Shown: positions 1 through 64,000 of the stretch, in pieces | How positions within the stretch are numbered: the first letter of the stretch is position 1 | How the letters are laid out: each line of letters begins with the position of its first letter | Origin: a virus | Lineage: Duplodnaviria; Heunggongvirae; Uroviricota; Caudoviricetes | DNA length: 64,000 nucleotides | IMG/VR virus record: IMGVR_UViG_2706795442_000001 | Strand: one strand, 5' to 3' | The notes under the pieces: model-generated | Database searches by the model: none | Seen by the model: only the letters and a program-made list of their open reading frames with translations | Told to the model about the DNA's origin: nothing | Position numbers and translations under genes: made by a program

Positions 1-2
1 AA

Positions 3-140
3 AAGAATGACGAAGTAACAGAAGACACTATTCTTGACGGATTAACTTCTGATGAAGTTGCTACTGTACTACAAGAAGTAATCATGTCTGCTATGGGTAT
101 TTCAGACGAAGACGTCGAAGAAGCTAAAGAGGGAAAGTAG
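3..140 (+). CDS. tail assembly chaperone (gpG-like), 3' part; 5' end lies outside the window
   Basis: Open frame 3 from the window edge to TAG at 138-140. Sits immediately upstream of a -1 frame ORF and the tape measure gene, matching the G/GT/TMP synteny. Confidence 0.5.
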   Translation, partial: KNDEVTEDTILDGLTSDEVATVLQEVIMSAMGISDEDVEEAKEGK

Positions 141-379
141 AAACATTTTCCTGGACAAAGACGTATTACCAATATAATGAAATGATTGGTACATTAATAA
201 AAGATTATGGTTTTCGTTGGTCTGATTTTGATGATATGACTGACGAAGACTTGCACGATATTGTAAATGCAAAAGCAGAATACAAAAAGAAAAGACAACA
301 AAACCAAGAAAACAAACAAAACAACGTTTCTCCAGAAAATTCTTTGGAGGCTTTCTTGAAATCAAACGGATTACTATAA
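128..379 (+). CDS. -1 frame extension (T part) of the tail assembly chaperone; GT-type fusion expected after a slip at 131-137
   Basis: Frame 2 is open from 128 to TAA at 377-379. It overlaps the end of the frame-3 ORF and has no RBS of its own before ATG 182. A slippery heptamer sits just before the G stop. Confidence 0.45.
   Translation, partial: RGKVETFSWTKTYYQYNEMIGTLIKDYGFRWSDFDDMTDEDLHDIVNAKAEYKKKRQQNQENKQNNVSPENSLEAFLKSNGLL
131..137 (+). promoter_or_regulatory. G_GGA_AAG slippery heptamer; programmed -1 ribosomal frameshift site
   Basis: In the zero frame the codons read GAG GGA AAG TAG. The heptamer GGGAAAG is identical to the lambda G/GT site and lies directly before the stop. Confidence 0.5.
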
Positions 380-394
380 ATAAAAATAATAGGA

Positions 395-442
395 GGGGTA
401 AGGTATCTAACAAACAGATACTTTGCCCCTGTTTATTTTTTT
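395..442. terminator. bidirectional intrinsic terminator
   Basis: Imperfect 14-bp stem (GGGGTAAGGTATCT ... AGATACTTTGCCCC) followed by TTTATTTTTTT. An A/T tract also lies on the other side, serving the minus-strand gene 477..698. Confidence 0.55.
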
Positions 443-476
443 GTATAATTTAAGACAATAAAAGGTAGATTTTACG

Positions 477-698
477 TTAACAATGTTCGGATTCTGGTTC
501 TTCAACAGTAATGATTTCATAGTCTTTTACAACAAAAGACGAATTATCAGCGAATCTTTTAGCGTCTTGTTCGATATTAAACCATACAGCATCAATAATA
601 TTTGTTATCCAACGTTTGTTGCCGTTATCATCAACACTAAAGTATAAATATTCTCCATTGAGTTTTTTATAACCAATTACATAAAAATCAGTAAACAT
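477..698 (-). CDS. hypothetical 73-aa protein; reverse-oriented moron inside the tail module
   Basis: ORF from the track. It has its own upstream promoter (731-758) and a downstream terminator (395-442). Confidence 0.55.
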   Translation of the reverse strand: MFTDFYVIGYKKLNGEYLYFSVDDNGNKRWITNIIDAVWFNIEQDAKRFADNSSFVVKDYEIITVEEPESEHC

Positions 699-730
699 TT
701 TAAAACCTCTTTCTTTAATTTGTTAACTTT

Positions 731-758
731 ATTATAGCATACATATTTATATTGTCAA
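731..758 (-). promoter_or_regulatory. sigma70-type promoter (TTGACA-16-TATAAT) for the 477..698 gene
   Basis: Minus strand reads TTGACA atataaatatgtatgc TATAAT, about 30 nt upstream of the start at 698. Confidence 0.55.
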
Positions 759-796
759 CACATTTATACATATTTTTTATAAGGAGTGAAAAACAC

Positions 797-1972
797 ATGC
801 CAGCTAATGGAAAGGTCGTTGGTAAATTAGTCGCACAGCTTGATTTACAAACAGCAGGATTTATGAAATCAACAACAGGCGTAAATAAAGCTATCAGACA
901 AATTCGTTCCAACTTAAAAACATTAGACAAATTTTATAAAGCTAGTGGCGATGAAATGAATCGTCTTAACTCTAAATATAAACAATCCAAAATCTTAATG
1001 GAAACATATAAAGAAAAACTTAATGGATTAAAAAAAGAGTTAAGTAGCTTAAAACCTAACACACAAGCGTTTGTTAAACAACAAAGTCAAATTAGACGTA
1101 CAGAAGCAGACATGAAGCAATTAGAAGCTGAAATGAAAAATTATCGTAAGCAAATGCTTTATGTTAACTCATCTATGGACCAAGCGAATGCTAAATATAA
1201 ATCTCATAAAGCAGTTCTTGAAGCAAATAGAAAAATTGCTGTTGCTCAAGGAAATGCAGAAAAGAAATTAAGATACGATAAAAAATTAATGGCAGCACAG
1301 ATTCAAAGAAATAATGAGGTGCTAAAAGGAGAACGAGTAATACTTGGTAGAATACGTTCAACTTTAGGTATCACAAGTAATGAATATAAAGAACAAGCTG
1401 CTAAAGTTAAACAGTTAAAAGCAGAAAATGTTGGATTAACTGCTTCAATGAAATCTGTCAACAGACAAATGTTGGTATATAGAGCATCACAAAAAAACAT
1501 GAACGCTGGATTAAATCGTAGTTTGAATTTTATGAAACAAAATAAAGCTGGATTAATTGATGTAAGAAACAGTTTAATGGGTCTTACAGCAGCAGCTACA
1601 GGTGTAGCCTATCCGATTGCTAGAGCTTTTGGTGGAGCAATCAAGGCAACGGTACAATGGGAAGATGCTCAAGCAAACGTAGCAAAAACTACAAATGCTA
1701 GTAAAGCAGAGATGCAAGATTATTCTAAGAGTATTAGAAATATGGCAAAAGAAATGCCAGAATCACAAGCAGAAATTGCAAACACTATGGCAATGGCAGC
1801 ACAATTAGGTGTTAAGAACCTAAAAGGATTTACTAAAGTTGCTACACAAATGAGTGTTGCTACAGACATGACAGCAGAAGACGCAGCAACAAGTATGGCA
1901 AGATTTGCAAACGCCACAGGAAAACCTAATTCAGATTTCAAAAAATTAGGTAGTACAGTTGTTCAATTGGGT
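797..1972 (+). CDS. tape measure protein, exon 1 (the unspliced ORF would continue to 2017)
   Basis: RBS AAGGAGTG lies 8 nt before ATG 797. Sequence is coiled-coil rich and matches the TP901-type TMP signature (…GLTAAATGVAYPIARAFGG…MAMAAQLGV…). The proposed 5' splice site follows GGT 1970-1972. Confidence 0.7.
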
Positions 1973-2986
1973 AAAATATTGTTGCCCCCTTATACAGAAA
2001 TGTATATTGCACAGTAACCAAAAACGATGAAGGCTAAGTTGACAATTTATACTTTCTATGTTATATTAATAATAGGAGGTGTAAATATGAAAAAGACGAA
2101 TGAACAATTTTTAAATGAAGTTTATAATCTTGTAAAAAATGATTATACTTTTAAAGAAAAATATAAAAATGCAAAAACTAAAATATTAGTACAACATAAT
2201 GTTTGTGGATACAACTATTACGTAAGCCCAACAAACTTTTTATCTGGAACTAGATGTCCGGCTTGTGCTAAAAATTTTAAAGACAATTCTTTGTTTTTAA
2301 AAGAGGTAGAAAAACTAGTTGGGAATGAGTACGAAGTATTAGACACGTATATAAGCAAAAGACACGAAATATCTTTTAAGCACAATACTTGTGGTACGGT
2401 ATTTAAAAAGATTCCAGAGACATTTTTAATAGGCAGACGTTGTCCAAAATGTGGATTAGAAAGACGTTCTAAAGAAAACCATTATAAGTATAATCCCAAT
2501 TTAACACAAGAAGATAGAGCAAAAAGAGATATGTTTAAAGGTAAAATAAAAAAATGGAGAAATAAAGTCTTCGCTAGAGATAATTATAAATGTAGAAAAT
2601 GCTCTAAAAAAGGAAAATTAAATGCTCATCACATTATGTCTTGGGATAAAAATATTAACGAAAGATTTGACGTAGATAATGGCGTTACCTTATGTGAAGA
2701 GTGTCATAAATCTTTTCATTCTATATACGGATATGGAGATAATAATAAAATACAGTTTTTAAACTTTTTAAATTGTCAATAAGCTAATATCGTGGTAACT
2801 ATAAATTTTAAAAGATTTATAGCACCGTAACGCATAGTTCTTGAAACTTTATCTATAAATAAAGAATAAAATAGAACCACGAGTGGTTACCAACTAAACG
2901 TATTTTGACGTAGTTGAAAATGTATGCTGAACTATATGGAAACATATAGAGCTATAGGATAAAAAGCCTTTAGGATAACAAATTTG
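1973..2986 (+). mobile_element. putative group I intron in the tape measure gene; carries an HNH endonuclease ORF
   Basis: The TMP frame is interrupted by a stop at 2015-2017 and resumes in frame after g2986. Intron positions 1978-1983 (ATTGTT) are complementary to the 3' exon start AACAAT (P10). The adjacent GCCCCC can pair with exon-1 end UGGGU (P1, with a U.G pair at the splice site). Confidence 0.45.
2087..2782 (+). CDS. HNH homing endonuclease (intron-encoded)
   Basis: RBS AGGAGGTG precedes ATG 2087. The C-terminal HNH motif reads CRKCSKKGKLNAHHIMSW…NGVTLCEECHKSFH. N-terminal Cys-rich repeats (CGY…CPAC, CGT…CPKC) are present. Confidence 0.8.
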   Translation: MKKTNEQFLNEVYNLVKNDYTFKEKYKNAKTKILVQHNVCGYNYYVSPTNFLSGTRCPACAKNFKDNSLFLKEVEKLVGNEYEVLDTYISKRHEISFKHNTCGTVFKKIPETFLIGRRCPKCGLERRSKENHYKYNPNLTQEDRAKRDMFKGKIKKWRNKVFARDNYKCRKCSKKGKLNAHHIMSWDKNINERFDVDNGVTLCEECHKSFHSIYGYGDNNKIQFLNFLNCQ

Positions 2987-5900
2987 AACAATATGGCAAC
3001 ACAAGAATCAACTCTTATGAACTTTGCTCAACGTTTAGCAGGTACAGCAACAGTCGTTGGCGTAAGTCAAAAAGACATTATGGCACTATCTGCGGCTATG
3101 GCTTCGGTTGGTATTAACGCCGAATCCGGTGGCTCTGCAATGTCTAAAGTTCTTACAAAAATGAACAATGCCGTTAAAGACGGTGGGGAGAAACTTCAAG
3201 GCTTTGCAAAAGTAGCAGGAATGTCTGGTCAAGAGTTTGCTGAGGTATGGAGAAAAGACCCATATAAAGCAGTACAACAATTTGAAGAAGGGTTAGCTAA
3301 CCAAAACAAACAAGGTAAAAACGTTAAAGCAATGCTTAAAGATTTAGGTATTACTGAATTACGTGAAACTGATACAGTATTACGTTTAGCTAACGGTAAC
3401 AAACAATTACAAACTGCTAGAGAAAATGCAAACAAAGGGTATAAAGAAGGTAACGCACTTTCTAAAGAAGCTGAAACTAAGTATAAAACTTTAGGAAATC
3501 AAATGAAAATCTTTATGAACCATGTTAGAGATTTAGGTATTTCTTTAGGTTCAGCACTTGCACCAGCATTAATTGGTATTATGAAAGTATTAACACCTTT
3601 AGTTGACGCATTAGCTAAAGCACCAACACCCGTCAAAGCATTTGTTGCAGCATTAGCGTTGATTCCAGTTATTGCAGTTCCAGTATTGGGTGTAGCGGCA
3701 GCTATCACAGGTGCTATGGGATTAGTTGGACAATCAATGTTAGTAGCAGAAAAGGCAGCAATGTCAAGTTCCAGAGGATTAAGATTCTTTGTAGCTACAC
3801 AAAAATTGATGTTTAGCCCTATTAAGACTACTACACAAATGTTACAAAATCTAGCAGCAAGTTTCAGAAGAACTGGAAAAGCTAGTAAAGTAATGGCAGC
3901 AGAAACAGTTGCATCTGAAAAGGCAGTAGAAGCGTCAAGTGTAGGAATGAGCCGAGTAGCTAGAAACTCTAACACAGCTAGTAAATCTATGCAAGGTGCA
4001 GGAGTTGCTATGGCTTCAACAGGTAAAAAAGCATCATTTACTAGTAAATTATTTGGCGGTTTGAAAAAAGTTATTGGTCCACTTATCGGAATGGGCGGAT
4101 TACTTACAGCTGCATTTGAGGCTTTAGCCGCAGTGATAGGAGCTCTTTCAGCGCCGATACTAGCAATTGTAGCCGCAGTTGCCGCAGTAGGTGTTGCATT
4201 TGTAGTTGCTTATAAGAAAGTAAAATGGTTTAGAGACGGAATCAACGGACTTGTTTATGTTCTTAAAGTTTTTGCAGGCGGAATAGTATCAAGTACAGTT
4301 AATGGAATTAAGTCTCTTGGACGTTGGTTCGGTTGGCTTGGTGGAATTGTTAAAGATAAAGCAACTTCTGCTATTAAGTCTTGGTGGAAATCTTTACCAC
4401 AAGACAGCGACATTAAACAACAAGTTAAGGCTGTTCAATCTGTAGGAAACAGTTTTAAAAACGTAATGAAAACATTAGGAACTGCTACACACAAAGCGAC
4501 GGATGTTTCAAACGTTTTAGGTAAAGGTGTTTCTAAAGGAACTAAACAAGCATTAAATAATTTCGTTGATTATTCAGAGAAATCTGATAAAATATTAGCT
4601 GAGATTAAAAATAATCACAGTAGAATAACAACAGAAGAAAAAAATAAATTATTACAAATACAACAAGATACTACTAAAGATTTAATGTCAGAGTTTGAAA
4701 AGAGAGCTAAAGGTCAATTAGATATAGAACGTAAAGTTTTCTCTCAAAATAGTGGACTTTCAGAGAAACAAGAACAAGCTATCTTACAGAGAACTGAAAA
4801 ACGTTTCAGTAAAAGTAAACAAAAATTAACGGAAATCAACAAAGAAATTCAAGAACTTGTTAATAAACAAGCAAGAGATGGCAAATTAAGCGGCAAGGAA
4901 ATGAAAAGACTTAACCAACTATACGACGAACAACGTAAGTTAGCTGTCGGAACTCTTTCTTCAACTAACAAAGAACAGAAACGTATTCTTTCAAGAATGT
5001 CAGCGAACAGAGAAGCATATAATGTTAAAGAAGCTCAATCTATAGTAAAAGAAGCTATTAAGGCAAGAGATAATGCTAAAAAAGAAAATAAAAAACGATA
5101 CGACCAAGAAGTAGACCATATTAATAGTATGACAGACTTATCTAAAACTGAAAAAGAAAAAATGTTAAAAGATGCTGATGATAGATATAGAAAAGCTAAT
5201 AAAAAAGCTGACGATAACCATAAGAAAGTTTTAGACGGCGTTAAGAAAAGCAACGAAGATATAGAAACAGAAATGGATTTATCTAACGGAAAAGTATACA
5301 GTAACGCAGAGAAATGGTGGGAAAAAACTAAGAAAGGTTTTGGCAATTTCTTTGGCGATATTGGAAAATCCTTCTCTGACATGGGTAAATCATGGAAGAA
5401 AAATTGGGATGAAATGATAAGTGATATATCTAGCGTTGATTGGTCTGGTATGTGGGACGGTATTAAAAATACCGGTTCCAATATCGGTGGTTGGTTCTCT
5501 GAAAAAGGACAAGAATTTGCTAAATCATTTAAAGGCGGTTGGGATGAAACTGTCACTAGATTAGGAGATTTATGGTCTAAATTGAAAGGGACTGGTTCAA
5601 ATCTAGGAACTTGGTTTGCTGAAAAAGGTCGACAATGGTATACTGACTTTAAAGATAGTTGGGAAACAACTAAGCAAACAGCCGGAGATTTATGGCAAGG
5701 TCTTAAAAATACTGGAACAGGTTTAGGTCAATGGTTTGGTCAAAAAGGTTCTCAATGGTATAATAATTTCAAAAACAGTTGGGAAACGACTAAACAGACT
5801 GCTGGAGACCTTTGGGCTGGTATTAAAAATACTGGTGCTGGACTAGGCGAGTGGTTTGGTAAAAAAGGCGCACAGTGGTATAATAACTTTAAAAGTCAAT

Positions 5901-8866
5901 GGGACTTAGCTAAATCAACCGCTGGAGATTTATGGAATGGAATCAAATCCACAGGGGCTAACTTAGGTCAATGGTTTGGTCAAAAAGGTGGTCAATTGTG
6001 GGGTGCTCTAAAATCTGGTTGGACTAATGCTGTAAATACTACAGGAAATCTTTGGGGCACTATTACTGGAAAAATGGCTACCGGTTGGGAATCTGTAAAA
6101 GGCTGGTTCGCAACAAAAGGTTCTCAAATGGTGTCTGCTATTGTACAAGGTTGGAACTCTACTGTTCATACAGTAGGTACTGCATTTGGTACTCTTTGGG
6201 GTACCGTAAAACGAATTTGGTCTGGAATGACTGGAACAATAAGATACTGGTCTGGTGTAATTTGGGATAGAGTTAAAACCGTATTTAACTGGATTAAAGG
6301 TAAAATAAGTGGCGCTTTAATGGGTGCATGGAAATCAGTACAAAGAATCTGGAAAGGTATGAAAGGCACATTCTCCTACTGGACTGGAGCTATCTGGAAC
6401 CGTGTAAAATCAGTGTTTGGTTGGATTAAAAATAGAATCGGCTCAACACTAAACGACGCTTGGAAAATTGTACGACATGTTTGGAAAGGTATCAAAGGTA
6501 CGATAACTTATTGGACAGGTGCTATTTGGAATAGAATCAAGTCTATTTTTGGCTCAATCAAGAATAGAATAGGTTCTACAATGAATGCCGCCTGGAAGAT
6601 TATGCAAAGAATATGGAAGGGTATTAAAGGTACAGTAACATACTGGACAGGTGCTATACTTGGTAGAGTAAAATCTATTTTTGGAACAATGAGAAATACT
6701 ATCTCTAAAGTAATGAATAGAATTAAATCTATTATGTCAAATATTTGGCGTTCTATCAAGAGAAATAGTATTAATTTAATGACTGGTATGTGGAACAAAA
6801 TCAAGAGTGTATTTAACAATATGGTTGACGGAGTTAAAACTTTTGGTTCATCTGTTAAAAAACATATTGGCGACATGGTTGGTGGCGTTAAAAAAGGTCT
6901 TAATGGATTGATTAACGGTGTTAACTGGGTCGGCGGAAAATTAGGTATAGACAAAAAAATACCTACATTATCTACTGGTACAGAATCTACACATACACAA
7001 AACTTTGTTAGAAATGGCGCTATTAGCACACCAACTTTAGCAACAGTAAATGACAAAGGACCTGGTAATGGTACTGGTAGAAATGGACATCAAGAATTAA
7101 TTCAACGTAAAAACGGTTCATTATTTGCACCACAAGGAAAAGATGTAGTAGTTCCATTAAATAAAGGCGATAAAGTTATTAATGGTAAAACTACTCAAAA
7201 AATGCGTAAACAAGGTCTTATTCCTAAGTTTTCTCGTGGTACTGATGAGGGAGACCTTGTCAGAAGAAGCATGTTAAAAGATGCAAAAAGAGCAAAACGT
7301 AAACAAAAAAGAAAACATAATCATAGTCATGGTATAGACGCCGGAGAAATGATGGGTCAAGGCGGCATGGGCGGTGCTGCAAAAGAAGCATGGAAATATG
7401 TAGAAGACAAAACCAAAAATATTGGTAAGAAAACTAGTAAAACAGTTTCATCATTGAGTAACGGCGCACAAAAAATGCTTAACACTTCTAAAGAAGCACT
7501 AGGTGCTGCTGGAGATTGGGCTAAGAAAAAAGCCGGAGACTTAATGGATTATGTTGGACATCCAGGCAAACTTTTACAAAAAGTAATGAGTGAGTTTGGT
7601 GCTGACTTTAGTATGGTTAAAGGGGAAATCCCTTCTATGCTTTGGGACGCAATGTGGAAACGTCTAAAAGAAGCTGTAGAATCATTATTCAATGACTGGT
7701 TAGACGACGCTATGGAAGGCGATGGCGACGGTAAATATATCAAATATCTTGATAATATCACTACGCCATATAGTCCTAATGGACCACCACCAGGCTATGC
7801 GTTTAATTGGGCGCATCCTGGTATTGACTTACCTTATATATACGAAAAAGTTCAAACACCATTAGAAGGTAAAGTTCAAACTAAAGATACTGGTAATGTT
7901 GGATTCGGTCATCATATCGTTGTTAAAGCGAAGCCTTATGACGCATATTTCGGTCATATGAGTAAATGGTCAGTTAAGAATGGACAACACGTAAAACCAG
8001 GAGATGTACTTGGTATATCTGGTAACACAGGTTCAAGTACAGGACCACACTTACACTATGAAATGAACAAGCACGGAATGGGTTCTATGACTGGTCACTC
8101 TATCGACCCTGTTAAGTGGTTAAAATCACATAACGGAAGTAAAGGTGGACGTGGCGGTGTAAACAAATCTGCTAGTGCTTGGGCTAGTGATATTAGAAGA
8201 GCCGCTAAACAAATGCACACAAGTGTTTCTTCTGGAGACGTTAGTAGAATTGTTAGTCTTATTCAGCACGAATCCGGCGGTAATGCAGGTGTTACACAGT
8301 CTAGTGGATTAAGAGATATTAACGTATTGCAGGGCAATCCAGCGAAAGGTTTATTACAATTTATTCCACAAACATTTAGACATTATGCTGTTCGTGGTCA
8401 CGGAAACATTATGAGTGGTTATGACCAATTACTTGCATTCTTTAACAACAAATATTGGAGAAGTCAGTTTAACCCAGGTGGCGGCTGGTCTCCTAGTGGT
8501 CCTAGAAGATATGCAAATGGTGGTATGATTAAAAAGCATGGATTATATGAAGCTGGAGAAGGTAATAGACCAGAAATGGTATTACCACTCACTAAGAAAA
8601 ATCGTTCTATGCAATTAATCGAACAAGCCAAATCGTTCATGGGAATCAAAGATGAACCGGTTTCTGTTGATAGTGGCAATGGTGCTATAGATATTATAGC
8701 AAAACTATTAGAACAAAACAATAGATTATTAGAAACTATTGTCAATGTAGTAGATAATAAAGAATTAGTTGTTGACGGACAGGCTATTACAAATAGTGTC
8801 AGTCAGAACTTAGGTAGTAAATATAATCAGTCTAGCTACCATCGTGGCAAGAAACATAAAAGATAA
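2987..8866 (+). CDS. tape measure protein, exon 2: TMP core, Trp-periodic repeat block, M23 peptidase domain and lytic transglycosylase (SLT) domain
   Basis: Continuation of the TP901-type TMP domain (MATQESTLMNFAQRLAG…). An M23 motif HHIVV…GNTGSSTGPHLHYE lies at about 7900-8070. An SLT motif LIQHESGGN lies at about 8260-8285. No independent RBS is present (TTG at 2984 in the track; ATG at 2993). Confidence 0.85.
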   Translation, partial: NNMATQESTLMNFAQRLAGTATVVGVSQKDIMALSAAMASVGINAESGGSAMSKVLTKMNNAVKDGGEKLQGFAKVAGMSGQEFAEVWRKDPYKAVQQFEEGLANQNKQGKNVKAMLKDLGITELRETDTVLRLANGNKQLQTARENANKGYKEGNALSKEAETKYKTLGNQMKIFMNHVRDLGISLGSALAPALIGIMKVLTPLVDALAKAPTPVKAFVAALALIPVIAVPVLGVAAAITGAMGLVGQSMLVAEKAAMSSSRGLRFFVATQKLMFSPIKTTTQMLQNLAASFRRTGKASKVMAAETVASEKAVEASSVGMSRVARNSNTASKSMQGAGVAMASTGKKASFTSKLFGGLKKVIGPLIGMGGLLTAAFEALAAVIGALSAPILAIVAAVAAVGVAFVVAYKKVKWFRDGINGLVYVLKVFAGGIVSSTVNGIKSLGRWFGWLGGIVKDKATSAIKSWWKSLPQDSDIKQQVKAVQSVGNSFKNVMKTLGTATHKATDVSNVLGKGVSKGTKQALNNFVDYSEKSDKILAEIKNNHSRITTEEKNKLLQIQQDTTKDLMSEFEKRAKGQLDIERKVFSQNSGLSEKQEQAILQRTEKRFSKSKQKLTEINKEIQELVNKQARDGKLSGKEMKRLNQLYDEQRKLAVGTLSSTNKEQKRILSRMSANREAYNVKEAQSIVKEAIKARDNAKKENKKRYDQEVDHINSMTDLSKTEKEKMLKDADDRYRKANKKADDNHKKVLDGVKKSNEDIETEMDLSNGKVYSNAEKWWEKTKKGFGNFFGDIGKSFSDMGKSWKKNWDEMISDISSVDWSGMWDGIKNTGSNIGGWFSEKGQEFAKSFKGGWDETVTRLGDLWSKLKGTGSNLGTWFAEKGRQWYTDFKDSWETTKQTAGDLWQGLKNTGTGLGQWFGQKGSQWYNNFKNSWETTKQTAGDLWAGIKNTGAGLGEWFGKKGAQWYNNFKSQWDLAKSTAGDLWNGIKSTGANLGQWFGQKGGQLWGALKSGWTNAVNTTGNLWGTITGKMATGWESVKGWFATKGSQMVSAIVQGWNSTVHTVGTAFGTLWGTVKRIWSGMTGTIRYWSGVIWDRVKTVFNWIKGKISGALMGAWKSVQRIWKGMKGTFSYWTGAIWNRVKSVFGWIKNRIGSTLNDAWKIVRHVWKGIKGTITYWTGAIWNRIKSIFGSIKNRIGSTMNAAWKIMQRIWKGIKGTVTYWTGAILGRVKSIFGTMRNTISKVMNRIKSIMSNIWRSIKRNSINLMTGMWNKIKSVFNNMVDGVKTFGSSVKKHIGDMVGGVKKGLNGLINGVNWVGGKLGIDKKIPTLSTGTESTHTQNFVRNGAISTPTLATVNDKGPGNGTGRNGHQELIQRKNGSLFAPQGKDVVVPLNKGDKVINGKTTQKMRKQGLIPKFSRGTDEGDLVRRSMLKDAKRAKRKQKRKHNHSHGIDAGEMMGQGGMGGAAKEAWKYVEDKTKNIGKKTSKTVSSLSNGAQKMLNTSKEALGAAGDWAKKKAGDLMDYVGHPGKLLQKVMSEFGADFSMVKGEIPSMLWDAMWKRLKEAVESLFNDWLDDAMEGDGDGKYIKYLDNITTPYSPNGPPPGYAFNWAHPGIDLPYIYEKVQTPLEGKVQTKDTGNVGFGHHIVVKAKPYDAYFGHMSKWSVKNGQHVKPGDVLGISGNTGSSTGPHLHYEMNKHGMGSMTGHSIDPVKWLKSHNGSKGGRGGVNKSASAWASDIRRAAKQMHTSVSSGDVSRIVSLIQHESGGNAGVTQSSGLRDINVLQGNPAKGLLQFIPQTFRHYAVRGHGNIMSGYDQLLAFFNNKYWRSQFNPGGGWSPSGPRRYANGGMIKKHGLYEAGEGNRPEMVLPLTKKNRSMQLIEQAKSFMGIKDEPVSVDSGNGAIDIIAKLLEQNNRLLETIVNVVDNKELVVDGQAITNSVSQNLGSKYNQSSYHRGKKHKR
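5440..6840 (+). repeat. tandem degenerate repeats of about 120 nt (39-40 aa) encoding Trp/Phe every ~11 residues within the TMP
   Basis: Two units recur about four times each: GDLWxGIKNTGxxLGQWFGQKGxQWYNNFKNSWETTKQTA and AWKxxQRIWKGIKGTxTYWTGAIWNRxKSxFGxIKNRIGSTxN. The repeats are visible at the DNA level. Confidence 0.7.
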
Positions 8867-8879
8867 GGAGATGTAATTA

Positions 8880-9716
8880 ATGGCAGGAGATAGATGGGTA
8901 AAGGTAATTAAGCCTAATAAAAGTGATATTTTATTAACAGAAATTCCAGGACTTCATTTCCTAGAATGGAATATCCCATCTCCTGTTACTAATTCACAAG
9001 AACTAGAATTAACAGGCATTGACGGTGTTCTTCCTAGTAGGAACACCTACGGTGCTTTTGATTTAGAATTGTTGTTTTATTTTGCTGGAACAGATTCTAA
9101 AGATTTGAACTTGTTCTCTCAAAGAATGAAAAGTCTAATAAATGAGAGAGACCCTTTTTATATAGTTCATTCTGATATGCCTAGATTTAAATATGCTGTA
9201 AATTCAGCTGAAATCGAGTATGATAAAATAACAGTAGCAGATATGAATTTCACAATTAAATTTCATTGCTATAAAGGATATGCAGAATCTTTGTACAGTA
9301 CAAAACATTATAGTCTGTCAGATGATAATTGGCAATTCCAAAGTGGATTAGTAACTGATGAGGAGATTAAATATACTTTTCATTCAAATGGATTTAAAGT
9401 ATTTAATGGCGGAGATGATGAAATCAATCCATTATATAGACATAATTTAAAAATATATATTAATGTAGATGCTCCAAATGGTTTCACTATTAGGAACAAA
9501 ACTAATGGTACGTCTTTGACTTATAAAGGTAGCCTTAAAAAGAATAGAACTTTTGTTATAAATGGAATCTATTCTATTATAGATAATAAAAGAGTTGGGA
9601 AAGATACTGATTATGGTATTATTACTTTAGAACAAGGATATAATGATATTGAAATAGATGGAACTTCAATAGGTTCAGCAAAATGTAGATTTGATTTTAA
9701 CTTTATTTATAGATAA
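8880..9716 (+). CDS. distal tail protein (Dit)-like
   Basis: Sits immediately downstream of the TMP with RBS AAGGAG. Size (278 aa) and position are typical of a siphovirus Dit. Confidence 0.5.
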   Translation: MAGDRWVKVIKPNKSDILLTEIPGLHFLEWNIPSPVTNSQELELTGIDGVLPSRNTYGAFDLELLFYFAGTDSKDLNLFSQRMKSLINERDPFYIVHSDMPRFKYAVNSAEIEYDKITVADMNFTIKFHCYKGYAESLYSTKHYSLSDDNWQFQSGLVTDEEIKYTFHSNGFKVFNGGDDEINPLYRHNLKIYINVDAPNGFTIRNKTNGTSLTYKGSLKKNRTFVINGIYSIIDNKRVGKDTDYGIITLEQGYNDIEIDGTSIGSAKCRFDFNFIYR

Positions 9717-9729
9717 GGGAGGTAGAAGA

Positions 9730-11286
9730 ATGCACGAAGAAATTCTAATTATAGAAGATGAAAATAAAAACGTATCAGAACCGTTTATTGATTATTTATA
9801 TGAATCTTTTAGCTATGAACATGAAGAAAACGGTGCTCGTTCTATCTCTTTTACTGCCTATAAAACAGATGAAAATCAAGATGTCTATTATTATTTAGTT
9901 AATGATAATTATATTATATATGCAGGACAATATTTTGTTATTAAAAATGTAGCTGTAAAATCAGATAATACAAGTATACAAGCTGACATAACTGCTGAAC
10001 ACATAATATTTGAATTGCAAAATCATTATATAGAAAAGGAAAATGAAGAAGACGCAACAGTTGAAGTTAGTGATGACACGGAATCTGAAACTGAAAAAGT
10101 AATAACAATGACGGCAAAAGAATATATAGAAAATGGTTTAAAAGATAATAAATTAGGATATACTTTTGAATTTATTGGTAAACATGATGTTAAGAAAAAA
10201 GTTGATTCTCTTGGAGAAAAGAATGGTATGGAATATTTAACTTCTGGAGCCGAGACATTTGGCTATATTTATTTTGCCGATAATAAAAATATAAAAATAT
10301 ATGACCAAAAATCATACGGAACAGTAAGTGACACTGTTATTAGATATAAGTATAATACGTCTAATATGGAGCTTACTATGAACTCTGCGGATGTTAAAAC
10401 AGCAATTAAAGGATATGGTAAAAAAATATCTGATAAGGAATTAAAAAATTACAATGATAAAAAAACTAAAGATATGGAATTAAATGGTAATTTTATAAAA
10501 AATGGAACATGGAGAACAGAAAATATAGGAGATAGTTATTCATACACACTGGATTGTAAGTGGGGAGATGAAACATTAATTTGGACACTTAAAAAAATGT
10601 CTAAAGGTGGGACATTAGATGTTTATCTTGACAACAAAAAAATAGGTAGTTATGATTGTTATAGTGAAAATGCTAAAACAGAAAAGAAAACACTTACTAA
10701 AAACCTTTCAAAAGGTAAACATACATTTAAAGCAGTGTTTACTGGAAAGAAAAATGGTGTTGATTATAAAAAATCAAAACCTTGTATGTATATAGGAACT
10801 GAAAAATCTGTTGTTCTTAAAACAGAAAGTAAAAGAACACCAGAGAAAACTTATCATGTTGTATCTGAGTATCGTTCTCCTAACTTTAATCCTAAGTTAC
10901 CAAAATACGCACCTTCTGTTTATTCAGAAGATGTAGTTGATAAAAAAGATTTAGATGAAGAATTAAAAGAAACATTACAAGATAAACCAGTTATAGAATT
11001 ATCCGTTACTTATAACGGACTTGAAAAATTTCAAGAAGATAGTATTATAAGATTTATACATGAACCTACAGGAATTAGTGATGATTTAAGAGTTGTTAGT
11101 TTCAAAAAGTCTTTAGACTTAATGAATCAACCATTAGAGATTGGTTTTAGTAATGCTAAGACAGATATTATAAAAATACAACAACAAATAGATAACAATA
11201 TAAAACTTGCGACAACGCCATTGGGATATGGTAATTCAGCGCCGATTTATTCTTCGGTTATAGGGAGTGTATTAGTAGATGAGTAG
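9730..11286 (+). CDS. tail-associated (Tal-like) baseplate protein
   Basis: RBS AAGGGAGG precedes ATG 9730. The call rests on synteny after Dit; no lytic motif was seen. Confidence 0.4.
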   Translation: MHEEILIIEDENKNVSEPFIDYLYESFSYEHEENGARSISFTAYKTDENQDVYYYLVNDNYIIYAGQYFVIKNVAVKSDNTSIQADITAEHIIFELQNHYIEKENEEDATVEVSDDTESETEKVITMTAKEYIENGLKDNKLGYTFEFIGKHDVKKKVDSLGEKNGMEYLTSGAETFGYIYFADNKNIKIYDQKSYGTVSDTVIRYKYNTSNMELTMNSADVKTAIKGYGKKISDKELKNYNDKKTKDMELNGNFIKNGTWRTENIGDSYSYTLDCKWGDETLIWTLKKMSKGGTLDVYLDNKKIGSYDCYSENAKTEKKTLTKNLSKGKHTFKAVFTGKKNGVDYKKSKPCMYIGTEKSVVLKTESKRTPEKTYHVVSEYRSPNFNPKLPKYAPSVYSEDVVDKKDLDEELKETLQDKPVIELSVTYNGLEKFQEDSIIRFIHEPTGISDDLRVVSFKKSLDLMNQPLEIGFSNAKTDIIKIQQQIDNNIKLATTPLGYGNSAPIYSSVIGSVLVDE

Positions 11287-11908
11287 ATATATTGATATAA
11301 GGAATTTGCAAGATAGTAAAGGAAATGTATATTATCCACAGACACATGCAGAAGCAGTAGAAGGTCTTGATGTGAATGATATTGAGAATTCTATTACTGA
11401 GCTTGAAGGTAGTGTAAACACTATAAATGAAACTTTGTCACAAAAAGCTGATGATTCTCAACAACAAGACGCAATGAATCAGCAACAAGAAAAAATAGAT
11501 GGTTTAGATAAAAACATTCAATTCTTAAATTCTGCATTATCAGATGTAGTAGGAGACACTGGTTGGAAAGATTATCAAGTAGCAAAGGGATTCGATAAGA
11601 ATGGTGGCTTAAAAAGTGGTTTTGAATGTGGAATTAGAGAGATAAGAATTGGAAACAAACAATCTCCTATAGTGAGAATAAGAACGATAAGAATAAACAT
11701 AGGACTACTACCACATAACCTACCTGTTGCAAAACTCCCAATAGGATTTGTTGATGAAGTCATTCGATTTGTTCCAGGTGTTAGTAGTGGACACACTCCA
11801 CCAGTAATCGGGATTGACCCAGACGGAACGGTAAAAGTATATTTCCCATCAGAAGACAGAGACGGAAATCAATGGGTTTATGGACAGTATACATGGATTG
11901 TAAATTAA
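11279..11908 (+). CDS. hypothetical baseplate/tail protein
   Basis: ORF with overlapping start and stop in the structural operon; N-terminus is a coiled coil. Confidence 0.4.
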   Translation: MSRYIDIRNLQDSKGNVYYPQTHAEAVEGLDVNDIENSITELEGSVNTINETLSQKADDSQQQDAMNQQQEKIDGLDKNIQFLNSALSDVVGDTGWKDYQVAKGFDKNGGLKSGFECGIREIRIGNKQSPIVRIRTIRINIGLLPHNLPVAKLPIGFVDEVIRFVPGVSSGHTPPVIGIDPDGTVKVYFPSEDRDGNQWVYGQYTWIVN

Positions 11909-11920
11909 GAAAGGTGGTAA

Positions 11921-14599
11921 ATGATTTTGAGATTGTTTTTAGATTTCCCTGTTGAATTAGGGCAAGAGTTTAGATATAAAACAGTAGAAAATTTCAAAAG
12001 AATCGTTAATGCTCATGGGCGTTTAGTTGATGATTTAGAATACCATAGAAAAGAAGAAAAGCACGCACATGATGCTAAACAAATTGATTACACAACAAGT
12101 TATTCAAGAAGTGTTAGTGACGCATTAGATAAACAGAACAATAGAATCAATAATCTAGTAGTCGGTGCAAATGGAGATGCTATGGCAGAGGTTAAAGATA
12201 GCCGAGTTGCATTAGACGGAACAATAAGTGAATTACTTTCACAAAGACTAGATTATGATTTTGGTAAATTGAATAAAAAAATTGATGATAATTTTAAGTA
12301 TCTTAACGACAAAATTGAACGTATTGTTAATGTTAACGATTATGGTGCTGACCCTACAGGTCAAAAAGATTCAACATTAGCATTCCAAAAAGCATTTGGA
12401 GAAGGTCATAGACATGTTCATATGACAGAAGGTACTTATATTATATCTGGTGTTAAAATGCCTAACTATACGATTTTAAGTGGGGAAGGTAAAGGAATAA
12501 CATATTTAAGGATTGCAGATGATGCGCCAGCTGAAACAATTGGTATAACTAACTTAAATATGGATGGAACAGCTGAATATATTGGTGTTGATAATTTCAC
12601 AATTGACGGAAATAGAACAAGACAAGGGAATACGTTATCTCCAGCTGGTGGTTCACGTTCAAGCAACATTAGATTTGCTGGTGTTAAGCATGGTTTTGCA
12701 TATTCTGTAGAATCATTTAGCAGTTTATTACATGGTATTGATGTAACGTACGCTAGTGATGATTATTTCTATCAAGGAGACGGAATCAGAGTAAAAGAAG
12801 CATTAGAAAGTAAATATATTCATATACAAGAATGTGAAACTTATGATTTCGGAGACGATGGTATTACTACTCATCATAGTAGATACTTAATTCTGCAAAA
12901 TAACTATTCACACGACCCAGTAAAAGATAGTGGGAACCATAACGGGATTGAAGTGGACGATGGTTCACAACATGTGTTTGTAATGGGGAATAAAACAGAA
13001 AAATGTTTTGGTGGTTTAGAGATTAAAGCGCATGAACCTACAAGCGCAGCAAGTGATGTTGTTGTAAGTGACCATCTTGATATTAAAAGTATTCGTTCTT
13101 ATAATATTCGTCATATAGGACATCATAGAGCCGGAGATGTACAATCTAAAACAGCCTATAATATTATGTTGAATAACTGTACTTCATTATATCCTCAATA
13201 TAATGGTTCATATGAGAATACAACACCAAGAGCAATGGTTATTTGTGCTTACAGAAATGTGGTTGTTAATAACTTTACAGCTATTGGCGATGGCAATTTT
13301 ATGGCAAATATGCCAGTTATCGCTGTCCAATTCAGAGCAGAAAACGTTATGCTTAACAATATTAATGTAAGTGGTTTTAAAAATTCATTAGCTGACGTTA
13401 AAGTATTTGGTGGAGCAAATAGACCTAAAAAAGTATCATTATCTAATATCAATATTGTTAATTCATCTAACAATAGAGGTATTGCAGGCGGTGGAAAAAT
13501 TTATGATTTAAGAATTATAAATGCTAACTTGCAAGGTAATGGCACAGGAAATGGCGTTGAATTATATAATAACACAGCTGAAATTGTTGGAGTAAGTGCT
13601 GAGAATTATAAAAGACCAGCAATGATTGCGGGTAAAGAATATTTCTATATGCCCACAAGTCTTAAAGGAGGATTCAGTGGGGGGAGCACAGGTGGTGCAG
13701 CTATTGCTGAAAGAAGTGCTGTTATTGCCTCTACTGGTGGTTCCTTTGCTCATAGTAACCGTTCTTTTGTTATAGGCTCTGGTGCTGGTAGTATTGCTAA
13801 TGGTTCACGTTCTGGTGTTATTAGTTCATTGTCATCTGTTATTGAGCCAGGCGGACATACTAGAATGATTATTAATAGTAAAAACATGAAAAACAGTGAA
13901 AACTATCACATTAAAGCTGGTTATGGAGCTGACGGTCCACCAAGTGAATCAAATACTAAACTTGATATTAGTACATTTACTGGTACAATCAAGACAGCAG
14001 GACAAGTTCAATCTGGACAAAACTTTGGGGACTATGCCGAGTATTTTGAATCACAAAGTGGTATGGCAATTCCTACTGGTAATATAGTTACACTTGATGG
14101 TAGATTTATAAGAAAAGCACAAGTCAATGATATTCCAATCGGTGTTATATCTGAGACAGCAGGAGTTATTTTAGGGGACCAAATGTTCCACCATAAAGAC
14201 AAATATCTTAAAAATGAATTTGGCGGAGTTATTACTGAAAATGTCAAAAAAGAATGGCAAGATGATGCTGGTAATTGGTATTCAGATACAGTAGAAATGC
14301 CAGTTAAAAATCCAGATTTTGACGAACGAGACGAAGAAGAATATCTGTCTCGTGCTGAACGACCAGAATGGAACGTTGTAGGTCTTATAGGTCAAGTATA
14401 TATTAGAATAGATGGTACTGTCAAAGAAAATGATTATATTAAGCCAGTAAACGGTGTCGGAACTAAAGATAATATTAATGGTTATTATAGAGTTGAACAA
14501 ATTACTACCCCATATGATAACGATAAAGGTTATGGTGTGGCAATTGCATTTATCCACCCTATTACACCAAGCATAATTAATAAAGGAAGTGTTAAATAA
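11921..14599 (+). CDS. tail fibre / receptor-binding protein with a pectate-lyase-like right-handed beta-helix domain
   Basis: Motif NVNDYGADPTGQKDSTLAFQKAF is typical of pectate_lyase_3 / tailspike beta-helix N-termini. Protein is 892 aa. Confidence 0.6.
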   Translation: MILRLFLDFPVELGQEFRYKTVENFKRIVNAHGRLVDDLEYHRKEEKHAHDAKQIDYTTSYSRSVSDALDKQNNRINNLVVGANGDAMAEVKDSRVALDGTISELLSQRLDYDFGKLNKKIDDNFKYLNDKIERIVNVNDYGADPTGQKDSTLAFQKAFGEGHRHVHMTEGTYIISGVKMPNYTILSGEGKGITYLRIADDAPAETIGITNLNMDGTAEYIGVDNFTIDGNRTRQGNTLSPAGGSRSSNIRFAGVKHGFAYSVESFSSLLHGIDVTYASDDYFYQGDGIRVKEALESKYIHIQECETYDFGDDGITTHHSRYLILQNNYSHDPVKDSGNHNGIEVDDGSQHVFVMGNKTEKCFGGLEIKAHEPTSAASDVVVSDHLDIKSIRSYNIRHIGHHRAGDVQSKTAYNIMLNNCTSLYPQYNGSYENTTPRAMVICAYRNVVVNNFTAIGDGNFMANMPVIAVQFRAENVMLNNINVSGFKNSLADVKVFGGANRPKKVSLSNINIVNSSNNRGIAGGGKIYDLRIINANLQGNGTGNGVELYNNTAEIVGVSAENYKRPAMIAGKEYFYMPTSLKGGFSGGSTGGAAIAERSAVIASTGGSFAHSNRSFVIGSGAGSIANGSRSGVISSLSSVIEPGGHTRMIINSKNMKNSENYHIKAGYGADGPPSESNTKLDISTFTGTIKTAGQVQSGQNFGDYAEYFESQSGMAIPTGNIVTLDGRFIRKAQVNDIPIGVISETAGVILGDQMFHHKDKYLKNEFGGVITENVKKEWQDDAGNWYSDTVEMPVKNPDFDERDEEEYLSRAERPEWNVVGLIGQVYIRIDGTVKENDYIKPVNGVGTKDNINGYYRVEQITTPYDNDKGYGVAIAFIHPITPSIINKGSVK

Positions 14600-16332
14600 T
14601 GGCATCAGAAGAAATTAAAAAGACCGCTGTCATTAACATGTATGATTCTCCTTACGCTAAGGCTACCCACGATTCTGGGGTAGTCTTTTATAATTTAGAT
14701 ATAGCTACTGCTGTATTGGAGTTTCATATTAAAAAAGACAATTTTCCACTACAAATAAGTGATAAGAACGTAGACACTTATGTTTATTTAAAAGGAACTG
14801 ACAGAAACGGTAATCCTTATGGTAGACAATTAGATGTTGAATATATTGACCCATTTAATGGTATTGTATCTTTAACAGTTCCAAATGATTATCTACAAAC
14901 TGTTAATAATTCAACTGTAACAGGTCAAATGTATATTAGTTTGCATAGAGATAATAGAGTACCAGAAACAAAATCTGACACAGCAGTATTAAATGAATTT
15001 AAATTCAAAGTAAGGGATTCTCTTATTAACAGCATATCTGGTGTAACTAAGATTGAATATATAAGAATGTTTGATAAGTTAAGAGATGAAATCCAAAAAA
15101 GAATTAGTGACATTGAAGAAGCTATAGCAAATGGCGAAGATTATGTTGCAGAAATGAAAACAGTTTTATCAGACGGAACAAAACTTATAAAAGACACAGC
15201 AGATAAAGCAGTAGACACTGTTAATACCACTTCAGACAATGCTATTAACACAGTAAACACTACTAAAGATTCAGCAGTTAACACAATAACGAGTGCTCGT
15301 GATGAAGTGTTAAACGCTATTAACGATAATGAAGTAGTAAGAAAAACTGAAATGTCTGGTTACTTTGATGAACAAGATTGGCAAAAATATAAATTAACTG
15401 AAGACAATGGTAACATTACGACTTTATCTGACACTGTAGATATGAATACATTAGAACAATTAGATAAAACAGGTTTTTATTATTGCTCAAACTTAATAAA
15501 CGTACCTGATGAAAAGAGTAACTATGGATATATAAATGTGTATAAACAAGGCAAAGATTATGGATATGCTGTTTATAGGGATTATAATTCAAGTGATTTG
15601 TACATTAATATGAAGTATCATGCTAAGTGGAACGGTTGGAAATTATTAAACAGAGATTATGAAAAAGATTTAAATTGGCAAAAATATAAGTTCACTGAAG
15701 ATGATGGAACAATAAAATATATATCAAAAGGGTCTATAACAGATGTAAAAACTTTACCACCGGGTTTTTACGAAACTGTATCTAACGATGATGCATCAAG
15801 TCAAGATATGCCTTTAGATAACAGTTATGTACAAATAAAAGTATGGGAAGCTAACGAAGGACGAAAAGAGATAGAGCTTACTTCTACTTATAATAACAAA
15901 AAATACTTTAGACTGCTCCATACAAACGGCGATAGAGATTCGGGCTGGATAGAAGTAGGTCCTACACAAGAAGACACAGGTTGGATTCCATTCCAACTAT
16001 TAAACGGCGCTCAATCAAATACTGAATATAGCGATAGTTTAGGGAATGGTTTTAAATGTTCTTATAGAACTGTTGTTAACGGTAGTCTTGTTACGAACTA
16101 TTTAAGAATAAATGGTAGAAATATACAAACTGATACTGTTATTGCAAAAATACCAGAAAAAATGGTAAAACATGCTCAAACATTTATACCTAGAACGCCT
16201 ACAAATAGACCTATGGGATATATTATATTATATACTAATGGAGAAGTTAAGTTTTTTGTAAACAGTGGTACTGGGACAGCTTCTTGGGACAGTAGTGCAT
16301 ATATGTATGGAGAGTTTAGTTGGACTAATTAA
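14599..16332 (+). CDS. tail fibre / receptor-binding protein with internal duplications
   Basis: Start overlaps the previous stop. Short VNTT/INTV repeats occur at about 15180-15300. Two duplicated modules of about 100 aa each begin with WQKYK(L/F)TEDxG. Confidence 0.5.
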   Translation: MASEEIKKTAVINMYDSPYAKATHDSGVVFYNLDIATAVLEFHIKKDNFPLQISDKNVDTYVYLKGTDRNGNPYGRQLDVEYIDPFNGIVSLTVPNDYLQTVNNSTVTGQMYISLHRDNRVPETKSDTAVLNEFKFKVRDSLINSISGVTKIEYIRMFDKLRDEIQKRISDIEEAIANGEDYVAEMKTVLSDGTKLIKDTADKAVDTVNTTSDNAINTVNTTKDSAVNTITSARDEVLNAINDNEVVRKTEMSGYFDEQDWQKYKLTEDNGNITTLSDTVDMNTLEQLDKTGFYYCSNLINVPDEKSNYGYINVYKQGKDYGYAVYRDYNSSDLYINMKYHAKWNGWKLLNRDYEKDLNWQKYKFTEDDGTIKYISKGSITDVKTLPPGFYETVSNDDASSQDMPLDNSYVQIKVWEANEGRKEIELTSTYNNKKYFRLLHTNGDRDSGWIEVGPTQEDTGWIPFQLLNGAQSNTEYSDSLGNGFKCSYRTVVNGSLVTNYLRINGRNIQTDTVIAKIPEKMVKHAQTFIPRTPTNRPMGYIILYTNGEVKFFVNSGTGTASWDSSAYMYGEFSWTN

Positions 16333-16345
16333 GGAGGGTTATATA

Positions 16346-16774
16346 ATGGATTTTAAACAAGTTTTTTTATATGATGGAACACCATATTTAGCATTTCGTG
16401 GCTCCGATGGGGAATATGATTATCCTAATGACGAGTGGACAGAAACTCCACCACCAGAAGGATTATATGAGCCTATATATTTTAATGGGAATGAGTGGAA
16501 AGGTGCAAGTAAAGAAGAATGGGAAAAGTCTATACAAAAGAAGAAGGAAGAAGAGTTATCTAAACTTCCACCGTATGAACCAACACCTATAGAACGTTTA
16601 GCTGCAACGTCACAGTTACAAACTGCTAAAACAGCAAGAAGACTACAGACATTAGAACAGACACAAGCAAAAAATTTAGTCAACGATGCCGAAAAAGACA
16701 GAAAGATAAAAGTTTTAGAAGAGCAAGTGGCTAGATTGATGCTTGAATTAACTAAAAAAGGAAGTGTTGAATAA
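16346..16774 (+). CDS. hypothetical protein in the XkdW position
   Basis: RBS AAGGAGGG precedes ATG 16346. Sits directly upstream of an XkdX-like gene. The C-terminus is a coiled coil. Confidence 0.35.
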   Translation: MDFKQVFLYDGTPYLAFRGSDGEYDYPNDEWTETPPPEGLYEPIYFNGNEWKGASKEEWEKSIQKKKEEELSKLPPYEPTPIERLAATSQLQTAKTARRLQTLEQTQAKNLVNDAEKDRKIKVLEEQVARLMLELTKKGSVE

Positions 16775-16926
16775 TGTATCCAGGTTTTGACGCTATTAAA
16801 TATTTTTATGATATTAATTGCTATACTAATGAAGATATTCAAACATATGTAGAATTAGGTTGTATTAATAAAGAAGAATATAAAAAAATCACTAAAGAAG
16901 ACTATCCAGAAGACACTGAATTATAG
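16774..16926 (+). CDS. XkdX-family small protein (50 aa)
   Basis: A TAATG overlap joins it to the upstream gene. Sequence MYPGFDAIKYFYDINCYTNEDIQTYVELGCINKEEYKKITKEDYPED fits the PBSX XkdX pattern. Not in the ORF track because it is under 60 aa. Confidence 0.5.
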   Translation: MYPGFDAIKYFYDINCYTNEDIQTYVELGCINKEEYKKITKEDYPEDTEL

Positions 16927-16937
16927 TAGGTGTTATT

Positions 16938-17141
16938 ATGATAATTAAATTAAAAGATAATAAAAATTTATCTGATTTAGACGCTACTATTTATATAATT
17001 ATAAATGGTGGCGTTTTTAAATATAGAACTTTTGTTCATAATGATAATGTGATTTTTATTGAAAAATATTTCGACAATATATATAAATTATATATAGATA
17101 CGAAAGAATTTAACGTAGAAAATATAGAAATAGGAGAGTAA
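16938..17141 (+). CDS. hypothetical protein
   Basis: ORF in the operon context. Confidence 0.35.
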   Translation: MIIKLKDNKNLSDLDATIYIIINGGVFKYRTFVHNDNVIFIEKYFDNIYKLYIDTKEFNVENIEIGE

Positions 17142-17145
17142 TATA

Positions 17146-17721
17146 ATGGAAAAGAAACTAAGACTTTTTTCTAAAGACGGTAAAGTATTAAAAACATCAA
17201 ATGCTATTGAAGATAAGACAGGACAAATAGTAATTGATGAATTAACTCCTAATACACAATATAACGATGGAGACTTTAAAGTTGCTTGGGTTATAGATGG
17301 TAAAGAAACAGGTAAAACAGATGTTCCATCATTTAAAACTTTAGATAATCCAGAAAGAATTGTTGTTGTTACGTTCAACGGATTAGACGAACTAGACATA
17401 GAAGCACTAAAAGGACAAGACGGTACTGATGGAGAAGATGGGAAATCTATCACAGTTACTAGTTCTGATTTAGATGAGCAGGGGAACACGGTAATCACTT
17501 TTAGTGACAATACTAAAGTAACAGTTAACAAAGGTAAAGATGGTCAAGACGGAAAATCATTTAATGTTTCAGATTTAACAGAAGATGATTATAAAAAAAT
17601 ACTTGATTATGGTGTAGCAAATGGTTATTTTAAAGAACAAGTAAATGCTGAAAATATTGTTATGAGTGAAACCGAACCAGAAGACAAATCAAAAATTTGG
17701 ATAGATACTAGTAATCAATAA
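17146..17721 (+). CDS. structural protein with collagen-like G-x-x repeats
   Basis: Motifs GQDGTDGEDGKS and GKDGQDGKS are present. Confidence 0.45.
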   Translation: MEKKLRLFSKDGKVLKTSNAIEDKTGQIVIDELTPNTQYNDGDFKVAWVIDGKETGKTDVPSFKTLDNPERIVVVTFNGLDELDIEALKGQDGTDGEDGKSITVTSSDLDEQGNTVITFSDNTKVTVNKGKDGQDGKSFNVSDLTEDDYKKILDYGVANGYFKEQVNAENIVMSETEPEDKSKIWIDTSNQ

Positions 17722-17745
17722 AAGATAAAAGGAGTATAAAAAATA

Positions 17746-18183
17746 ATGAAGAATGGAATATTTTCTGATTCAGAAAAACTATCTACTATTCTTCTTATCA
17801 TTCTTGGTTTAATACCGGCTTCAAGAGGTGTTTATTGGATAACAAACAGTCAAGTGGCTATTGATGATTCTCCTTTATATGAAAAATTAGATAGTATAGC
17901 TCCTTTATTTGTGTGGGGGCTACCTATTTTAATAGGAGGATTATTCTTAATAGTAGCGAGTATATTTATAGTATCGCCCAAAACAAGAACTCATTATTAT
18001 ATATTTCTTATAATTGGAGGATTGTTATGTGGTCTAGGTTCTATTGTAATAGCTGCTGCGTCAGTTGAGAACAACTTAAATTGGCTGACGCCAGTTCATA
18101 ACACGTGTTTATCTATAGGCTTTTTTGCAATAACTTGGATAGGGATTAGTTCTCTGTGGAACCAGAAAAAAGAAAAGACTTAG
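17746..18183 (+). CDS. membrane protein with four predicted TM helices
   Basis: RBS AAGGAG is present. Four hydrophobic segments are visible. Confidence 0.5.
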   Translation: MKNGIFSDSEKLSTILLIILGLIPASRGVYWITNSQVAIDDSPLYEKLDSIAPLFVWGLPILIGGLFLIVASIFIVSPKTRTHYYIFLIIGGLLCGLGSIVIAAASVENNLNWLTPVHNTCLSIGFFAITWIGISSLWNQKKEKT

Positions 18184-18611
18184 ACTATTCTTATTACGTT
18201 CCTAGACATGAATTTGAGATTGAAAAAAATGAAATTTATAAGGATTTAAACAAAAAAGCCGAAACACTTAGAGATAAAATTGAAGAAGTTGATGATAAGC
18301 ATTTACAAAACTTTCATCAAATACAAAGAAATTTAGACCAATATGTAAGAAGTACAGATAGCTTAAATGAAAGTGTTAGAGAACTTAATCAAAGTTTTAA
18401 TACAATGTCTAAAACGATAAATGAAAATATCGGAGACATTAAAGATGTTAAAACTAGAGTAGAAAAAACAGAATCAACTATAACTGAAAAAGAATTATTA
18501 AAAGAACAAAGAAGAATAGAAATAATAAAATCATTCTTTGCTCTCATTACTACTCTATTAGGTGCTGGTGGATTAATTTCATGGCTAGGTCCTTTAATAT
18601 TTGGAAAATAA
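18156..18611 (+). CDS. XhlA-like protein (coiled coil plus C-terminal TM helix)
   Basis: C-terminus reads IIKSFFALITTLLGAGGLISWLGPLIF, preceded by a coiled coil. It sits upstream of the holin, as XhlA does in PBSX. Confidence 0.45.
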   Translation: MEPEKRKDLDYSYYVPRHEFEIEKNEIYKDLNKKAETLRDKIEEVDDKHLQNFHQIQRNLDQYVRSTDSLNESVRELNQSFNTMSKTINENIGDIKDVKTRVEKTESTITEKELLKEQRRIEIIKSFFALITTLLGAGGLISWLGPLIFGK

Positions 18612-18632
18612 TTATAGAAAGGAATTAATAAA

Positions 18633-19112
18633 ATGTCAAAAATTAATTGGAAAGTAAGAGCTAAAAAGAAATCATTTTGGGTTGCTATTGTATCAGCAGT
18701 CGCTCTTTTCATTAACAATATTACTGGTGCGTTTGGGTTAGATTATTCAGCGCAAGTTCAAACTGGTGTTGATATTGTTAGTACAATTTTAACATTGTTA
18801 GCAGGTCTTGGTATTGTTACTGATATGACTACTAAAGGAATTGGAGATAGTGAGATTGCGCAAACTTATTCTAAACCACGTAACTCCAAAGACCCAGAGC
18901 AATATGTTGATTGGATGAAAAATAACGCAACAGATATTACACCAGAAAGACAAGAAAAAGAAGCAGAGGAATATGATACTAGCAAACCTTTTACTGATGA
19001 TAGCGATGAAGTAGAATTTGACGTATCTGATTATGAACATGAAGATATTGGTATTCATGGTAAAAGTGGAATGCACGATGAAAAAATAAACGAAAAAGAA
19101 GTAGATAAGTAG
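18633..19112 (+). CDS. holin, SPP1/phiLC3 family
   Basis: N-terminus MSKINWKVRAKKKSFWVAIVSA… and the DPTT-like motif GIVTDMTTKGIGDS are hallmarks of this family. The C-tail is acidic. Confidence 0.8.
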   Translation: MSKINWKVRAKKKSFWVAIVSAVALFINNITGAFGLDYSAQVQTGVDIVSTILTLLAGLGIVTDMTTKGIGDSEIAQTYSKPRNSKDPEQYVDWMKNNATDITPERQEKEAEEYDTSKPFTDDSDEVEFDVSDYEHEDIGIHGKSGMHDEKINEKEVDK

Positions 19113-19120
19113 AGTTACAG

Positions 19121-19155
19121 AGCAGACTAGTTTTATACTAGTCTGTCTTATTTAT
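19121..19155 (+). terminator. intrinsic terminator after the holin
   Basis: Stem CAGACTAGT…ACTAGTCTG followed by TCTTATTTATT. Confidence 0.55.
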
Positions 19156-19175
19156 TATAAAAAAGGAGACAGATT

Positions 19176-19700
19176 ATGGCTATTATTAAAACATTTGACA
19201 AAGAAAAACAACAATGGTTAGAAGTTTTTGCTAGACCAGTTGCTGAAGAAGTAGTTAAGATAATGAAAGATGATTGGTTATCTAATAAGAAAACAATTGA
19301 CTATTGGTTATTACAATATACAGAGGGGGTAGCCGAGCCTATACAAGTTGCTATATTTACTGATGGCAATGAAGTTGATGATACGCTAAAAAGTAATTTA
19401 GAATGGGCTTTTAACGATTATATATCTGGCTTGGAAAATAAGAAATTATTTAACTTACAAGATTTTATAAATGATTGTCATAGCAGAAAAATAGATTTGC
19501 CTAAACAATTTAAAGTTAATGCCGCAGTTCAATTTGACAGTTTAGACTATCCTATTCATTTGCAAGAAATAGACAATATGACTACTAATGTTGATGTAAT
19601 AGGTATGTTAGATGAATCTTCTAAAGGTTCAATTGAAGTGAAATATATTTACAATGACCACCCTATAGAAGATAAAAAATTAGTAAAAGAAAATAAATAG
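19176..19700 (+). CDS. hypothetical protein
   Basis: RBS AAAGGAGA is present; ORF is 174 aa. Confidence 0.5.
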   Translation: MAIIKTFDKEKQQWLEVFARPVAEEVVKIMKDDWLSNKKTIDYWLLQYTEGVAEPIQVAIFTDGNEVDDTLKSNLEWAFNDYISGLENKKLFNLQDFINDCHSRKIDLPKQFKVNAAVQFDSLDYPIHLQEIDNMTTNVDVIGMLDESSKGSIEVKYIYNDHPIEDKKLVKENK

Positions 19701-19712
19701 GAGGGGTAATAT

Positions 19713-19800
19713 ATGGTGGCAACTTTAACGCATAAAGAAGCCGTAGAATATGTTAAATCATTAGAAGGAAAATATGTTGACTTTGATGGTTGGTATGGGT
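19713..19800 (+). CDS. endolysin exon 1 (start of the CHAP domain)
   Basis: RBS AGGAGGGG precedes ATG 19713. Exon ends …YVDFDGWYG followed by a single T, then hits a stop in the intron. Confidence 0.7.
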
Positions 19801-20117
19801 TAATTGGTAGCCCATGTAAAACTTTTTGAATTGCTGGAAACCCCTAACGTAAAGACGAGGGCAATCAGCAGCGAAGCTCACATGGTAACAGTGTGTGAAC
19901 GTTCAACGACTATGTACTATCAATTGATAGGCAGCGGAAAGCGTTTGACAAATATATACTCCTGTGATATAATGTTTTAATATGAAAATTTTGTCAAATA
20001 ATGATATAGTCTGGTCTCATATGAAAATATGAGGCTTTCTTTATGAAAGCTATTAAATGTTATACAATATTATATAGAAATATATAATAGGAAAGGCATT
20101 TAATAAAACAAAAAACG
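19801..20117 (+). mobile_element. group I intron (ORF-less) in the endolysin gene
   Basis: Intron 5' region reads uaAUUGGUaGCCCAUG. AUUGGU pairs with the 3' exon start ACCAAU (P10). GCCCAUG pairs with the 5' exon end UAUGGGU (P1), with U.G at the splice site. The intron ends in G. Splicing recreates DFDGWYG-Y-QCFDL, the CHAP catalytic Cys context. Confidence 0.7.
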
Positions 20118-20629
20118 ACCAATGTTTTGATTTAGCTAACAAATATTGGAATAAATTATTTGGTGGACAATTAAAAGGTCAAGGCGCAGCTGATATTCCT
20201 AATGTTAATGATTTTAGTGGAAAAGCTACTGTTTATCAAAATACAACAAGTTTCTTAGCAAAACCAGGCGACATTGTTGTATGGGGTAGAAACTTTGGTC
20301 AAGGATATGGTCATGTAGCAGTTGTTGTTGAAGCAACATTGGATTACATTGTTGTAATTGAGAATAACTGGTTAGGTGGTGGATGGACTAGTGGACCGGC
20401 ACAAGGTGGTACTGGTTGGGAAAAAGCAACTAGACGCCGTCACAATTACGAGTTTTCTATGTGGTTCATCAGACCAAAATACAAAGACGAGAAAAAAATT
20501 ACTAATTATTCTGCTAAAACTAAAACGAAAAAACCAGCTGCTAAAAAGAAAAAAGCTAAAGAAATAAAACACATTAAAGATACAGTTAACGGTTATAAAT
20601 TACCAAAACGTAACGGTAAATTAAAAGGT
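20118..20629 (+). CDS. endolysin exon 2 (CHAP domain with catalytic Cys and His)
   Basis: Motifs QCFDLANKYW … GDIVVWG … GYGHVAVV … ENNW are present. Exon end placed after GGT 20627-20629; the track ORF runs to the stop at 20638. Confidence 0.65.
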
Positions 20630-21595
20630 GTCGTGTAAAATGCCTATAAATTAATTGACTTTTTTATTTCTTTATGATATAATGACTATATATTTATATA
20701 TATAGGAGGATATTATATGAAAGAAATTTGGAAAGATGTTCCTAATTATGAAGGAAAATATCAAGTGTCTAATAAAGGAAGAGTTAAATCAATTAAAAGA
20801 ACAGTAAAACATAACGGGAGTAAAACTAGGACATTTCCAGAGAAGATTTTAAAACCAAACAAAGTGTCTTTTGATTATTTACAGGTCACATTATATAATA
20901 ATGGTAAAAGAAAATGTAGATATATACACAATTTAGTTATGGAATCTTTTATTGGTAAGAAGCCAAACGGTTATGAAGTTAACCATATAGACGAAGATAA
21001 ATCTAATAATCAATTAGAAAATTTAGAATATATAACAAGAAAAGAAAACAATAATTATGGAACTCGAATAGAACGGATGATTAAATCAAACGTTAATGGT
21101 AAAAAGAGTAAAAAAGTCAAAGGGACCCATTTAAAAACAGGAGAAATAGTTATTTTTCCATCAATATCCGAAGCGCAAAGACAAGGATATGGACCAAAAA
21201 TATCAGAAGTTTGCAATGGAAATAGAAATCATTCCGGTGGTTATAAATGGGAATTTATAAAATAGCACTGCATAGAAAGGAAACTACTATGTACTAAAAA
21301 CATAAATTGCTTAGAAGAACCTTAGAGCCTTAATGCCACAATATAGCTGAAAAGACTGTATGAAGGATTAAAAAGTTTAAGGATTGGTTTGTTTAGCATC
21401 GCTACTCCTAAGTCTTTTAGATATGGAGAACGTTCAACGACTAGACGATTGGCTCGTCGTAGGGTTTAAGTAAACTCGAAAGAAGAACTACCTAAGTATT
21501 TTATATATGGTAGAAAGATATAGTCTGGACACGCCTTTAATAGGGGTGCTAGGAATCGACCTAGAATTAGATTAACGACCTAATGAAACGTTTCG
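20630..21595 (+). mobile_element. group I intron 2 in the endolysin gene, carrying an HNH homing endonuclease
   Basis: The CHAP frame stops at 20636-20638. The amidase frame reopens after stops at 21581-21586. GUGUA at 20633-37 is complementary to the 3' exon start UACAC (P10). The intron shares the 16-nt core GAACGTTCAACGACTA with intron 1. Exact boundaries are tentative. Confidence 0.5.
20717..21265 (+). CDS. HNH homing endonuclease, I-HmuI-like (NUMOD4 + HNH_3)
   Basis: RBS TAGGAGGA is present. Motifs WKDVPNYEGKYQVSNKGRVKS and NHIDEDKSNNQLENLEYITRKEN are present. Confidence 0.8.
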   Translation: MKEIWKDVPNYEGKYQVSNKGRVKSIKRTVKHNGSKTRTFPEKILKPNKVSFDYLQVTLYNNGKRKCRYIHNLVMESFIGKKPNGYEVNHIDEDKSNNQLENLEYITRKENNNYGTRIERMIKSNVNGKKSKKVKGTHLKTGEIVIFPSISEAQRQGYGPKISEVCNGNRNHSGGYKWEFIK

Positions 21596-22438
21596 ATACA
21601 CAATGATGCCGGAAGTAAATATGCTACAGCAGAAGCTTATCGTAATGGATTAGTTAATGCTCCATTATCAAGACTTGAAGCCGGTATTGCGCATGCTTAC
21701 GGCTCCGGTAATACAATTTGGCAAGCATTAGATAAATCACAAGTAGGCTGGCACACAGCAAATCCTGTTGGTAACAACGGTTATTATGGTTATGAAGTTT
21801 GTCAATCTATGGGTGCAGATGACAAAACATTCTTAGCAAATGAACAACTAGTATTCCAAGATGCTGCTAGACTTTTAAAAGAAGAAGGACTACCAGCAAA
21901 CAGAAATACTGTTCGTCTACATTGTGAATTTGTTCGTACTTCATGTCCACATAGAAGTGCTAAACTACACACAGGATTTGACCCTGTTACTCAAGGTTTA
22001 TTACCTAAAGACAAACAGTTACAATTAAAAGATTATTTCATTAAACAAATCAGACAATATATGGATGGTAAAATACCTACTGCAACAGTTGTTAAAAGTA
22101 CAAGTGCTTCTAGTAACACTGTTAAACCAGTAGCATCTGGTTGGAAACGTAATAATTACGGCACTTATTATAAATCAGAAAATGCAACTTATAGCAATGG
22201 TAACACACCAATTATCACACGTACAGTAGGACCATTTAGAAGCTGTCCTCAAGCAGGATTGTTACCAGCTGGAGCAACTATTGTATATGATACAGTTTGT
22301 TTACAAGACTATCATGTTTGGGTAAGTTATGTAACTAACAAAGGTTACAGAGTATGGCTACCTATTAGAACATGGAATGGTGTAGCTCCTGGAAACGCAG
22401 GATATGCTGTAGGACCATTATGGGGATATATCAGCTAA
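21596..22438 (+). CDS. endolysin exon 3: amidase_2 (N-acetylmuramoyl-L-alanine amidase) plus SH3b cell-wall-binding domain
   Basis: Motifs IHNDAG…[18 protein letters not shown]…[15 protein letters not shown] are present. The SH3_5-like C-terminus reads [14 protein letters not shown]…[13 protein letters not shown]…[10 protein letters not shown]. Confidence 0.75.
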
Positions 22439-22480
22439 AATAAAAGACAGGTTTTATTCTGTATAAAAGTCGTCAACCAT

Positions 22481-22520
22481 GCGCTTTATAAGCGTTTTGT
22501 TAGGCGTACCTAACTTTTTT
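22481..22520 (+). terminator. tandem-hairpin intrinsic terminator after the lysin
   Basis: First stem GCGCTTtatAAGCG; second stem GTTAGGCGTACCTAAC; then TTTTTT. Confidence 0.6.
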
Positions 22521-22573
22521 ACCCTCTACTTTTTATGTAGGGGGGTATTTACATATTAATGGAGGTTATTATA

Positions 22574-23554
22574 ATGGAAAGAAACAATATTTATAGTGAA
22601 GAAATATATAATAAAGTAAATGATGAATCAAAAGAGCTTTTAAATGATTATATATTAGAGTTAAAGGTTCGTAACCGAGCTAAAAAAACAATTGCACAGT
22701 ATGAGTTTGATTGCAAAATGTTTATGTGTTATGTTTATGATAACATGAATAATAAATCATTACTCGATTTAAAACGTAGAGATTTTAGAAATTTCTTTTT
22801 ATTCTTAAAAGAAAGTGGTAAATCAGCAGCAAGAATTAATCGTGTTCAATCTTCAATAAGAAATCTTTTACAATTTGCAGAAGATGACGAAGAAATATAC
22901 GAAGATTATGAAGTTAATCCTATGAGAAAAATTAAATCAGTTGAGAAAGAACCTGTTAGAGAGATTGTGTTCTTAACAGATGAACAAGTTACTTATTTAA
23001 TTGATTATTTATTAGAGAAAGGTAAAACACAAAAAGCATTGTTTGTTAGTTTTGCTTATGATAGCGTAGCTCGTAGAAATGAAATATCACAAGTTCAAAA
23101 ATATAGTTTCCAAGACACAACTAAATCAAGCACTAACGAAGTTGTGGGTAAACGTGGGAAGAAATTTAAATTAATGTATTCTCAACGTACTAAAGACCTT
23201 GCTAAAGAATGGTTAGCTGAACGTGGAGAAGATAATGTTGATAGCTTGTGGATAAGTTATTATAATGGTAAACCACGTGCTATTGTATATGACACATTTT
23301 ATTCTTGGGCTATATCATTTAGAAGTATATTAGAAGAAAAATACGATGTAGATTTACCATTAAATGCTCACTCATTTCGTCATAGTGGAGCTGAAAACTA
23401 TGAAAATGGTACACATAGCTCATTACAATTTATGGGTAAAGATAGCTTAAACATAAACGAACTAAAAATATTAATGAATCATGAAAGTATTGATATTACT
23501 AATAGTTATTTAAGAAATAAAGACCAAGAAATATTGGAAAATTTATTCTCATAA
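22574..23554 (+). CDS. tyrosine recombinase / integrase family protein
   Basis: GGAGG lies 8 nt before ATG 22574. C-terminal motifs are AHSFRHSG (HxxR) and ITNSYL (catalytic Tyr). The N-terminus is SAM-like. Confidence 0.7.
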   Translation: MERNNIYSEEIYNKVNDESKELLNDYILELKVRNRAKKTIAQYEFDCKMFMCYVYDNMNNKSLLDLKRRDFRNFFLFLKESGKSAARINRVQSSIRNLLQFAEDDEEIYEDYEVNPMRKIKSVEKEPVREIVFLTDEQVTYLIDYLLEKGKTQKALFVSFAYDSVARRNEISQVQKYSFQDTTKSSTNEVVGKRGKKFKLMYSQRTKDLAKEWLAERGEDNVDSLWISYYNGKPRAIVYDTFYSWAISFRSILEEKYDVDLPLNAHSFRHSGAENYENGTHSSLQFMGKDSLNINELKILMNHESIDITNSYLRNKDQEILENLFS

Positions 23555-23555
23555 A

Positions 23556-23588
23556 AAACAAGACTACTGTAATAGTAGTCTTTATACA
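23556..23588. terminator. bidirectional terminator between convergent genes
   Basis: Stem AAGACTACTgtaatAGTAGTCTT flanked by an A-run and a T-run. Confidence 0.55.
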
Positions 23589-23590
23589 TA

Positions 23591-23911
23591 TTATTCTAAC
23601 TCTAAATAAGAGCCAATTATTTTAATATCTTTTGAATCAAAGTTGGCTAGGCTTTCAACAATATTAGCATTCAGTCCTCTAATATTAGCTACACCATCTA
23701 TAATTTCATCAACGTAAAACATAAGACCATCAATTTCTAACATATCAAATGTAAATATATTATTATTATTCTTGTCCACTTTTCCTACTGTTACACATGT
23801 AGTACAATGAATATTGTGATGTAGTCTACCAAAATTCCATTTATCATCATCAATAAGTTCTGCATTGTGATACATTATTTTATTAGCATTATCCCAAATT
23901 TTAAATTCCAT
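23591..23911 (-). CDS. YopX-like protein
   Basis: N-terminus MEFKIWDNANKIMYH matches the YopX start signature. Confidence 0.45.
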   Translation of the reverse strand: MEFKIWDNANKIMYHNAELIDDDKWNFGRLHHNIHCTTCVTVGKVDKNNNNIFTFDMLEIDGLMFYVDEIIDGVANIRGLNANIVESLANFDSKDIKIIGSYLELE

Positions 23912-24142
23912 TCATTCATCAACCTTTTCTAATTTTACTTTAGATAATACAGAATAATCTACTTCTCCTAGTTCAACTAAATCTAATAACATTTCGTCAT
24001 AAGATACATTGTTCATTATATATGAATACCTTTTAGCAATAACTTTTCTTAGTTGTTGAATAAATGTGTTAAATGACACTCTTCTATTTATTTGGTGGTG
24101 CAATTGAGCAAACCACTCTTTACTAGTTATTTGTTGCTCCAT
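23912..24142 (-). CDS. hypothetical protein
   Basis: ORF in a tightly packed minus-strand operon. Confidence 0.4.
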   Translation of the reverse strand: MEQQITSKEWFAQLHHQINRRVSFNTFIQQLRKVIAKRYSYIMNNVSYDEMLLDLVELGEVDYSVLSKVKLEKVDE

Positions 24143-24426
24143 ACATCCTCCTTAAGTGAATAGTAGTCTTCTGATATATTGTTTAAAATATATTCTTTGA
24201 CTAAATTATACTTTAAATTTTGATAACTATACCATCTTTCTAACATATCATAAGGGAAATAGATATAGTGTTTTTGTTTTGTTATCATATTGGTAATTTC
24301 AGCTTCTACCATATCTGGCAAATTATTATCTATTTCAGTCACTTTAAAATACTCAAAAGTCATTCTCTTTAGAATATTAGTGATTCTCTCTTTTATCATT
24401 AATAAATTCCTCCGGATAACTTGCAA
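24127..24426 (-). CDS. hypothetical protein
   Basis: ORF with start/stop overlap against its neighbour. Confidence 0.4.
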   Translation of the reverse strand: MQVIRRNLLMIKERITNILKRMTFEYFKVTEIDNNLPDMVEAEITNMITKQKHYIYFPYDMLERWYSYQNLKYNLVKEYILNNISEDYYSLKEDVWSNK

Positions 24427-24631
24427 TTGTTTTTACTGATGTTTCATATGGCGCTTTTAATGATAATGTTACTTGCGCTCCTAAAAATTCCTTATTTAAA
24501 CTAGTGTAATGAGATTTAACATTCACATTTAATACTTTATATCGTGGATAATTTTCAACAAACTCATTTAATCTATCGTTTAATTCTAAAATATCATTTC
24601 CATATACTTCATCAATAATTATTTTTTCCAT
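24377..24631 (-). CDS. hypothetical protein
   Basis: ORF present. Confidence 0.4.
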   Translation of the reverse strand: MEKIIIDEVYGNDILELNDRLNEFVENYPRYKVLNVNVKSHYTSLNKEFLGAQVTLSLKAPYETSVKTIASYPEEFINDKRENH

Positions 24632-24897
24632 TGTTTTTCCTCCTGTAAATTAACATCAATCTTAGTTGCCATATCTAATTTAATAAACATGCTTTGTAGT
24701 TCGAATTTAATTTTCTTTCCAATTATTTTGTTTTTTACTCCTTTTAATTTTCCTATTAAGGATATAGTTTCAAAAATCATATAACAAATATCATTATAAT
24801 CAGAAAGATATATGGCTTTTCTATTTTTATTATAGCATCTATTAAACTCAAAGTCAATTTGTCTTTTTAATTGTTTGATTTCTTCTAATAGCTCCAT
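24619..24897 (-). CDS. hypothetical protein
   Basis: ORF present. Confidence 0.4.
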   Translation of the reverse strand: MELLEEIKQLKRQIDFEFNRCYNKNRKAIYLSDYNDICYMIFETISLIGKLKGVKNKIIGKKIKFELQSMFIKLDMATKIDVNLQEEKQWKK

Positions 24898-24900
24898 TTA

Positions 24901-25434
24901 TCATTCTCCTTTTATCTCATTACACATATATTGTAACATATCTTGACTGTCTGCGTCAAGTACAATGTCAGCAAAATATGGAGCCGAAACAAATAAATCT
25001 CTGTCAACTGATAATCTTCTATTTACTTCATCAATAGAATCTCCACGTTCTTTTGCTCTCTGTCTGATTAAATCTTCAGAAGCATTTATATAAACGGAGG
25101 TTACTAAACTCCCAAACTCATCTTTAATAGCTCTAAGACCTTGTGGGTCAGTTATAACTATCTTTTCTTGTATTGGGATTAAATCTTCTTTTTTCATTGC
25201 ATAAATAAATGGCTCTTCTCTATATTTAGTATAAAAATATCTATGTCCAAAATATTGTGGCTTTTCTAGTTCTTCTGTTGAAACAAAATGATAATCTTTG
25301 CCATTAATTTCTCCATCTCTCATAGGTCTGTTAGTATATGTTGTTACTTGCTCAATTCCTGTAGATGTTACCAAATCTTTTACTAAAGTTGTTTTCCCAC
25401 TTAACATTTGACCAATTATTGCATATATTTCCAT
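24901..25434 (-). CDS. guanylate kinase-like nucleoside monophosphate kinase
   Basis: P-loop GQMLSGKTTL is present. TTYTNRPMRDGEINGKDYHFVS matches the Gmk TTRxPRxGExDGxDYxFvs motif. Confidence 0.6.
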   Translation of the reverse strand: MEIYAIIGQMLSGKTTLVKDLVTSTGIEQVTTYTNRPMRDGEINGKDYHFVSTEELEKPQYFGHRYFYTKYREEPFIYAMKKEDLIPIQEKIVITDPQGLRAIKDEFGSLVTSVYINASEDLIRQRAKERGDSIDEVNRRLSVDRDLFVSAPYFADIVLDADSQDMLQYMCNEIKGE

Positions 25435-25448
25435 AATAATTTTCTCCT

Positions 25449-25796
25449 TTATTTTTTGATATATACATCATATTTAGTGTCTAATTCTCTATGACCTGTT
25501 ATGAAATAAATTTTACTTTTCTTTGATACTGTATATGTTGTTTTCTTTATATAACTTTTATTGCTTTCATGTACTTTCACATCAACAGAAGATACTTCTG
25601 CTGTTTCATTGAATTGTTCTGCTGAAATTACTGTGCTAGTACTTTCTCTTAAAGCAAATGATTTAGGTAAATATAAAATGCGTATTAATGTTATAAAACC
25701 TACAATAGCTAAAATATAAAAGAAATTATTAAATCTAGTTACCCCTACATATAATGATACTACTGTCAAAACTAAAATAATAAAATAAAAAACCAT
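25449..25796 (-). CDS. membrane-anchored hypothetical protein
   Basis: N-terminus is hydrophobic. Confidence 0.4.
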   Translation of the reverse strand: MVFYFIILVLTVVSLYVGVTRFNNFFYILAIVGFITLIRILYLPKSFALRESTSTVISAEQFNETAEVSSVDVKVHESNKSYIKKTTYTVSKKSKIYFITGHRELDTKYDVYIKK

Positions 25797-25814
25797 ACTA
25801 ATAATAAACCCCCC

Positions 25815-26015
25815 TTAAATTATTCTATTAGCTTTCTCTAAAGCTAACAATAGTTCAGTCATTACATTTCTTTTTTCAGAATTAGAAACTGGTAAATCAA
25901 GATACTCCTTAATAATTTTATGTGCTTGAACATAACTTAGGTCATCAATACTTTCTGATTTACTTACTACTTTGTTTGCTTCATCATGTAAATTTTTAAT
26001 TTGTTTATTATTCAT
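25815..26015 (-). CDS. hypothetical protein
   Basis: ORF present. Confidence 0.35.
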   Translation of the reverse strand: MNNKQIKNLHDEANKVVSKSESIDDLSYVQAHKIIKEYLDLPVSNSEKRNVMTELLLALEKANRII

Positions 26016-26092
26016 AATAAATTCTCCTTTATCCTTTTGTTATATTATACTTTACGTTATACCTGTATATTTGTCAAGGTTTTTATCGTTGT

Positions 26093-26488
26093 TTATTTTA
26101 GATTGTCTATTGTTTCTTTAATTAAATAACCTTCTGGATTTGTTATTTCTTGAATACTCATAGGTACTCCTAGAATTACAGCACCTAGTAAAAGAAGAGT
26201 AAGAAAACCACTAACAATAAGAGCTATATAACCCAAATAAGTAGGGTCTACGTTTGAATTATAATCTTTTTCAAATAACATTGAAACATTACATTTAACA
26301 CATTTTTTATAAGATTTATATAAAACAATCCATGATATAATTGTAACAATTAAAATTGCTATAATAGATATTAAATCAAAAATCCCTTGCATAACGGTGT
26401 GTTTAATTAAACTTTCATATCCATGTGAACCAACTTTTTCTAACTTTTCTCCTAATTGATTAAAACTTTCTAATGTTTCCTTATTCAA
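26093..26488 (-). CDS. membrane protein
   Basis: Two to three TM segments are visible. Confidence 0.4.
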   Translation of the reverse strand: MNKETLESFNQLGEKLEKVGSHGYESLIKHTVMQGIFDLISIIAILIVTIISWIVLYKSYKKCVKCNVSMLFEKDYNSNVDPTYLGYIALIVSGFLTLLLLGAVILGVPMSIQEITNPEGYLIKETIDNLK

Positions 26489-26498
26489 AATAATTACC

Positions 26499-26999
26499 TC
26501 ACTTTTTTATTATGCTAATATCTAAAAAATCATTATCTCTTATTTTACGGTTCTCAATATTAATATTTTTATTATTTTCAAGATTAATTTTATCTCCTGA
26601 TTCTATGTTTTTACTGTGTCTAGAATTAATAACATACAATTCATTTTTAGTATCTTTAAAGTATATTTTTTGCTCTATTGCATCTCTATCATCTACTTTT
26701 GGTTTAAAGTTTTCTACTTCTGTTACTTTAGTATAGCCTTTTGTTTCATAAATTTTATCTTTGACAAGTAAATAATTCATTGTTAAACCAAAGATAGTAA
26801 CACCAAATACTAATGGAGGTATAACTATAGAATGAAGTATAAAAGATGAAGATAATTTTATTTTTTCTACACTTAAAAAGAATATTGAAAAAACAATAAC
26901 AGCAAATATAGATACAGTAATACCTGTTACAATAAGGTCAGCATTAAATTTTTCTTTTAAAAACTCAAAATAACCTATATCTACTTTATTTATACTCAT
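26499..26999 (-). CDS. membrane protein
   Basis: N-terminal TM segments are visible. Confidence 0.4.
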   Translation of the reverse strand: MSINKVDIGYFEFLKEKFNADLIVTGITVSIFAVIVFSIFFLSVEKIKLSSSFILHSIVIPPLVFGVTIFGLTMNYLLVKDKIYETKGYTKVTEVENFKPKVDDRDAIEQKIYFKDTKNELYVINSRHSKNIESGDKINLENNKNINIENRKIRDNDFLDISIIKK

Positions 27000-27000
27000 A

Positions 27001-27483
27001 TTAAATCCCCTTTATACTTTTTAGTAACTCATTATACTCATAAACATATCCTTTAACTTTTGAATGTTCTAATAACGATACAATATAATTTGAACTAGAC
27101 CCACTTTCAAAGTCTTCTGTTGAAACATCTGTATGATTAATTCTAAAATCAGATAAATAGATGCGTTCTTTTCCACCTACTAAATCAACATTAACTACAG
27201 CTCTATTAATAATACTTGAAGCACTCTCTGAATCATTTATATTTAAAAGTACTTCATCTTCAAATTCAATAATTGCTTTATCATAAATCTCTTTATTATT
27301 TACGTCATTAATACCACTATAAAATAAAATCTTTACGTGGTCTGTAACATCTGCAAGCATACCCGATTCTTCATCATAATTTAAATCTCCAGCAAGTACA
27401 GTACCACTAGGTAGTAAGCAAACATCACAATAATCAATAAATTCTTTGTTCATTGTATCCCAAACTATATATTTAAAAGCCAT
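27001..27483 (-). CDS. YopX-like protein
   Basis: N-terminus MAFKYIVWDTMNKEFIDY fits the YopX pattern. Confidence 0.45.
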   Translation of the reverse strand: MAFKYIVWDTMNKEFIDYCDVCLLPSGTVLAGDLNYDEESGMLADVTDHVKILFYSGINDVNNKEIYDKAIIEFEDEVLLNINDSESASSIINRAVVNVDLVGGKERIYLSDFRINHTDVSTEDFESGSSSNYIVSLLEHSKVKGYVYEYNELLKSIKGI

Positions 27484-27507
27484 TTCTCTTTAACTCCTTT
27501 TTTATTA

Positions 27508-27708
27508 TTACTGATTAGGTAAACCAGCTTCTAGACATTCATTATATGCTCTTTCGTTATCAATTTCTGTTCTATAATAATCAATAATTTGTCCGATTTC
27601 AAGATGTGTCATTTTGTTAATTTCACTAGCTTTATATATTTCATCATCTTTTAATCCGTATTCTTTTTGTAATCCTTGCACATATTTAATTTGTTTCTTT
27701 GTAGCCAT
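27508..27708 (-). CDS. hypothetical protein
   Basis: ORF present. Confidence 0.4.
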   Translation of the reverse strand: MATKKQIKYVQGLQKEYGLKDDEIYKASEINKMTHLEIGQIIDYYRTEIDNERAYNECLEAGLPNQ

Positions 27709-27714
27709 TATAGG

Positions 27715-27882
27715 TCATCCTTCTTTTTTAGTTTTGAATTCTTTATGCATTTTATCCCAAGATTCTGCTTTTCTATACACTTCTTCTATTTCTTTATCTA
27801 TATTATCACTATAAGAACCATATATTATATCTAAGACATCTTGTTTTTCTTTATAGTTAATATCATAAATGTTATATGACAT
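27715..27882 (-). CDS. small hypothetical protein (55 aa), not in the ORF track
   Basis: A strong RBS AAGGAGG lies 9 nt before ATG 27882. The ORF fills the gap between two annotated genes. Confidence 0.4.
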   Translation of the reverse strand: MSYNIYDINYKEKQDVLDIIYGSYSDNIDKEIEEVYRKAESWDKMHKEFKTKKEG

Positions 27883-27897
27883 TACTAAGTTCCTCCT

Positions 27898-28185
27898 TTA
27901 TTTAAAGTATAAATTAGATAAAAGTGCTAATTCCTTAATCTCTTTTCTACTAGTTAAACTTAAGTGTTTCTTTTTATTGCCTTTTATAATATCTATCTCG
28001 TATAACCAACCATCAAAGTATGGCTTGCTTAAATGCTTCATTAATTCTCTTTCTAAATAAATAGGGTGGTCTGCTTTAATGTATACACACTTAGAACTAG
28101 GTAAATACATTGAATATCTAAGTTGTTGTTGCTCAATCTTTTTTTCTGGGATATCGTTAAACCAATCCATAATACGATGCCACAT
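27898..28185 (-). CDS. hypothetical protein
   Basis: ORF present. Confidence 0.4.
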   Translation of the reverse strand: MWHRIMDWFNDIPEKKIEQQQLRYSMYLPSSKCVYIKADHPIYLERELMKHLSKPYFDGWLYEIDIIKGNKKKHLSLTSRKEIKELALLSNLYFK

Positions 28186-28605
28186 TTAATCTTTCCCCTC
28201 CTTTATTGTTACTATTATTATTACTATAACAGCTATTACAATAATTGTCAATATAATATATAGAATTAATATTGGATAAATAAAACATAACGCTAATATT
28301 GAAAATACACAACCACCTAATACACCACATAACAATAAATTATACCATTTAACTTTTTCTTCTTGATTAAAATCATTAAGAAAGATAATAACTATACTAA
28401 ATACAGAAAAAAACCAAATCATAGCGGGTATGGTTAAAATATATGATTGAATATTGAAATGGTTTAATAATAAACTAGGAAGTATTGCAATAAAAGATAT
28501 TACACCAATTATAATAACAATTCCAGCCAAAACTAATAACACTAATATTATAGGTAATATTAAGTATTCCCACAAATTTTTAAATAATCTTTTAATAAAA
28601 TCCAT
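28186..28605 (-). CDS. membrane protein (four TM)
   Basis: Highly hydrophobic. Confidence 0.45.
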   Translation of the reverse strand: MDFIKRLFKNLWEYLILPIILVLLVLAGIVIIIGVISFIAILPSLLLNHFNIQSYILTIPAMIWFFSVFSIVIIFLNDFNQEEKVKWYNLLLCGVLGGCVFSILALCFIYPILILYIILTIIVIAVIVIIIVTIKEGKD

Positions 28606-28637
28606 TAATTTTTTCTCCTTTTAATAGAATGCATGAT

Positions 28638-28913
28638 TTAGCTATTATTTCTCAATTCTTTTAAAGCATCTAAGTATTGTGTTAATCTATTAAAGTAAAC
28701 ATCTTCTACATAGTGTGTAGGAATATCTAAAGTTACTTCACTTTCCTGTGTAATCTCATACGTTCTTCCTGAATGATTTAAACCTAATAATTTATTTTCG
28801 TTCTTTTCAATAACTAGCATGGGCATATATCCTTCTATTGTAGAACCTTTAATAAATACTGAAACAAAATCTCCTACCTTTAAATTATTAACATCTTTAA
28901 TTTTTTCACTCAT
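28638..28913 (-). CDS. hypothetical protein
   Basis: ORF present. Confidence 0.4.
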   Translation of the reverse strand: MSEKIKDVNNLKVGDFVSVFIKGSTIEGYMPMLVIEKNENKLLGLNHSGRTYEITQESEVTLDIPTHYVEDVYFNRLTQYLDALKELRNNS

Positions 28914-28937
28914 AAATTAATCCTCCTATAAAATGTT

Positions 28938-29174
28938 TTACCCAGCATCATAATGGTTATCATTTAAATCATAATCTGCATTTACAGGTCTAACTCTATC
29001 CCAGTCTATACTTGCTTTAAATTTAGGTCTAAAACCCCCATCTCCATCAGCATATATAGAAACCGTTCTTGATGCACCTAAATTACCTAAGTATTCCATC
29101 TTATCTAGCATTGACATAAAATCATTAATCCATCTTTCTTCCATTTCAACTTCAATTGTAAATTTCTTTTTCAT
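28938..29174 (-). CDS. hypothetical protein
   Basis: ORF present. Confidence 0.4.
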   Translation of the reverse strand: MKKKFTIEVEMEERWINDFMSMLDKMEYLGNLGASRTVSIYADGDGGFRPKFKASIDWDRVRPVNADYDLNDNHYDAG

Positions 29175-29203
29175 AATATTTCCTCCTATATAAATTGTAT
29201 GTT

Positions 29204-29713
29204 TTAAATTCTTTCAATTGTATCAGTGTTTAAATTCAAACAATATTTTACCTTTTTATCTAGTCCTCCTTTAGTGAAACCCTCGGATGTTCCTTGCCCT
29301 TGCATATAAAAATACTTAAACAGTTCATTATTGTATCGTAAGTATATATCCATACCGAAATATGTTTCAATATAAAATGGAGGATATTCCATCACATTAT
29401 CATTGTAAAAGTTATTGATATACTTACAAATAGATTCTAACTCTTGATGCATAAACTCTTCACTTGAATATAGATGTTTATACTTATCTTTATAGAGATA
29501 CAGAATATCTTCTGTTGAGATACTTCCGAATATCTCAATTGTCTCAGTAAACATTTTATTTAAATCAAAATCTTTGTTTTTGGCTTTCTTTAAAATTAAA
29601 TTTCTTCTATTTTCTTTTTCTTTTAATCCATTATTAATGCTTTCTATTTGTTCATCAGTCATATTTGATATATTTTTCAATATTTTATCAAATTTGTCAT
29701 CTATATTACTCAT
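29204..29713 (-). CDS. hypothetical protein
   Basis: ORF present. Confidence 0.4.
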   Translation of the reverse strand: MSNIDDKFDKILKNISNMTDEQIESINNGLKEKENRRNLILKKAKNKDFDLNKMFTETIEIFGSISTEDILYLYKDKYKHLYSSEEFMHQELESICKYINNFYNDNVMEYPPFYIETYFGMDIYLRYNNELFKYFYMQGQGTSEGFTKGGLDKKVKYCLNLNTDTIERI

Positions 29714-29812
29714 ATAGTATCGCTCCTTATAAAATGATTCTTTTATTCTGTAATTTTAACGTCAACGACGGGCTTCATCGACTATTATTTAGGCTTGCCT
29801 AACTTTTATAAG

Positions 29813-29914
29813 CTACTTGTCTTTCTTTATGATATTTTTACTATAATTTTTGTTGCTATTAAACTGCAAATTACTTTTATCTTTTAAACTTTCTTTTTTC
29901 TTATCTTTTTCCAT
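29813..29914 (-). CDS. small Lys-rich ORF (33 aa)
   Basis: RBS AAAGGAG lies 7 nt before ATG 29914, between a promoter and the next gene. Confidence 0.3.
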   Translation of the reverse strand: MEKDKKKESLKDKSNLQFNSNKNYSKNIIKKDK

Positions 29915-29945
29915 ATTTAAAACTCCTTTACTTTATTATAGTTTG

Positions 29946-29974
29946 ATTATATAATAAAAAACACCCCTTGTCAA
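29946..29974 (-). promoter_or_regulatory. sigma70-type promoter TTGACA-17-TATAAT embedded in a terminator hairpin
   Basis: Minus strand reads TTGACA aggggtgttttttatta TATAAT. The -35 hexamer sits in the loop of hairpin 29961-29980, which overlaps the stop codon of gene 29971..31116. Confidence 0.55.
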
Positions 29975-31116
29975 GGGTGTTTTAAAAATTCTGTTGGGTT
30001 TTTATAACTTGGTTTTTGAACCTCTAATTTACCTTCTAAATTGTTATAGGTAAGAGTAGGAGTATTTTCAACGTCAAAAGGAATAATCTCTTTACTTTTA
30101 TTCAATATTTCATCTATCTCGCTCATTAAGTGAGAAAAATCCGCAAATGACGATTCAACTTTGTTTAAATTGTTTTTACGGAAGCTATAAGTTTTTCTAA
30201 AAGGCTTAATAATAAAATGATATACGTTGTTTTTTCTTACATAATCAAATTCTAAAGAATAATCATCGTGCACCTTTAAACTTTTCTCTTGTAAAATATA
30301 TCCATTAATTGGTATTTTTGTAATACTATCAAAAGCATCTTGAAAGTTTGATAGGTCATACAATAATTCATTAGTATATGATTCTATTTTTTCTAAAATA
30401 TTATTATTATTTACTACTTTATAATTAGGGATAGCAGAATAAAAAGACATTCTATCTAAAGATATTGCTCTTCCTTTTGAGAAATTGACATTTAATGATA
30501 AAAAATTGTTATAGTCATTTTCTGTTAATAGTAATATTTTTAACTCGTCTGATAAAATAAATAAACTAATAACAAACGGGATATTTGAATATTTAAAATG
30601 TGTAGATAGTAATTCATCATTATTAATATACTTACTGATTTTTTGTCTTGTGTCGTTAAAAGTATCAATATTTTTGTTTAAACTGTGAATACTATTTTGA
30701 ATATCTTTAATTATAAATGGTACTGTTTCTTTAAATTCTTTTTTGTATAGTTCATTTTTACTTAAGGTTTTCGTGTAAGAATAATGTAAATCGTACTTTT
30801 TATTACATGTAGTAATTGTAATCACACCGAAAAAACCTGTATAAGAAAAGTCTATATATGCTGATACTTTATATTCGTCAGATATATTATAAGTAAATTT
30901 AGATAGTTTTAGTTTTGTATTGTTTTCATCAAATGAATAATTAGGAAATATTTTTTCTAATTGCTTACCTATCTCTTTGTACATATACTCTCTTGATACT
31001 TCTTCTTTTTTATTAACAACATTATCAACTTTGTTTTTCATTATATCTGAATGATACACATACATTAACACTAAAGCAATAACAATTAGTAATAAACCAA
31101 TTAATAAAAATAGCAT
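29971..31116 (-). CDS. membrane-anchored hypothetical protein (381 aa)
   Basis: N-terminal TM segment. Confidence 0.45.
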   Translation of the reverse strand: MLFLLIGLLLIVIALVLMYVYHSDIMKNKVDNVVNKKEEVSREYMYKEIGKQLEKIFPNYSFDENNTKLKLSKFTYNISDEYKVSAYIDFSYTGFFGVITITTCNKKYDLHYSYTKTLSKNELYKKEFKETVPFIIKDIQNSIHSLNKNIDTFNDTRQKISKYINNDELLSTHFKYSNIPFVISLFILSDELKILLLTENDYNNFLSLNVNFSKGRAISLDRMSFYSAIPNYKVVNNNNILEKIESYTNELLYDLSNFQDAFDSITKIPINGYILQEKSLKVHDDYSLEFDYVRKNNVYHFIIKPFRKTYSFRKNNLNKVESSFADFSHLMSEIDEILNKSKEIIPFDVENTPTLTYNNLEGKLEVQKPSYKNPTEFLKHP

Positions 31117-31134
31117 TATAATTAATCTCTCCTT

Positions 31135-31488
31135 TTATTTTTTAAGAAACTCTTCGATTTTATTTTGTTTTTCTATACTTTCGTTTCGTTTTTTCTGTTT
31201 TTCATTTACATACTCTTCATAATAAACATCAATTAAATCAAATACATTATCAGACTTATAAATTCTTGCATTCGCTATATCTATACTAAAATCAGTGGTT
31301 AAGTCGATATATGTCGTCCATGTGTTATTTTTTACAAATACTAAAGTTGAAATTATATCATTTTCGATATAACGTATTTCATAACCATCTCTTAAACTAT
31401 ATATTTTATCGTTACTTTGAGTTTTCGACGACCCATGTGTTTTAATATATTGTGCTAAATCTAAAATATTAAAATCCATTCTTATCAA
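31135..31488 (-). CDS. hypothetical protein
   Basis: ORF present. Confidence 0.4.
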   Translation of the reverse strand: MIRMDFNILDLAQYIKTHGSSKTQSNDKIYSLRDGYEIRYIENDIISTLVFVKNNTWTTYIDLTTDFSIDIANARIYKSDNVFDLIDVYYEEYVNEKQKKRNESIEKQNKIEEFLKK

Positions 31489-31510
31489 TCTCCTTATTTA
31501 TTATATATAA

Positions 31511-31539
31511 ACTATAACATAGAAAAAGACCCCTGTCAA
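31511..31539 (-). promoter_or_regulatory. promoter TTGACA-17-TATAGT with the -35 hexamer in a hairpin loop
   Basis: Minus strand reads TTGACA ggggtctttttctatgt TATAGT. The hairpin GACCCCtgtcaatAGGGGTC lies at 31528-31547. Confidence 0.55.
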
Positions 31540-31592
31540 TAGGGGTCAAGTCAAAAGTTTAACATTTTTTTCATTTTCAATAATTAATTACA

Positions 31593-32387
31593 TTACTTTA
31601 AGTTAACAATAGGGTCTCCACCAATATTAATTGGTTGGTCGCCCTTCCATTTTTCAATAAGTTGTTTTTGTAATAACTCATCACTTAATGATTGTTCTAC
31701 GATTTCATTTGCTTTCTTAGTACCTTTTGCTTCAATTTCTTTACGTTCAGCTTCTTCCTTAGCAATTTGTTTGTCTACTTTTTTACGTTCTAATTCTTGA
31801 TTTGCTTTAACACGACTGTCAATTGCTTTTTGAGTGTTCTTGTCAGCTTTTGGAGAACTTAAAGCAATATCCTCAACAATAAATCCTTGACCTTTAAGAT
31901 TCTCTTCAAGTTTATCTAAAGTAGATTTTTTAATTTCACTTGTTTTAACACCGAAAGCATCAATTACTGAATACTTAGAAACAGATTGACGTACGTTATC
32001 TTGTACTCTTGAACGTAGATAACCTTTTTCTAGTTGTTCAATATCTGCACTACCGAAGCGATTAAACAATTCAACAGCTTTTGAACTATCAACTTTATAG
32101 TTTACATCAATATCTAAATTAAGATTTTTACCATCTGACGTTGATACATTCATGTCTTTGTAACTAATGGTTTGTGTTCTTGTCGGATATTCATTAACTC
32201 TATTCATTGGTGCTACTACATGCCAACCAGGACTTAAAGTATTGTCTTTGACCCCTTTAGGAGAGTATACAACACCTACTGTTCCTTGTGGAACTCTTTC
32301 AATACATAAGATTGCTATAACAAACAATACAATAACTCCCACCACTAATGCTGATAAGATACCACCTGCTTTAATTTTACTATTCAT
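31593..32387 (-). CDS. SPFH/band-7 (prohibitin/HflC-like) membrane protein
   Basis: N-terminal TM segment followed by the SPFH-type motif VPQGTVGVVYSPKG…PGWHVVAPMNRV…, then a coiled coil. Confidence 0.65.
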   Translation of the reverse strand: MNSKIKAGGILSALVVGVIVLFVIAILCIERVPQGTVGVVYSPKGVKDNTLSPGWHVVAPMNRVNEYPTRTQTISYKDMNVSTSDGKNLNLDIDVNYKVDSSKAVELFNRFGSADIEQLEKGYLRSRVQDNVRQSVSKYSVIDAFGVKTSEIKKSTLDKLEENLKGQGFIVEDIALSSPKADKNTQKAIDSRVKANQELERKKVDKQIAKEEAERKEIEAKGTKKANEIVEQSLSDELLQKQLIEKWKGDQPINIGGDPIVNLK

Positions 32388-32389
32388 AA

Positions 32390-32665
32390 TTAATCTTCTC
32401 CTCTTCTAATATCATCATGTAGTTTTTCTAATTCCTCAATATCATTGTCTAATTGTGCGACCTCTGATTCATAACCAGTGATTTTTTGTAGGGTATTTCT
32501 TTTATGCTGTTTAAAATTTATTTCACGTTCTATCCATGTTATTTCTCTGTCAGTTTCATTTTTTTCAATATGTTCTGTTACATAAGGAATTGTCTTTCTT
32601 ATGAAAATATATGAAACCATAAATATAATGCTAAACACTAACAAAAAAATTAATATCCATACCAT
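32390..32665 (-). CDS. small membrane-anchored protein
   Basis: N-terminal TM segment. Confidence 0.4.
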   Translation of the reverse strand: MVWILIFLLVFSIIFMVSYIFIRKTIPYVTEHIEKNETDREITWIEREINFKQHKRNTLQKITGYESEVAQLDNDIEELEKLHDDIRRGED

Positions 32666-32676
32666 TTATAGCACCT

Positions 32677-33369
32677 CTATGTTAATATTGTTAATGCTGA
32701 TTTAGACCAATTTTCTAAATCTAGTTTTTCAATCTCTTCTTTTGTTTTAAATGAACCTTCTAAAGTATCGGTTTCTTTAGATTCAACTGTCCAATTTTCT
32801 GGAATAACAATAACATTTAATACTCCTAAATGAACAGAATCAACCTCTGTTTTTTCGTTATATAATAAACCAATAATAGCTGATTCTTTAGTGATTTCAT
32901 AATGATTAGTAATTTCAATACCGTTGTCAGTTTTAATAGTAACTTCTTCTTCAAGTTCTCTTGAGTTATTTACTGCTAAAATATGTTCAAAATTCCAAGC
33001 GTGCTCTACCTCATTTTGATGTCCACCTATACCTATTGAAGATTTACCATGTAATCTAGATTCTCCACTGCCTTCAAGTCTAGTATAAGTAAAATATTTA
33101 TCTCCTTGCGCAATAATTGTGTAGGGAATTGGTTGAACGAAATCAAAATTCTCTTCTAAGTCTCCACGTCTACCAACAACCCCTGCAATTTCCCATAAAT
33201 TATTTAAAGTATTAACCATTGCATCATAGTCTTCTAAGTTAGTAGGAGCCAACACTTCTACATTTAACATGTCTTGAATTAAATTAATTTTTTCTAGTGC
33301 TGACTTATTAAGTGCTAAAATTTGTTCATCATTTTTATTCATAAATAATTTCTCCTTTTTAATATTCAA
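32677..33369 (-). CDS. hypothetical protein
   Basis: ORF present; contains a Gly-rich SIGIGGH motif. No confident family assignment. Confidence 0.4.
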   Translation of the reverse strand: MNIKKEKLFMNKNDEQILALNKSALEKINLIQDMLNVEVLAPTNLEDYDAMVNTLNNLWEIAGVVGRRGDLEENFDFVQPIPYTIIAQGDKYFTYTRLEGSGESRLHGKSSIGIGGHQNEVEHAWNFEHILAVNNSRELEEEVTIKTDNGIEITNHYEITKESAIIGLLYNEKTEVDSVHLGVLNVIVIPENWTVESKETDTLEGSFKTKEEIEKLDLENWSKSALTILT

Positions 33370-33628
33370 ATTTTAATTCAGCATTTTCTGTGTCAGATAC
33401 TAGTACATAGTCATCTGATACAGTGCTTAAATCAATAGGCTCGTCAAAAGCTAATACAATAGATTTTTCGTTAGGTTCATATTTTTGGAATTTAACCAAG
33501 TTGTATTTATCAGCGTGTTTAACTACCATCATAATGTGGTGTTCATCATTTTTGGATAACTTGTGTTTAACCAAATCTCCCACCTTCAAATCTAATTTAC
33601 GATTTCCTTCTTGAAAAATAAACTTCAT
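33359..33628 (-). CDS. hypothetical protein
   Basis: ORF present. Confidence 0.4.
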   Translation of the reverse strand: MKFIFQEGNRKLDLKVGDLVKHKLSKNDEHHIMMVVKHADKYNLVKFQKYEPNEKSIVLAFDEPIDLSTVSDDYVLVSDTENAELKFEY

Positions 33629-33659
33629 AATATTTTCTCCTTTCTAACAATCTAATAAT

Positions 33660-33688
33660 AGTATAACAGATGAAAAATCATCTGTCAA
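33660..33688 (-). promoter_or_regulatory. promoter TTGACA-17-TATACT with a hairpin in the spacer
   Basis: Minus strand reads TTGACA gatgatttttcatctgt TATACT. The hairpin lies at 33666-33685. Confidence 0.5.
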
Positions 33689-33691
33689 CTA

Positions 33692-36600
33692 TTATTTTTG
33701 TAATTTATAAATGTAATTTTTGTTGCATTCTTCTATTTTAATAACTGGATTCCTATATATATTATTACCTTTTACATTAAATGCTTCTCCGTTTTTATAT
33801 CCTAATAACACCAGTTTTGTGCCACGTTCCCACCAAGACTTCTCATTTTCAGTCTCTTCTTGGTATTTTGTATACATTCGTCTAGTAAGTTTTGCAGTAA
33901 TTACACCAGAATCTTTAGTTAATATATATACTAGTTTCTTTTGATTGACATATCCAACAACTACTCCAGTGATAGCGCTAATTTCATATTCTTTAAAACC
34001 ACGTGAATTAGTTTTCAAATAAGGTAAATTCTTTAGTTGCTTAAATTCGGATATGTCGTGTTTTTTTGCGACTTTATCAGTATCAATGACAAATTCATCA
34101 GAATTGAATAATATAGTATCAATTTCCCATTCTGGAATAGTGCCTTGACATTCTTTTACCCAATATTCTTGTCGTTTTTTCTTAGTAAATTCTTTAGCGT
34201 ATTGTGGTTTTTTAATTTCTTCTTTTAAAGGTTTTATTTCTTTATTGTAATATTTTTCAAATGATTTAATGTCTATTACTAACTCATCTTCTAAAGTGTA
34301 ATCAACATGTTTAGAATAGTTTTGTATAAATATTTTTTCTATTTCTTCGTTCATCGGTCCTTTATTTCTGCCTTTAATTCTACTTCTAAAATCATGCAGC
34401 GCCAATAGTTTATTGTATTTATCTGGTATTATATCCCTATAATAATCTAATTGAGACATTGTTACTTTTTCTTTTTGTGGTACTTCTAGCTTTACTAATT
34501 TAGCCATTATATGGCGTCTATCTAATTCTTCTAATGAATCCATAGCACCAGATTTAATTAATGAAATAGTTTTTTTAGTGCTTGTTAGTTTAGTATCAAC
34601 CATTTTTTCATAATAATCTTTTAATGATTTAAATGGTCTATTTTCAATAATAGCATCTAATGTGTTAGTATCTAAACCTAGTATTGGTTTTAATCCATAT
34701 AAAACTTTTCCGTTCTGTGCAGTAAATTTAAGTTGAGATTTATTAATGTCTGGTAAAATAATATCATCACTCATACTGTTTACTGCTATAGAAACTTCTG
34801 CATAGTCAGTGCCTTTAGTTAAATTACCTTCAAGACCAGAGTTAATATTGAGACAGGCTGTTTTCCAATAACCTAAACCATATTTATACGCAATATTCAT
34901 TTCCACCATTAAAACTAGTGTATATGCTACCACGTGCGGTAATGAAAATGCGTAATTAAATTGTAACGCAAACTGTTCTTCAAGTATATATCTAGCAAAC
35001 TCTTCTCGTTGATTGTTATTTTTCATAACTTGCATAAATTCTTTAGACGCATTCTCGATTTTTTTCTCATCTTTTTTTCCTACTGATTTTCTAAACTTAT
35101 TTGCAAAAGTTAATCCACCATTGGCTATTTTAGGGTCAATAATAATATTCATAAGTATTTCTTGTGTGTCACAAATACCAGTTCTTGGCAGCAAGTGTTT
35201 TTCCATAAGCTCTTGTTCATGTTTAGTCAGTCCATATTTATCCATGTCTTGATACCATTCATTGATGTTTTGTTTATATCTTACAAACTTGTCAATTGGT
35301 TGTTCTCCTTCTGTTTGTAAACGAATAATTGTGTTAGTAATAGCCACTTCGTCAAAAGTGTTAGGTTTAATTTTGCGCATCGCATTTCTTGCAACTAGAG
35401 ACGACATTTGGAAAGCATCAAATATATCTCCTTTTGAAAGCATATCAAACATTCCATTAGAAGTCAAGTCTAATACGTCTGGGTGGAAATATTTATTATA
35501 TGTTTCTCTTAATGAGCCTTGCCATTTAATTTTACCATCTTCTAAAAGTAAATCCATTGCTTCTCTAATTCTACCTAGAGCTGAAATTGAAAGAAAATCC
35601 TCTTTTAATTCTCCACAATATTCTCCGTCTTCTGCGTTAAATTGTGTAACTGTTAATCCTTTTGTTGTTTTCATCATTGCATTTTCTTTTAGAAAACTAT
35701 GTGGATAAAAAATAACAGAACTTGCATGTTGAGAACGACCACTAATCAATCCCTCTATAGATAACATAACATCTTTTAATCCGTCGTGTTTCTCCACACG
35801 TTCAATAAATTCTTTAACAGGTTTTCTTTCTTTTTTTTCATTACCAAAGAAACAGTCTGATACAGACCATAAAGAAGCTCCTTCTGATGGTATTAAGTTT
35901 GCAATATTATGTTGTTCAGCAACGTCTAATCCATATCCACGTGTAGCAGTTATAACTGTAGACTTAGGTCCTTCTGTAGTGAAAGTACAACTATTAAGGA
36001 TTTTGTCATTACCATATCTCTTTCTTGCCAATTCAACAATTTGTTCACGTTTAGAAGCCTCAGCATCGATGTCGATGTCGGGTAATGATTGTCTTTCTTT
36101 ACTTAAGAAACGATAGTATGGTAAGTCATAATCTAGTGGATTAAATTGAACAATATCTAGTAGATAGTTCGTATAATAACAAGCAGCTGAACCACGTGCA
36201 GGTCCTACTAAACTAACTTCCCACATCATGTCAATAATATCTTGTGTTAGTACAAAATAACTTGATAATGGTTGTCCTAATCCTTCTGATATTTCCCATA
36301 TTTGCTCTAATTCAATCTCTATTCTATCTAAATGTTCCTTATTAAACTCTTGATTATGTGATAGCATACCTTCTCCAATAAGGTGTAGATAGTATCTATC
36401 CATATCTCTTTCAGAGTTTTTAAATTTATTAATATAAATATAGTCATCAAGATAATTTTCGAACAAGTTTTTATCATTATATCTTGGTATATCAATATTT
36501 GGGACTTGAGTTTTTTGTTTAAAATTAATAGGTTCTAATCTTTTCATTAAATCATGTGTATTTTGAATTAATTCTTCTAGTAATTCTTTATTAAAATATT

Positions 36601-38659
36601 CTAGCAATTCGGCTTTGTCCATGATATATGTCGTATTATAAAAACTGTCTACTTCACGCTCTCCGTTGCTTGCTTGTAAGTAAGTTTTATGTGCAAAAGC
36701 CTGTTTTTTATTTAAATAATGAGCATCTGTAGTTATAATTGGAGTTAAATCATACACTTTACAAAGTTGTAGTAGCATATCATTTACAATTTGTTGTTCT
36801 TGTTTCACATCAGCATTTGATTTATCATGTTTAATTGCTGGTTGTAGCTCAAGATAAAAGTTCTCTTTGCCTACTAAGTTAATAAAGAACATAATAAAGT
36901 TGTGTATTTTTTTCTTATCTTCTATTGAACCTGTTTTATCATATTCTAAGATATATTGTGATAACGGGCTACCGAGACAATTGTGTACTGTTGCGCCTTC
37001 AATGATAAATGAGTGATTTTTATTTACTTTCATACAATGAACTTTTTCTACTTTTGTAGATTTAGATATGTTTTTTATTCTATTTTTCATATACGAAACA
37101 CCATCTACTATTACAGGAACATCATTGAAAGACATATCTTTGTCAGTTATTATAAAGTCATTATCATTATCACAAAAGTCCTTTAATTTTGTAGCTTTAG
37201 CTCCACCTAAAGAAAGATAGTAAGATTTTTGATGATGAACACCATTTTTATCTATTCTCTCTTCTGAAGAACTAATTATAGGATTTATTTTAAATTTAAA
37301 GAATACTTCTTTAATATCTTGAATTAAATCATATGAGATAGATGAATATACAAATTCTTTTCTAGGTTTTTTTCTAAAATACCCATCACTATGAGCCAAA
37401 CCTTTTAACAAGTATTGTAATTTATTCTTAGGGAGCTGTTTTATAATAGTTGGAATATGTTTGTTTAATGCTCCTTTTTTATTATTAAATAACCAATCCC
37501 AAAAATCTCTATTATCTTTTCCAAACACTGTAATATCACTTCTAGTATTTTCTTTTCTATGTCGTACAGTAGCATTAAGTCCTTTAGATTTAAAGTATTT
37601 TAAAATAAATTCCGTTTTTTCTTTATCGTTATAATTTAAAGTAAAACCAAAATCATATGGGGAATGTCCAAAATGTCCATCTCCAATAAATAATCCAAGC
37701 ACATACAGGAAATCTTTATCTACTTTATATTGTGTGTTGCCATGTTTTAATACTGTCATATCTTGAGTTGTATAATTAATAGGTGTTAATAAATAGTCGT
37801 TTTCTTTTAAATACTTTGCTTCTACCCAATTAGGATATTCATATGAAGCTCGTTGTTTCGCTCTTTGTAGGATTCCTGCTTTTTTATTTCTGTCCATATC
37901 TTTAGAATAATTCTTTTCACTTTTTATTTCTTCATATTTACCATTATGTTTTTTATTATTTCCAACCCAATATTTATTAGGTAAAACGAGAAATTTATGA
38001 TTATCTGTACTTTCAATAGGTAAGACACTGTTTGAAACGTCTAAAGATATAAAGTTACCATTATATATTCTTGATGTCGGATTTAATACTTTTTGAAAAC
38101 TACCATCTTCTGTCATTACAATATCTCCAGATTTAATATCTTCTATATTTTTATTGCCACTAATTGTTTTTACTTTTTGTCCTTTAGTGAAGCATGCCGA
38201 GCTGAAGATTACATCATTCTCATATCCTTTAACCAATTCTTCAATATCTTCAAAGTAGGTAGGTGTTCTTTCCATCCCCCTGTAGAAGAAGCTGTTCTGC
38301 CACTCTCTAGTTGTTAATTTCTTCAAGAACTCATAACCATGTTGATTTTTAGCTAGCACTAGAAAATGATAAAATTGCGTTTTTTCATTGTTTTCTACAG
38401 CTTCATTTATCGTATCTTTTTCTACTAAATAAAACTCATCTCCATATCCTAAGACAAAGTCTTTAAACTTGTCTTTATTATCTTCAATATATCTGTGCGC
38501 TCTTACGTGATTACTAATTGTCGCATGGTCTGTGATAGCTATACCTGGTAGACCTAATTCTAAAGCGTAATCTAAAAGGTCTTCTGGTCTATTAATTGCA
38601 TCACGTAAACGAAAGTTACTCGCATCTGTGTGATTATGAATAAGAAAAGGTTGATTCAT
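33692..38659 (-). CDS. DNA polymerase III alpha-type (DnaE-like) replicative polymerase, containing an intein
   Basis: The N-terminal PHP domain reads HNHTDASNF…GLPGIAITDHATISNHV. The protein is 1655 aa, about 1250 aa after the intein is removed. Confidence 0.85.
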   Translation of the reverse strand: MNQPFLIHNHTDASNFRLRDAINRPEDLLDYALELGLPGIAITDHATISNHVRAHRYIEDNKDKFKDFVLGYGDEFYLVEKDTINEAVENNEKTQFYHFLVLAKNQHGYEFLKKLTTREWQNSFFYRGMERTPTYFEDIEELVKGYENDVIFSSACFTKGQKVKTISGNKNIEDIKSGDIVMTEDGSFQKVLNPTSRIYNGNFISLDVSNSVLPIESTDNHKFLVLPNKYWVGNNKKHNGKYEEIKSEKNYSKDMDRNKKAGILQRAKQRASYEYPNWVEAKYLKENDYLLTPINYTTQDMTVLKHGNTQYKVDKDFLYVLGLFIGDGHFGHSPYDFGFTLNYNDKEKTEFILKYFKSKGLNATVRHRKENTRSDITVFGKDNRDFWDWLFNNKKGALNKHIPTIIKQLPKNKLQYLLKGLAHSDGYFRKKPRKEFVYSSISYDLIQDIKEVFFKFKINPIISSSEERIDKNGVHHQKSYYLSLGGAKATKLKDFCDNDNDFIITDKDMSFNDVPVIVDGVSYMKNRIKNISKSTKVEKVHCMKVNKNHSFIIEGATVHNCLGSPLSQYILEYDKTGSIEDKKKIHNFIMFFINLVGKENFYLELQPAIKHDKSNADVKQEQQIVNDMLLQLCKVYDLTPIITTDAHYLNKKQAFAHKTYLQASNGEREVDSFYNTTYIMDKAELLEYFNKELLEELIQNTHDLMKRLEPINFKQKTQVPNIDIPRYNDKNLFENYLDDYIYINKFKNSERDMDRYYLHLIGEGMLSHNQEFNKEHLDRIEIELEQIWEISEGLGQPLSSYFVLTQDIIDMMWEVSLVGPARGSAACYYTNYLLDIVQFNPLDYDLPYYRFLSKERQSLPDIDIDAEASKREQIVELARKRYGNDKILNSCTFTTEGPKSTVITATRGYGLDVAEQHNIANLIPSEGASLWSVSDCFFGNEKKERKPVKEFIERVEKHDGLKDVMLSIEGLISGRSQHASSVIFYPHSFLKENAMMKTTKGLTVTQFNAEDGEYCGELKEDFLSISALGRIREAMDLLLEDGKIKWQGSLRETYNKYFHPDVLDLTSNGMFDMLSKGDIFDAFQMSSLVARNAMRKIKPNTFDEVAITNTIIRLQTEGEQPIDKFVRYKQNINEWYQDMDKYGLTKHEQELMEKHLLPRTGICDTQEILMNIIIDPKIANGGLTFANKFRKSVGKKDEKKIENASKEFMQVMKNNNQREEFARYILEEQFALQFNYAFSLPHVVAYTLVLMVEMNIAYKYGLGYWKTACLNINSGLEGNLTKGTDYAEVSIAVNSMSDDIILPDINKSQLKFTAQNGKVLYGLKPILGLDTNTLDAIIENRPFKSLKDYYEKMVDTKLTSTKKTISLIKSGAMDSLEELDRRHIMAKLVKLEVPQKEKVTMSQLDYYRDIIPDKYNKLLALHDFRSRIKGRNKGPMNEEIEKIFIQNYSKHVDYTLEDELVIDIKSFEKYYNKEIKPLKEEIKKPQYAKEFTKKKRQEYWVKECQGTIPEWEIDTILFNSDEFVIDTDKVAKKHDISEFKQLKNLPYLKTNSRGFKEYEISAITGVVVGYVNQKKLVYILTKDSGVITAKLTRRMYTKYQEETENEKSWWERGTKLVLLGYKNGEAFNVKGNNIYRNPVIKIEECNKNYIYKLQK
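36980..38194 (-). mobile_element. intein (405 aa) with a LAGLIDADG homing endonuclease domain, inserted in the PHP domain of the polymerase
   Basis: Begins CFTKGQKVKTISG…GDIVMTEDG and ends …EGATVHN, followed by extein C(LGSPLS). LAGLIDADG blocks LYVLGLFIGDGHF and LLKGLAHSDGYF are present. Confidence 0.8.
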
Positions 38660-38660
38660 T

Positions 38661-39038
38661 TTATTGTTCCTCCATTTCTTTTAAAACTTCTATAAACTCT
38701 TTATTAATCTTATCAGAATCAACAATCTGTTTCATTTTTTCTTTTATGAAACCATTTATTTCATCCTTATTATTAATTTCACTGTCTACAATTGGTTCAT
38801 AAATATTTGGTCTTGAAGTTATATCTATAATATCCTCTTGTGAAACTATATGTTTTACTCCTTTTACTTTATCTGTTACATGCCACATCTTAAACATTAA
38901 ATAATGATTTACTTTATTATCCCTCATTCCGTATGATAATTGAATTTCAAATAATTCGTTTTCATATTCTTTTGTAAATTCTATCTGTTTTATTAAACTC
39001 ATAATATTTCCTCCTACTAAAAAACTTGTTAAGTACAT
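38661..39038 (-). CDS. hypothetical protein
   Basis: ORF present. Confidence 0.4.
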   Translation of the reverse strand: MYLTSFLVGGNIMSLIKQIEFTKEYENELFEIQLSYGMRDNKVNHYLMFKMWHVTDKVKGVKHIVSQEDIIDITSRPNIYEPIVDSEINNKDEINGFIKEKMKQIVDSDKINKEFIEVLKEMEEQ

Positions 39039-39067
39039 TATAGCATACTCAACAAGTTCTGTAAAGT

Positions 39068-39652
39068 CTAATTTAATTTTTTGTTTAAAATAATTGTTAT
39101 CAACGTAGCAATCCCCATCATAACAAGGTTTACTGATTCTGTAATAATAGCACTTAAAGGCGCATGAGTTACACTCATATTAATAATCATAATACCTAAT
39201 CCAGCGCTAAATCCTACATAAAGCAAATAGTTAACACCTTGAGCTGTCTTTTTATACATAAGGTGTGCGATTTGTTCTAAATATGCAAATGCAATTAGAA
39301 ATGATGACCAATGTTGAACAATATCATTTGGAACCCAATATATAAGCACACTAGAAGCAAATGCAAACATCATTAAATATACCCATAAACCATATACTTT
39401 ATGTTTTTTAAATGACACTAATAACAGTATCAATAATGCAATCACTGCATTAATACATTGTGGCACTATAACATACCAAACAGATTGTTCTTCTATAAGC
39501 GTTGACGCTGTAATTGTAGTCGCTAAAGCTATACATAACCAAAATACTTTAGAAACTCCCCTTATATTTTTAACTGAAAACAACGTTTTTATCTGTGGTA
39601 TATATGCTAAAATAAATAACACAGATACTATTAAACCAAGAATAGCTTGCAT
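39068..39652 (-). CDS. PnuC-like nicotinamide riboside transporter family membrane protein
   Basis: Multi-TM protein. The N-terminal YIPQIKTL is PnuC-type. Confidence 0.5.
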   Translation of the reverse strand: MQAILGLIVSVLFILAYIPQIKTLFSVKNIRGVSKVFWLCIALATTITASTLIEEQSVWYVIVPQCINAVIALLILLLVSFKKHKVYGLWVYLMMFAFASSVLIYWVPNDIVQHWSSFLIAFAYLEQIAHLMYKKTAQGVNYLLYVGFSAGLGIMIINMSVTHAPLSAIITESVNLVMMGIATLITIILNKKLN

Positions 39653-39714
39653 ACAACATTCCTCCTATTTATAAAATTAGGGCAAGTGAAAACCTGCCCT
39701 TTAAAAGTTAAGTT

Positions 39715-40503
39715 TTATTCTTTAATTAATTTTAAATCATCCTCTGCATGGAACCACATTGTCGAAAATATTCCTGTTTCATCAAATCCAGCTAAATTTA
39801 CATCTCCATCTGAATCATATCCTAAAACAATCCCATAATTTCCCTCTTTGACTCCACCACTATAAATACTGTCTAATACTTCTACAATATTTCCTCTTTC
39901 AAATTTCGTTTGATTTTCTTCTGTTTCTTCGAGTTTTGGAATCAATTTGACATTTTTTAATTGTTCTTCAAAATCATTAGTTTTCATAACAACGGGAAGT
40001 ATACTTTCTTTACTATCAATACGTACTAACCCTTCATTAATTTTGTTAGTTATTTCAACATGTTCATTTTGGACAAAGTCGCCAAATTGGTCTTCTATTT
40101 TGCCTTCAATAAAGTAAGTTCCGTCTTTTAAATCTTCAATTTTTAATTCAGTGTCGGATTCATCATCTTCATAAAACTCAATTTCATTAATTTTGTCAAC
40201 ATCATCAAAATAAACTAATACCATATTTCTAGTCTCTTCCTCAATGAATAAGTAGCTAATTTCATCAATACTTAGTCTTACAGCTCCAGAAACCTCATCA
40301 GAGTCATCTCTTAATGGTTTAATATAATAAATCTTATCATCTTCTAAGTTTAAAGGATTCTTTTCCTGTTCTACATTATCTTCTTTTTTATTTACAAGCT
40401 CATCTTGGTTGTCTTCTTTAATTTTTCGTAAAAAATCACATACTTCTTCAATAGTACCTTCTGTCGTAACTTCATTTCCATTAATAGTTGTTGTAATTTT
40501 CAT
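39715..40503 (-). CDS. acidic hypothetical protein
   Basis: Shares an N-terminal about 30-aa module (NGxExEGTIEE) with 40616..41194. Confidence 0.45.
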   Translation of the reverse strand: MKITTTINGNEVTTEGTIEEVCDFLRKIKEDNQDELVNKKEDNVEQEKNPLNLEDDKIYYIKPLRDDSDEVSGAVRLSIDEISYLFIEEETRNMVLVYFDDVDKINEIEFYEDDESDTELKIEDLKDGTYFIEGKIEDQFGDFVQNEHVEITNKINEGLVRIDSKESILPVVMKTNDFEEQLKNVKLIPKLEETEENQTKFERGNIVEVLDSIYSGGVKEGNYGIVLGYDSDGDVNLAGFDETGIFSTMWFHAEDDLKLIKE

Positions 40504-40537
40504 AATAATTATTCTCCTTTTTTATTAATCTAATATT

Positions 40538-40566
40538 ATTATATCGTATGACTAATGATTTGTCAA
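40538..40566 (-). promoter_or_regulatory. promoter TTGACA-17-TATAAT
   Basis: Minus strand reads TTGACA aatcattagtcatacga TATAAT. It lies immediately downstream of terminator hairpin 40586-40601. Confidence 0.55.
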
Positions 40567-40615
40567 GCGTTTTATAAAAATCAAAGGTGGAATTTTCCAC
40601 CAATGATTGATATAA

Positions 40616-41194
40616 TTATAATTCTTTAATATCTCCTTCTTCAACATAACAAAAACTAATTAAATAAGAATCGTTTTCATCGTCTTCATCAACAAACAAA
40701 TAAGATGTTTTGTCAATATTTTCTAGGATTAATTCTCTTTCAATTGATTCCCCTTTGTAGCTTGATAAGAAATATCTTTCTCCTTCATAAAGATTTAAAG
40801 GGTTGTCATCACTAATACTACCTACTACTTTTACAATATCTCTAACATCTTCTAATTCTGCGACAAATAGATTTTCTGCTGCATGTACTAAATACTCTCC
40901 GTCTACATTAATAACACAGCCTCTATCGCCTTTCTTAAAATTATTTTTATCGTCGAAAGCAAAGAAAAAGTGTGTTGGTATAATACTGTCAAAATCATCT
41001 AAAAATTCTACTACATCATGTTCTTTAATATTTTGTGTACTAGTATCACAGTTGTTATTAGTAGTTACATTGTCATAATCAGAAATGGTTAAAACATTTG
41101 ATTCTTTTAAATCTTTGTTATTCTCAATAAATTCTTTTATTTCTTCAATCGTTCCTTCTAATTCTACTCCATTATCTAAAATAAGTTTTGCCAT
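40616..41194 (-). CDS. acidic hypothetical protein (paralog of 39715..40503)
   Basis: Shares the N-terminal module with 39715..40503. Confidence 0.45.
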   Translation of the reverse strand: MAKLILDNGVELEGTIEEIKEFIENNKDLKESNVLTISDYDNVTTNNNCDTSTQNIKEHDVVEFLDDFDSIIPTHFFFAFDDKNNFKKGDRGCVINVDGEYLVHAAENLFVAELEDVRDIVKVVGSISDDNPLNLYEGERYFLSSYKGESIERELILENIDKTSYLFVDEDDENDSYLISFCYVEEGDIKEL

Positions 41195-41234
41195 AAATAA
41201 TCTCTCCTAATGATTTATTTTTTATTACATATAC

Positions 41235-41264
41235 AATATATCATATCAGTATACGTATTGTCAA
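41235..41264 (-). promoter_or_regulatory. promoter TTGACA-18-TATATT
   Basis: Minus strand reads TTGACA atacgtatactgatatga TATATT. Confidence 0.45.
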
Positions 41265-41274
41265 TAATATATAA

Positions 41275-41889
41275 TTAATTTCCTAATTTTTCTAATTCGT
41301 CTTTAACTTCTTCCCAAGACATAAACCCTTTTCCATTTGTCAATTCTAGTATAACGCCATATAAAAATTGATTAAATGAAACTTCTGTTCTATAAGGGTC
41401 ACTATAAACATGACCATTACCTTCTCGAATATCAGAAGAATAGATAAGTACAGGTTTATCAATAATTTTTTGCTGTTCTTTAATTTCATCTTCTAATGTT
41501 TCAGCCACTTCTGTAATATTACCTTCCACATCACAATAATTAATATCTAAAATCTCTTTCAATCTATCAATTGTAATTTGTGCTTGCCTTTTCATACCAA
41601 GTAAAATGCTCAATTCTGAAATTGTTCCAGTAGCATGGTTCAGTATATCAAATGTAAAAATGTCACACTCTAGCATTGCATTATAATCGTTATTTAATAT
41701 TCTTTCAGCTAATCCTTCTTGTACAGCTTTAGATTTATCATTAATTGATTTATCATCACTAGGAGAATATGCTTCAATGCCGACAATCCCATTTAATTCG
41801 TCACGTTGTTTATTTCTGTATTCCACCATAGGTGTAGATAATAAGTCTCCACCTAAATAAACCTTTTTATCTTTGATTTCATTTACCAT
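41275..41889 (-). CDS. nucleoside 2-deoxyribosyltransferase-like protein
   Basis: N-terminus KVYLGGDLLS…R…EL fits the pattern of this family. Confidence 0.5.
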   Translation of the reverse strand: MVNEIKDKKVYLGGDLLSTPMVEYRNKQRDELNGIVGIEAYSPSDDKSINDKSKAVQEGLAERILNNDYNAMLECDIFTFDILNHATGTISELSILLGMKRQAQITIDRLKEILDINYCDVEGNITEVAETLEDEIKEQQKIIDKPVLIYSSDIREGNGHVYSDPYRTEVSFNQFLYGVILELTNGKGFMSWEEVKDELEKLGN

Positions 41890-41902
41890 ATTTTATTCTC
41901 CT

Positions 41903-42163
41903 TTATAAATATTTTCTTGCATAGTCTGAATACTCGTTTGCTTCTTTTACTCTAGGATATTTTACAATACTAAAAGCAATAATACCTATAGCTACGATAG
42001 GACTAATGAATAACAATCCTATTGTACCTACTGTTATTTGTAAGAAGAAGCCTACACTCTCAATTACATACCAACCAACAATTAAAGATAATGTTAATCC
42101 AACAATCCATAATAACTTACTCCAAAAATTGCCTTTTTGAAAACTGTATGATAGTTTTTTCAT
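41903..42163 (-). CDS. small membrane protein (two TM)
   Basis: Hydrophobic. Confidence 0.4.
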   Translation of the reverse strand: MKKLSYSFQKGNFWSKLLWIVGLTLSLIVGWYVIESVGFFLQITVGTIGLLFISPIVAIGIIAFSIVKYPRVKEANEYSDYARKYL

Positions 42164-42175
42164 AATTTTATTCTC

Positions 42176-42541
42176 CTATTCAAGTCCATATTGTAGTCTC
42201 TTTTGTGCCATTTTAAAATATTCATCTGATAATTCATAACCAATAAAATCACGATTTAATTTTTGGCAAGCCACTCCAGTAGTACCACTACCCATAAATG
42301 GGTCAAGAATAGTATCGCCTTCATTTGTAAGTCTCTCTAATAACCATTCCATAGCATATAAAGTTTTCTGTGTTGGGTGTCCTTTATCAACCTTTTGCGA
42401 TTTAGGTGTAACAGTTGTTTCAATTAAAGGTCTTTCATATTTTTCATCTAATCTATTGAAAGTCCATTTAGCACCTTTTTTAACAAAATATAATGCAAAT
42501 TCTGTATCAAAAATAAAACGTCTATCTCGATTACGTGGCAT
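42176..42541 (-). pseudogene. DNA methyltransferase, C-terminal part (N6_N4_Mtase-type)
   Basis: Motifs HPTQKTL…ILDPFMGSGTTGVA…RDFIGYELSDEYFKMAQKRL are present. There is no RBS before its ATG. It overlaps the N-terminal ORF by 94 nt in the -1 frame. Confidence 0.6.
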
Positions 42542-42843
42542 AGGAGTGGATTTGTAATAATATTGTCATAAGTTCTAAAACCTTCTTTTAAAAAGTCTTT
42601 GTTATCTTCCCCATAACCTCTGTTTATTAAATCATTGGAGTGTACTTCAAACCCTTTTTTCTTTAATACTTCTGATATATGTCCTTCTCCACAACATGGT
42701 TCTAATACATTCCCCTTAAATTCCTCTACTTCTAATAATTTTAAAGTGCTCTCTGGTGGAGTAGCATAATAATCATTCTCTACCCTATCTCTTGTAGTTG
42801 ATGTTCCTGATAAAGATGTTCCTGTTAAATATTTTTCACTCAT
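42448..42843 (-). pseudogene. DNA adenine/cytosine methyltransferase, N-terminal part (frame-disrupted; overlaps the C-terminal part)
   Basis: RBS AAGGAGAG is present. Motifs YYATPPE and VLEPCCGEG (AdoMet-binding) are present. DNIITNPLL sits where NPPY/DPPY is expected. Confidence 0.55.
42475..42481 (-). promoter_or_regulatory. A_AAA_AAG slippery heptamer in the methyltransferase ORF overlap
   Basis: In the upstream frame the codons read TTA AAA AAG. A -1 slip enters the downstream frame (AAA AAA GGT). The sequence is identical to the dnaX-type site. Confidence 0.4.
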
Positions 42844-42857
42844 AAGTTTACTCTCCT

Positions 42858-42956
42858 TTATATTCTTTTAATCTTTCTACTCTTTTTATATTTGTCATCT
42901 TGTGTCTTAGTGCTTGTATATATTTGTTTGACTTCTTCCTTTGTTAGTTTATTCAT
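42858..42956 (-). CDS. small basic ORF (32 aa)
   Basis: RBS AGGGAGG lies before ATG 42956. Its stop overlaps the methyltransferase RBS. Confidence 0.3.
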   Translation of the reverse strand: MNKLTKEEVKQIYTSTKTQDDKYKKSRKIKRI

Positions 42957-42978
42957 AAAAAGCCTCCCTGTATGATAT

Positions 42979-43007
42979 ATTGTATAACAGGGAGATATAA
43001 ATGTCAA
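42979..43007 (-). promoter_or_regulatory. promoter TTGACA-17-TACAAT
   Basis: Minus strand reads TTGACA tttatatctccctgtta TACAAT. Confidence 0.5.
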
Positions 43008-43027
43008 TATACTTTTTTTAATATTTT

Positions 43028-43783
43028 TTATTTCCAATTAAAATTGTCTGCAAACTGTGCTATTTTACTTCTAAAGTTGGTTGTAAAGTGGTGGTATGCT
43101 GCACCTTGATAGTCTTCTGATTTAAAATAATTTACATAAGGCTCGAATCCCGATTTACTATTTTGTTTTAAATCAATTTGTCTATAGTTACCTTCAACAA
43201 CACATTTAGAATTAGAATGTAATCTTGTCAACACTTTCTTTAATTCAGAACGTTTAAAATTCTGCGCTTCATTTATAACTACTGTAACGTTTTTTAAATT
43301 TCCACCACGTAAAAATAAATGAGATATTTGAGACACCCAGCAATCTAACAATTTATTTTCTTCATGGTTTTCGTCCATTAACAACATTTCCGTTATGACT
43401 TGCTCTGGAACCATATTTAATTCTGTGATAGCATCGTGCAATCCCATAAAATATGCCATTTCTTTTTCTGTTTGATTTCCTGGTCTGCTACCTAAATCTT
43501 CTGAAACTGGTGCAATAATAAACACTAATTTCTTACCTTTGTTTAACCAATCTGCATAAGCACATGCAACACTGCACATGGTCTTCCCTGTACCTGCTGG
43601 ACTTTCGTTAAACAAAATCTCTATATCATCATTAAAAAAGTCTTCACAAAATTGTAATTGTTCTTGTGTAGCCTTATTTAAAAAATCATCAAATACTGTA
43701 TGTTCTAGCATGTTGTATTGTACTAACGGAAAATTTTGTAATTTATATTTTAACTCTTTATCCATTTTTGCCAAAGTTATCAT
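43028..43783 (-). CDS. PhoH-like ATPase
   Basis: Walker A SPAGTGKT is present. The PhoH motif INEAQNF…TRLHSNSKCVVEGN is present. Confidence 0.75.
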   Translation of the reverse strand: MITLAKMDKELKYKLQNFPLVQYNMLEHTVFDDFLNKATQEQLQFCEDFFNDDIEILFNESPAGTGKTMCSVACAYADWLNKGKKLVFIIAPVSEDLGSRPGNQTEKEMAYFMGLHDAITELNMVPEQVITEMLLMDENHEENKLLDCWVSQISHLFLRGGNLKNVTVVINEAQNFKRSELKKVLTRLHSNSKCVVEGNYRQIDLKQNSKSGFEPYVNYFKSEDYQGAAYHHFTTNFRSKIAQFADNFNWK

Positions 43784-44316
43784 CCTTTATATATGTTCTC
43801 ATAATAGTATACATTGAGAGCAATAGCATCTGCTACGTCATCAAGTAACTTACCTCTTTCTGTGTATATTTCTGGCATATCACTTGAAAAATAAGCTTTT
43901 AAAAATTCTGCTACTATTTCTTTTTTATTGAATTGTTTTAACTCTTCTTTTGTATAAAAACATTTATTAATTAAATATTTTTTACAATATGCTTTTAATG
44001 TTGCATTATGAATATCTTGTATATCAATATTTTTCTGATAAAGAATATATTCAAGAATAGCATGAGCATATAGAACATTTTTGGCAGTCGAAGATTTTCC
44101 TATAATACTACCCTCTTTACATATAATATCTGGTTTATACTCATCTATAATTGATAATATATCATTTATATGTTTTTCAATCCTCTCAATAGGTTCACAC
44201 TTCTTATCTGAGACTAATAATCTAGACAATAAAATCTGTATTTTACCATCTTTAATTTCTGCTACGCATGTACCTGACTTAGCATACGAGTAATCCAGCG
44301 ACGCAATAATTATAAT
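43780..44316 (-). CDS. RuvC-like Holliday junction resolvase; probable non-ATG (ATT/ATA) start
   Basis: The RuvC N-terminus IIIASLDYSYAKSGTCVAEIKDG (catalytic Asp) is encoded upstream of the first TTG/ATG. DDVADAIALNVYY is at the C-terminus. RBS GAAAGGGGAG lies at 44322-44331. No ATG/GTG/TTG occurs between the upstream stop (44344-46) and the catalytic Asp. Confidence 0.55.
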   Translation of the reverse strand: MIIIASLDYSYAKSGTCVAEIKDGKIQILLSRLLVSDKKCEPIERIEKHINDILSIIDEYKPDIICKEGSIIGKSSTAKNVLYAHAILEYILYQKNIDIQDIHNATLKAYCKKYLINKCFYTKEELKQFNKKEIVAEFLKAYFSSDMPEIYTERGKLLDDVADAIALNVYYYENIYKG

Positions 44317-44330
44317 AGACTCTCCCCTTT

Positions 44331-44570
44331 CTATAAATTCTCGTTATTTTTTATTTCTTCAAGCACTGAGTTTAATATAATTCTAATATAGTTTCTCACT
44401 ATAATTATAGTATAAACAATTAATGTAACCAACCAAATATTAATATCTACTTTAAATAATAAATTTATCAACCACATAATACCAAAAATAATAAAGAAAA
44501 ACGCAATTTCTAAAATTGTTAAAAATACATACCCAAGCAATTTAAGCATTTTAAATTTTGTATCTTCCAA
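44331..44570 (-). CDS. small membrane protein
   Basis: Two TM segments. Confidence 0.4.
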   Translation of the reverse strand: MEDTKFKMLKLLGYVFLTILEIAFFFIIFGIMWLINLLFKVDINIWLVTLIVYTIIIVRNYIRIILNSVLEEIKNNENL

Positions 44571-44596
44571 TGTAATAGCTCCTTTTTAAAATTTTA

Positions 44597-44620
44597 AAGG
44601 GGAAAATATCCCCCTTATTT
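44597..44620 (-). terminator. intrinsic terminator
   Basis: Stem AAGGGGaaaatatCCCCCTT with flanking T/A tracts. Confidence 0.5.
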
Positions 44621-45728
44621 AAACTTTGATTGCATATTCATCTTTTTGTACAGCTGGCTCCATAATAATATATTCAATTTTTACGTCGTTGTTTATTGTT
44701 TCCCAATCAGAAATTAAATCCTTTTTTACCTGAACTTCTGATAATCTATGTTCTGGATTTCTAATAATCAATCCGTTATTTAATTCTTCTAGTTTTGTAT
44801 AATCCAATTCTAAAGAATCTACTTCTAAATCGTAAAATTCTTTTCCAACTTTATCTGGTTTGGCACTAAAAGTAGCATCAAAAACTTCTTTTTCATCAAG
44901 CAAGTTTAAGTATACTTTATCAGTATATACCCTATTGTCTCCTTTGACCTTAGCTGTTAAAGTGTACGACTGTCCATCATCAGTATTTATAATGTTTAAG
45001 TCTTGTAGAGCATCTTTTAGAGCTGTGCCTGTATTTAACTCAAAAGCAATCGCTCTTAAATAATCATAGTTTAATTTCATACGTTTTGATAATAGTACAG
45101 CTTTATCAATTTGTTCTTCATATTTATTATCAACTTTATCCTCTAAATATTCTCTAACTTCTTGAGGAGTTGGATATGAAAAACGAAAATGATAATGAAA
45201 TCTTCCTGGTCTGTTAATCATAAATTCACTAAGTTTATAAATATGATTAATTGTAATTGCATATAGTTTTTTCTTAGTTGAATAACCATCAAATAAACTT
45301 AATAATTTGTTTTGTTCACTAAACACCTTCTCAAACTCATCGAATAACACTAGGCATTCTTGGTCAATACTATCTAAAAAATCTGATAAATTCGGAGTTT
45401 CTTTATTCACAATTAAAACAGGATAACCTTCTTTAAGTGCTCTTTGTGCTAACAGTTTAGTAAATAATGATTTCCCAATACCTTTATCTCCAGACAAGAT
45501 AATCCCCATAGAACGCTCAAATAGTTTATAAGATTCCATGATTTTATCAAGTTTATCTGTATTTTTACCATAAATTTTTTCAGTAATATCAAAATTGTCT
45601 ACCTTAACTAGTGAATAACCACTCATTGGGTCAAAGTTTACTTTATAAGTTTGTAACGGTAATTCTTTATGGGTTTTAATTTCATCTGCAAAAATTTCAA
45701 ATTGTTTTCCATGTTCAATAATATTCAT
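44619..45728 (-). CDS. AAA+ ATPase
   Basis: Walker A GDKGIGKS, Walker B LVLFDEFE and an Arg-finger-like NRPGRFH are present. Confidence 0.65.
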   Translation of the reverse strand: MNIIEHGKQFEIFADEIKTHKELPLQTYKVNFDPMSGYSLVKVDNFDITEKIYGKNTDKLDKIMESYKLFERSMGIILSGDKGIGKSLFTKLLAQRALKEGYPVLIVNKETPNLSDFLDSIDQECLVLFDEFEKVFSEQNKLLSLFDGYSTKKKLYAITINHIYKLSEFMINRPGRFHYHFRFSYPTPQEVREYLEDKVDNKYEEQIDKAVLLSKRMKLNYDYLRAIAFELNTGTALKDALQDLNIINTDDGQSYTLTAKVKGDNRVYTDKVYLNLLDEKEVFDATFSAKPDKVGKEFYDLEVDSLELDYTKLEELNNGLIIRNPEHRLSEVQVKKDLISDWETINNDVKIEYIIMEPAVQKDEYAIKV

Positions 45729-45776
45729 AATATTTATTTTCTCCTTTTTTTGATTAATATTTTCTACTACATATAC

Positions 45777-45806
45777 ATAATATCATATATTATTCAGCGT
45801 TGTCAA
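45777..45806 (-). promoter_or_regulatory. promoter TTGACA-18-TATTAT
   Basis: Minus strand reads TTGACA acgctgaataatatatga TATTAT. Confidence 0.45.
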
Positions 45807-45812
45807 TACACT

Positions 45813-46241
45813 CTATGATACTGTTCTGAAAAATATATCATTATTATTTAATGTGTAAAGTATTGTAGTATTTTTTACACTTGTGCACATTTTTATATCT
45901 TTACGGTGTGTATAGTATGAAAATTCCAAATCCTTATATTTTGCCTTACCATATCTATGCAAAGATGTTGATTCTATATTGTCAATATTTATAAACAAAC
46001 CATTAATATTAATATAACCTTTTGTTTTAGACTTTTCAAATTCTTCTTGATATTTATCAAAATATATAAATTCAGTTCTACCAGAAACCATATTAATCTC
46101 TATTTTTTTATTATCTTCTATAAAATTTACATTTTCGAATTTTATTTGTTCAGGATATTTTCGTTTCGTTTTATATACAGATATTTCCATGATTAAAGAA
46201 GCAACAAAACACAATATTACCAATGCTAATAATATACCCAT
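45813..46241 (-). CDS. membrane-anchored hypothetical protein
   Basis: N-terminal TM segment. Confidence 0.4.
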   Translation of the reverse strand: MGILLALVILCFVASLIMEISVYKTKRKYPEQIKFENVNFIEDNKKIEINMVSGRTEFIYFDKYQEEFEKSKTKGYININGLFINIDNIESTSLHRYGKAKYKDLEFSYYTHRKDIKMCTSVKNTTILYTLNNNDIFFRTVS

Positions 46242-47980
46242 TAAAAATCAATCCCCCATTTATTAGAAATAGTTGTGTCATCTTCGTTTTCTAAGGACTC
46301 ATAATCTTTAATTACAATTTGAGATTGTTGCTTATTCCCAAAGTAGTTTATGCGTGGTTCTCCCACAATATTCATTGTGATTTTATTATTGTATATATGA
46401 CTATCAATAACGTTTTTAATATCTTCTGGTGCATTAAATAAAACAAATGTTACATTATTATCAAAGAAAGATAATACAGAGCCCCTTACATTAATACAAG
46501 CCTTGTTAAATGTAATTTCTTCATAACCAAATAAAGGATAAGCAACGTCTCCACCTAGTACGTCTTTTTCTAATTCTACTCTGATAATATCTTGTTCATT
46601 AGGCTTATGAGTTAATACATCAACCTCATATACGTTAGATGTTTTAAACTTATATTCTTCTATATATTCATAGAGACTATCTAAATATCCTTTTGGAATA
46701 CTAAAACCAGCTGCTTGACTATGACCTTGTACAAAATAAAACAGTTCACTTTTTGTTAGAATAGATTTAAAGTCAATATTTTGTGCTCTTATAGAACCAG
46801 AAAAATAATCATTTTTAAACTTACCAACCATTACTGGTTTTCTATGTTTGTCTGCTAATTTCATAGCAACCAAACCATTAATAGATGATGGGGAATTGTC
46901 GTCAGATACAGCTACAATAATCTTTTCATTATATAAAAACTCAATATTCTTAATAGCGTCTTTAACAATTTTATCTTGTTTAGTTTTAATACTTTCACAT
47001 TGTTTTGCTACAATTTCTGGCAATGTCATTTCTGTAGGAATCTTATCAAATTTACCAGTTTTTTTGTTTTTCTTTCTAATCTCAATTGTTTCAGTTTCTT
47101 CTGAATCTGTAATCATAGCCTCAAACAATCTTTGTTTTTCTTCTAATGTTCCAATACGAGTAACAGCGTTAATCATTGATATAATACTAAAAGACCAATC
47201 TCTTGTTGTTGGATTATCAATGCCTTTACGTTCCATTACTGCTTTAATAAATGGATTGTTTATGTTTCTTACCCCTGTGTATGTTAAGTATCTTATTTCT
47301 GGGTCAGCAATATTACTAACATCTCCAGTTTGTCCTAGAGTAACTAAGTCTAAATATTTATCAACTAAATCTTTGGAGTATATTTTATTATTAAAATTAA
47401 AACAGTACAGTGCATATTTACAGAATAAATAAACCATACCTACACCAGTAAAATTTTTATTAATATCAGAAATAATTTGGTTGTTAAAAACATTTTTGTG
47501 AACACTTTTAACATTGATTTCGTGGTGGTCTAATACTAATGTTTCAATATTATATGAATTAAGCTCTTCTAATTGTTTTGTGTCGTTTGAAGCGGCGTCT
47601 GGTATTATTACTAATGTAGAATCATTGCTCATATTCTTTAATTCTGTCATTACTTCGGTGGTTAAGCCATGTGTTTTACCATCTGGAATAATATAAGTAA
47701 TATTATCGTATTCTAAATCATTTTTAATAAATCTATATAACAACGCTGAAGCTGAAAAACCATCCATATCTTGGTCAATTAAAATTATAATATTTTTGTT
47801 TTCTTCTAAAGCATTGTGTAATATATTTGTTGATTGAGAAAATTCTTCTGGAATATCTTTCATAATAGTCAACATTCTTTTGTCTGGGTTTTTATGATAT
47901 TCTAAATCACTAACTCCACCTCTAAGCAAAATATCATCTATTAAATCTCCAGTAATACTTTCCTTTAATTCAAACTCCAT
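46241..47980 (-). CDS. DHH-family phosphoesterase (RecJ-like)
   Basis: Motifs IILIDQDMDGFSASAL and LVLDHHE are present. Confidence 0.6.
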   Translation of the reverse strand: MEFELKESITGDLIDDILLRGGVSDLEYHKNPDKRMLTIMKDIPEEFSQSTNILHNALEENKNIIILIDQDMDGFSASALLYRFIKNDLEYDNITYIIPDGKTHGLTTEVMTELKNMSNDSTLVIIPDAASNDTKQLEELNSYNIETLVLDHHEINVKSVHKNVFNNQIISDINKNFTGVGMVYLFCKYALYCFNFNNKIYSKDLVDKYLDLVTLGQTGDVSNIADPEIRYLTYTGVRNINNPFIKAVMERKGIDNPTTRDWSFSIISMINAVTRIGTLEEKQRLFEAMITDSEETETIEIRKKNKKTGKFDKIPTEMTLPEIVAKQCESIKTKQDKIVKDAIKNIEFLYNEKIIVAVSDDNSPSSINGLVAMKLADKHRKPVMVGKFKNDYFSGSIRAQNIDFKSILTKSELFYFVQGHSQAAGFSIPKGYLDSLYEYIEEYKFKTSNVYEVDVLTHKPNEQDIIRVELEKDVLGGDVAYPLFGYEEITFNKACINVRGSVLSFFDNNVTFVLFNAPEDIKNVIDSHIYNNKITMNIVGEPRINYFGNKQQSQIVIKDYESLENEDDTTISNKWGIDF

Positions 47981-47991
47981 ACAACCTCTCC

Positions 47992-48453
47992 TTATCTTAT
48001 ATTATTGTTTTCCCATAAATCCATAGCTCTATTCACTTCAAAATCAGCTATTTCATTTAATTTATTACCGTCATGTCCTTTAACTTTGACATATTTAACG
48101 TTCAGTTCTTTGTCTAATTCAATTAATTCCTGCCACAATTCTTTATTTTTAACTGGGTCTCCTTTTAAGTTTGTCCATTTGTTTAATATCCATTTATCAT
48201 ACCATTTTTGGTTCATTCCATTCACACAGTATGCGCTATCTGAAAATATTTCAACTTTCACTTCTATTTCTAAGTAATTGTTTTTACAAAATTTCAAAGC
48301 CTCTATAATTGCTTTCAATTCCATTCTTTGATTTGTTGTGTTAATTTCTGTGTCAAAACTTATTTGTATTGTATCATTATTAACAACAAACGCCCAAGCT
48401 CCAACTTTCGTTGAAGACCTGTAACCACCGTCTGTAAAAATTTTCATAACCAT
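47992..48453 (-). CDS. ribonuclease H
   Basis: RNase HI-like N-terminus IFTDGGYRSSTKVGAWAFVV. Motifs SDSAYCVNG … KWTN … KGHDGNKLNEIAD are present. Confidence 0.7.
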   Translation of the reverse strand: MVMKIFTDGGYRSSTKVGAWAFVVNNDTIQISFDTEINTTNQRMELKAIIEALKFCKNNYLEIEVKVEIFSDSAYCVNGMNQKWYDKWILNKWTNLKGDPVKNKELWQELIELDKELNVKYVKVKGHDGNKLNEIADFEVNRAMDLWENNNIR

Positions 48454-48467
48454 ATATAATTTCTCCT

Positions 48468-49514
48468 CTATCTTATCAATGATATTCTATCTCTAAACAA
48501 TTTTAACCATGTATCTTTTCCCTTATCTGTAGGACTATCTTTTAAATCAAGCAAATTATTTTTGTCCCATACTACACTGACTGAAAAATATGGTTTTAAT
48601 TTATTGGCTATTGTTTTTTCAACTTTTTCTGCATAATATTTTTCTAACGTGTCTCCTATATTTTCAAATTCTTTATCGACAGCGATAATAACTTCTTCAA
48701 TTGGTAGATTCTTTATTAAATTTAATTGTCTATCGCTGAAAGCACTACCAGACATACATACACCTATACCGTGTCCATTATAAAAACTATCTAATTGTAA
48801 TACAGATTTCTCAGATTCAAATAAAACAAGTTTCTTTGTAGACATTATATTGCCCATATTTTCATACAAACCATATAAAGTAGCTCCTGTGGGATGGTTA
48901 AGAAATGCATTTTTTTGTTTTACAGGCGTATATTTCAACCCTTTATCTACAAGAAACGGGTCAAGGTTTCTTGCTCTTACACCAACAATATATCCGTCTT
49001 CATTTCTATGTGGTATTACTATTTGCTTGTTTTCTATAGACATTTTAATATCAAACTTTTTCATTGTGCTAGGCATAATTCCTTCTTTTACCCAAGATAT
49101 ATGATATTTGTCATCATATCTATTTAAAACACTGTCAGATAAAGTCTTTAATGGTTCGTAATGGATTACTTTATTAAATTTATTAAAGAAAGACAAATCT
49201 ATTATATCATCATAGTTATACTCTGTCAATTCATTTTCATATCCAAAATAGTCTTTAATATATTTAAATGCTTCTGAAAATTCTACGTTTTTTATTTTTT
49301 GAATTAGTTCAAATATATCCATAGAACCACAGTTAGTATAACAATGTATCATTTTAGTATCGTCGTAATAATACATTTTATGTGAATGACCACTATGGCA
49401 AATCGTACGTGCTATTATTTGACCATTTTGTTCATAAGGCTCAGCACCTAACTGTGTTAGGAGGGTTATTATATCATTAGGACCAAGCTGTTCTTTTAGG
49501 CTTTGAGCATCCAA
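48468..49514 (-). CDS. DNA primase (DnaG-type zinc-binding domain plus TOPRIM)
   Basis: Zinc ribbon CHSGHSHKM…CYTNCG is present. The TOPRIM motif reads LVLFESEKSVLQL. Confidence 0.75.
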   Translation of the reverse strand: MDAQSLKEQLGPNDIITLLTQLGAEPYEQNGQIIARTICHSGHSHKMYYYDDTKMIHCYTNCGSMDIFELIQKIKNVEFSEAFKYIKDYFGYENELTEYNYDDIIDLSFFNKFNKVIHYEPLKTLSDSVLNRYDDKYHISWVKEGIMPSTMKKFDIKMSIENKQIVIPHRNEDGYIVGVRARNLDPFLVDKGLKYTPVKQKNAFLNHPTGATLYGLYENMGNIMSTKKLVLFESEKSVLQLDSFYNGHGIGVCMSGSAFSDRQLNLIKNLPIEEVIIAVDKEFENIGDTLEKYYAEKVEKTIANKLKPYFSVSVVWDKNNLLDLKDSPTDKGKDTWLKLFRDRISLIR

Positions 49515-49525
49515 GACAATCCCCC

Positions 49526-51163
49526 CTAAAAATCAATATCGCTATTATCGTTACTTCTGTCTACAACGTCCCCAAAAACGCCATCCTTAGAATAATATTC
49601 TTCTCTTTTGAAATCTTTTTCAGTTTTTCCTTCTGTAAATTCATATTGTAAATCTGTAATGTCTTCAATGATATTATAATCATAATCTGTTGCAAATAAA
49701 CATTCTTCTCTAATTGTTGATTTATCTAAATGTGTAAAAAGAATAACTTCTGGTATACCATCACGGTTTTTATATAAAAATCTTAACATATTTGGTTCTT
49801 TTCCAAACCCATTTTCTTCAACAATGTCTTTTACATTTTCTAAATCACGTTCTCTTGCTTTGTGTAAAATCATACCATAATCAACTTTATCTGCTACTGC
49901 TGAACTACCACGTAAAGCATTACTATTCATCTCAGCATCTTTTCCTACACCACTTCTGTTTAATTGTGTAGCAGATTGCATGGCGATATTATATTTTTCT
50001 GCAATAGCTCTAAGACTATCAGATAAATATAGTAGAACTTGGTCTTCACGTTGAACAGAACCATATAATTCATTAATACTTCTTTGTAATGAACTTCTAT
50101 TTTGAATATAGTCAAACGCAACATATTGAACATCATGGTCTAAAATATGTCTTTCTATGGTATCTTCCATATCACTAATTGTAAAGTTAGGCATATGAAC
50201 TAAATACAAAGGACTCTCTTCTAATATATTACCAGCTTGTTCTAGCAGCTTTCTCTGCTCCATATTGAATAATCCATTTTTTATTACTTTTCTACTAATA
50301 CCAGTTAAATAACTTAATGCCATATAGTTAAGGTCTGCTTCATCTAATTCAGTAGAAATAAATAAACTAGGAATTGATACACCATGACTAACCCATTCTC
50401 CATTTAAGTAAATCTTATCAACTGCAACGTCTATCATATCTCTAATTTGTAATGATGATTTCATAGAACCTGTGCTACCAGAACGTAAAAGCAATTTACC
50501 TTTTTTCAGTCCACCAAATGAACTATTTTCAAAACCACAAGCTGTAGGATAACCAAACCCCATACCTTCTCTCGTTTCATCAAGTAATTGGCTAATATTT
50601 TGACCTGCTTTAAAACTTTTAATATCAGTTTCAATGTTGAAGTCATCTTTTACTCTGAGATTCTTTAAAGTAAAATGTTCAAAAATATCTTTCATATCCT
50701 TTTTTCTTAGTTCTTTTATTGATTTCTCTCTAGCTAAAAAGTCCTCAGATTCCCAGTCGTATAAGTCAGAAACATCAAAACCTTCTAATACATAAGCTCT
50801 TAATATAGACATTTTCTTTAATAGGTCATATGATTGCCAAAATGTTTCTTTGTTAGCATGTTCTAAACAATTTTGAATATACTCATATCCTTTTTGTTCA
50901 TTCCATACTTTATATTGTGTAGGATATGAACTTAAATAGTTGTCAATATCTACTGCTGTAATATTTGTTACTCTATCCCCACTAGCATTGAATACAATGT
51001 TATTTATAGCTTTAAACACAATTCTGTGTAATGATTGCATAAAATCTTCTGGCTTTAATTGACAATCATTATGTCTTAACAATTCTGTATCTTGACATAT
51101 TGAACCAATTACAGTATACACACTTCTAACTGGATTTAAATTAGATAAATTTCTATTTTCCAT
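49526..51163 (-). CDS. DnaB-like replicative helicase
   Basis: RecA-like core with the P-loop region LLRSGSTGSMKSS. Size and position beside the primase fit. Confidence 0.6.
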   Translation of the reverse strand: MENRNLSNLNPVRSVYTVIGSICQDTELLRHNDCQLKPEDFMQSLHRIVFKAINNIVFNASGDRVTNITAVDIDNYLSSYPTQYKVWNEQKGYEYIQNCLEHANKETFWQSYDLLKKMSILRAYVLEGFDVSDLYDWESEDFLAREKSIKELRKKDMKDIFEHFTLKNLRVKDDFNIETDIKSFKAGQNISQLLDETREGMGFGYPTACGFENSSFGGLKKGKLLLRSGSTGSMKSSLQIRDMIDVAVDKIYLNGEWVSHGVSIPSLFISTELDEADLNYMALSYLTGISRKVIKNGLFNMEQRKLLEQAGNILEESPLYLVHMPNFTISDMEDTIERHILDHDVQYVAFDYIQNRSSLQRSINELYGSVQREDQVLLYLSDSLRAIAEKYNIAMQSATQLNRSGVGKDAEMNSNALRGSSAVADKVDYGMILHKARERDLENVKDIVEENGFGKEPNMLRFLYKNRDGIPEVILFTHLDKSTIREECLFATDYDYNIIEDITDLQYEFTEGKTEKDFKREEYYSKDGVFGDVVDRSNDNSDIDF

Positions 51164-51564
51164 TATCCATTCTCCTTATCAACATCTCTTAATGTTTGTA
51201 TCATATCAACAATAATATAAGGTTCTTTTGACAAAGCATCCTCACTTGTTTTCTTTATATTAAATTCTTTATATAGTTCTTTTTCTCTTTGTTTATTACT
51301 CTTTTTCTTATTTTGTTCTTGTTGTACCCATAAAACAAAACTTCCTGATGTATTATTTTTTATATCATTTAAAAAATCAGAAATATTATCCCAATCACTG
51401 ATATTGTCTAAAATATCACGTTCATATTGTTTATAAACTAATCTTGTTAATATATATTTGTCATCTGTAACAAAATAGGCTACTATTTTTTTATTATTAT
51501 ATTTAAATTTTACTTTCTTATCATGTAATAGTTTTCCATATTCTTCCATTTTATAATCATTCAT
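51163..51564 (-). CDS. hypothetical protein
   Basis: ORF present. Confidence 0.4.
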   Translation of the reverse strand: MNDYKMEEYGKLLHDKKVKFKYNNKKIVAYFVTDDKYILTRLVYKQYERDILDNISDWDNISDFLNDIKNNTSGSFVLWVQQEQNKKKSNKQREKELYKEFNIKKTSEDALSKEPYIIVDMIQTLRDVDKENG

Positions 51565-51566
51565 AT

Positions 51567-52049
51567 TTATTCCTCCATGTCATATAACATATTATTTTTA
51601 TATTTGTTTCTATTAAAAAGCTCGCTATTTACTGTTATAGTTTCTTTTTTATTCTCTTTTCCTTTATTGTTGTTTTTATTTTCTTTTCGTTGTTTTATAT
51701 AATCAATAAATTCTTTGTATGAGTTTTGATATAATGTTAACCCATATTTCATATCATATTTACGTTTTTCGATATTAATAGTGAATTTTATAAGAGCTTC
51801 TATCCTTTTGTAACTCCAACCATTACTATTGTGCATTTCTTTTGCATGTTTTTTCATTAAAGGTGTTACAAAACCATATTCATTAGTTAAGTATTTATAC
51901 AAACTTTCTCGTTCTTCTTTTTCTTTAATGACTATTTCGTAACACTCTGGACAATAATTCTTTCCAGATATTTTTTTCATGTTTTCTTTTTCATGTTTAA
52001 TTCCATATGGTTCACAATAAGGACCATAACATTTTACTTTACGTGACAT
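51567..52049 (-). CDS. zinc-ribbon protein (CxxC…CxxC), hypothetical
   Basis: Cysteine pairs CYGPYC and CPEC are present. Confidence 0.4.
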   Translation of the reverse strand: MSRKVKCYGPYCEPYGIKHEKENMKKISGKNYCPECYEIVIKEKEERESLYKYLTNEYGFVTPLMKKHAKEMHNSNGWSYKRIEALIKFTINIEKRKYDMKYGLTLYQNSYKEFIDYIKQRKENKNNNKGKENKKETITVNSELFNRNKYKNNMLYDMEE

Positions 52050-52080
52050 GTTCTCACTTCCCTATATAATGTATGTATAT

Positions 52081-52110
52081 ATTATATCATAAGACTATGT
52101 CTTTTGTCAA
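52081..52110 (-). promoter_or_regulatory. promoter TTGACA-18-TATAAT
   Basis: Minus strand reads TTGACA aaagacatagtcttatga TATAAT. Terminator hairpin 52117-52142 lies just upstream. Confidence 0.55.
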
Positions 52111-52139
52111 TAAAAATAAGACTAGAATTAAATCTAGTC

Positions 52140-52352
52140 TTACAATCTAAAACTACTTAACAGTAATTCTATAAGAAAAACAACTCCTACACAAGCCCAA
52201 AAACTAACATATTTACCTGTAAACGCACCAATTATTCCCCATAATACCCATGCAGGAATAAAAATCGCTAACCCAATAATTAATAAAGCGACAATAACAA
52301 TAAGTAAAATAGTTCCAATTGCTTTTAATAATTCCATTCTAAATATCTCCAT
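52140..52352 (-). CDS. small membrane protein
   Basis: Two TM segments. Confidence 0.4.
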   Translation of the reverse strand: MEIFRMELLKAIGTILLIVIVALLIIGLAIFIPAWVLWGIIGAFTGKYVSFWACVGVVFLIELLLSSFRL

Positions 52353-52593
52353 TTCCTCGTTTTTCTACTACTTCTTGTTCTAATCTACTGATAGCTTCTC
52401 TTATTTTATTAATATCTGTTTCATCCTTTATTCTTCTGTGAATCTCTAAAGCAATATCTGCACGTTCTAACTTTTCATAATTACTTATATTTCTATTTTC
52501 AAATATTTTCTGAATAGTATAACATGCAAAAGAATCACACATCTTTTTAGTAGAATTTAAAATATCTTTTTGATTAACATATAAATTATCCAT
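52339..52593 (-). CDS. hypothetical protein
   Basis: ORF present. Confidence 0.4.
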   Translation of the reverse strand: MDNLYVNQKDILNSTKKMCDSFACYTIQKIFENRNISNYEKLERADIALEIHRRIKDETDINKIREAISRLEQEVVEKRGNGDI

Positions 52594-52799
52594 AACTTCC
52601 TCCTAATTTTAATATATTATTGTAATATATATGTTACTTGTCACTATATTTTTCTAATTTATTATTTCCTTTATTAACTTTTTCCTTGATTTCTTCTATA
52701 TTTTCTTGAATTTCTAAAGCGTTCTGTTTTATTTCTTTATCTTTTTGATATGTTTCATACCTCATATTATCACTTTGAGTCATAATTTTTCCTCTTCTC

Positions 52800-53222
52800 T
52801 TATACTATATGATATAAATCAATAGCCTTTTCTTTTAAATCTTCTCTAAAATTATTGTAATATTTCTTATCCCTATAGTATTTCTTATCTTTCTTAAATT
52901 CTCTATCTTTCTTAACTTCTTTAAAATCAAGAGCTTTTTCATACTTTTTAAGTTGTTCATCCCCTCCTAATATTTCATATTGCACTTCCATTTCTTCAAT
53001 CTGAGCCCTCAATAATCTTCTTTCTTGTAAAAATTCTTGAAGTCTCTTATACATTTCTACAGATTGAGAAACATTAAACTCTGTCTCTCTTATTTTAATC
53101 AATATATCTTCAAATTTACTATTTATCTCTTTCATTTCTATTTGTAGAATGTTGACTGTACCTTTTAAATCTACTAACTCACTATAAATTCTCTCAATGT
53201 AATTCATATATATCCACCCCAA
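52800..53222 (-). CDS. coiled-coil protein
   Basis: ORF present. Confidence 0.4.
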   Translation of the reverse strand: MGWIYMNYIERIYSELVDLKGTVNILQIEMKEINSKFEDILIKIRETEFNVSQSVEMYKRLQEFLQERRLLRAQIEEMEVQYEILGGDEQLKKYEKALDFKEVKKDREFKKDKKYYRDKKYYNNFREDLKEKAIDLYHIV

Positions 53223-53769
53223 TATCTGTTAAATAATTTTTTAATTGTAAATATAATTGAATACCACCCAAAGAATCAAAAGTATCTTTAATATTCTCTT
53301 GCTTTCTTTTTACTTTTTCTTGCTTATGAGTTCTTAATTGATATTGTAAAGCATGAATCATATTATACATATCATATCCATTCATAATTTCAGTTTCTAT
53401 TGTGTGATATATCTCTTGTATTTCATGTTTAGAGAAAGGCACTCTATTTGAGTCAATTGATTCAGAACAAGTGTCAATTTGTAATTTGATGTCATGTAAA
53501 TTTTTATATTTTTCTTTTAAACTTTCAATTGATTTATTACTTATGTTATAATTAATATTTTTCTTTATTTTTTTCATATAAGTATCATTAAATTCATATT
53601 TCTTTTCTAATCCTCCTAGAACTCTTTGTCTTTGTTTTCTTTTTTCTAATCTCTTATTTAATACATCTTTTGAAGGATTATCTCTGTAATCATCTAACTG
53701 TAAAGATTGCAAGATTGATTTTCTTTGTTGTTTTATTTCCTTTGTTGGCATTTTTTTCATATTATTCAT
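53194..53769 (-). CDS. hypothetical protein
   Basis: ORF present. Confidence 0.4.
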   Translation of the reverse strand: MNNMKKMPTKEIKQQRKSILQSLQLDDYRDNPSKDVLNKRLEKRKQRQRVLGGLEKKYEFNDTYMKKIKKNINYNISNKSIESLKEKYKNLHDIKLQIDTCSESIDSNRVPFSKHEIQEIYHTIETEIMNGYDMYNMIHALQYQLRTHKQEKVKRKQENIKDTFDSLGGIQLYLQLKNYLTDIGVDIYELH

Positions 53770-53792
53770 TCCTTTATATCTAAGATACTTAT

Positions 53793-53821
53793 ATTATATA
53801 TGTATGCCCCCTTAATGTCAA
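53793..53821 (-). promoter_or_regulatory. promoter TTGACA-17-TATAAT overlapping a terminator hairpin
   Basis: Minus strand reads TTGACA ttaagggggcatacata TATAAT. The hairpin CCCCCTT…AAGGGGG lies at 53807-53826. Confidence 0.6.
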
Positions 53822-53834
53822 GGGGGTTTAGATA

Positions 53835-54794
53835 TTATTCAAAATAAAAATCTTCGTCTTTAATAGCAACCACTGTAGCTTTCTTATAAGAATCCCCTTT
53901 AACACTAAAGAAATCATGTGTTTTCTTACCAACATTTAAGCCATTTAACACAATAGGATTAGGGTCATCATGCTCATAACGTGATTCATAACCTAAATTA
54001 TTTAATGCTTTATTTGCATTGTATTTAACGAAATCTAATACATCAATTGTTAAATCAACTTGGTCATATAAATATCTAGTATATCCAATTTCATTTTCTA
54101 ATAATTCATCAAATAAATTAATAGTAAATTCTTCCAAACCTTTGATTTGTTCATCAGTTAAATCTTTTAATAACTCTTGGTAATTCAACCCTGTGTACAC
54201 GCCGTGTATCGACTCATCTCTTATTATTAAATTAATAATCTCTCCTGCTCCAACTAGTTTTCCTTGTCCTGCCATATATAATGGATAGTAAAATCCAGAA
54301 TAGAATAGAAATGTTTCTAATGCAACCGATGCTGACATTGCTTTTGCTAATGTGTAATCATCTACGATTTCATCATAATATTTTTTGATAATTAATCCTT
54401 TTTTCTGTAGATGAGGATTTTCTTTTACCCATTCAAACAGTTCGTTAATACGTTTAGACGATTCTAAAGTTAGAAAAATATTAGAATATGAGCGAGCATG
54501 AACCGCTGTCTCCATACCACCCATAAACGTAAACACTGCTTTCTTTTGGTGTGAATTTACATGGCGTGCAATGTCTGGCATACCAACGTCCCCTTGTAAG
54601 GAATCTAGCAAGGTTAGACCTGCTAGAACTTTTGAATAAGTTTCTTTCTCGTCTTCTGTTAATTTTTTCCATGTTAATGTATCATTAGACAAACTTACCT
54701 CTTCTGGCAGCCAAAATTGTTTTAAATTTTGTAACATAAACATTTCTGAAAAGTCGTCATCTTTTTTATTCCAATTACCTGCTGTTAATACCAA
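53835..54794 (-). CDS. nrdF: ribonucleotide reductase class Ib beta subunit
   Basis: Ferritin-like R2 motifs. The protein is 319 aa and lies downstream of nrdE. Confidence 0.8.
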
Positions 54795-54810
54795 TATAAT
54801 TTCCTCCTAT

Positions 54811-56931
54811 TTACACTGCACAACTTAAACATTCTGCTTGTTGATAATCTTTTTGTCTAGTATAATATAATGTTTTAATACCTTTGTGATGAGCATATAG
54901 ATAAATTCTAGTCAATTGTCTAGTATCTACACTATCCTTAACAAACAACGTAAAACTAATACCTTGATGAACGTGTTTTTGAATAGTAGCAATTAAATCC
55001 ACTACTTTAAACATATCCATATCGTATGCTTCTTTGTAATAGAACCATGTAGAATTATTTAAACCAGGCATAGGATAGAATGTTCTACTATCTCCATAAG
55101 TTCTTTCTTCTACTCTATCAGTGATTGGCATTACTGATGCTGTGGCTGATTGAACATACGAGATGCTGCCGGTAGGTGCAATTGCTGATAAATATGAATG
55201 ATACATACCATCTTCTTTTACTTTTTGAGATAATGCTTTCCAATCATCTTTTGTAGGAATATGAATACCTTCAAATAATGCTTTCACTTTGTCAGATTTA
55301 ATCTCAAAATCTTCATTATAACGCTCAAAATATTTACCAGTTTGATAGTCTGAACCTTCAAAGCCTTTAAAAGTTTTATTTCTTTCTTTAGCAATGTCAG
55401 TTGATTCCATAATAGTCCAATAGTTTACAGTTCTAAAGAATGCGTCTACAAACTCAATAGCGTCTTTTGATTCATAAGCAATACCGTTTTGTGCTAAATA
55501 TCCATGTAGACCTAAAGCCCCCAACCCAACAGAGTGCATTTCATCATTGGCTTTTTTAACTGCTGGTGCATTTTTAATGTTTGTTTCATCAGACACTCTT
55601 GTTAATGCTTTGATTGAGTATCTTACTGTTGTTTCAAAGTCTTTTTGTTTCATGACATTTCCAATATTTAATGAACCTAAATTACATGAAATATCTTGAC
55701 CGATATTATCTGGTTCTTCATAGTCTGTATACTCTGATACTTCGCTGTATTGTAAAATTTCACTACAAAGATTAGAGAATTTTACTTTACCTAAATTATT
55801 TAATGCGTGGTCTTTGTTAACATTATCTTCAAACATAATATAAGGATAGCCACTTTCTATTTGAGTTACAGAAATTTGCTCTAATAAATCTCTAGGGTCA
55901 ATTTTTTGCTTTCTAATTTCTGGGTCGTTAATTAGTTTATCGTACCATTCTTCCATATCAATTTCATCAATAGTAACGCCATATTTATCCCATAAATTTT
56001 TAGGATAGAATAAGTACATAGGTTCATTGTTTCTTGCTAACTCAATAAACTTGTCTGGAATAACTACTCCAATAGATAATGTTTTAACACGTACATCTTC
56101 GTCAGCACTAATTTTTTTAGTGTCTAAGAAATCGTAAATATCAGCATGGAACACATTTAAATAAGTAGCAAAGCTACCTTGACGTTTACCGCCTTGATTA
56201 ATATGTCTTTGTGATTGGTCTAAGTTTTTCATAATAGGTACTACACCCATTGTTTTATTATCGTTACCCATTAAATCTTCGTTCTTAGCACGTGTTTTAG
56301 TTAAATTAATGGAGATTCCACCTCCAAGTTTACTTAACTGTCTGGCTGTACTATTCATCATATTAATATCATTTAGTGAATCTCCAGTTTCTAATAAGAA
56401 ACAAGAAACCATTTCTCCTGCTTTAAATAACCCAGCATTTAACATTGTCGGTGTTGCAGGTTGGTATTGTTGTGTCATTAATAAATCAATATATTTCAAC
56501 GCTTCGTCTATATCGCCGTTACCAAAGAACAACGCTACTACTGATAATCTATCTTCATAGCGCTCTAAGAAATGTTGGTTATCATGTGTTTTTAGTGCGT
56601 AAGAATCATAGAATTTTTTAGCCGACATGTAAGACGGGAATCTAAACTTATAGTTATAAGCACGTTTAAATACTTTTTTAATCTCTGAAAACTTGTATTT
56701 ATCAAATAATTCTTTACTATAATATCTATTTTCTAAAAGATAATTAATTTTTTCTTTTAAGTCATGGAACCAAACCATGTTCATATTTACATAATCTACA
56801 AAATACTTCTTAACTGCCTCTTTATCTTTTTCAATTTGTAATTCTCCTTGAGCAGAAATTACTTCATTGTTCAATTCAATGTGTCCTTTTTCTTTAACCA
56901 ACAGAATCAACCTTTCTAATAATGTCTTCAA
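54811..56931 (-). CDS. nrdE: ribonucleotide reductase class Ib alpha subunit
   Basis: The protein is 706 aa with the NrdE N-terminus and a C-terminal CLSCAV Cys pair. Confidence 0.85.
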   Translation of the reverse strand: MKTLLERLILLVKEKGHIELNNEVISAQGELQIEKDKEAVKKYFVDYVNMNMVWFHDLKEKINYLLENRYYSKELFDKYKFSEIKKVFKRAYNYKFRFPSYMSAKKFYDSYALKTHDNQHFLERYEDRLSVVALFFGNGDIDEALKYIDLLMTQQYQPATPTMLNAGLFKAGEMVSCFLLETGDSLNDINMMNSTARQLSKLGGGISINLTKTRAKNEDLMGNDNKTMGVVPIMKNLDQSQRHINQGGKRQGSFATYLNVFHADIYDFLDTKKISADEDVRVKTLSIGVVIPDKFIELARNNEPMYLFYPKNLWDKYGVTIDEIDMEEWYDKLINDPEIRKQKIDPRDLLEQISVTQIESGYPYIMFEDNVNKDHALNNLGKVKFSNLCSEILQYSEVSEYTDYEEPDNIGQDISCNLGSLNIGNVMKQKDFETTVRYSIKALTRVSDETNIKNAPAVKKANDEMHSVGLGALGLHGYLAQNGIAYESKDAIEFVDAFFRTVNYWTIMESTDIAKERNKTFKGFEGSDYQTGKYFERYNEDFEIKSDKVKALFEGIHIPTKDDWKALSQKVKEDGMYHSYLSAIAPTGSISYVQSATASVMPITDRVEERTYGDSRTFYPMPGLNNSTWFYYKEAYDMDMFKVVDLIATIQKHVHQGISFTLFVKDSVDTRQLTRIYLYAHHKGIKTLYYTRQKDYQQAECLSCAV

Positions 56932-57256
56932 TTTTTTGTTTATCTTTTTTAGTCCCAGACAACTCTAATTTGCAATATAGTGGAACACCGTATTCGTCAG
57001 ATATTTTTTCTCCTGCAACTGCAAATAATGAGCCCCAATTTCTATTACCAAAAGATACTACACCTATCATTTTATTAGAATGTTTGTCTAAAAAATTTTG
57101 CACAGGTTCTGGTATCTGTCCAAAATTATAAGTAGGAGTAAACAATATATAATTATCTTTAGGCTCTGAATCTATATTATGTTTCTCTAAGTCTGTATCT
57201 AAACTATCAATAAATCTTTTAGTATTATTTGACTTGGAGTAATATATTAATTCCAA
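56894..57256 (-). CDS. nrdI: NrdI flavodoxin-like protein
   Basis: N-terminus MELIYYSKSNNTKRF is present. The protein is 120 aa, immediately upstream of nrdE, with overlap. Confidence 0.7.
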   Translation of the reverse strand: MELIYYSKSNNTKRFIDSLDTDLEKHNIDSEPKDNYILFTPTYNFGQIPEPVQNFLDKHSNKMIGVVSFGNRNWGSLFAVAGEKISDEYGVPLYCKLELSGTKKDKQKIEDIIRKVDSVG

Positions 57257-57289
57257 TTTTATTACCTCCCAAATTCTAGCTCAATATAT

Positions 57290-57318
57290 ATTATATCATA
57301 AAAGAACAGTTTTGTCAA
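57290..57318 (-). promoter_or_regulatory. promoter TTGACA-17-TATAAT overlapping a terminator hairpin
   Basis: Minus strand reads TTGACA aaactgttcttttatga TATAAT. The hairpin lies at 57303-57325. Confidence 0.6.
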
Positions 57319-57338
57319 CTGTTCTTGTAAAATAATTA

Positions 57339-57572
57339 TTATTTTTTGCCACTTCTAAATGTAATTAAGTCTTCATGTAAAACAACTTTAACAAGGGCTG
57401 GAACCCCATCTTTTGTTTCTTCTATAATTTCTACATTGTCATATATCTTACATAACCTAGTTATATGTGGAATATTGGAACTATATATAATCCATCTATT
57501 TAATTCTTTATCGTAGGAGCATGTTGTTTCTGCTTCGTATTTAGAATATCTACTGTCTACTATTTTAGCCAT
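57339..57572 (-). CDS. hypothetical protein
   Basis: ORF present. Confidence 0.4.
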   Translation of the reverse strand: MAKIVDSRYSKYEAETTCSYDKELNRWIIYSSNIPHITRLCKIYDNVEIIEETKDGVPALVKVVLHEDLITFRSGKK

Positions 57573-57733
57573 TTATCAATCTCTTTATTTACTTCGATTT
57601 TAGCAAAACCTTTAAGATTTTTATGTTTGGAAATAACCTTATCTTTTAATGCTTCAGTAGAAACTGCTCCCATATAGTCCCCGTCTTTATTAAAAATCGC
57701 ATAAACTGTGTATTGTGGTAATTTATTATCCAT
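57560..57733 (-). CDS. small hypothetical protein (57 aa), not in the ORF track
   Basis: ATG at 57733. Its end overlaps the next gene's start (ATGG). Confidence 0.35.
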   Translation of the reverse strand: MDNKLPQYTVYAIFNKDGDYMGAVSTEALKDKVISKHKNLKGFAKIEVNKEIDKWLK

Positions 57734-57876
57734 GCTTTAATCCCTCATTTCTTATTAATGAATCAATTTGTGTAATTTTGTCTCGAATTAATTCAAAATA
57801 TATATTTTTTTCAATATCATTATCATTATATATATTTTTATATAAATTTATTTTTTCAAGCAATGAATTTAATTCA

Positions 57877-58212
57877 TCATTTGCCATATATATGTTTATT
57901 CATTTCTACTACTAAGTGTTGTTTCTTTTTTTCAATTTCAATATTATTTGATAATTCTTGTAATTTAACTTCTGGATAGTAGCTTAATTCTATTAAACTT
58001 TCAACTACATATTTTTTTAGTGGGAAACTAGTCTTAATTATTTCATCATTATAAACATAATTAATAATTAACATACCAGTTTCTCCCTGTGATTTTACTA
58101 TATCTATATAATTTCCTCCACCTAAATCTACACCTACAAATTCATTCATTTTATGTTCTTCTAACTCATAATAGCTTTCTTCAAATTTCTCTCTTAATCC
58201 ATCGTTTACCAT
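57877..58212 (-). CDS. hypothetical protein
   Basis: ORF present. Confidence 0.4.
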   Translation of the reverse strand: MVNDGLREKFEESYYELEEHKMNEFVGVDLGGGNYIDIVKSQGETGMLIINYVYNDEIIKTSFPLKKYVVESLIELSYYPEVKLQELSNNIEIEKKKQHLVVEMNKHIYGK

Positions 58213-58232
58213 AAATAACCTCTCCTTTTATA

Positions 58233-58598
58233 TTATTCATTATCCCAACGAACAGACACCATAACACCATCTTGTGAATCTTCATATACTGTATGGAAAC
58301 CTTCATTGTCTAATTCTTTAAGAACTGCTAATATTTCTTGTTTATTATACCCTTCTATAGGTTCTTTAAACTTAAATATTTTATAATACAATATACAACT
58401 AAACCTACCTTTTTCACTGGCTGTTTTAATATCTGATTTAGCTTGTTTTAAAAATTCATTAATATTTTTCTTTTTAGGTTTAGCTGTATTAAAGTCATTT
58501 CTTGTTCCTTGAAACCAACGTTTTGCTTTAATAGTATTATCATAGGTTCGTTGTGCTAAATTTTTCTTTGCCATTACACTAATTCGCCATCTTTCCAA
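58233..58598 (-). CDS. hypothetical protein
   Basis: ORF present. Confidence 0.4.
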   Translation of the reverse strand: MERWRISVMAKKNLAQRTYDNTIKAKRWFQGTRNDFNTAKPKKKNINEFLKQAKSDIKTASEKGRFSCILYYKIFKFKEPIEGYNKQEILAVLKELDNEGFHTVYEDSQDGVMVSVRWDNE

Positions 58599-58981
58599 AT
58601 AAGCGTCATTGTCATATCATCATTTAAGATGTAAATAGAAACGCTATGTTCATTTTTAACTTCCGAAATAGTGCGGTTACCGTACATATAAGATTTTAAT
58701 ATTTTTAAGTCTTTCCAACCTTCCTCTTTTGAAGGTATTGCATTTCTAACTTCTAAAAGTCTAGGAATTGCCGTTTCTTCTGTGATTGATTCTTCAATTT
58801 CTACTGTGAAAGTCTCGTTCACAGCAATTTCATGCTCTATTGATATATTTTGAAGCATATCGAAATACACAGAACCACCATCGAGATTACTATAAAACGC
58901 TTTTTCTGTAATACGGTTCTTCCAACCCCACTGAATTAATTCCGGTAGTGTCATTTCAACTTCCTTTTTAATCTTTACCAT
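58574..58981 (-). CDS. hypothetical protein (paralog of 60322..60744)
   Basis: Shared C-terminus …MTLIWKDGELV. Confidence 0.4.
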   Translation of the reverse strand: MVKIKKEVEMTLPELIQWGWKNRITEKAFYSNLDGGSVYFDMLQNISIEHEIAVNETFTVEIEESITEETAIPRLLEVRNAIPSKEEGWKDLKILKSYMYGNRTISEVKNEHSVSIYILNDDMTMTLIWKDGELV

Positions 58982-59120
58982 AATATCTCTCCTTATTTAT
59001 TTCTCCTTCACATAATCTAAAGGAATATCAATGTTGTCTTCTGATTCTATTATAACAAAAAATCTTCCTAATTATACCACATAAAACCGTTATTTTAGCT
59101 AGTATTTTCATTTTTAAAAC

Positions 59121-59145
59121 CCCGTCATGACGGGCTTCGTGACAC
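59121..59145 (-). terminator. palindrome/terminator CCCGTCATGACGGG followed by CTTCGTGAC and an A/T tract
   Basis: Perfect 14-nt palindrome downstream of gene 59421..59603. Confidence 0.4.
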
Positions 59146-59420
59146 CTCTCTTTTTTTATCTTTTAATTTTTTTGTTTCTTTTTGTCATGACAAAAATCTC
59201 CTTATTTTATTATAATCAATATTATACCCCATAATCACTTGTGCTTTTCTAATTTTTTAACATCAATTAATAACTCATGTTCTTTACTTATTAAATCATT
59301 TATTGTATTATATTTTTCTTTATTATCTTTAACCAATTTTAAAATAATACTAGTTGTTATTAAAATATAAACACAAAAAACTATAGATAATCCAACAATT
59401 CCAATAATCATTTTTATTAA

Positions 59421-59603
59421 TTAATCCTCCCAGTATTTAATCAAAATATGTGAACAATATTCATCGTAACTTTCCACCCAGTTAACTTGATAACCAACAA
59501 TTTCATAATTTTTAATGTCATTTGATTTCACAAATTCATTTACATCTCTTTCTACTTTTGTTGATGTACGTTCAAATTCTTTAATCTTCCACATCACTAT
59601 CAT
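59421..59603 (-). CDS. hypothetical protein
   Basis: ORF present. Confidence 0.35.
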   Translation of the reverse strand: MIVMWKIKEFERTSTKVERDVNEFVKSNDIKNYEIVGYQVNWVESYDEYCSHILIKYWED

Positions 59604-59838
59604 CCTCTTTAGTATTTATAATTACATGACAGATATTTTGGAGTATTGCGCTTGGCTCTCTATCTTTTAATGCCCCGTCAACAATCAAATTATCAATCTC
59701 ATCAAACGCCTTTACTTTGCGTTCCATTTCATTAATCTCATCTACTTGTTTAATTAAATCCTCTTCATCTAACCCTTGTAATACCAACTGTAATTCTTTT
59801 CCATTTACTTCAACTATTTTACCCATCATTACACCCAT
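59581..59838 (-). CDS. hypothetical protein
   Basis: ORF present. Confidence 0.4.
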   Translation of the reverse strand: MGVMMGKIVEVNGKELQLVLQGLDEEDLIKQVDEINEMERKVKAFDEIDNLIVDGALKDREPSAILQNICHVIINTKEDDSDVED

Positions 59839-60294
59839 TTACTCGTCCTCCAGTAAATTTTCATCTTCAAACACATTACCTACAACAATACATTCTTTAA
59901 AAAATATTGTTTTTTCAGATGTTGGCAAATCATAATAGTATTTATACTCTTTAGCAATCATACTGTCCTTTACCATAAAGTTTTCCAAAAAAATACCTTT
60001 AACCTTATCTATAATTACCTGTGCTCTATTTATTGTTTCAACTATAGCTTCATCATCGAATGGGTAACAAAAAGATTCATCCTCAAATTCGATGATGTCC
60101 CCCTCGTATATCTCTACACCGTTTTTATCTTTCAAGCCCGTTGATTGCATTAATACATAATCTCTAACTAAATCCTTTGTAATTCCGTATATCGAACCGT
60201 CATTAACTTTAACCCATTCATCTTCGATATAAATCGTTTCTACGTTCCACATTTTATTTTCTGTTTTATCCCATGCTCTAAATCTAGGCAACAT
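59839..60294 (-). CDS. YopX-like protein
   Basis: N-terminus MLPRFRAWDKTENKMW matches the YopX start signature. Confidence 0.5.
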   Translation of the reverse strand: MLPRFRAWDKTENKMWNVETIYIEDEWVKVNDGSIYGITKDLVRDYVLMQSTGLKDKNGVEIYEGDIIEFEDESFCYPFDDEAIVETINRAQVIIDKVKGIFLENFMVKDSMIAKEYKYYYDLPTSEKTIFFKECIVVGNVFEDENLLEDE

Positions 60295-60321
60295 AACAAT
60301 CTCTCCTATAAAATTATTCTT

Positions 60322-60744
60322 TTAAACCATTTCTCCATTCTTCCAAATTAATTGTGTGTTCATTGTATCATCTAAATAGTAAGCTTCTTTTATTTTTATC
60401 GGGGTTTCATTCACAAGAAATGAAATACTTGTGTTAGTGTAATAATTTATCGCTGTAGTAGAACTATATGGATTAAAATATTTCACAATCATATTTTCTA
60501 ATATTGTGTCTTCATCGATTTCTATTTCTTTCTGTATAATTAAATCTTTCCCATTATTAGAAGTAATATTATCTTTAGTTTCAAAGTCAGCTATTTTTAA
60601 GTAGGTGTTGCTGGTTGATGTTGATGTGTCAGTTAAATAAGTAATCTGTTCGATAAAAAAGGTTTTTTGACCTTCTTGTTTATCAATCAATCTTTTAAGA
60701 TATTCTCCTTGACTAATAACTTCTTCTATTTTAATTTTTGTCAT
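60322..60744 (-). CDS. hypothetical protein (paralog of 58574..58981)
   Basis: Shared C-terminus …TQLIWKNGEMV. Confidence 0.4.
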   Translation of the reverse strand: MTKIKIEEVISQGEYLKRLIDKQEGQKTFFIEQITYLTDTSTSTSNTYLKIADFETKDNITSNNGKDLIIQKEIEIDEDTILENMIVKYFNPYSSTTAINYYTNTSISFLVNETPIKIKEAYYLDDTMNTQLIWKNGEMV

Positions 60745-60961
60745 TATTCAATTCCTCCTTATATGAATCCATTAATTTTTTTGAATGGTCACTAGCCTCT
60801 TCTATTAAAAACTTATCTTCATCTGTCATACTATCTAACAACTCTTGTGTTGTCTTTTCTTGATAGTTATTTACATTGATTGTACTGTCATACTTTTGTA
60901 AAATCTCCATAACTTTTACTTGTTCATTTAGAATTTCTGAAATTAGTTCTTTTCTACTCAT
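60731..60961 (-). CDS. hypothetical protein
   Basis: ORF present. Confidence 0.4.
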   Translation of the reverse strand: MSRKELISEILNEQVKVMEILQKYDSTINVNNYQEKTTQELLDSMTDEDKFLIEEASDHSKKLMDSYKEELNNDKN

Positions 60962-61076
60962 TCTTTTTTTCCTCCTTATTTCTATAATTCAATACTAGCA
61001 TATGTATAAACCAAAGTCAACAATATATTAATAAAGACTAGAGAAAAAACTCTAGCCTTAACATATTTTTATCCTA

Positions 61077-62120
61077 TTAAGCAATCTCTTTTAATTTATC
61101 TACTAATACTGATAAAATTTCTGCTTGACTTTCGTCTAAGTCTTTTACTTTTCTGCCATTTCCTAAGACATCTTCAATAACTTTATTACGCTCTTCTGTT
61201 TTACCGTCTTTTTGTAGTTTTTTTCCTAGTTCAGCTGTTTCTTTCATTAAAGCGTCAAAGTCATATTCTACACCTTTAGACTGTTCTCGTTTGCCTTCTG
61301 TAATATTATCTTTTCCTTCTGATTCAATAGCTTTCTTCACTACTTTTTGATAAGAGTCTGATGATAATTCAGATGTTTCTGGCATAAATCTAAAAGTAGC
61401 TCCTGCTAAGTGTGTTAGTGAATCTCTGTAAAATATTTTACGATGTTCTACCCCATTGTTATCTACAGTTAAGTCTAAAAATAGAATGTTATCTGCTATA
61501 CGATTAATCATATTAAAGAACTTTGTTTTTACATCTGGAACTGTTTTTTGATATTCTACATATTCTTTGCCATCTTTTTCACGAGTAGTAGTAGCACCTT
61601 CTACATTTTTTTCTTCTTCTGTTGCATCTTTAACCAATACTTTTTTTGTTTCTGTTTTAGCATGTGAAATAAATACAGGTGTATATCCAGACTTTTCAAT
61701 CAAAGAAAGACCTTTTTCTAACTCTTTATTATATTCACTGAAACCTTTACCCCATGCGGCGTCTGACAAATCGTCAATTTGTAAGTTAGATAAAACATAA
61801 GTTTCACAATAAGTTTCGAAACGAGAGACAGTATCTAATGCGATTGCATCGTACTTTTCTTGTAATTTAGGGTTTTTAAGTAATTTCATGATACGTAAAA
61901 ACTCCGCCCAAGAATCAATATTAATAACATGAGCATTAGGAATTGCGTCGTGACGACGTTCAGTTGCTAAAAATAATACTTTCTCTCCGTATAAATCATT
62001 AATAAATGTTGTTTTACCAGTTTTAGGAAACCCATAAACAAATGTAGAGTATGTTTTTGCGTCAGTTGGTACTTTATTTCCCTCGATATTCAATAAATCA
62101 TCTACTGTAATTTTTGCCAT
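61077..62120 (-). CDS. AAA_24-type ATPase (Sak4-like recombination protein)
   Basis: Walker A YGFPKTGKTT and Walker B IALDTV are present. It lies adjacent to the SSB-like gene. Confidence 0.5.
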   Translation of the reverse strand: MAKITVDDLLNIEGNKVPTDAKTYSTFVYGFPKTGKTTFINDLYGEKVLFLATERRHDAIPNAHVINIDSWAEFLRIMKLLKNPKLQEKYDAIALDTVSRFETYCETYVLSNLQIDDLSDAAWGKGFSEYNKELEKGLSLIEKSGYTPVFISHAKTETKKVLVKDATEEEKNVEGATTTREKDGKEYVEYQKTVPDVKTKFFNMINRIADNILFLDLTVDNNGVEHRKIFYRDSLTHLAGATFRFMPETSELSSDSYQKVVKKAIESEGKDNITEGKREQSKGVEYDFDALMKETAELGKKLQKDGKTEERNKVIEDVLGNGRKVKDLDESQAEILSVLVDKLKEIA

Positions 62121-62173
62121 AATTAATTTCTCCTTTGATTTTATAATGTTTTATAATTTTTTTATATTGCTAA

Positions 62174-62437
62174 TTAATTAAATGGTTTTAATTCTTCAAC
62201 AGAGTTATCTAGTGTATCTAAGACTTCTTCTGATAATGCAATTAAAGTTTCTGACGTATCTAATGATGAACCTTTTTCATATACTGTGTCCATAACAGAA
62301 AAAAGATATTTTCTTATTTCTCCTACTGTACCATCTGTGTTGTTAATTGCATTCTGTAATAAATGACTTCCTAATATTGTTAATTGCTCTTTAATTTGTT
62401 CAACACTCATTAAATCATCTAATTTAATCTCTTTCAT
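62174..62437 (-). CDS. hypothetical protein
   Basis: ORF present. Confidence 0.4.
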   Translation of the reverse strand: MKEIKLDDLMSVEQIKEQLTILGSHLLQNAINNTDGTVGEIRKYLFSVMDTVYEKGSSLDTSETLIALSEEVLDTLDNSVEELKPFN

Positions 62438-62459
62438 GAATAATTTCTCCTTTATTATA

Positions 62460-62684
62460 TTATATTAGTTTCACTTTATCAAGTCTAAATTCTAATTCCT
62501 TTTCGACCTCAGTAAAGAAAGCTACCATTAAATACTCGTTCTTATTGTCAGCTTCTTGTTTGTCGAGTTTTAAAATGTTTTTAATTGTTCCATAATTTTC
62601 ATGTTTAAAAATTAAATTATCTAAATACTCTTCGACCTTTTCCTCTAATAATTCTCCATAATGTGTATAATAATCAAAACCCAT
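62460..62684 (-). CDS. hypothetical protein
   Basis: ORF present. Confidence 0.4.
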   Translation of the reverse strand: MGFDYYTHYGELLEEKVEEYLDNLIFKHENYGTIKNILKLDKQEADNKNEYLMVAFFTEVEKELEFRLDKVKLI

Positions 62685-62728
62685 TATTATTCCTCCTTAA
62701 ATAATAACAAGGGGACAATCCCCTTGCA

Positions 62729-63727
62729 TTAAAAGTCTAAATCATCTAAGTCACTATCTGTAGTTGTGTCTTCTTGTTTTTTCTTATCATCTTTACTTCC
62801 CTCTCCGAAAGCATTATCACTTGGAGTTGAGTTTGGAACATAACCGTCTTCTAAATCACTGATAGCTTTTTGACGCCATTGTTTAGCTTCTTCAATTTGT
62901 TCTTCATCATATTCTCTACCATCAGCATAAGGTGTAGTACCCCCTACAACTTCAAAGTTATTAACAAAATTACGTTTAACTTCTGCTAAATCTTCTGTGT
63001 CTCCAAAACCGTCAATCTCTTCTTGTAATTCTTCTGGTTCAGCATCTACTGCGTAATTATTAATTTTTAATGTAAATTTACCAGTGTCGCCCTCGTCGTA
63101 TAACTCTTCAAATTTTTCAGCAATATCAGATGGAACAATAGCTTCAATAGGAATGATTGGTCTAGCATTGTCACGTAATTGTTTGTAGAAATCAACATTA
63201 AAGAATTCTAATTTTTTATCGTCTGTTGGTAATCCGTCGTCATCATTAATATCTTTGATACCAGTAACGATACCTTCGACTACTACTTTAGCTTTAGGTC
63301 CTTTGGCTTTCTTAACCTGTTCTTCTGTTAATCTATTAAAGAATTTTGCACTAACATTATTGTGACGTCTAGTATTTCCGTCTTGACCAATATATTCGTT
63401 TAATTCTACTGAACCGTCAACTCTAACTAAATCTGCTTCTTTCTTATTACCTGTATCTTCAATTGATTTATATTCATCTAATACTGTTTTAAATCCTTTA
63501 TATAAACCGTTCTCGTTACCATCCTGTTTAAATCTATTAGAATAAACACGTGCTCTAATATCATGAGAACATACTTCTCCATTAACTGATTCTTCTACAA
63601 GAATAGTTACAGAACCTTTAATATTTTCTTTACCGTCTTTTGTTTCTCCTAATTCAAGGTCTACTGATTTAACACGACCAATAACCTCTGCCTCATTTTT
63701 TAATGCTTTTAATGTTGTATCTGCCAT
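62729..63727 (-). CDS. single-stranded DNA-binding protein-like (acidic C-terminal tip DLDF); start revised to the internal ATG
   Basis: The acidic tail …TTDSDLDDLDF is typical of SSB C-termini. RBS AAGGAG lies 8 nt before ATG 63727. The track's ATG 63763 lies inside the -10 box of the upstream promoter. Confidence 0.5.
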   Translation of the reverse strand: MADTTLKALKNEAEVIGRVKSVDLELGETKDGKENIKGSVTILVEESVNGEVCSHDIRARVYSNRFKQDGNENGLYKGFKTVLDEYKSIEDTGNKKEADLVRVDGSVELNEYIGQDGNTRRHNNVSAKFFNRLTEEQVKKAKGPKAKVVVEGIVTGIKDINDDDGLPTDDKKLEFFNVDFYKQLRDNARPIIPIEAIVPSDIAEKFEELYDEGDTGKFTLKINNYAVDAEPEELQEEIDGFGDTEDLAEVKRNFVNNFEVVGGTTPYADGREYDEEQIEEAKQWRQKAISDLEDGYVPNSTPSDNAFGEGSKDDKKKQEDTTTDSDLDDLDF

Positions 63728-63761
63728 AAATAATTTCTCCTTCTTTTTTAATCTGTTATTC

Positions 63762-63791
63762 ATTATAACATAACACCCCTAAAGGTGTCAA
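63762..63791 (-). promoter_or_regulatory. promoter TTGACA-18-TATAAT with a hairpin in the spacer
   Basis: Minus strand reads TTGACA cctttaggggtgttatgt TATAAT. The inverted repeat ACACC…GGTGT is in the spacer. Confidence 0.5.
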
Positions 63792-63820
63792 GTAAAAGTT
63801 AATTATTTTTGATAAAAATG

Positions 63821-64000
63821 TTACCCTAATGTTCCAACAAATTGCATACATTCCATTTGACCTTTGTATACAGTGTCGTCTCCTTGTCGATTATCAATGA
63901 TAGCTGGAACACTCATAATACCATGTTCTACAGCAATGTCTGGTGTTTCCTCTACATCAACATATTCAACATCAACATTCTTGTCAGCTAATTGGCTTTT
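63821..64000 (-). CDS. thioredoxin/NrdH-like protein, 3' part (5' end outside the window)
   Basis: C-terminus …VEHGIMSVPAIIDNRQGDDTVYKGQ… resembles the thioredoxin-fold C-terminus. Stop at 63821-63823. Confidence 0.35.
   Translation of the reverse strand, partial: KSQLADKNVDVEYVDVEETPDIAVEHGIMSVPAIIDNRQGDDTVYKGQMECMQFVGTLG

Follow-up and report, generated by a model that had tools for sequence, protein, structure and literature searches.

Introns in the lysin genes of staphylococcal phages are well known, and the lysin gene of phage 6ec is a newly recognized, mis-annotated case of them. In the S. aureus phages 85, X2 and Mh15 and the S. capitis phage StB20, the lysin gene harbors, between its CHAP and amidase regions, a group I intron that contains an HNH gene; according to PMC9430571, the X2/85/Mh15-type gene has not been demonstrated to be spliced. 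The lysK gene of phage K (Kayvirus), which is annotated as a joined CDS, contains the group I intron lys-I1 with the HNH endonuclease I-KsaI. Other relevant systems are the IA2 introns of phages (T4 td type; those of Twort, and of Bacillus/Felix-O1-like polymerase and terminase genes) and I-HmuI of Bacillus phage SPO1 (PDB 1U3E). An intron was also expected in the lysin gene of phiIPLA88 (LysH5) but was not found, this gene being uninterrupted.

The window analyzed here, a stretch of 64,000 nucleotides, is 100% identical to phage 6ec, a Staphylococcus epidermidis phage belonging to Sextaecvirus, whose genome announcement does not mention introns. Its lysin gene shares with those of 85, X2, Mh15 and StB20 an intron whose ribozyme is ~81% identical, which has the HNH gene in P1 and the same arrangement of guide plus P2, and whose target lies directly before the amidase motif IHNDAG. 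However, the insertion point in these phages (G|TAGTTATACAC) is 5 nt upstream of that in 6ec, and their genes contain one intron, whereas 6ec has a second one in the CHAP region. Like lysK, the 6ec gene combines a group I intron and an HNH gene within a CHAP-amidase-SH3b lysin gene, but lys-I1 belongs to another intron lineage and occupies another site (WHTG|DGTG, corresponding to window position 21760|21761). Finally, intron 1 of 6ec aligns with the Rfam model over its full length and shares core segments with the IA2 phage introns that are 75-90% identical; it differs from them in residing in the block of CHAP active-site codons, and in having no ORF but only a promoter-like site in P8, a probable relic.

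The split lysin gene and intron 1

Sequence comparisons make it highly probable that the 6ec endolysin is encoded by a single gene split by two group I introns. An earlier note on this DNA had proposed such a three-exon, two-intron gene, and intron-less alleles, homology and covariation support it. Exon 1 (19713..19800; this and all other features are on the + strand) is preceded by a GGAGG ribosome-binding site, encodes the CHAP N-terminus (MVATL…DFDGWYG), stops one base into a Tyr codon, and is colinear with the intron-less S-CoN_Ph10 allele and with intron-less homologues. The reading frames are as the note had described them: the ORF starting at 19713 continues through 19800 into a stop codon (19827-19829), the CHAP frame picks up again at 20118 (…QCFDLANKYW) and runs to a TAA (20636-20638), and the amidase/SH3b frame opens after a TGA (21584-21586). 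Exon 2 (20118..20635), the 3' end of which is deduced from colinearity, would provide what remains of CHAP, with the codon for the catalytic Cys at 20123-20125, and a Lys-rich linker ending in …KLKGVV. Exon 3 (21596..22438) encodes the Amidase_2 domain, from IHNDAG onward, the SH3b cell-wall-binding domain and the stop codon, and PDB 4OLS aligns across its junction without a gap. A terminator-like hairpin with a T-run (22499..22522) follows the gene. An Rfam match to the S808 'sRNA' in exon 3 was set aside as coding sequence.

The predicted spliced lysin has 482 aa, with CHAP at 28-113, Amidase_2 at 196-321 and SH3_5 at 393-459, which is the domain order of staphylococcal CHAP-Amidase_2-SH3b endolysins, and its catalytic Cys is within a QC motif. 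It aligns gap-free at both junctions with PDB 8H1I, 4OLS and intron-less staphylococcal lysins, and it is 58-67% identical to full-length lysins from genes that have no intron. We infer that this three-domain endolysin of 482 aa is the true product of the 6ec lysin gene. A published lysin catalogue lists a 308-aa '6ec lysin' (PMC6507118, supplementary file 35); the 6ec and SEP9 records and this catalogue contain truncated or wrongly concatenated versions of the enzyme, and the correct 6ec endolysin matters to those mining Sextaecvirus lysins for antimicrobials.

Intron 1 (19801..20117), which is IA2-like, ORF-less and 317 nt long, is a textbook group I intron with a score far beyond chance: it matches RF00028, whose curated (gathering) cut-off is 50 bits, with 109.1 bits (E=1.9e-27, model positions 1-253). 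In addition, exactly these 317 nt are missing from the allele of the sister phage S-CoN_Ph10, which reads DGWYGMQCFDL versus DGWYGYQCFDL in spliced 6ec; score and allele together confirm the limits that the earlier note had given this intron. Homologues of intron 1 are present in many phage genes. Its P1 is formed by 19794-19802 pairing with 19808-19816, including U19800·G19810, its P10 by the guide 19803-19808 (AUUGGU) pairing with 20118-20123 (ACCAAU), and its last base is G20117; the Rfam alignment agrees with P1, the core of which had been drawn before (19794-19800 with 19810-16), and with P10, so that both pairings of the earlier note hold. The late transcript of the gene would run through both introns. 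Intron 1 would fold and excise itself by the usual two transesterifications, in which guanosine would attack after U19800 and exon 1 would then attack after G20117. The predicted ligated sequence is …TGGTATGGGT|ACCAATGT…, in which T+AC would be read as Tyr, two positions ahead of the catalytic Cys. A sigma-70 promoter-like site (19945..19973; TTGACA-17-TATAAT with TG, matching the consensus at 12/12 positions) falls in the P8 loop, as placed by the Rfam alignment, and was probably left behind by an endonuclease cassette that has been lost.

Intron 2 and its HNH gene

Exact core motifs and covariation identify intron 2 as a divergent group I intron in which an extended P1 holds the HNH gene in its loop; the best-supported boundaries are 20636..21595 (960 nt). 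It scores 25.8 bits against RF00028 (E=3e-4), so that the group I model check suggested in the earlier note succeeds for intron 1 and leaves intron 2 under the cut-off; its homologues in X2, StB20 and CF9 are under this cut-off as well, and the ORF-less homologue of OPT-SC01 has no Rfam match even at a permissive threshold. The two introns share two exact 12-mers, GTTCAACGACTA and GATATAGTCTGG, which are found nowhere else in the 64-kb window, likewise far beyond chance, and correspond to the J6/7-P7 and J8/7-P7' sequences. These group I P7/J6-7/J8-7 sequences are positioned in the intron 2 RNA after the ORF, and P7 consists of GACUA (21439-43) paired with UAGUC (21521-25). In the alignment of the intron 2 family, which comprises 78 pairs, 99.1% of the cells are paired; double (compensatory) changes occur at 10 pairs, compared with 0-3 in slid controls.

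The catalytic core predicted in this way (P3-P9.2) spans 21293..21595, with G21595 as its last base, and is preceded by the internal guide sequence GCACU (21265-69) and a P2 hairpin (21270-92), together 21265..21292. The hairpin covaries in the family alignment, with which the minimum-energy folds concur. In the guide pairing, exon GGYG+U pairs with GCRC, and there is a compensatory change, C-G in X2 versus U-A in StB20, 6ec and OPT-SC01. It had previously been suggested that intron 2 forms a P1 of AGGU with GCCU; this pairing is not conserved in the family, and the conserved guide is located after the ORF, at 21265-21269. Besides the homologues in the lysin genes of X2, 85 and StB20 there is the ORF-less copy in OPT-SC01. 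An exact-pattern scan of genome contigs with a 23-mer of intron 2 gave 0 loci; of the scans of viral contigs, one returned X2/85-type copies only and the other gave, beyond these, a single high-GC match that is unrelated and due to chance.

The HNH gene claimed for intron 2 is indeed there: the ORF at 20717..21265, located in the P1 loop, encodes an I-HmuI-like homing endonuclease of 182 aa according to both Pfam and PDB 1U3E. The NUMOD4 (62.8 bits) and HNH_3 (55.5 bits) domains each score above their cut-off, and I-HmuI_NUMOD-like scores 19.2 bits, under its cut-off of 27. The match to I-HmuI (E=1e-11, residues 5-179) is end to end with the same domain order, but identity is low, target gene and intron are different, and the activity of the 6ec protein is a prediction. 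The P1 extension is an 8-bp helix (20645-52 with 21252-59); the last codons and the stop codon of the HNH gene form its 3' strand and the first guide base. A promoter-like site for the HNH gene (20655..20683; TTGACT-17-TATAAT with TG, match 11/12) is located 34 nt upstream of the ATG at 20717, and a GGAGG ribosome-binding site is present at about 20704.

The splice junction of intron 2

All known group I introns have G as their last base, and an exon that ends in U before the intron is a near-universal rule. The most likely 5' boundary of intron 2 is 20635|20636, and excision would take place between G20635 and A21596, directly before the amidase motif, giving the junction KGVV|IHND and the predicted ligated sequence …GGTGTCGTG|ATACACAAT…, in which exon 3 begins with ATACAC. 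This junction is colinear with BE02, S-CoN_Ph14 and SEP9, which lack intron 2 and read KLKGIVIHNDAG or FIVLHNDAG, and with PDB 4OLS; it keeps the invariant Val202, and the intron ends in G21595. The intron would start with UAAAAU (compare UAAAAC in OPT-SC01) and have a 12-nt tail after P9.2, equal to those of OPT-SC01 and StB20. With this junction, the last exon 2 base is G20635, and the wobble base U20636, paired with guide G21265, would already belong to the intron as its first base, in conflict with the U·G rule for 5' splice sites. X2, StB20 and OPT-SC01 share this situation, and an intron ending in G combined with colinearity with intron-less genes forces an exon-end-G junction in all four lineages. 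As a tentative and less likely reading, this family (6ec-type, X2/85-type, StB20 and OPT-SC01-type) may form a natural group I lineage in which a Watson-Crick-paired G precedes the 5' splice site. With the same reserve, the site would be located one nt before the U·G wobble that these introns conserve, contrary to the rule that exons end in U. This poses a testable question on 5' splice site choice.

Two further junction models were considered and rejected. When all junctions with U at -1 and a terminal G were listed for X2, StB20 and OPT-SC01, none was in frame except one with a 22-nt extension in X2, which fails in StB20. The other model has the wobble U as the final exon base and lets the intron extend one base beyond the G; it requires a terminal base other than G and leaves the exon-like A21596 and its OPT-SC01 counterpart coincidental.

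Among the other junctions, canonical chemistry is retained, in an unlikely but not negligible reading, if exon 2 ends with U20636 and intron 2 (20637-21590) with G21590, which would give KGVV-FS-IHNDAG, a protein of 484 aa and the junction sequence GTGTTTTCGATA, including TTTCG. In its favor, the frame is kept, the wobble pair is the one predicted (U20636·G21265), and the sole nearby difference between 6ec and CF9 (T/C at 21592) would be silent, changing one Phe codon into another. However, two residues would be inserted where all homologues are colinear, with Ser at the invariant Val position, the equivalent junction would lose the frame in X2, StB20 and OPT-SC01, and the tail would be 7 nt versus 11-12 nt in relatives. 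It is also rather improbable that 6ec splices at sites of the X2/StB20 type, each 5 nt further upstream (20630|21591, intron 20631-21590), with the predicted junction sequence GGTGTTTCGATA versus GTCGTGATA for the alternative reading. AAAGGUG|U is the same as the StB20 5' junction, AAACG|U matches the X2 3' junction, and the register concerned, GGUGU at 20627-31, is the P1 favored by minimum-energy folding and the sole one left in S-CoN_Ph11. Against these sites are Ser in place of Val202, an intron start (UCGUG) unlike the UAAA of the family, and the short tail.

The junction favored in the earlier note, 20629|21596 (KLKG|IHNDAG), is in frame, with the canonical U before the intron (-1) and G at the intron end, and allows a P1 of 4 bp (AGGU/GCCU, directly after the splice site) and a P10 of 5 bp; it is nevertheless very improbable, since it deletes two residues, including the invariant Val, compared with every homologue, and relies on a GCCU that neither X2 nor StB20 nor the ORF-less intron of OPT-SC01 has. 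The 3' boundary proposed in that note (21595|21596) stands and its 5' boundary shifts by 6 nt to 20635; in the alignment with lysins, which it had named as a check, its intron 1 junction shows no gaps and its intron 2 junction shows the two-residue one. Hardly credible at all is that splicing does not occur and that the four ORFs, which GenBank annotates separately as gp51, gp52, gp53 and gp54, encode lysin fragments or a gene decaying via a mobile HNH cassette, with lysis depending on a CHAP-only product, given that with intron 1 retained exon 1 has 29 codons and the exon with the catalytic Cys no start codon, that exon 3 has no in-frame start until 21809, that the exons are intact and colinear in about 30 relatives differing in intron content, and that intron 1 is a high-scoring ribozyme.

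Intron mobility in the lysin gene

In the spliced model with the 20635|21596 junction, the separately promoted HNH nicking endonuclease would presumably cut intron-less lysin alleles of co-infecting relatives, for which the BE02-type target would be AAAGGAATAGTTATACACAATGAT, and repair after the cut would spread intron 2. The presence or absence of intron 2 is polymorphic among near-identical phages, which lends indirect support to homing.

Such phages have introns at four different sites of the lysin gene, each beside conserved or catalytic codons, which marks this gene as a hotspot for mobile introns and makes it well suited for following, in nature, how introns are gained, lost and shifted between sites. 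The lysK-type site (21760|21761) is empty in 6ec and occupied in BE02 and CF9.

The lysin gene and its annotation

Over 19600-22500, the sequence matches Staphylococcus phage 6ec (NC_024355, Sextaecvirus) at 100% identity, and about 30 related phages of S. epidermidis and coagulase-negative staphylococci at 90-98%. In the 6ec record, the lysin stretch is split into four unrelated CDS, i.e., a 38-aa 'hypothetical' protein, a 99-aa 'endolysin' with a TTG start, an HNH endonuclease and a 209-aa 'endolysin', and the genome announcement makes no mention of introns. We conclude that this is a real two-intron gene that has been mis-annotated until now, and that the earlier note, made from the sequence alone, read it correctly save for a 6-nt shift of one boundary. 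Group I introns in lysin genes of staphylococcal phages are already well established; in one survey, 20 of 205 phages had them, 85 and G1 among these (PMC6507118). There, 6ec was entered as 'two genes spliced' with a sequence marked 'CHAP??' that is the plain concatenation of gp52 and gp54 (308 aa), and SEP9 as a truncated 'single gene'. Hence, that survey overlooked intron 1 and did not recover the true exon structure.

The frame breaks that had been proposed were reproduced at their exact positions. The ORF starting at ATG 19713 encodes MVATLTHKEAVEYVKSLEGKYVDFDGWYG, followed by LIGSPCKTF and a stop; the frame from 20118 reads (Y)QCFDLANKYW… up to the TAA at 20636-38, and the amidase/SH3b frame is open only past 21586. 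A 182-aa ORF is located at 20717-21265. Joining 19713-19800, 20118-20635 and 21596-22438, our preferred exons, would give a mature protein of 482 aa with CHAP (28-113), Amidase_2 (196-321) and SH3_5 (393-459) domains. Rfam model S808 ('Staphylococcus sRNA 808') matches 21994-22248 at 212 bits, wholly within the amidase-SH3b linker coding sequence of exon 3; as it also matches the lysin genes of X2, BE02, CF9 and S-CoN_Ph14, this model largely describes phage-lysin coding sequence. Directly after the lysin gene lies a tyrosine recombinase/integrase gene (22559-23554); the phage group is described as lytic. The survey remarked on this too and gave no role for the gene (PMC6507118).

Intron 1 and its relatives

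The assignment of intron 1 (19801-20117) to group I was borne out by the Rfam group I model, which it matches at 19791-20033 over the full model length with 109.1 bits (E=1.9e-27; cut-off, 50 bits); the alignment places the conserved wobble at U19800·G19810. The P10 pairing of AUUGGU (19803-08) with ACCAAU (20118-23) and the terminal G20117 are present as proposed. The decisive test of the junction is provided by a natural intron-less allele, that of S-CoN_Ph10, which lacks exactly 317 nt at this position and has flanks that are 99.5% and 97% identical. It reads TGGTATGGAATGCAATGTTTT (DGWYGMQCFDL), and the predicted 6ec splice joins TGGTATGGGT to ACCAATGTTTT (DGWYGYQCFDL). No gaps arise at this junction in alignments with CHAP lysins of solved structure (8H1I: vdfdgaygfqcmdla) or with staphylococcal lysins that have no intron; intron 1 is thus placed two codons ahead of the catalytic Cys codon.

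Intron 1 contains no ORF. Its P8 loop (19945-19973) carries a perfect sigma-70 consensus (TTGACA-17-TATAAT, 12/12, extended TG) with only a 16-codon ORF downstream, which looks like the remnant of a lost homing-endonuclease cassette. Relatives of intron 1 are widespread: many phages have them in polymerase or terminase genes. OPT-SC01 and V1SC04 carry a homologue in their LysK-type lysin genes, 9 nt upstream (DADG/YYHAQC; here and below, a slash marks a splice junction); its junctions are canonical (U/…G/), and its P1 covaries (AUGGAU with GUUCAU, versus UAUGGGU with GCCCAUG in intron 1). These S. xylosus and S. capitis Herelleviridae genes (OPT-SC01, L012 about 1583-1977 and 2473-2804; V1SC04, L015) are annotated as hypothetical fragments, and that of OPT-SC01 additionally holds an ORF-less homologue of intron 2.

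Intron 2, its endonuclease and its boundaries

Intron 2 (preferred limits, 20636-21595) does match the Rfam group I model, at 21302-21548, but with 25.8 bits (E=3e-4) it stays below the cut-off of 50, and its OPT-SC01 homologue gives no Rfam match; thus, the Rfam score does not establish membership. Other evidence that intron 2 is a group I intron, as the earlier note had claimed, is strong. It shares with intron 1 the exact 12-mers GTTCAACGACTA (J6/7-P7) and GATATAGTCTGG (J8/7-P7'), which in the 64-kb window are confined to these introns and stand in the correct order. The RNA past the ORF has lysin-gene homologues (about 81% identity) in X2, 85 and Mh15, which are S. aureus phages, in the S. 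capitis phage StB20 and in Herelleviridae of S. xylosus. In a seven-sequence alignment, the 78 predicted pairs are 99.1% paired, and 10 show compensatory double changes, versus 0-3 with partners slid. The entire element is absent from BE02, S-CoN_Ph14 and SEP9.

The OPT-SC01 copy reads GGAAUGGUG UAAAAC GCACU GCAUAU…, which shows the 5' splice site to be followed directly by the guide sequence (GCACU) and the P2 hairpin. In 6ec, X2 and StB20, a promoter and HNH cassette is inserted in that P1 loop, and the guide G (G21265) is the final base of the HNH stop codon. The loop is closed by a helix between the 5' leader of the ORF and its last codons (UAUAAAUU at 20645-52 with AAUUUAUA at 21252-59 in 6ec, UGAAUU with AAUUCA in X2, CAAAUCCC with GGGAAUUUG in StB20). 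P1 pairs exon GGYG+U with GCRC+U, with a compensatory change (C-G in X2 versus U-A in the others); the P1 originally suggested (AGGU with GCCU) is not conserved in the family.

The HNH ORF has NUMOD4 and HNH_3 domains above cut-offs and a weak I-HmuI_NUMOD-like match at the C-terminus, and its residues 5-179 align with I-HmuI (1U3E, E=1e-11), in agreement with the I-HmuI-like identity first given to it. It has its own promoter-like site (20655-83, 11/12, with TG) and a GGAGG ribosome-binding site. I-HmuI nicks DNA near its insertion site and promotes homing, and by analogy the intron 2 protein should do the same.

The proposed 3' boundary, G21595/A21596, was upheld: the OPT-SC01 intron ends at the corresponding position, the tail past the final hairpin is 12 nt long, the length in OPT-SC01 and StB20 too, and exon 3 begins with ATACACAATGAT, exactly as in BE02, which lacks this intron. 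For the 5' boundary there are four in-frame options. We prefer 20635 (KGVV/IHNDAG), which is colinear, keeps Val202, aligns without gaps to the LysGH15 amidase structure 4OLS, and would start the intron with UAAAAU (compare UAAAAC in OPT-SC01 and UAAAUA in X2). Splicing at 20636/21591 (KGVVFS…) would be fully canonical, and we regard it as unlikely. Slightly less probable still is 20630/21591 (KGVS…), the X2/StB20 site 5 nt upstream on both sides; its P1 register is favoured by minimum-energy folding and is the sole one kept in S-CoN_Ph11. The 20629 junction of the earlier note (KLKG/IHNDAG) is very improbable, because it leaves a two-residue gap versus every homologue and loses Val202, an invariant residue of the alignment.

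Quasi-repeats of 5 nt, TCGTG (20631-20635) and TTTCG (21591-21595), flank intron 2, and both resemble exon TCGTT. They fit the two insertion positions of the intron-2 family, 5 nt apart, and leave two colinear splice solutions. In S-CoN_Ph11 (L006 about 1525-1550), the 5' junction reads GGTGTCGTTATACACAAGATGCCG and then intron sequence; this is a second copy of the start of exon 3, which meets the intron at an ATGCC common to both. Of the two possible P1 registers, one is thereby lost; a repair scar or an assembly error may be the cause of this arrangement.

The group I rule is that the splice site follows the U pairing with the guide G. Given an intron ending in G and colinearity, each of the four lineages would have a G at the end of the upstream exon (X2, GGCG/UAAAU…AAACG/UAGUU; StB20, GGUG/UAUAA…AAACG/UAGUU; OPT-SC01, GGUG/UAAAAC…AAGG/AUACAC; 6ec, CGUG/UAAAAU…UUCG/AUACAC), so that the intron would begin with the guide-pairing U. 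With the splice site behind the wobble U, X2, StB20 and OPT-SC01 acquire a +1 frameshift. Applied to the other three sites of the lysin gene family, this analysis gives canonical introns (U/…G/) throughout, so the exon-end G does not stem from the method. According to PMC9430571, splicing of the X2/85/Mh15 type has yet to be demonstrated, and we found no report of cDNA for this family in the accessible literature.

Distribution of introns in Sextaecvirus lysin genes

Sextaecvirus lysin genes have introns at four sites: A, in CHAP ahead of the QC motif; B, ahead of IHNDAG; C, about 21691/21692 (S-CoN_Ph14); and D, 21760/21761 (BE02, CF9), which is also the site of phage K lys-I1. Their content varies among phages that are 97-99% identical in exons: 6ec has A and B, SEP9 only A, BE02 A and D, S-CoN_Ph14 A and C, S-CoN_Ph10 only B, and CF9 A, B and D, three in one gene. 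The S-CoN assemblies contain frameshifts in the lysin poly-A linker (for instance S-CoN_Ph10, L005 614-1141, …KKLLIILLKLKRKNQLLKRKS and then a stop) and very many short annotated ORFs; both probably reflect homopolymer sequencing errors, and fine details of these records are therefore to be used with care. Further HNH-bearing introns are present at site D in CF9 (L003 2662-3553) and BE02 (L004 1701-2592) and at site C in S-CoN_Ph14 (L008 1631-2511).

Follow-up and report, generated by a model that had tools for sequence, protein, structure and literature searches.

Among the closest described systems is the Kayvirus vB_SauM-515A1, like 6ec a lytic Staphylococcus phage. As set out in the accessible part of the respective paper (PMC7698491), it carries dozens of early promoters that follow the sigma-70 consensus and are served by host polymerase, as well as terminators made of a GC-rich stem plus poly-T between short transcription units, features with counterparts in 6ec. 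Its early promoters, which have the same consensus, match up-steps in RNA-seq coverage, at least one promoter comes directly after a terminator, and late genes use a phage sigma factor. In contrast to 6ec, promoters embedded in terminator hairpins are not described in that part of the paper. Phage 6ec is a siphovirus, and its genus Sextaecvirus is distinct from Kayvirus. Judged by title or abstract, none of 19 papers that name Sextaecvirus appears to be a transcription study with 5'- or 3'-end data.

Overlapping signals are annotated in the sister phage vB_SepS_SEP9 (KF929199.1), in which one promoter (66873-66897) lies inside a terminator (66873-66904), and another promoter and terminator stand end-to-end (63627-63656 and 63655-63684). 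By orthology, they correspond to 53793-53826 and 52081-52143 of 6ec, respectively. The SEP9 record is annotation only: as compared to the present analysis, it holds no statement on a fused architecture and no covariation, and the layouts B and C introduced below are unrecognised. The 6ec record lists terminators and no sigma-70 promoters. Modules with the -35 box in the hairpin loop also occur in Sepunavirus, a myovirus that is related to Kayvirus and unrelated to 6ec, two of them being homologous to those of 6ec. For bacteria, a genome-scale preprint (bioRxiv 10.64898/2026.08.19.745784) shares the principle that neighbouring genes have their initiation and termination signals physically coupled or overlapping; its available part never mentions phages, whereas 6ec is a phage. 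Bao & Forster (10.64898/2026.02.12.705533) described hairpin-less class II T7 terminators acting as TGn promoters, whereas in phage 6ec the terminators are class I hairpins, the promoters have complete -35/-10 elements, and the density is high. Polymerase recycling and genome streamlining are the benefits proposed for coupled or combined signals in the accessible portions of these sources (10.64898/2026.08.19.745784; 10.64898/2026.02.12.705533; PMC6978380). Terminator-promoter overlap is not peculiar to 6ec: the design has already been seen in related phages and was recently reported for bacteria, 6ec being a phage example.

The window, that is the whole 64,000-nt stretch analysed here, corresponds to Staphylococcus phage 6ec (KJ804259.1). 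Its minus-strand half belongs to a ~43-kb array of ~75 co-directional genes, presumably of the early/middle class. Compact terminator-promoter punctuation in this phage is real and conserved, as observed directly in the sequences, their excess over chance, hexamer conservation, stem covariation and the reappearance of the design in relatives as well as in an outgroup. We consider it probable that dual-coded junctions terminate the transcript arriving from upstream and start transcription anew along this one-directional array.

Near-consensus promoters on the minus strand

The initial annotation had listed 12 minus-strand hexamer pairs, all of which are present at the coordinates given. All 12 precede a minus-strand gene, into which they point as had been claimed, and a Shine-Dalgarno sequence follows ~25-35 nt downstream. 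Exact TTGACA-N16-18-TATAAT matches number 10 as compared to 0.19 expected (0/100 shuffles reach 10), and 21 promoters with up to one mismatch and a 17-nt spacer were observed versus 2.42 expected. The loose class (at least 9/12 matches) is not enriched (144 vs 134 and 136 vs 124 expected). TG precedes the -10 box in 9/13 intergenic sites. In SEP9, BE22, PT1-4, RQ1, PMBT8, DH5 and PG-2021_67 the hexamers are kept, and spacers and flanks have diverged. From these patterns we infer promoter activity and its timing; the proposal that gene blocks have host promoters is borne out to the extent that host sigma-A promoters on the minus strand are very probable. A phage sigma-factor gene is located on the same leftward unit as the array, just beyond the window, which is consistent with host-sigma promoters serving early/middle genes. 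The late -10 motif of Kayvirus, TGTTATATTA, is not enriched in 6ec. Sites 42979 and 63762 overlap annotated CDS starts, and those starts look mis-called.

Three of the 12 listed promoters (sites 758, 41264 and 45806) have no hairpin:

731-758, minus strand: promoter TTGACA-16-TATAAT, exact hexamer match; predicted to drive PHAGE6E_34 (window 477-698), the sole minus-strand gene within the plus-strand tail module
41235-41264, minus strand: promoter TTGACA-18-TATATT, TG-extended; in relatives the -35 is kept and the -10 becomes TAAGAT
45777-45806, minus strand: promoter TTGACA-18-TATTAT, TG-extended; in relatives the hexamers are kept, and spacer and flanks diverge

Hairpins overlapping or abutting the promoters

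Promoters had been described as embedded in or abutting terminator hairpins. This applies to 8-9 of the 12 sites and fails for the rest, and only about half are truly embedded. A stable hairpin covers the -35 or the spacer in 6/12 (sites 29974, 31539, 33688, 53821, 57318 and 63791), with dG values of -10 to -14 kcal/mol, which is stabler than at least 98.5% of shuffles in which the hexamers were held fixed and the remaining sequence was shuffled. At sites 40566 and 52110 a terminator ends 0-9 nt upstream of the -35, and at site 43007 the hairpin lies over the -10 rather than the -35/spacer. The four hairpin sequences quoted previously are correct to within one base. In layout A, the hairpin loop holds the -35 hexamer and the U-tract would serve as the AT-rich spacer:

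29946-29983, minus strand: promoter TTGACA-17-TATAAT (29946-29974); hairpin AAAACACCCTTGACAAGGGGTGTTTT at 29958-29983 with the -35 at the apex and the T-run as spacer; dG -14.4, as stable in 0/200 shuffles; ARNold terminator in the 6ec record
31511-31547, minus strand: promoter TTGACA-17-TATAGT, TG-extended (31511-31539); hairpin GACCCCTATTGACAGGGGTC at 31528-31547, then TTTTTCTA; dG -12.9; ARNold terminator in the 6ec and SEP9 records
53793-53826, minus strand: promoter TTGACA-17-TATAAT (53793-53821); hairpin CCCCCTTGACATTAAGGGGG at 53807-53826, dG -13.6, followed by CATACATA, that is no T-tract
57290-57326, minus strand: promoter TTGACA-17-TATAAT, TG-extended (57290-57318); hairpin AAGAACAGTTGACAAAACTGTTCTT at 57302-57326, then TTATGATA; dG -13.4

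In the first module, the stop codon of the upstream ORF (TGA, 29971-29973) lies inside the -35 hexamer, and a near-copy of the module is present in a Sepunavirus genome. The hairpin at 31528-31547 is identical in Sepunavirus PG-2021_23. At the orthologue of 53793-53826, promoter and terminator features overlap in the SEP9 annotation, and PT1-4 has ATTCCCCTTGACAAAGGGGAAT at this position; the SEP9 orthologue of 57290-57318 is annotated as a promoter.

In layout B, 'TGACA' of the -35 would pair with 'TGTTA' of the -16/-10 region, so that just 3-4 extra spacer pairs are needed. In layout C, which was absent from the earlier reading, the loop holds the -10, a T-run follows and the hairpin would close past the start site (sites 39065 and 43007):

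33660-33688, minus strand: layout B, promoter TTGACA-17-TATACT, 3 nt past the DNA polymerase stop codon; hairpin TGACAGATGATTTTTCATCTGTTA (33664-33687), dG -13.4, in which -35 'TGACA' pairs with 'TGTTA' at -16/-10; T-tract weak
63762-63791, minus strand: layout B, promoter TTGACA-18-TATAAT; hairpin TGACACCTTTAGGGGTGTTA at 63771-63790 in the -35/spacer, dG -10.2; T-tract weak
39021-39065, minus strand: layout C, promoter TTTACA-17-TATAAT (39037-39065), missing from the earlier site list; 13-bp stem AACTTGTTGAGTA/TACTTAACAAGTT (39023-39058) with the -10 box in the loop, TTTTTT next and the predicted transcription start within the 3' arm
42964-43007, minus strand: layout C, promoter TTGACA-17-TACAAT (42979-43007); stem CTCCCTGT/ACAGGGAG (42964-42994) encloses the -10

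SEP9 annotates a promoter at the spot orthologous to 39065. The remaining elements are abutting pairs and stand-alone terminators:

40538-40601, minus strand: abutting pair; terminator GGTGGAAAATTCCACC plus TTTGATTTTT at 40586-40601 and, 9 nt on, promoter TTGACA-17-TATAAT (40538-40566); ARNold terminator in the 6ec record
52081-52143, minus strand: abutting pair; terminator GTAAGACTAGATTTAATTCTAGTCTTAT at 52116-52143, whose T-run runs directly into promoter TTGACA-18-TATAAT (52081-52110)
60992-61059, minus strand: abutting pair with a weak promoter; terminator AAGGCTAGAGTTTTTTCTCTAGTCTT at 61034-61059 and TTGACT-17-TAGTAT (9/12, TG-extended) at 60992-61020
39679-39700, minus strand: stand-alone terminator-like hairpin AGGGCAGGTTTTCACTTGCCCT plus AATTTTAT, no promoter
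44595-44617, 62707-62727 and 59108-59145: similar stand-alone hairpins

SEP9 annotates terminator and promoter end-to-end at the orthologue of 52081-52143, an arrangement also found in PT1-4 and RQ1. The PT1-4 orthologue of 60992-61059 consists of a terminator plus an 11/12 promoter. The hairpin at 39679-39700 is part of the same punctuation system as the junctions.

Many hairpins do resemble intrinsic terminators for the gene upstream, as had been proposed. Most are followed by T-rich tails (5-7 T in 8 nt), embedded hairpins and stand-alone terminators have similar dG values and T-tails, and each half of the region contains 10 terminator-like sites, with 3.5 expected. Two of the embedded hairpins carry ARNold calls in the 6ec record, and a third does so through its orthologue in that of SEP9. 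Termination itself is what we infer from these features, and the T-tract, suggested to double as the spacer, does so clearly at 29974, 31539 and 57318, but 53821 lacks one and those at 33688 and 63791 are weak. With no T-tract behind 53807-53826 and poor tails (UACUAUUAUU) in layout B, termination may be weak at some hairpins or fail altogether. These poor or missing T-tracts (53807-53826, 33664-33687, 63771-63790), together with layout-C loops of 10-15 nt, which are large and atypical for intrinsic terminators, would fit hairpins that act mainly as 3'-end stabilisers or RNase processing signals, with transcription reading through and the promoters adding initiation. We regard this as unlikely, given the T-rich tails of most hairpins, the ARNold classification of several as terminators and, in the accessible part of PMC7698491, the match of Kayvirus GC-stem plus poly-T elements to down-steps in RNA-seq coverage.

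Compensatory substitutions in the stems

Compensatory substitutions across relatives indicate that the hairpins are under selection. The layout-B stem at 33664-33687 is 100% paired over 81 cells in nine sequences, and 4/4 variable pairs covary. The layout-C stem at 39023-39058 is 96% paired (slid controls 23-46%), with both sides changed in 6/13 pairs. Such covariation shows that structure matters, not which function it has, and would thus also suit stabilising or processing signals.

Inverted repeats centred on promoter elements occupy the classic position of a repressor, and the palindromes over -35/spacer might be operators at which a dimeric phage or host regulator shuts off early promoters. 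Indeed, a 'transcriptional repressor' gene is annotated in this region in some relatives, and TTGACAGAGATTAAGTTCTCTGTTATACT of layout B occurs unchanged in PT1-4, RQ1 and PG-2021_67, although the polymerase next to it is only ~46-59% identical to that of 6ec. However, 6ec has no annotated repressor gene at that locus, most palindromes have a T-run next, and substitutions in orthologous stems are compensatory, with G-U wobble among the pairs, a pattern that is sensible only for RNA. Moreover, the stems share no common motif (CACCC, GACCCC, CCCCC, AGAACAG, ACAGATGA), and their variation from site to site favours structure over a protein-binding motif. Operators are therefore highly improbable. 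The promoter at 63762-63791 is kept in PT1-4, DH5 and PG-2021_67, but without the hairpin of 6ec.

Compaction versus coupling

When six lineages were pooled, 26/137 strong promoters were overlapped by a compact hairpin versus a background of 2.7% (p ~6e-15), a p-value flattered by a genome-wide background that is mostly coding sequence. Random placement of the promoters within their own gaps yields 7.5 overlaps as compared to 7/12 observed. Compaction alone can thus explain the co-location, short gaps being sufficient: with gaps of just 56-113 nt both signals share the same bases. Three hairpinless promoters and four or five promoterless terminators indicate that fusion is optional.

Upstream transcription could also feed the downstream promoter and reset the transcript 5' end, if polymerase terminated within the next promoter releases its RNA, stays on the DNA, rebinds sigma and re-initiates. 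Alternatively, read-through polymerase might occlude the promoter, so that its output would be tuned by terminator efficiency, in line with the earlier suggestion; a dependence of promoter strength on read-through or on upstream-transcript folding finds no support in the present results. In single-molecule experiments, E. coli RNA polymerase that has terminated at an intrinsic terminator often remains DNA-bound and starts anew from promoters close by, and the authors expect the terminator-promoter distance to matter (PMC6978380). In 6ec, 8 junctions have a distance of zero or less, hairpin positions place the predicted release point between the spacer and ~15 nt past the start site, and a 2026 preprint proposes this benefit for combined terminator-promoters (10.64898/2026.02.12.705533). 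However, such recycling was not shown in vivo or for a Gram-positive polymerase (PMC6978380), and the core enzyme must rebind sigma precisely at the promoter. Coupling is also not required by the sequence, since the within-gap null accounts for the overlap and many junctions are unfused. We consider functional coupling possible but doubtful.

Predicted operation of the dual-coded junctions

In the preferred reading of dual-coded junctions, a GC-rich RNA hairpin, usually with a U-rich stretch next, would end or 3'-protect the upstream transcript, and host RNA polymerase would resume transcription at a sigma-A promoter close to consensus (TTGACA and TATAAT separated by 17-18 nt, in many cases extended by the Gram-positive TG/-16). 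The compact junctions would split the array into short transcription units, and the three registers may keep signal conflict minimal. Folding would be possible only in RNA arriving from upstream; since the 5' arm is missing from RNA begun at the embedded promoter, such RNA should ignore the terminator in all three registers. At some layout-C sites the 3' arm is in addition the ribosome-binding site, which would be masked in read-through RNA and free in promoter-initiated RNA. In the stem at 42964-42994, the ribosome-binding site GGGAGG lies in the 3' arm and is followed by GCTTTTT-ATG; the true start of the gene downstream of 42979-43007 is likely ATG 42956 and not the annotated TTG 43037.

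Strong promoters in the minus-strand gene array

The window corresponds with 100% identity to bases 19740-83739 of the Staphylococcus phage 6ec record (KJ804259.1; 93,794 bp; genus Sextaecvirus). According to composition and ORFs, plus-strand late genes extend to ~23.5 kb and are followed by a continuous minus-strand array reaching the window end. It extends further outside the window, up to record position ~86,900, so that the finding covers ~43 kb with ~75 co-directional genes serving replication and nucleotide metabolism. The portion beyond the window includes the phage sigma-factor gene PHAGE6E_127, which is also annotated in relatives. The window contains no tRNAs, and an Rfam scan of it returned no known RNA family at any junction, the only matches being a group I intron and an sRNA family elsewhere.

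Exact matches to TTGACA-N16-18-TATAAT occur ten times in the window as compared to 0.19 expected, and 21 promoter matches with at most one mismatch and 17-nt spacing were found versus 2.42 expected. Weak matches (at least 9/12) are not enriched, and thus the near-consensus class alone stands out. The initial annotation had proposed twelve such promoters in gaps, all pointing into minus-strand genes. Every one of these hexamer pairs is present, at sites 758, 29974, 31539, 33688, 40566, 41264, 43007, 45806, 52110, 53821, 57318 and 63791 (named by the upper coordinate, i.e. the -35 end), and all 12 lie in gaps in front of a minus-strand gene and point into it, a Shine-Dalgarno sequence following after 25-35 nt. 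An additional site, 39065, is likewise positioned upstream of a gene and oriented toward it. In 9 of the 13 intergenic sites, TG directly precedes the -10 box, corresponding to the -16 extension that Gram-positive sigma-A promoters typically carry. Comparison with relatives whose neighbouring proteins are only ~38-66% identical revealed that the hexamers are kept while spacers and flanks have changed at 33688, 39065, 45806, 52110, 53821 and 63791.

Individual promoter matches
731-758, minus strand: promoter serving PHAGE6E_34, the lone minus-strand gene within the tail module
39037-39065, minus strand: promoter with TTTACA (11/12), absent from the initial annotation
49201-49229, minus strand: exact match, not gene-proximal, inside the primase gene
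18611-18639, minus strand: exact match, not gene-proximal, antisense, where gene 48 meets the holin gene
19945-19973, plus strand: exact match, not gene-proximal, inside the group I intron

The last three matches had not been mentioned previously either. Since so few exact matches are expected by chance (0.19), those at 49201-49229 and 18611-18639 may represent an internal and an antisense promoter, respectively. The assignment of the sites as probable sigma-A promoters holds up, and their predicted activity is supported by analogy, as Kayvirus promoters of the same consensus coincide with upward steps in RNA-seq coverage (PMC7698491); our literature search found no transcription study or transcriptome of any Sextaecvirus. 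We also considered whether the TGTTATACT sites have a second identity as Kayvirus-type late promoters, which carry a long -10 element (TGTTATATTA) and lack a -35 box. This was ruled out, because the motif TGTTATA[ACT]T is not enriched in 6ec (TGTTATAHT, 8 occurrences versus 9.5 expected). In the more distant phages DH5 and PG-2021_67, TATACT takes the place of TATAAT in nearly all strong promoters (TTGACA-17/18-TATACT), which is a lineage-specific -10 preference.

Predicted hairpins and promoters share bases in three registers

The -35 hexamer or the spacer had been described as usually forming part of a hairpin. When the hexamers were held fixed and the remainder was shuffled, 6 of the 12 sites exceeded the hairpin stability of at least 98.5% of the shuffles, whereas 758, 41264 and 45806 have no hairpin, and the description thus applies to a part of the sites only. 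When all 22 gaps of 30 nt or more were surveyed and a hairpin search was added, three layouts emerged in which a terminator-like hairpin and a promoter share bases.

Arrangement of predicted hairpins and promoters (all minus strand)
Layout A (29974, 31539, 53821, 57318): -35 located at the apex of the hairpin, which ends in the spacer
Layout B (33688, 63791): hairpin from 'TGACA' of the -35 to 'TGTTA' at -16/-10
Layout C (39065, 43007): -10 in the loop, stem closing after the predicted start, followed by a T-run
Abutting (40566, 52110 and the weak promoter 61020): terminator that ends 0-15 nt ahead of the -35
Hairpin only (39700, 44617, 62727, 59145): terminator-like hairpin without promoter

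Predicted signals share bases at eight junctions and abut within 0-15 nt at three. Layout C is newly recognised here and was absent from the initial annotation; at 43007, the 3' arm of its hairpin coincides with the ribosome-binding site. Stop codons of upstream genes are also drawn in: at 29974 the stop codon is the TGA within TTGACA, and upstream of 33688 and 39065 the stop codons end 2-3 nt before the -35. For Bacillus, transcription and translation have been described as uncoupled, and stop codons in or near terminator stems would be compatible with this. The largest gap of the array (58982-59234, minus strand, 253 nt) contains a strong hairpin, CCCGTCATGACGGGG, followed by TTTT, which is an annotated terminator, and no promoter scoring above 9/12.

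Most hairpins are likely terminators

The hairpins have predicted free energies of -8 to -17 kcal/mol, and both these values and the T-tails resemble those of the stand-alone terminators of the region; GC-rich stem-loops exceeding the stability expected from composition lie at -10 to -17 kcal/mol, and terminator-like sites number 10 as compared to 3.5 expected. T-tracts are good at 29974, 31539, 39065, 43007, 52143 and 40601, moderate at 57318 and 63791, poor at 33688 and absent at 53821. ARNold predicts terminators at 29974, 31539, 40601 and 62727 in the 6ec record, and at the orthologues of 31539, 52143 and 53821 in the record of the sister phage SEP9 (vB_SepS_SEP9; KF929199.1). It is thus likely that most of the hairpins serve as terminators of the upstream genes. 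For some this role is doubtful, because CATACATA comes directly after hairpin 53807-53826, the tails in layout B are poor and the loops in layout C measure 10-15 nt.

Two 6ec terminators, 52116-52143 and 61034-61059 (minus strand), have the stem core (G)ACTAGA...TCTAGT(C) in common. The ACTAGA/TCTAGT core is kept in PT1-4, RQ1 and PMBT8, in which the adjacent protein is only ~44% identical, a sequence conservation that is unusually strong for a terminator stem.

Compensatory changes point to RNA structure

To the comparison of relatives from across the genus and outside it (SEP9, S-CoN_Ph15, S-CoN_Ph9, CF1, BE22, PMBT8, PT1-4, DH5, PG-2021_67 and RQ1), IMG/VR scans with two flanking proteins added two near-identical contigs only and no extra diversity. 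The 13-bp layout-C stem around the -10 exists in three versions.

Arms of the 13-bp layout-C stem
6ec: AACTTGTTGAGTA/TACTTAACAAGTT
PT1-4 and RQ1: AACCTGGTTAGTA/TACTTATCAGGTT
PMBT8: GTCTTGCTATATA/TATGTAGTAAGAC

In the alignment of this stem (A1, a small sample of 4 sequences), 96% of the positions are paired and both sides have changed in 6 of the 13 pairs. None of 500 shuffles matched the observed pairing or covariation, and slid partners were 23-46% paired. The layout-B stem (alignment A2, likewise small with 9 sequences, in which orthologous and non-orthologous sites are mixed) is 100% paired, and all four variable pairs covary. Its five invariant outer pairs consist of promoter consensus bases. 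Therefore, a promoter of the form TTGACA...TGTTATAxT is already partly self-complementary, and three to four additional spacer pairs should suffice to produce a 9-bp stem.

The presence of G-U pairs and compensatory changes suggests that the conserved stems act as RNA structure, despite the small samples. This bears on a different explanation, namely that the palindromes are operators bound by a repressor. The stem sequence is different at each site and no motif is common to the sites, which argues against a repressor operator, and the stems change by compensatory pairs including G-U, i.e. by RNA-type covariation. On these two grounds the operator explanation was rejected. As regards cruciforms, stems of 6-11 bp with loops of 4-8 nt are short for extrusion.

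Compaction can explain the overlap

Compact strong hairpins overlap 7 of the 20 strong minus-strand promoters of 6ec as compared to 2.2% in the genome-wide background, whose windows are mostly coding sequence (p~1e-7). When six lineages were pooled, overlap was observed at 26 of 137 strong promoters versus 2.7% in the corresponding background (p~6e-15). As a stricter null, each promoter was placed randomly in its own gap, with 20 nt left for the leader. Under this model 7.5 of 12 promoters are expected to overlap a hairpin and 7 of 12 do so (P=0.86), i.e. there is no excess. The gaps are too short to accommodate both signals side by side, and no attraction of promoters to hairpins beyond compaction is thus seen in the data. 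The idea that promoters 'seek' hairpins, which predicts preferential overlap, was consequently dropped. The proposed fusion of terminators and promoters thus stands with regard to the promoters and the probable terminators, but their overlap is no greater than random placement within the gaps predicts.

The unrelated outgroup PG-2021_23, a Sepunavirus myovirus, possesses ten strong promoters with overlapping hairpins, in most of which the -35 occupies the loop. Two of these ten modules are homologous to 29974 and 31539 of 6ec and lie in a mosaic of ~25.4-32.4 kb that is common to both phage groups (72-96% identity). Hence, this architecture is general in lytic staphylococcal phages and able to travel with gene cassettes. 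The mosaic segment (~25400-32430, minus strand) is similarly related to further Sepunavirus myoviruses (phiIPLA-C1C, BE04 group), which points to cassette exchange between one siphovirus and one myovirus genus with fused terminator-promoter modules carried along.

Probable dual-coded punctuation of the array

Taken together, dual-coded punctuation, in which the same bases have predicted roles as terminator and promoter, is the best-supported reading, and ordinary genome compaction is the simplest one. The hairpin, with or without a U-tract, would end or protect the upstream RNA, and the embedded promoter would restart transcription. In layouts A-C, the promoter's own transcript, assuming a start 6-8 nt after the -10, would begin downstream of the 5' arm and be unable to fold the terminator, so that incoming transcripts alone would be stopped. 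Regulatory coupling, which the initial annotation had envisaged, is not required by the data.

A more elaborate scenario combines hand-off of polymerase at the fused junctions with translational insulation at the sites carrying the -10 in the loop. Host RNA polymerase would terminate at a hairpin inside the next promoter, release its RNA and re-initiate right there, at zero distance between terminator and promoter, and one polymerase flux would yield a succession of short mRNAs, each capped off separately. At the layout-C sites, the next gene would be translated only from promoter-initiated RNA, because read-through RNA would mask the ribosome-binding site. After intrinsic termination, E. coli RNA polymerase is often retained on the DNA and starts again nearby, and recycling is expected to depend on the terminator-promoter distance (PMC6978380); a 2026 preprint proposes a recycling advantage for combined terminator-promoters (10.64898/2026.02.12.705533). 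The effect should be greatest at zero distance. As a joint proposal, this scenario is hypothetical and we consider it rather unlikely. If hand-off were true, the junctions would offer a dense natural system for studying, in vivo, a recycling of polymerase that has to date been observed in single-molecule assays alone.

The proposed punctuation has precedents. In the GenBank record of SEP9, one promoter is annotated within a terminator and a second one directly adjoining a terminator, both orthologous to 6ec modules. The Kayvirus transcriptome comprises many sigma-70 early promoters and poly-T terminators, with one promoter immediately following a terminator (PMC7698491). Promoter-terminator coupling is described as widespread in bacteria in an August 2026 preprint, the accessible part of which, by term counts, does not mention phage (10.64898/2026.08.19.745784). 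As far as these sources extend, the principle is thus known and the phage case is implicit in annotation. New here are the three registers, among them the one with the -10 in the loop, the covariation, the self-complementarity of the consensus, the strict placement null and the outgroup, according to which the architecture is not genus-specific. Stop and start signals can apparently share ~30-45 bases without conflict: the hexamers reside in hairpin loops or pair mutually, and RNA initiated at the promoter would escape the terminator, as it would lack the 5' arm. For staphylococcal phage therapy, the analysis provides a testable map of transcription units and likely corrections to several gene starts; for synthetic biology, it provides compact, naturally occurring candidate terminator-promoter parts for low-GC Gram-positive hosts.

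Gene starts and further observations

Three annotated starts (63763, 43037 and 2039) look wrong, because they are located within promoter elements. For PHAGE6E_125, the annotated ATG (63763) lies inside TATAAT and the true start is likely ATG 63727. PHAGE6E_90 is annotated from TTG 43037 and probably begins at ATG 42956 instead, behind a GGGAGG. The annotated start of the HNH gene PHAGE6E_36 (2039) is the TTG of a TTGACA, and a GGAGG-ATG follows ~50 nt downstream.

The DnaE-like DNA polymerase (33692-38659, minus strand) is a single ORF of 1655 aa in 6ec. Annotations of relatives break it up into two to five pieces, with joins or HNH endonucleases (SEP9 'j2', S-CoN phages), pointing to introns, inteins or assembly frameshifts there. 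BE22, CF1 and Ph9 carry additional genes that separate the polymerase from the conserved layout-B promoter.

The endolysin gene is split into CDS fragments 19716-19829, 20339-20638 and 21809-22438 (plus strand). A complete group I intron is located at 19791-20033 (plus strand; Rfam, 109 bits) and a free-standing HNH endonuclease gene at 20717-21265, between the endolysin pieces. The segment 21994-22248 (plus strand) is a full-length Rfam match to the Staphylococcus sRNA S808 (212 bits versus a gathering score of 76). This match sits wholly within the C-terminal endolysin CDS, and the S808 family itself may be derived from phage or prophage lysin sequence.

Follow-up and report, generated by a model that had tools for sequence, protein, structure and literature searches.

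A class-1-type intein with a predicted LAGLIDADG homing endonuclease in the PHP domain of the Staphylococcus phage 6ec DNA polymerase

In Staphylococcus phage 6ec, the gene for the DNA polymerase (PHAGE6E_81), which lies within the 64,000-nucleotide stretch of DNA analysed here (the window), is interrupted by a single intein. On the basis of its sequence and a structural model, the segment spanning residues 156-560 was identified as an intein of class 1 type that carries a double-motif LAGLIDADG homing endonuclease. The original prediction had placed a full-length LAGLIDADG intein, potentially still active in homing, within the PHP region of a polymerase of DnaE type, and this was borne out by Pfam matches, AF2 modelling with Foldseek searches, exact empty sites in related phages and a large group of inteins that share the insertion site. 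The account as a whole, that of a genuine PHP-domain intein of class 1 type with a homing endonuclease, for which splicing and homing are proposed by analogy, is considered very probable. The annotation of PHAGE6E_81 carries no intein; the 6ec product is recorded simply as a 'DNA polymerase' of 1655 aa, and the polymerase of S-CoN_Ph14-16 as fragments. Recognition of the intein corrects the mature 6ec polymerase to 1250 aa. The intein is real but ordinary, as PolIII-alpha inteins, including those in the PHP domain, are already described (PMC4760082), and the 6ec case leaves the current understanding of inteins unchanged. A literature search found no earlier description of the 6ec/Sextaecvirus intein, which does not prove that none exists.

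The host protein is the only visible replicative polymerase of the phage and is a DnaE-like, family-C enzyme. Pfam searches of the open reading frame identified a PHP domain (residues 8-157) and the DNA_pol3_alpha, finger and HHH_6 domains flanking the insert, with E-values for the polymerase domains of 3.6e-46 to 6.4e-16, and matches in the PDB were to the Taq, E. coli and Mtb PolIII alpha subunits (1e-56 to 1e-42). The PHP domain, PolIII-alpha palm, fingers and HhH regions of family C are all present, as is the catalytic PDxDxD motif (PDIDID, residues 860-865), and the C-extein (residues 561-1655) was assigned to PHROG 405, 'DNA polymerase'. The suggestion that a DnaE-type polymerase is unusual in such a phage was overstated. 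Family C is the rarest polymerase class in tailed phages, found in 947 of 18,382 Caudoviricetes genomes (PMC11348598), but it is not unusual for this kind of phage: a family-C polymerase was present in every Sextaecvirus examined and has been inferred to be ancestral in the clade containing Sextaecvirus and Spbetavirus (PMC11348598). An Rfam scan of positions 33000-39500 detected no RNA element and no intron within the 6ec gene. The locations of the features are given in Table 1.

Table 1. Positions in the window of the 6ec polymerase gene, its intein and the associated motifs
Feature	Position	Strand	Description
Polymerase precursor ORF	33692..38659	-	1655 aa + stop; Staphylococcus phage 6ec gene PHAGE6E_81; family-C/PolIII-alpha-type polymerase interrupted by one intein
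N-extein	38195..38659	-	Residues 1-155; first part of PHP; ligands H8, H10, D20, H45, E75, H98; ends ...VIFSSA
Intein	36980..38194	-	Residues 156-560; 405 aa, 1215 nt; absent to the nucleotide in seven related phages (named in the text)
Block A (CFTKGQKVKTISG)	38156..38194	-	Cys156 = intein Cys1, putative N-S acyl shift nucleophile; invariant in 25 aligned PHP-site inteins
Block B (IESTDNHKFLV)	37985..38017	-	TxxH = T218-D-N-H221, T and H invariant in the 25-sequence alignment; B:12 = Phe (Phe223), not Trp
Lys/Arg-rich segment	37826..37981	-	~50 residues, intein residues 72-123; inside splicing domain; two helices predicted, pLDDT ~55
LAGLIDADG homing-endonuclease domain	37160..37732	-	Approximately residues 310-500
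LAGLIDADG motif 1 (LYVLGLFIGDGHF)	37670-37708	-	Residues 318-330; LGLFIGD327G, acidic D327
NKHIP	37451-37465	-	Lys aligned with Lys of the PI-SceI KNIP motif
LAGLIDADG motif 2 (LLKGLAHSDGYF)	37376-37411	-	Residues 417-428; GLAHSD425G, acidic D425
Blocks F and G (KVHCMKVNKNHSFII and EGATVHN)	36980..37045	-	Block F His, penultimate H559 and terminal N560 present; F:4 = Cys542, usual Asp absent
Cys561 (+1)	36977..36979	-	First C-extein residue; putative splice nucleophile; aligned with Taq PolIII C145
C-extein	33695..36979	-	Residues 561-1655; rest of PHP (D645, H647), palm with PDIDID (36065-36082), fingers, HhH domain
Tract travelling with the intein	36800..36979	-	~130-180 nt adjoining the intein on its 3' side; from gene position 1681 to ~1812-1860

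Retranslation reproduced every coordinate and string originally quoted for the insert: it begins with CFTKGQKV, holds two LAGLIDADG blocks and ends with ATVHN, which is followed by CLGSPLS. An HMM search of the insert, the check that had been proposed, returned Hint_2 (2.4e-7), LAGLIDADG_3 (6.8e-11), Hom_end (2.9e-8) and Intein_splicing (3.5e-8), and Hom_end_hint was additionally matched in the splicing domain; matches of this strength lie well outside chance expectation. The signatures of class 1 were found together, namely Cys1, the TxxH of block B, the C-terminal His-Asn with Cys+1, a Hint fold and an in-frame insertion at a site across which orthologues are continuous; the Asp that is typical, though not obligatory, at F:4 is replaced by Cys542. 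The AF2 model of the intein had a pLDDT of 86.9 and a pTM of 0.84, with a confidently folded endonuclease domain, and matched intein crystal structures with E-values between 1e-11 and 1e-19. The best Foldseek matches in the PDB were all endonuclease-bearing inteins (PI-SceI at 1e-19, TliVMA, PI-PfuI, PhoVMA and PI-TkoII), and the endonuclease domain matched the stand-alone enzymes I-DmoI, I-Tsp061I and I-AniI at 3e-6 to 1e-5, with the alpha-beta-beta-alpha-beta-beta-alpha fold. Both LAGLIDADG Asp residues (GDG and SDG) and the Lys of KNIP were retained in an alignment with PI-SceI. The Lys/Arg-rich segment, which is missing from distant methyltransferase inteins, may be an additional DNA-contact region.

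Seven related phages (CF9, BE02, S-CoN_Ph4, BE22, SEP9, RQ1 and PT1-4) lack precisely these 1215 nt. The BE02 polymerase has 1250 aa, precisely the length predicted for the spliced 6ec product, and the empty site of CF9 reads TTCAGCTCGAGT joined directly to TGCATCGGAAGT. The 6ec extein with the insert deleted aligned with Taq PolIII alpha free of gaps across the junction, placing Cys+1 on C145, which is ligand 7 in the nine-residue metal site of PHP (PMC3666897). Compared with the Taq list (PMC3666897), the canonical nine-ligand site (H H D H E H C D H) is complete in 6ec, as H8, H10, D20, H45, E75, H98, C561, D645 and H647. By this alignment the intein directly precedes the conserved Cys that serves as PHP metal ligand 7. 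It follows the general rule that inteins in replication proteins are found at residues involved in catalysis or ligand binding. The finding named beforehand as a refutation, an alignment of residues 156-560 with native PHP sequence, was not obtained; intein-free homologues have no corresponding sequence.

HMMER searches against 1.84e9 representatives gave a best E-value of 2e-52, and the best full-length matches share the insertion point ...[ST]A↓CF...VHN↓C[LV][GA]... (arrows mark the junctions). Among 25 aligned PolIII-alpha proteins whose intein occupies this PHP site, C1, the block B Thr and His, the H-N pair and C+1 were invariant, and all 25 carry PHP and DNA_pol3_alpha. The 6ec intein belongs with this group: the hosts are homologous, the insertion point is one and the same, and the inteins resemble each other most. 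The closest relatives are metagenomic PHP-site PolIII-alpha inteins (P0012-P0105 and others), which are 30-36% identical over the full length and mostly reside in phage-like genes. Like the 6ec intein they have C1, TxxH, Cys at F:4, HN and C+1, and most have a LAGLIDADG domain. The 6ec lineage differs from them in having some 50 additional, Lys-rich residues that follow block B, and the 6ec copy is the one found in cultured Staphylococcus phages.

By analogy with characterised class-1 inteins, the 1655-aa precursor would fold and Cys156, aided by T218/H221, would form a thioester at the N-terminal junction. Cys561 would then accept the N-extein by transesterification, Asn560 would cyclise with the help of His559, releasing the 405-aa intein, and an S-to-N shift would leave a normal Ala155-Cys561 peptide bond. 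What should result is a polymerase of 1250 aa in which all nine ligands of the PHP site are brought together. We infer that the 6ec polymerase is indeed spliced, since 6ec is a viable lytic phage that was isolated with this polymerase gene. During co-infection, the freed intein or the precursor would be expected to cut intein-free alleles at SS(S/A)↓C(I/L)G, and repair from an intein-plus genome would copy both the intein and a flanking stretch of the C-extein (homing with co-conversion).

A comparison of intein-plus and intein-minus genomes was consistent with such a process. The 3' tract is identical among the intein-plus genomes as far as position 1812, with three SNPs in 1813-1860, and its first 60 nt share only 55-67% identity with every intein-free allele. 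Between CF9 (intein-minus) and the near-isogenic Ph16 (intein-plus), 44 of 56 differences fall in this tract, and the extein differences are almost confined to gene positions 1679-1860 (~180 nt). Across the four intein-plus genomes, the block from ~43 to 1812 contains 0-1 SNP and the downstream backbones differ by 3-6.5%. The CF9/Ph16 pattern and the scarcity of SNPs in the intein block on diverged backbones argue for recent homing, and the intein seems to have moved among related phages in the recent past. The sequences of CF9 and Ph16 are compatible with either gain or precise loss of the intein. Low diversity of the intein block could also have arisen by recent recombination or a sweep of a larger segment rather than by endonuclease-driven homing, because the N-extein is nearly invariant among the 6ec-like phages as well, CF9 included. 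The 5' half of the polymerase gene is mosaic among these phages, intein-free lineages included, and HNH endonuclease genes adjoin the gene in BE02, Ph4 and BE22; recombination at the polymerase could be driven by these flanking endonucleases. Intein copies at 68-76% identity exist in metagenomes, and scans of IMG/VR and metagenomes returned only 100%-identical or very distant copies.

The endonuclease is probably active at present, as its catalytic residues are intact, the part that was tested appears to be under purifying selection, the 3' tract resembles co-conversion and diversity of the intein block is close to zero on diverged backbones. The NG86 dN/dS ratio, calculated against a 73% identical intein copy (L010), was 0.15 over intein residues 436-560 and 0.11 over the C-extein; these ratios are rough, as that for the intein covers only 125 codons of this one pair and dS is near saturation (1.1-1.7). 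Alternatively, the intein may splice while its endonuclease is inactive or decaying, persisting only because it is seldom deleted precisely and the phage cannot do without its polymerase; the patchy distribution would then reflect ordinary recombination during co-infection, possibly via the nearby free-standing HNH genes. The presence of the intein in only 4 phage isolates among 32 related records is in keeping with this, as are the mosaic 5' half in all lineages and the abutting HNH genes. However, both catalytic Asp residues and the KNIP-aligned Lys are intact in a domain that is modelled with confidence, the low dN/dS falls on the C-terminal half of that domain, the divergent tract starts exactly at the intein boundary, as expected if repair began at the insertion site, and the intein block is almost free of SNPs across backbones differing by 3-6%. 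Loss of endonuclease activity is possible, and we regard it as rather unlikely.

The one odd trait of the 6ec intein is a family-specific Cys at F:4, which occurs in 30 of 32 PHP-site inteins as against 6 of 65 other related inteins and in every sequence of the 25-member alignment. Standard inteins usually have Asp there; elsewhere, a Cys at F:4 is the distinguishing mark of class-3 (WCT) inteins, in which there is no N-terminal nucleophile, a Trp(B:12)-Cys(F:4)-Thr(G:5) triplet is present and the +1 residue is almost always Ser or Thr (PMC2807308). Membership of class 3, which the Cys raised, was rejected on the presence of Cys1 and a triplet of Phe223-Cys542-Val558 that lacks the Trp and Thr. 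The details of catalysis may nevertheless differ from those of standard inteins owing to this residue. It is conceivable that Cys1, Cys542 and Cys+1 form a disulfide or bind zinc, such that redox conditions or the supply of metal within the infected cell control maturation of the polymerase. The skewed distribution of the F:4 Cys and the identity of Cys+1 as the PHP ligand-7 residue would fit such conditional splicing, and a mycobacterial DnaB intein is described as an oxidative-stress sensor (PMC6195587). The proposal draws on residue identity only, however; the F:4 Cys may simply stand in for Asp in hydrogen bonding, and a lytic phage has no obvious gain from slowing its own polymerase. We consider conditional splicing improbable.

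Still less credible is a role for Cys542 as a nucleophile, beside or in place of Cys1, in a class-3-like route through a block-F branched intermediate. In its favour are the family-specific Cys and the three WCT inteins with Ser1 or Cys1 that were left unresolved in PMC2807308. Against it are an invariant Cys1 and TxxH, the absence of the other two WCT members (B:12 is Phe and G:5 is Val) and a +1 Cys in place of the Ser or Thr found in nearly all class-3 inteins (PMC2807308). A broader proposal, that the PHP-site PolIII-alpha inteins, most of them from phages, form a distinct mechanistic sub-type with an invariant Cys trio and either redox/zinc-gated maturation or an auxiliary block-F nucleophile, is speculative and doubtful on the present alignments; if true, it would place their chemistry between those of class 1 and class 3. 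The last alternative, that the 405 residues are a native, lineage-specific PHP insertion kept in the mature protein, has only the uninterrupted reading frame in its favour and was rejected on the exact empty sites, the insert being precisely absent from sister phages with up to 100% identical flanks, carrying a full set of intein and endonuclease motifs with a matching fold, and standing between PHP ligand 7 and ligands 1-6, an arrangement that would break up the metal site.

The 6ec element can be compared with several known systems. PI-SceI (yeast VMA1), archaeal TliVMA, PI-PfuI and PI-TkoII have the same bipartite Hint and double-motif LAGLIDADG arrangement with Cys1, HN and Cys+1, and their catalytic Asp pair and KNIP Lys align with those of 6ec. 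They differ in host protein, the 6ec F:4 residue is Cys, identity is 11-17%, and TM-scores are ~0.5-0.6, with another domain orientation and different decorations. The cyanobacterial Ssp and Npu DnaE inteins are, as in 6ec, class 1 inteins with Cys1 and Cys+1 hosted by the PolIII-alpha catalytic subunit. These, however, are naturally split, have no endonuclease and occupy point 'a' in the fingers, according to PMC4760082, whereas the 6ec intein lies in PHP. Bacterial PolIII-alpha (DnaE) inteins occupy insertion points a-g, with additional points in the PHP domain (Novikova et al. 2016, PMC4760082); they share the host protein family and host domain with the 6ec intein. The survey is one of bacterial genomes, whereas the 6ec host is a phage polymerase whose nearest context-checked relatives are phage-like. 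The class-3 prototype, the mycobacteriophage Bethlehem DnaB intein (PMC2807308), is likewise phage-associated and has Cys at F:4; 6ec differs in having Cys1 and the triplet Phe-Cys-Val, whereas class 3 has Trp-Cys-Thr and no N-terminal nucleophile.

Selfish elements in phage replication genes are also represented by the SPbeta bnrdE intein and introns, the homing endonucleases of T4 and the actinophage inteins, including those in PolIII alpha. The pattern common to these cases is that selfish elements of several kinds (intein, group I intron, free-standing endonuclease genes) converge on one essential replication gene and the flanks are co-converted. None differs in principle from 6ec, which adds a new example from a Staphylococcus phage. 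Near-isogenic lytic S. epidermidis phages with the intein (6ec, Ph16) and without it (CF9), growing on the same hosts, constitute a system in which homing and co-conversion could be measured, and the same set is suited to asking if proofreading or the timing of replication is altered by an intein placed at a PHP zinc ligand. A group I intron occupies the catalytic Asp motif of the polymerase gene in relatives of 6ec; because of this, and of the HNH genes that flank the gene in others, the polymerase gene offers a compact model of competition between selfish elements.

The polymerase ORF was identical (100%) to that of Staphylococcus phage 6ec (KJ804259 / NC_024355, genus Sextaecvirus), where the gene is annotated only as 'DNA polymerase' and the record carries no intein feature. 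With the insert deleted, the protein matched solved PolIII alpha structures from Thermus aquaticus, E. coli and M. tuberculosis (E values 1e-56 to 1e-42), and the C-extein (residues 561-1655), the part scanned, was assigned to PHROG 405, 'DNA polymerase'. The original prediction regarded a DnaE-type polymerase as unusual in such a phage. This is correct for phages in general, as family-C polymerases are uncommon (947 of 18,382 Caudoviricetes genomes, against 6560 with PolA and 2857 with PolB), but not for the 6ec lineage, in which they are normal; family C was inferred to be ancestral in the clade uniting Spbetavirus, Sextaecvirus and others (Yutin et al., PMC11348598).

Features of the polymerase gene, its relatives and their surroundings (^ marks an insertion point; L-numbers are sequences of relatives)
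Feature	Position	Strand	Remarks
Polymerase ORF	33692-38659	-	4968 nt; gene PHAGE6E_81
PHP domain	residues 8-157		Pfam
Hint_2, LAGLIDADG_3, Hom_end, Intein_splicing	between residues 156 and 560		Pfam
DNA_pol3_alpha	residues 769-1023		Pfam; followed by PolIII finger domain and HHH_6
Cys542 (block F position 4; intein residue 387)	37034-37036
Insertion site LPD^IDID in relatives	window 36065-36082 (PDIDID); L005 5389-5680; L004 about 5336-6527; L010 1314 onward
BE02 HNH-family ORF	L003 8760-9446		228 aa; phrog_374, E=2.5e-60; just upstream of polymerase gene
S-CoN_Ph4, BE22 annotated HNH gene	L007, L008 640-1122		overlaps polymerase gene 3' end
PT1-4 extra ORF	L009 5334-5906		190 aa; upstream of polymerase gene
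Overlapping methyltransferase-annotated ORFs	42176-42541 and 42448-42843	-

Translation of 36980-38194 (minus strand) gave exactly 405 residues, precursor residues 156-560, beginning CFTKGQKV, including LYVLGLFIGDGHF and LLKGLAHSDGYF and ending ATVHN directly before CLGSPLS; all predicted strings and coordinates were right. The splicing residues comprised Cys1, T218-x-x-H221 in block B, the block F histidine, the penultimate H559, the terminal N560 and Cys+1. Both LAGLIDADG motifs were present, each retaining its acidic residue (D327 and D425). Direct alignment paired these with the Asp residues of GDG and SDG in PI-SceI, and the Lys of the intein's NKHIP with that of KNIP; the three PI-SceI residues are the catalytic D218, D326 and K301. 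An AlphaFold2 model of the intein (12 sequences) had a mean pLDDT of 86.9 and a pTM of 0.84, and was poorly defined only at intein residues 72-123. Its best PDB matches were exclusively endonuclease-bearing inteins (PI-SceI at 1e-19, TliVMA, PI-PfuI, PhoVMA and PI-TkoII), followed by stand-alone LAGLIDADG enzymes, which matched the central domain.

Exactly 1215 nt were missing from seven of the nine Sextaecvirus polymerase genes aligned (CF9, BE02, S-CoN_Ph4, BE22, SEP9, RQ1 and PT1-4), and the BE02 gene encodes 1250 aa, precisely the precursor minus the intein. The empty site reads SS(S/A)^C(I/A)GS in five of the seven and IFA^CLGS in RQ1 and PT1-4, while the occupied site in 6ec is SSA-intein-CLGS. 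The insert-deleted 6ec sequence aligned with Taq PolIII alpha with no gap at the junction ('vifssaCLGSplsqyil' / 'lialsgCLGAeipqfil'). Given these exact empty sites and the gap-free junction, residues 156-560 do not correspond to native PHP sequence in intein-free homologues. Motifs, fold, empty sites and host-protein continuity are four independent lines of evidence which agree that the element is, as first proposed, a full-length LAGLIDADG intein in the PHP domain of a DnaE-type polymerase. It is real and intact, very probably functional and probably still mobile; neither this kind of element nor its kind of host protein and domain is new.

The Taq PolIII PHP site has nine metal ligands (H11, H13, D20, H47, E72, H95, C145, D212 and H214; consensus H H D/H H E H C/H D/N H), and in Thermus PolIII this type of site is linked to an intrinsic 3'-5' exonuclease activity (Barros et al., PMC3666897). 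All nine equivalents were found in 6ec (H8, H10, D20, H45, E75, H98, C561, D645 and H647), giving the phage enzyme a canonical metal-binding PHP site. The intein interrupts this site between ligands 6 and 7; its +1 Cys (C561) aligns with Taq C145. Ligand 7 would consequently double as the +1 nucleophile of the intein, and assembly of the PHP site before splicing appears impossible.

Among 50,697 phage records the intein was present only in 6ec and S-CoN_Ph14, 15 and 16; protein-identical copies were found on an IMG/VR contig whose sequence is that of ODUS01000008.1 and on ERZ1464652 NODE-44. A word-indexed search of 5.8e9 proteins detected a fragmented copy, 68-76% identical, in a related polymerase at the same SSA^C...HN^CLGSPLS site, and 25-31% relatives in C5 DNA methyltransferases and a NifU-like protein. 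An exhaustive HMMER search (1.84e9 representatives) revealed more, with 2492 matches at E<=1e-3. The best full-length matches were 30-36% identical, with the intein at host residue ~140-250 in almost all and junctions of the form ...[ST]A^CF...VHN^C[LV][GA].... PHP and DNA_pol3_alpha domains were both present in all 25 relatives aligned, and C1, the block B T and H, H-N, C+1 and the PHP ligands were invariant or nearly so. The shared junction, hosts and residues define a populated intein 'allele' family of one specific PolIII-alpha site. Both PHP-site relatives whose gene neighbourhoods were inspected were phage-like (an SPbeta-type block with YorF and YorH, and a 204-kb contig encoding lysins and numerous small ORFs). 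Bacterial PolIII-alpha inteins, including PHP-domain insertion points, have been described (PMC4760082), and PolIII-alpha is listed as an intein host in actinophages (bioRxiv 10.1101/2025.01.02.630785); no mention of a 6ec or Sextaecvirus intein was found in the literature searched. The closest inteins outside PolIII alpha (proteins P0007-P0010; phage records H40-H54) lie in C5 cytosine DNA methyltransferases, immediately before the catalytic Cys of the P-C-Q motif (..FP^C...HN^CQ.FS.AG). Their hosts include phages infecting Pseudomonas, E. coli, Lactobacillus and Mannheimia. Other inteins lie in thymidylate synthase, portal and terminase genes.

Class-1 inteins usually have Asp at position 4 of block F, and class-3 'WCT' inteins have Cys there (PMC2807308). 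Cys occupied this position in 30 of 32 PHP-site inteins, compared with 6 of 65 other related inteins (otherwise Asn or Asp), and was invariant in the 25-sequence alignment; it is a signature of the entire PHP-site family. Some of the six Cys-bearing exceptions have +1 contexts (e.g. CLNGLW, CVIGEV) resembling further PolIII PHP sites missed by the search pattern. Although the 6ec intein shares this Cys with class-3 inteins, membership of that class was rejected, because the remaining WCT positions are Phe and Val (giving Phe-Cys-Val) and Cys1 is invariant. A catalytic, redox or metal role for this third cysteine (Cys542), if true, would be the only route to more than a routine finding.

Intein-plus Ph16 and intein-minus CF9 are almost isogenic in the polymerase gene. 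Forty-four of their 56 substitutions fall within gene positions 1679-1860, directly 3' of the intein, with only three differing positions beyond 1923. On the 5' side, the final codon (GCA versus AGT) and gene position 426 are all that sets CF9 apart from both 6ec and Ph16. Over the first 60 nt 3' of the intein, intein-plus alleles were 55-67% identical to every intein-free allele, and CF9 matched the intein-free Ph4 and BE22 at 92%. From about gene position 43 to 1812, any one of four independent intein-plus genomes (6ec, Ph16 and metagenomic L020 and L021) had 0-1 SNP, whereas their downstream backbones diverged by 3-6.5% and showed distinct SNP patterns. Against the 73%-identical copy on metagenomic contig L010, NG86 dN/dS was 0.11 for the C-extein and 0.15 for intein residues 436-560, which span half of the endonuclease domain as well as blocks F and G; these values are approximate as dS was 1.1-1.7. 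These data fit an endonuclease on which selection still acts, and recent gene conversion in which the intein was transferred along with about 130-180 nt of its 3' flank; the CF9/Ph16 difference may reflect either acquisition of the intein by 6ec-like phages or its precise loss from CF9. In all lineages the 5'-most 900 nt of the extein was mosaic. The suggestion of a potentially active homing endonuclease is thus consistent with the catalytic residues, the dN/dS and the conversion-like tract, which do not prove cleavage.

Relatives carry another insertion exactly at the catalytic aspartate motif LPD^IDID (6ec gene position 2583/2584), which is uninterrupted in 6ec. It measures 320 nt in SEP9 and 1161 nt, including a LAGLIDADG ORF, in RQ1; the SEP9 insertion matched the Rfam group I intron model RF00028 from end to end (E=5.5e-6), with 31 bits against a gathering score of 50. 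On L010 the intein is present and the ORF stops right after LPD, so that a single gene can apparently carry both elements. The intein-plus L020 and L021 differ from 6ec at four third-codon-spaced positions (2577, 2580, 2583 and 2586; window 36074-36083) straddling the intron insertion point, a pattern resembling co-conversion, or else variation of the target site linked to the SEP9/RQ1 intron. Free-standing endonuclease genes adjoin the polymerase gene in intein-free relatives and are absent from the window. BE02 was 67-87% identical to 6ec over the first ~900 nt of extein sequence and 99-100% over the remainder. On the 204-kb phage-like contig (L011 10001-17173) the PHP-site-intein polymerase ORF ends early, and after it come a LAGLIDADG ORF and a distinct ORF for HHH_6, which suggests further intron or endonuclease interruptions.

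For S-CoN_Ph14, 15 and 16 (Ph16 is L006; also records H4 and H5), annotation breaks the intein-bearing polymerase into four to five 'DNA polymerase' fragments and hypothetical proteins. Across the ORF, Ph16 differs from 6ec (33692-38659) by five single-base deletions, mostly in A-runs, of which two lie within the intein. Homopolymer sequencing errors are the probable cause, because a real frameshift would abolish the polymerase. A 1-nt gap likewise splits the CF9 gene. The start of L010 (1-36, ENA metagenomic contig, ..GTGACTGGAGTTCAGACGTGTGCTCTTCCGATCT) looks like an Illumina adapter, in which case the first residues of protein P0004 (MLFRS) would be an assembly artefact. Of the two methyltransferase-annotated ORFs, the downstream one covers only positions 86-221 of the Pfam N6_N4_Mtase profile (E=4.7e-26), and the upstream one ends ...IITNP-LLCH, resembling methylase motif IV broken by a frameshift; the pair (42176-42843, minus strand) may represent a DNA methylase gene that is frameshifted, split or subject to a programmed shift.

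Follow-up and report, generated by a model that had tools for sequence, protein, structure and literature searches.

A locus with two overlapping methyltransferase frames

Do two overlapping reading frames that both resemble DNA methyltransferases form one enzyme split across a recoding site, or are they what is left of something else? The question is raised by a locus in a stretch of 64,000 nucleotides of Caudoviricetes DNA (the whole stretch is hereafter the window), in which two open reading frames, ORF A and ORF B, share an overlap that contains a slippery heptamer. The original prediction saw in them the two halves of one methyltransferase and offered three readings: a programmed -1 frameshift of the dnaX type, a phase-variable A6 run that switches the enzyme on and off, and a decaying pseudogene. 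The ORF coordinates, strand, overlap, and heptamer position and register on which it was built are all confirmed in the sequence. It is the third reading that turned out to be correct: judging from the comparisons described below, the locus is very probably a recent deletion pseudogene made from two neighbouring, unrelated methyltransferase genes, and neither a site of recoding nor a phase-variable switch. The elements in question are:

42448-42843, minus strand: ORF A, 131 aa
42176-42541, minus strand: ORF B, 121 aa, overlapping ORF A by 94 nt
42475-42481, minus strand: A_AAA_AAG heptamer with the A6 run, the inherited Lys-Lys codons of a 051-type gene (GTT AAA AAA GGT, FVKKG)

The window is 100% identical to Staphylococcus phage 6ec (KJ804259, and its RefSeq copy NC_024355), a virulent siphophage of S. 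epidermidis that belongs to the genus Sextaecvirus and has a G+C content of 29.3% (PMC4125762). In the GenBank/RefSeq annotation ORF A is PHAGE6E_89 and ORF B is PHAGE6E_88, two separate genes named 'methyltransferase' or 'DNA methyltransferase'. A megablast search with window positions 41900-43100 against 50,697 phage records matched 48 Staphylococcus phage records, and the match was in one piece in the two 6ec records only. Twillingate and vB_SepM_BE06-09/BE24, which are myoviruses, have this region in three pieces spread over ~2.65 kb. Indeed, Twillingate, the vB_SepM_BE series and PG-2021_46 carry intact, separate methyltransferase genes at this locus. The gene order in Twillingate, and the content of the interval between the PhoH-like gene and the membrane-protein gene in the relatives, are as follows:

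Twillingate, gene order: PhoH-like gene; 32-aa ORF; Twillingate_052 ('SAM-dependent methyltransferase', 193 aa); Twillingate_051 ('site-specific DNA methyltransferase', 229 aa); Twillingate_050 (second such enzyme, 271 aa); 86-aa membrane protein
Twillingate and the BE phages, interval: three methyltransferase genes
SEP9, interval: HNH endonuclease, a different beta-class enzyme and an intact 052-type gene
PG-2021_46 (a sextaecvirus), interval: 168-aa ORF, intact 051-type gene and truncated 050-type gene
CF1 and the S-CoN phages, interval: 168-aa ORF only

By its gene content, this interval is a variable spot in these phages.

ORF A is the front of a gamma-like methyltransferase

The original prediction gave ORF A a good ribosome-binding site and ORF B none, and this holds: GGAGAG lies 7 nt upstream of ORF A, and no Shine-Dalgarno sequence is present in the 25 nt before the ATG of ORF B. 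The region upstream of ORF A and the two parts into which ORF A divides are:

42979-43007, minus strand: promoter-like site TTGACA-17-TACAAT (11/12; a consensus match only), upstream of a small ORF and of the methyltransferase remnants
42851-42856, minus strand: Shine-Dalgarno sequence GGAGAG of ORF A, with a 7-nt spacer to the ATG, read from the sequence
42547-42843, minus strand: fragment 1, the first 99 codons of a gene for a small gamma-like DNA methyltransferase of 193 aa (orthologue of Twillingate_052 / SEP9_058)
42448-42546, minus strand: out-of-frame tail of ORF A (LLCHVIEIDVLFLIQNLHYILLKKVLNGLSID, then stop), a reading of 051-type coding DNA in the incorrect (+1) frame up to the first stop

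Over its first 99 residues ORF A is 100% identical to residues 1-99 of Twillingate_052 and 99% identical to SEP9_058 (tblastn); at the nucleotide level, these codons differ from Twillingate_052 by 1 nt in 294 nt, and the change is synonymous. Window positions 42546-43100 align to Twillingate L001 3593-4146, which lies in Twillingate_052 and DNA upstream of it, at 97.5% (local BLAST). The match of ORF A to the phrog_799 profile ('DNA methyltransferase', E 1.4e-34) runs through residue 99 only and covers profile positions 195-291, and the intact Twillingate_052 covers positions 195-379. The motifs YYATPPE, VLEPCCGEG and ...IITNP are common to ORF A and to Twillingate_052 and SEP9_058. Unlike these two proteins, however, ORF A lacks residues 100-193 together with the PY of NPPY, and has 32 out-of-frame residues in their place. 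Fragment 1 ends in ...DNIITNP, so that the NPPY motif is severed after NP (...DNIITNPPYKYAKEF... in Twillingate_052, ...DNIITNPLLCHVIEI... in ORF A), and ORF A gives no full-length phrog_799 match comprising NPPY and the C-terminal half. No exact copy of the ORF A product was found in the protein collection, and no solved structure is related in sequence to the 052-type protein. Judging from its sequence signals, ORF A probably still yields its truncated product of 131 aa.

ORF B is the back of a beta-class methyltransferase

ORF B belongs to a different gene. It lies within a second fragment, which corresponds to the end of an enzyme of another class:

42176-42545, minus strand: fragment 2 (ORF B included), the last 121 codons of the gene for a beta-class N6-adenine methyltransferase of 229 aa (orthologue of Twillingate_051 / Romulus_056)

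ORF B is 95.9% identical in amino acids to residues 109-229 of Twillingate_051. Window positions 42168-42553 align at 93.5% to Twillingate L001 2542-2927, the 3′ part of Twillingate_051, and at 96.4% to the orthologue in PG-2021_46 (local BLAST for both). ORF B contains HPTQKT ... LDPFMGSGTTG, that is, the C-terminal AdoMet motif (FxGxG) placed after the HPTQKP helix, and it shares HPTQK and LDPFMGSGTTG with the Twillingate_051 / Romulus_056 type. What it does not share with them is residues 1-108: the N-terminal 108 residues of the 229-aa enzyme, DPPY included, are missing. Accordingly, its match to Pfam N6_N4_Mtase (PF01555; E 4.7e-26) covers only positions 86-221 of the 221 in the profile and is not that of a complete beta-class domain with its N-terminal DPPY motif, and Twillingate_051, with an early ...AIITDPPYNI..., covers positions 1-221.

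A structural counterpart is available for the intact enzyme. The alignment of Twillingate_051 with PDB 5hek_A / 5hfj_A runs over the full length (E 2.5e-64), entries 5HEK and 5HFJ being M1.HpyAVI of H. pylori, a dimeric beta-class N6-adenine methyltransferase. The AdoMet pocket of M1.HpyAVI is formed by residues 7-9, 29-31 (DPPY), 165-167, 216-218 and 221, and its dimer interface involves R86, D93 and E96 (PMC5173035). ORF B corresponds only to the part of M1.HpyAVI after about residue 113 and, unlike that enzyme, has neither the catalytic loop nor the dimer-interface residues, and lacks part of the cofactor pocket; residues 7-9, 29-31, R86, D93 and E96 all lie N-terminal to the part that ORF B represents.

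Profile matching of both frames, which the original prediction had itself proposed as a check, hence identifies ORF A and ORF B as unrelated truncated genes, an outcome that it had named as a refutation. They are fragments of two different genes and not two halves of one methyltransferase, which also explains the mixture of gamma-type motifs at the N-terminus with a beta-type C-terminus that had been noticed as odd. A tblastn search with five related proteins found no other methyltransferase homologue in the window outside 42176-42843.

ORF B is open over all of its 121 codons, and the substitutions in it fit its frame. A recent deletion predicts this, and continued selection on ORF B would fit it, too.

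A 673-nt deletion joins the two fragments

The point at which the two genes meet was placed by a base-by-base three-way comparison together with the boundaries of the BLAST segments:

42545-42546, minus strand: deletion breakpoint, 42546/42545

As far as 42546 the 6ec sequence agrees with the 052-type gene, and at 42545 agreement with the 051-type gene alone begins; this placement was made against relatives that are 93-97% identical, not against the exact parental alleles. The breakpoint (...ACAAATCCAC|TCCTATGCC... in 6ec) falls in the TNP codons (42541-42549), where a second possible junction had been suspected. The Twillingate segment that is absent from 6ec, L001 2920-3592, measures 673 nt, one base more than 224 codons. 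Since 673 is 1 mod 3, the 051-type sequence is entered out of frame. Both flanks are therefore those of a deletion pseudogene: they are collinear with intact genes, the 673-nt segment between them is kept in Twillingate, and the reading frame is disrupted.

On the 052 side the last 8 nt before the breakpoint (42553-42546) are AAATCCAC. Their 051 counterpart is AAATCAAA in PG-2021_46, a 6/8 match, and AAGTCAAA in Twillingate, a 5/8 match. We also considered a perfect 8-nt microhomology, in which a parental 051 allele encoding K-S-T-P would itself have carried AAATCCAC, and found it unlikely. The back-translated pattern K-S-T-P-M-P-R-N-R-D had 0 matches in IMG/VR, compared with 22 for K-S-N-P-M-P-R-N-R-D, and from this difference it is likely that the Thr codon arose through the junction itself and that the microhomology was imperfect. 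The relatives all have K-S-N-P-M-P-R-N-R, even an enzyme of an Enterococcus phage that is 61% identical. A search for the 6ec-specific 051 allele beside the junction gave no match.

The junction is particular to 6ec. None of the other 46 phage records that matched contains it, and exact matches to its sequence are lacking from IMG/VR, from a genome set with one member for each of 185,579 species and from the JGI metagenomes. Being known from a single isolate, it might be ascribed to an error of assembly or to an event during laboratory propagation, with wild 6ec carrying intact genes. The Sanger verification of the genome covered only ~30 kb, and the region of the junction is not specified as included (PMC4125762). 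However, the genome was sequenced by Illumina HiSeq at 23,668-fold coverage (PMC4125762), at which a homopolymer error is unlikely, and an assembler would have had no repeat to collapse, since an imperfect 8-mer is all that the parental sites have in common. Moreover, a deletion that arose in the laboratory would still be a real deletion pseudogene, and only the artefact half of this proposal differs from our explanation. We consider it very unlikely.

The deletion that created the frame overlap is not the only difference between 6ec and its relatives at this locus. A second junction is visible at the end of the 051-type gene:

42173-42177, minus strand: second junction AGGAG, a Shine-Dalgarno sequence common to the 050-type gene and the downstream membrane-protein gene

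In Twillingate the two AGGAG copies are 821 nt apart, and the Twillingate_050 cassette between them is missing from 6ec, where ...GGACTTGAATAGGAGAATAAAATTATG... leads from the end of the 051-type gene straight into the start of the membrane-protein gene. The absence of the 050-type gene could reflect a clean deletion in 6ec or insertion of the cassette in the others; either way it damages no reading frame.

The heptamer and the A6 run are inherited

We then considered whether the overlap could be a site of recoding. Under this proposal, -1 slippage at A_AAA_AAG (42481-42475) would fuse ORF A to ORF B into a functional chimeric methyltransferase of 222 aa. Several features speak for it. The frame A codons TTA AAA AAG place the heptamer in the X_XXY_YYZ register and frame B is the -1 frame, and the ribosome-binding site is good on ORF A and missing on ORF B. 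The -1 frameshift site of E. coli dnaX is A_AAA_AAG, too, and 6ec shares both heptamer and register with it. The dnaX site also has an upstream Shine-Dalgarno-like stimulator and a downstream stem-loop.

Nevertheless, the heptamer pre-exists in intact genes. Twillingate_051, the PG-2021_46 orthologue and Romulus_056 all have (G/A)TT AAA AAA GG(C/T/A), which encodes (V/I)-K-K-G in a single reading frame. Since all the intact orthologues examined have them, heptamer and A6 run were inherited and did not evolve for recoding. Nor is the heptamer rare: AAAAAAG occurs 65 times in the 64-kb window, and dinucleotide-preserving shuffles give 52 +/- 7, so its occurrence is no more than chance gives. Unlike E. 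coli dnaX, the 6ec site has no stimulators. Downstream, 80 nt fold at -6.7 kcal/mol, which is no different from shuffled sequences (z = 0.03) and thus provides no stimulatory structure; upstream, no Shine-Dalgarno-like (GGAGG-like) element is present in the 30 nt before the heptamer (TTTGATACAGAATTTGCATTATATTTTGTT). Again unlike dnaX, the arrangement is unconserved and its trans-frame product is not sensible: the orthologues are intact single-frame genes, and the two frames are found joined in no other sequence of the four collections searched (phage records, IMG/VR, genomes and metagenomes). Finally, the two halves come from different genes, and their fusion contains two motif-I segments and 23 nonsense residues and no (D/N)PP(Y/F) catalytic motif. 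These observations make a programmed frameshift extremely improbable.

The same run of six A could be read as a phase-variable tract, in which replication slippage from A6 to A7 would switch the fused methyltransferase on; one additional A would indeed join frame A to frame B. Contingency tracts known so far are usually 8 nt or longer. The 6ec tract has only 6 nt and has the same length, encoding KK, in all intact orthologues examined (Twillingate, PG-2021_46 and Romulus). Furthermore, neither tract length restores a functional gene: the 'on' product of an A7 allele would be the same catalytically incomplete chimera as that of the frameshift. Illumina reads at 23,668-fold coverage give A6 as the consensus (PMC4125762). 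A phase-variable switch is hence extremely unlikely here.

The trans-frame product is a chimera of two families

To these arguments we can add the nature of the protein itself. Either a -1 slip or an A7 allele would yield 222 aa, not the approximately 217 aa first estimated, made of 99 residues of enzyme 1, 23 nonsense residues and 100 residues of enzyme 2; the trans-frame peptide would read ...HYILLKKGAKWTFNR.... The 222-aa product contains no [DNS]PP[YFWH] catalytic motif and has two AdoMet-binding motif-I segments. Its halves belong to two different families and do not make a coherent protein. A tblastn search with it against the 50,697 phage records gave no fused gene among the matches listed, and the listed records that cover both halves carry two adjacent genes. 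If occasional -1 slippage did produce a little of this chimera, its two AdoMet-binding modules might make of it a decoy for AdoMet or DNA rather than a methyltransferase, which we regard as exceedingly unlikely.

One group of matches at first looked continuous across the junction, that of Enterococcus phages phiSHEF4/11. The protein concerned is an ordinary full-length beta-class enzyme of 228 aa, 61% identical to Twillingate_051, over which BLAST had extended the match by chance similarity.

Codon substitutions and the state of the fragments

We counted the codons of the ORF B DNA that differ between 6ec and two relatives, in both frames. Against Twillingate, synonymous and non-synonymous differences stand at 13:5 in frame B and at 5:13 in frame A; against Romulus, they stand at 36:22 in frame B and at 7:50 in frame A. 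On these counts the history of selection is in frame B only, and the tail of ORF A reads as noise. The deletion is the sole damage, and the codons that are left still have, in their native frames, the appearance of selected ones. For these two reasons the event is probably recent.

Such preservation might also be expected if the fragments had been kept for a new, non-catalytic role, be it that of the 131-aa ORF A product, as an AdoMet-binding half-domain, or that of the ORF B product. ORF A retains a promoter-like site, a ribosome-binding site and 99 unaltered residues, and ORF B is still open with mostly synonymous substitutions. However, a recent deletion predicts the same pattern. In addition, no other phage among the matches listed keeps such fragments in the form seen in 6ec, ORF B has no ribosome-binding site, and half of a Rossmann-type domain would be unlikely to fold. 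There is accordingly very little probability in a new role. Neither of the fragments has a complete catalytic domain, and their fusion would not have one either, and because of this 6ec has most likely lost these methyltransferase activities.

A history for the locus

The deletion pseudogene can be given the following history. The ancestor of 6ec would have carried the methyltransferase gene cassette of its relatives, between the PhoH-like gene and the small membrane-protein gene. Its first gene would have encoded a 193-aa gamma-like enzyme of the Twillingate_052 type and its second a 229-aa beta-class N6-adenine enzyme of the Twillingate_051 type, similar to M1.HpyAVI; the third, found in some relatives, would be the 271-aa beta-class enzyme of the Twillingate_050 type. 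One illegitimate recombination then presumably removed 673 nt, from codon 100 of gene 1 to codon 107 of gene 2, in which the imperfect match between the 8 nt AAATCCAC and AAATCAAA may have helped. This would have placed the back of gene 2 behind the front of gene 1 in the wrong frame. Ribosomes that start at the gene 1 ribosome-binding site, which is intact, would now make 99 native and 32 nonsense residues, which is ORF A. ORF B would be the surviving native frame of gene 2, with a chance start at an internal Met and without a ribosome-binding site of its own. The overlap of the frames and the A_AAA_AAG within it would both be by-products, the heptamer being the ancestral Lys-Lys pair of gene 2.

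The dnaX-type frameshift and the A6 switch of the original prediction both fall with this history. The first fails on a heptamer that is an ancestral Lys-Lys pair, on the lack of downstream structure and on a fusion devoid of a catalytic motif, and the second on a tract that is unchanged in Twillingate, PG-2021_46 and Romulus and on an 'on' product that would not be functional.

As to what this means, the annotation of PHAGE6E_88 and PHAGE6E_89 should become that of remnants of two genes, and self-methylation should not be assumed for 6ec, unlike what its relatives may do. This has a modest bearing on predictions of host range and restriction evasion for S. epidermidis phages considered for therapy, and little significance beyond annotation. 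The locus also shows how a false positive can arise: in a genome rich in AT, where Lys-Lys codons provide roughly 1 slippery heptamer per kilobase, a deletion that shifts the frame can look like a recoding site.

Remnants of this kind are found in other phages as well. The 050-type gene of PG-2021_46 is cut short at the HPTQK motif (211 aa, ending in ...HPNCLY before the stop), and Romulus_054 is a 52-aa remnant that is 84% identical to the C-terminus of Twillingate_050. Both are truncations of a single gene, whereas the 6ec deletion spans two genes and creates overlapping frames. As far as these sequences tell, decayed methyltransferase genes recur at the PhoH-like/membrane-protein locus, and that of 6ec is one more remnant.

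Probable exchange of a common module between phages

Window 41274-43759 of Staphylococcus phage 6ec and positions 20963-25857 of the Twillingate record form a common module, with 65-97% nucleotide identity, that spans the nucleoside deoxyribosyltransferase gene, the membrane-protein gene, the methyltransferase genes and PhoH. Within it, the fragment of the 193-aa gamma-like (052-type) methyltransferase gene differs between the two phages by 1 nt in 294. The partners are a siphovirus (6ec, Sextaecvirus) and a myovirus (Twillingate, Herelleviridae, Sepunavirus), and their likeness in this module points to its having passed recently from one S. epidermidis phage to another, unrelated one. Two 6ec genes annotated as hypothetical have named counterparts in related records:

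41275-41889, minus strand: nucleoside 2-deoxyribosyltransferase (CF1_0071, Twillingate_047)
43780-44229, minus strand: Holliday junction resolvase (CF1_0075)

The interval from the PhoH-like gene to the 86-aa membrane-protein gene (window 42161-43030, compared with the relatives' segments L001, L003, L005 and L006) is a variable cargo spot.

Content of the cargo spot in related phages
Twillingate and BE phages: methyltransferase genes (n=3)
SEP9: HNH endonuclease and methyltransferase genes (n=2)
PG-2021_46: 168-aa ORF and methyltransferase genes
CF1 and S-CoN phages: 168-aa ORF only

Methyltransferase genes in relatives

The gene for the 271-aa beta-class (050-type) enzyme is decayed in two relatives. 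In PG-2021_46 (L003 1857-2492) it is cut off at the HPTQK motif, giving a product of 211 aa that ends in INGLIHPNCLY, and an internal deletion has taken out the AdoMet motif region. In Romulus, a 52-aa ORF named 'DNA methylase' (Romulus_054, L004 814-972) lies upstream of Romulus_056; it is what is left of the C-terminal end of a Twillingate_050-type enzyme, with 84% identity to residues 232-269.

ORF B, the C-terminal fragment of the 229-aa beta-class (051-type) gene, reads HPTQKT in 6ec (window 42362-42379, minus strand), as does PG-2021_46, whereas Twillingate, Romulus and the Enterococcus phages phiSHEF have HPTQKP at this position and the H. pylori enzyme M1.HpyAVI has HPTQKS. Because the full-length PG-2021_46 gene also carries HPTQKT, this change is older than the deletion that joined the two methyltransferase gene fragments in 6ec.

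A small ORF upstream of the methyltransferase remnants

Two further features lie upstream of ORF A:

42858-42956, minus strand: 32-aa ORF (MNKLTKEEVKQIYTSTKTQDDKYKKSRKIKRI), inside the annotated PHAGE6E_90 (42858-43037)
within 42960-43010, minus strand: near-consensus promoter-like site, TTGACA-17-TACAAT (11/12 consensus match)

The ORF appears to be left over from a 168-aa gene that PG-2021_46 and CF1 carry; in the S-CoN phages this gene is named 'transcriptional repressor'. Its first ~19 residues survive together with one short internal piece, window 42900-43100 matching L003 3715-3917 and window 42869-42901 matching L003 3409-3440 in PG-2021_46; Twillingate has this remnant too. PHAGE6E_90 is annotated in 6ec as 59 aa from a TTG start, overlapping the PhoH gene, and this annotation is probably too long. 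An inverted repeat, CTCCCTGT ... ACAGGGAG, encloses the -10 region of the promoter-like site between its arms, and its 3' arm overlaps the GGGAGG sequence that is the ribosome-binding site for the 32-aa ORF.
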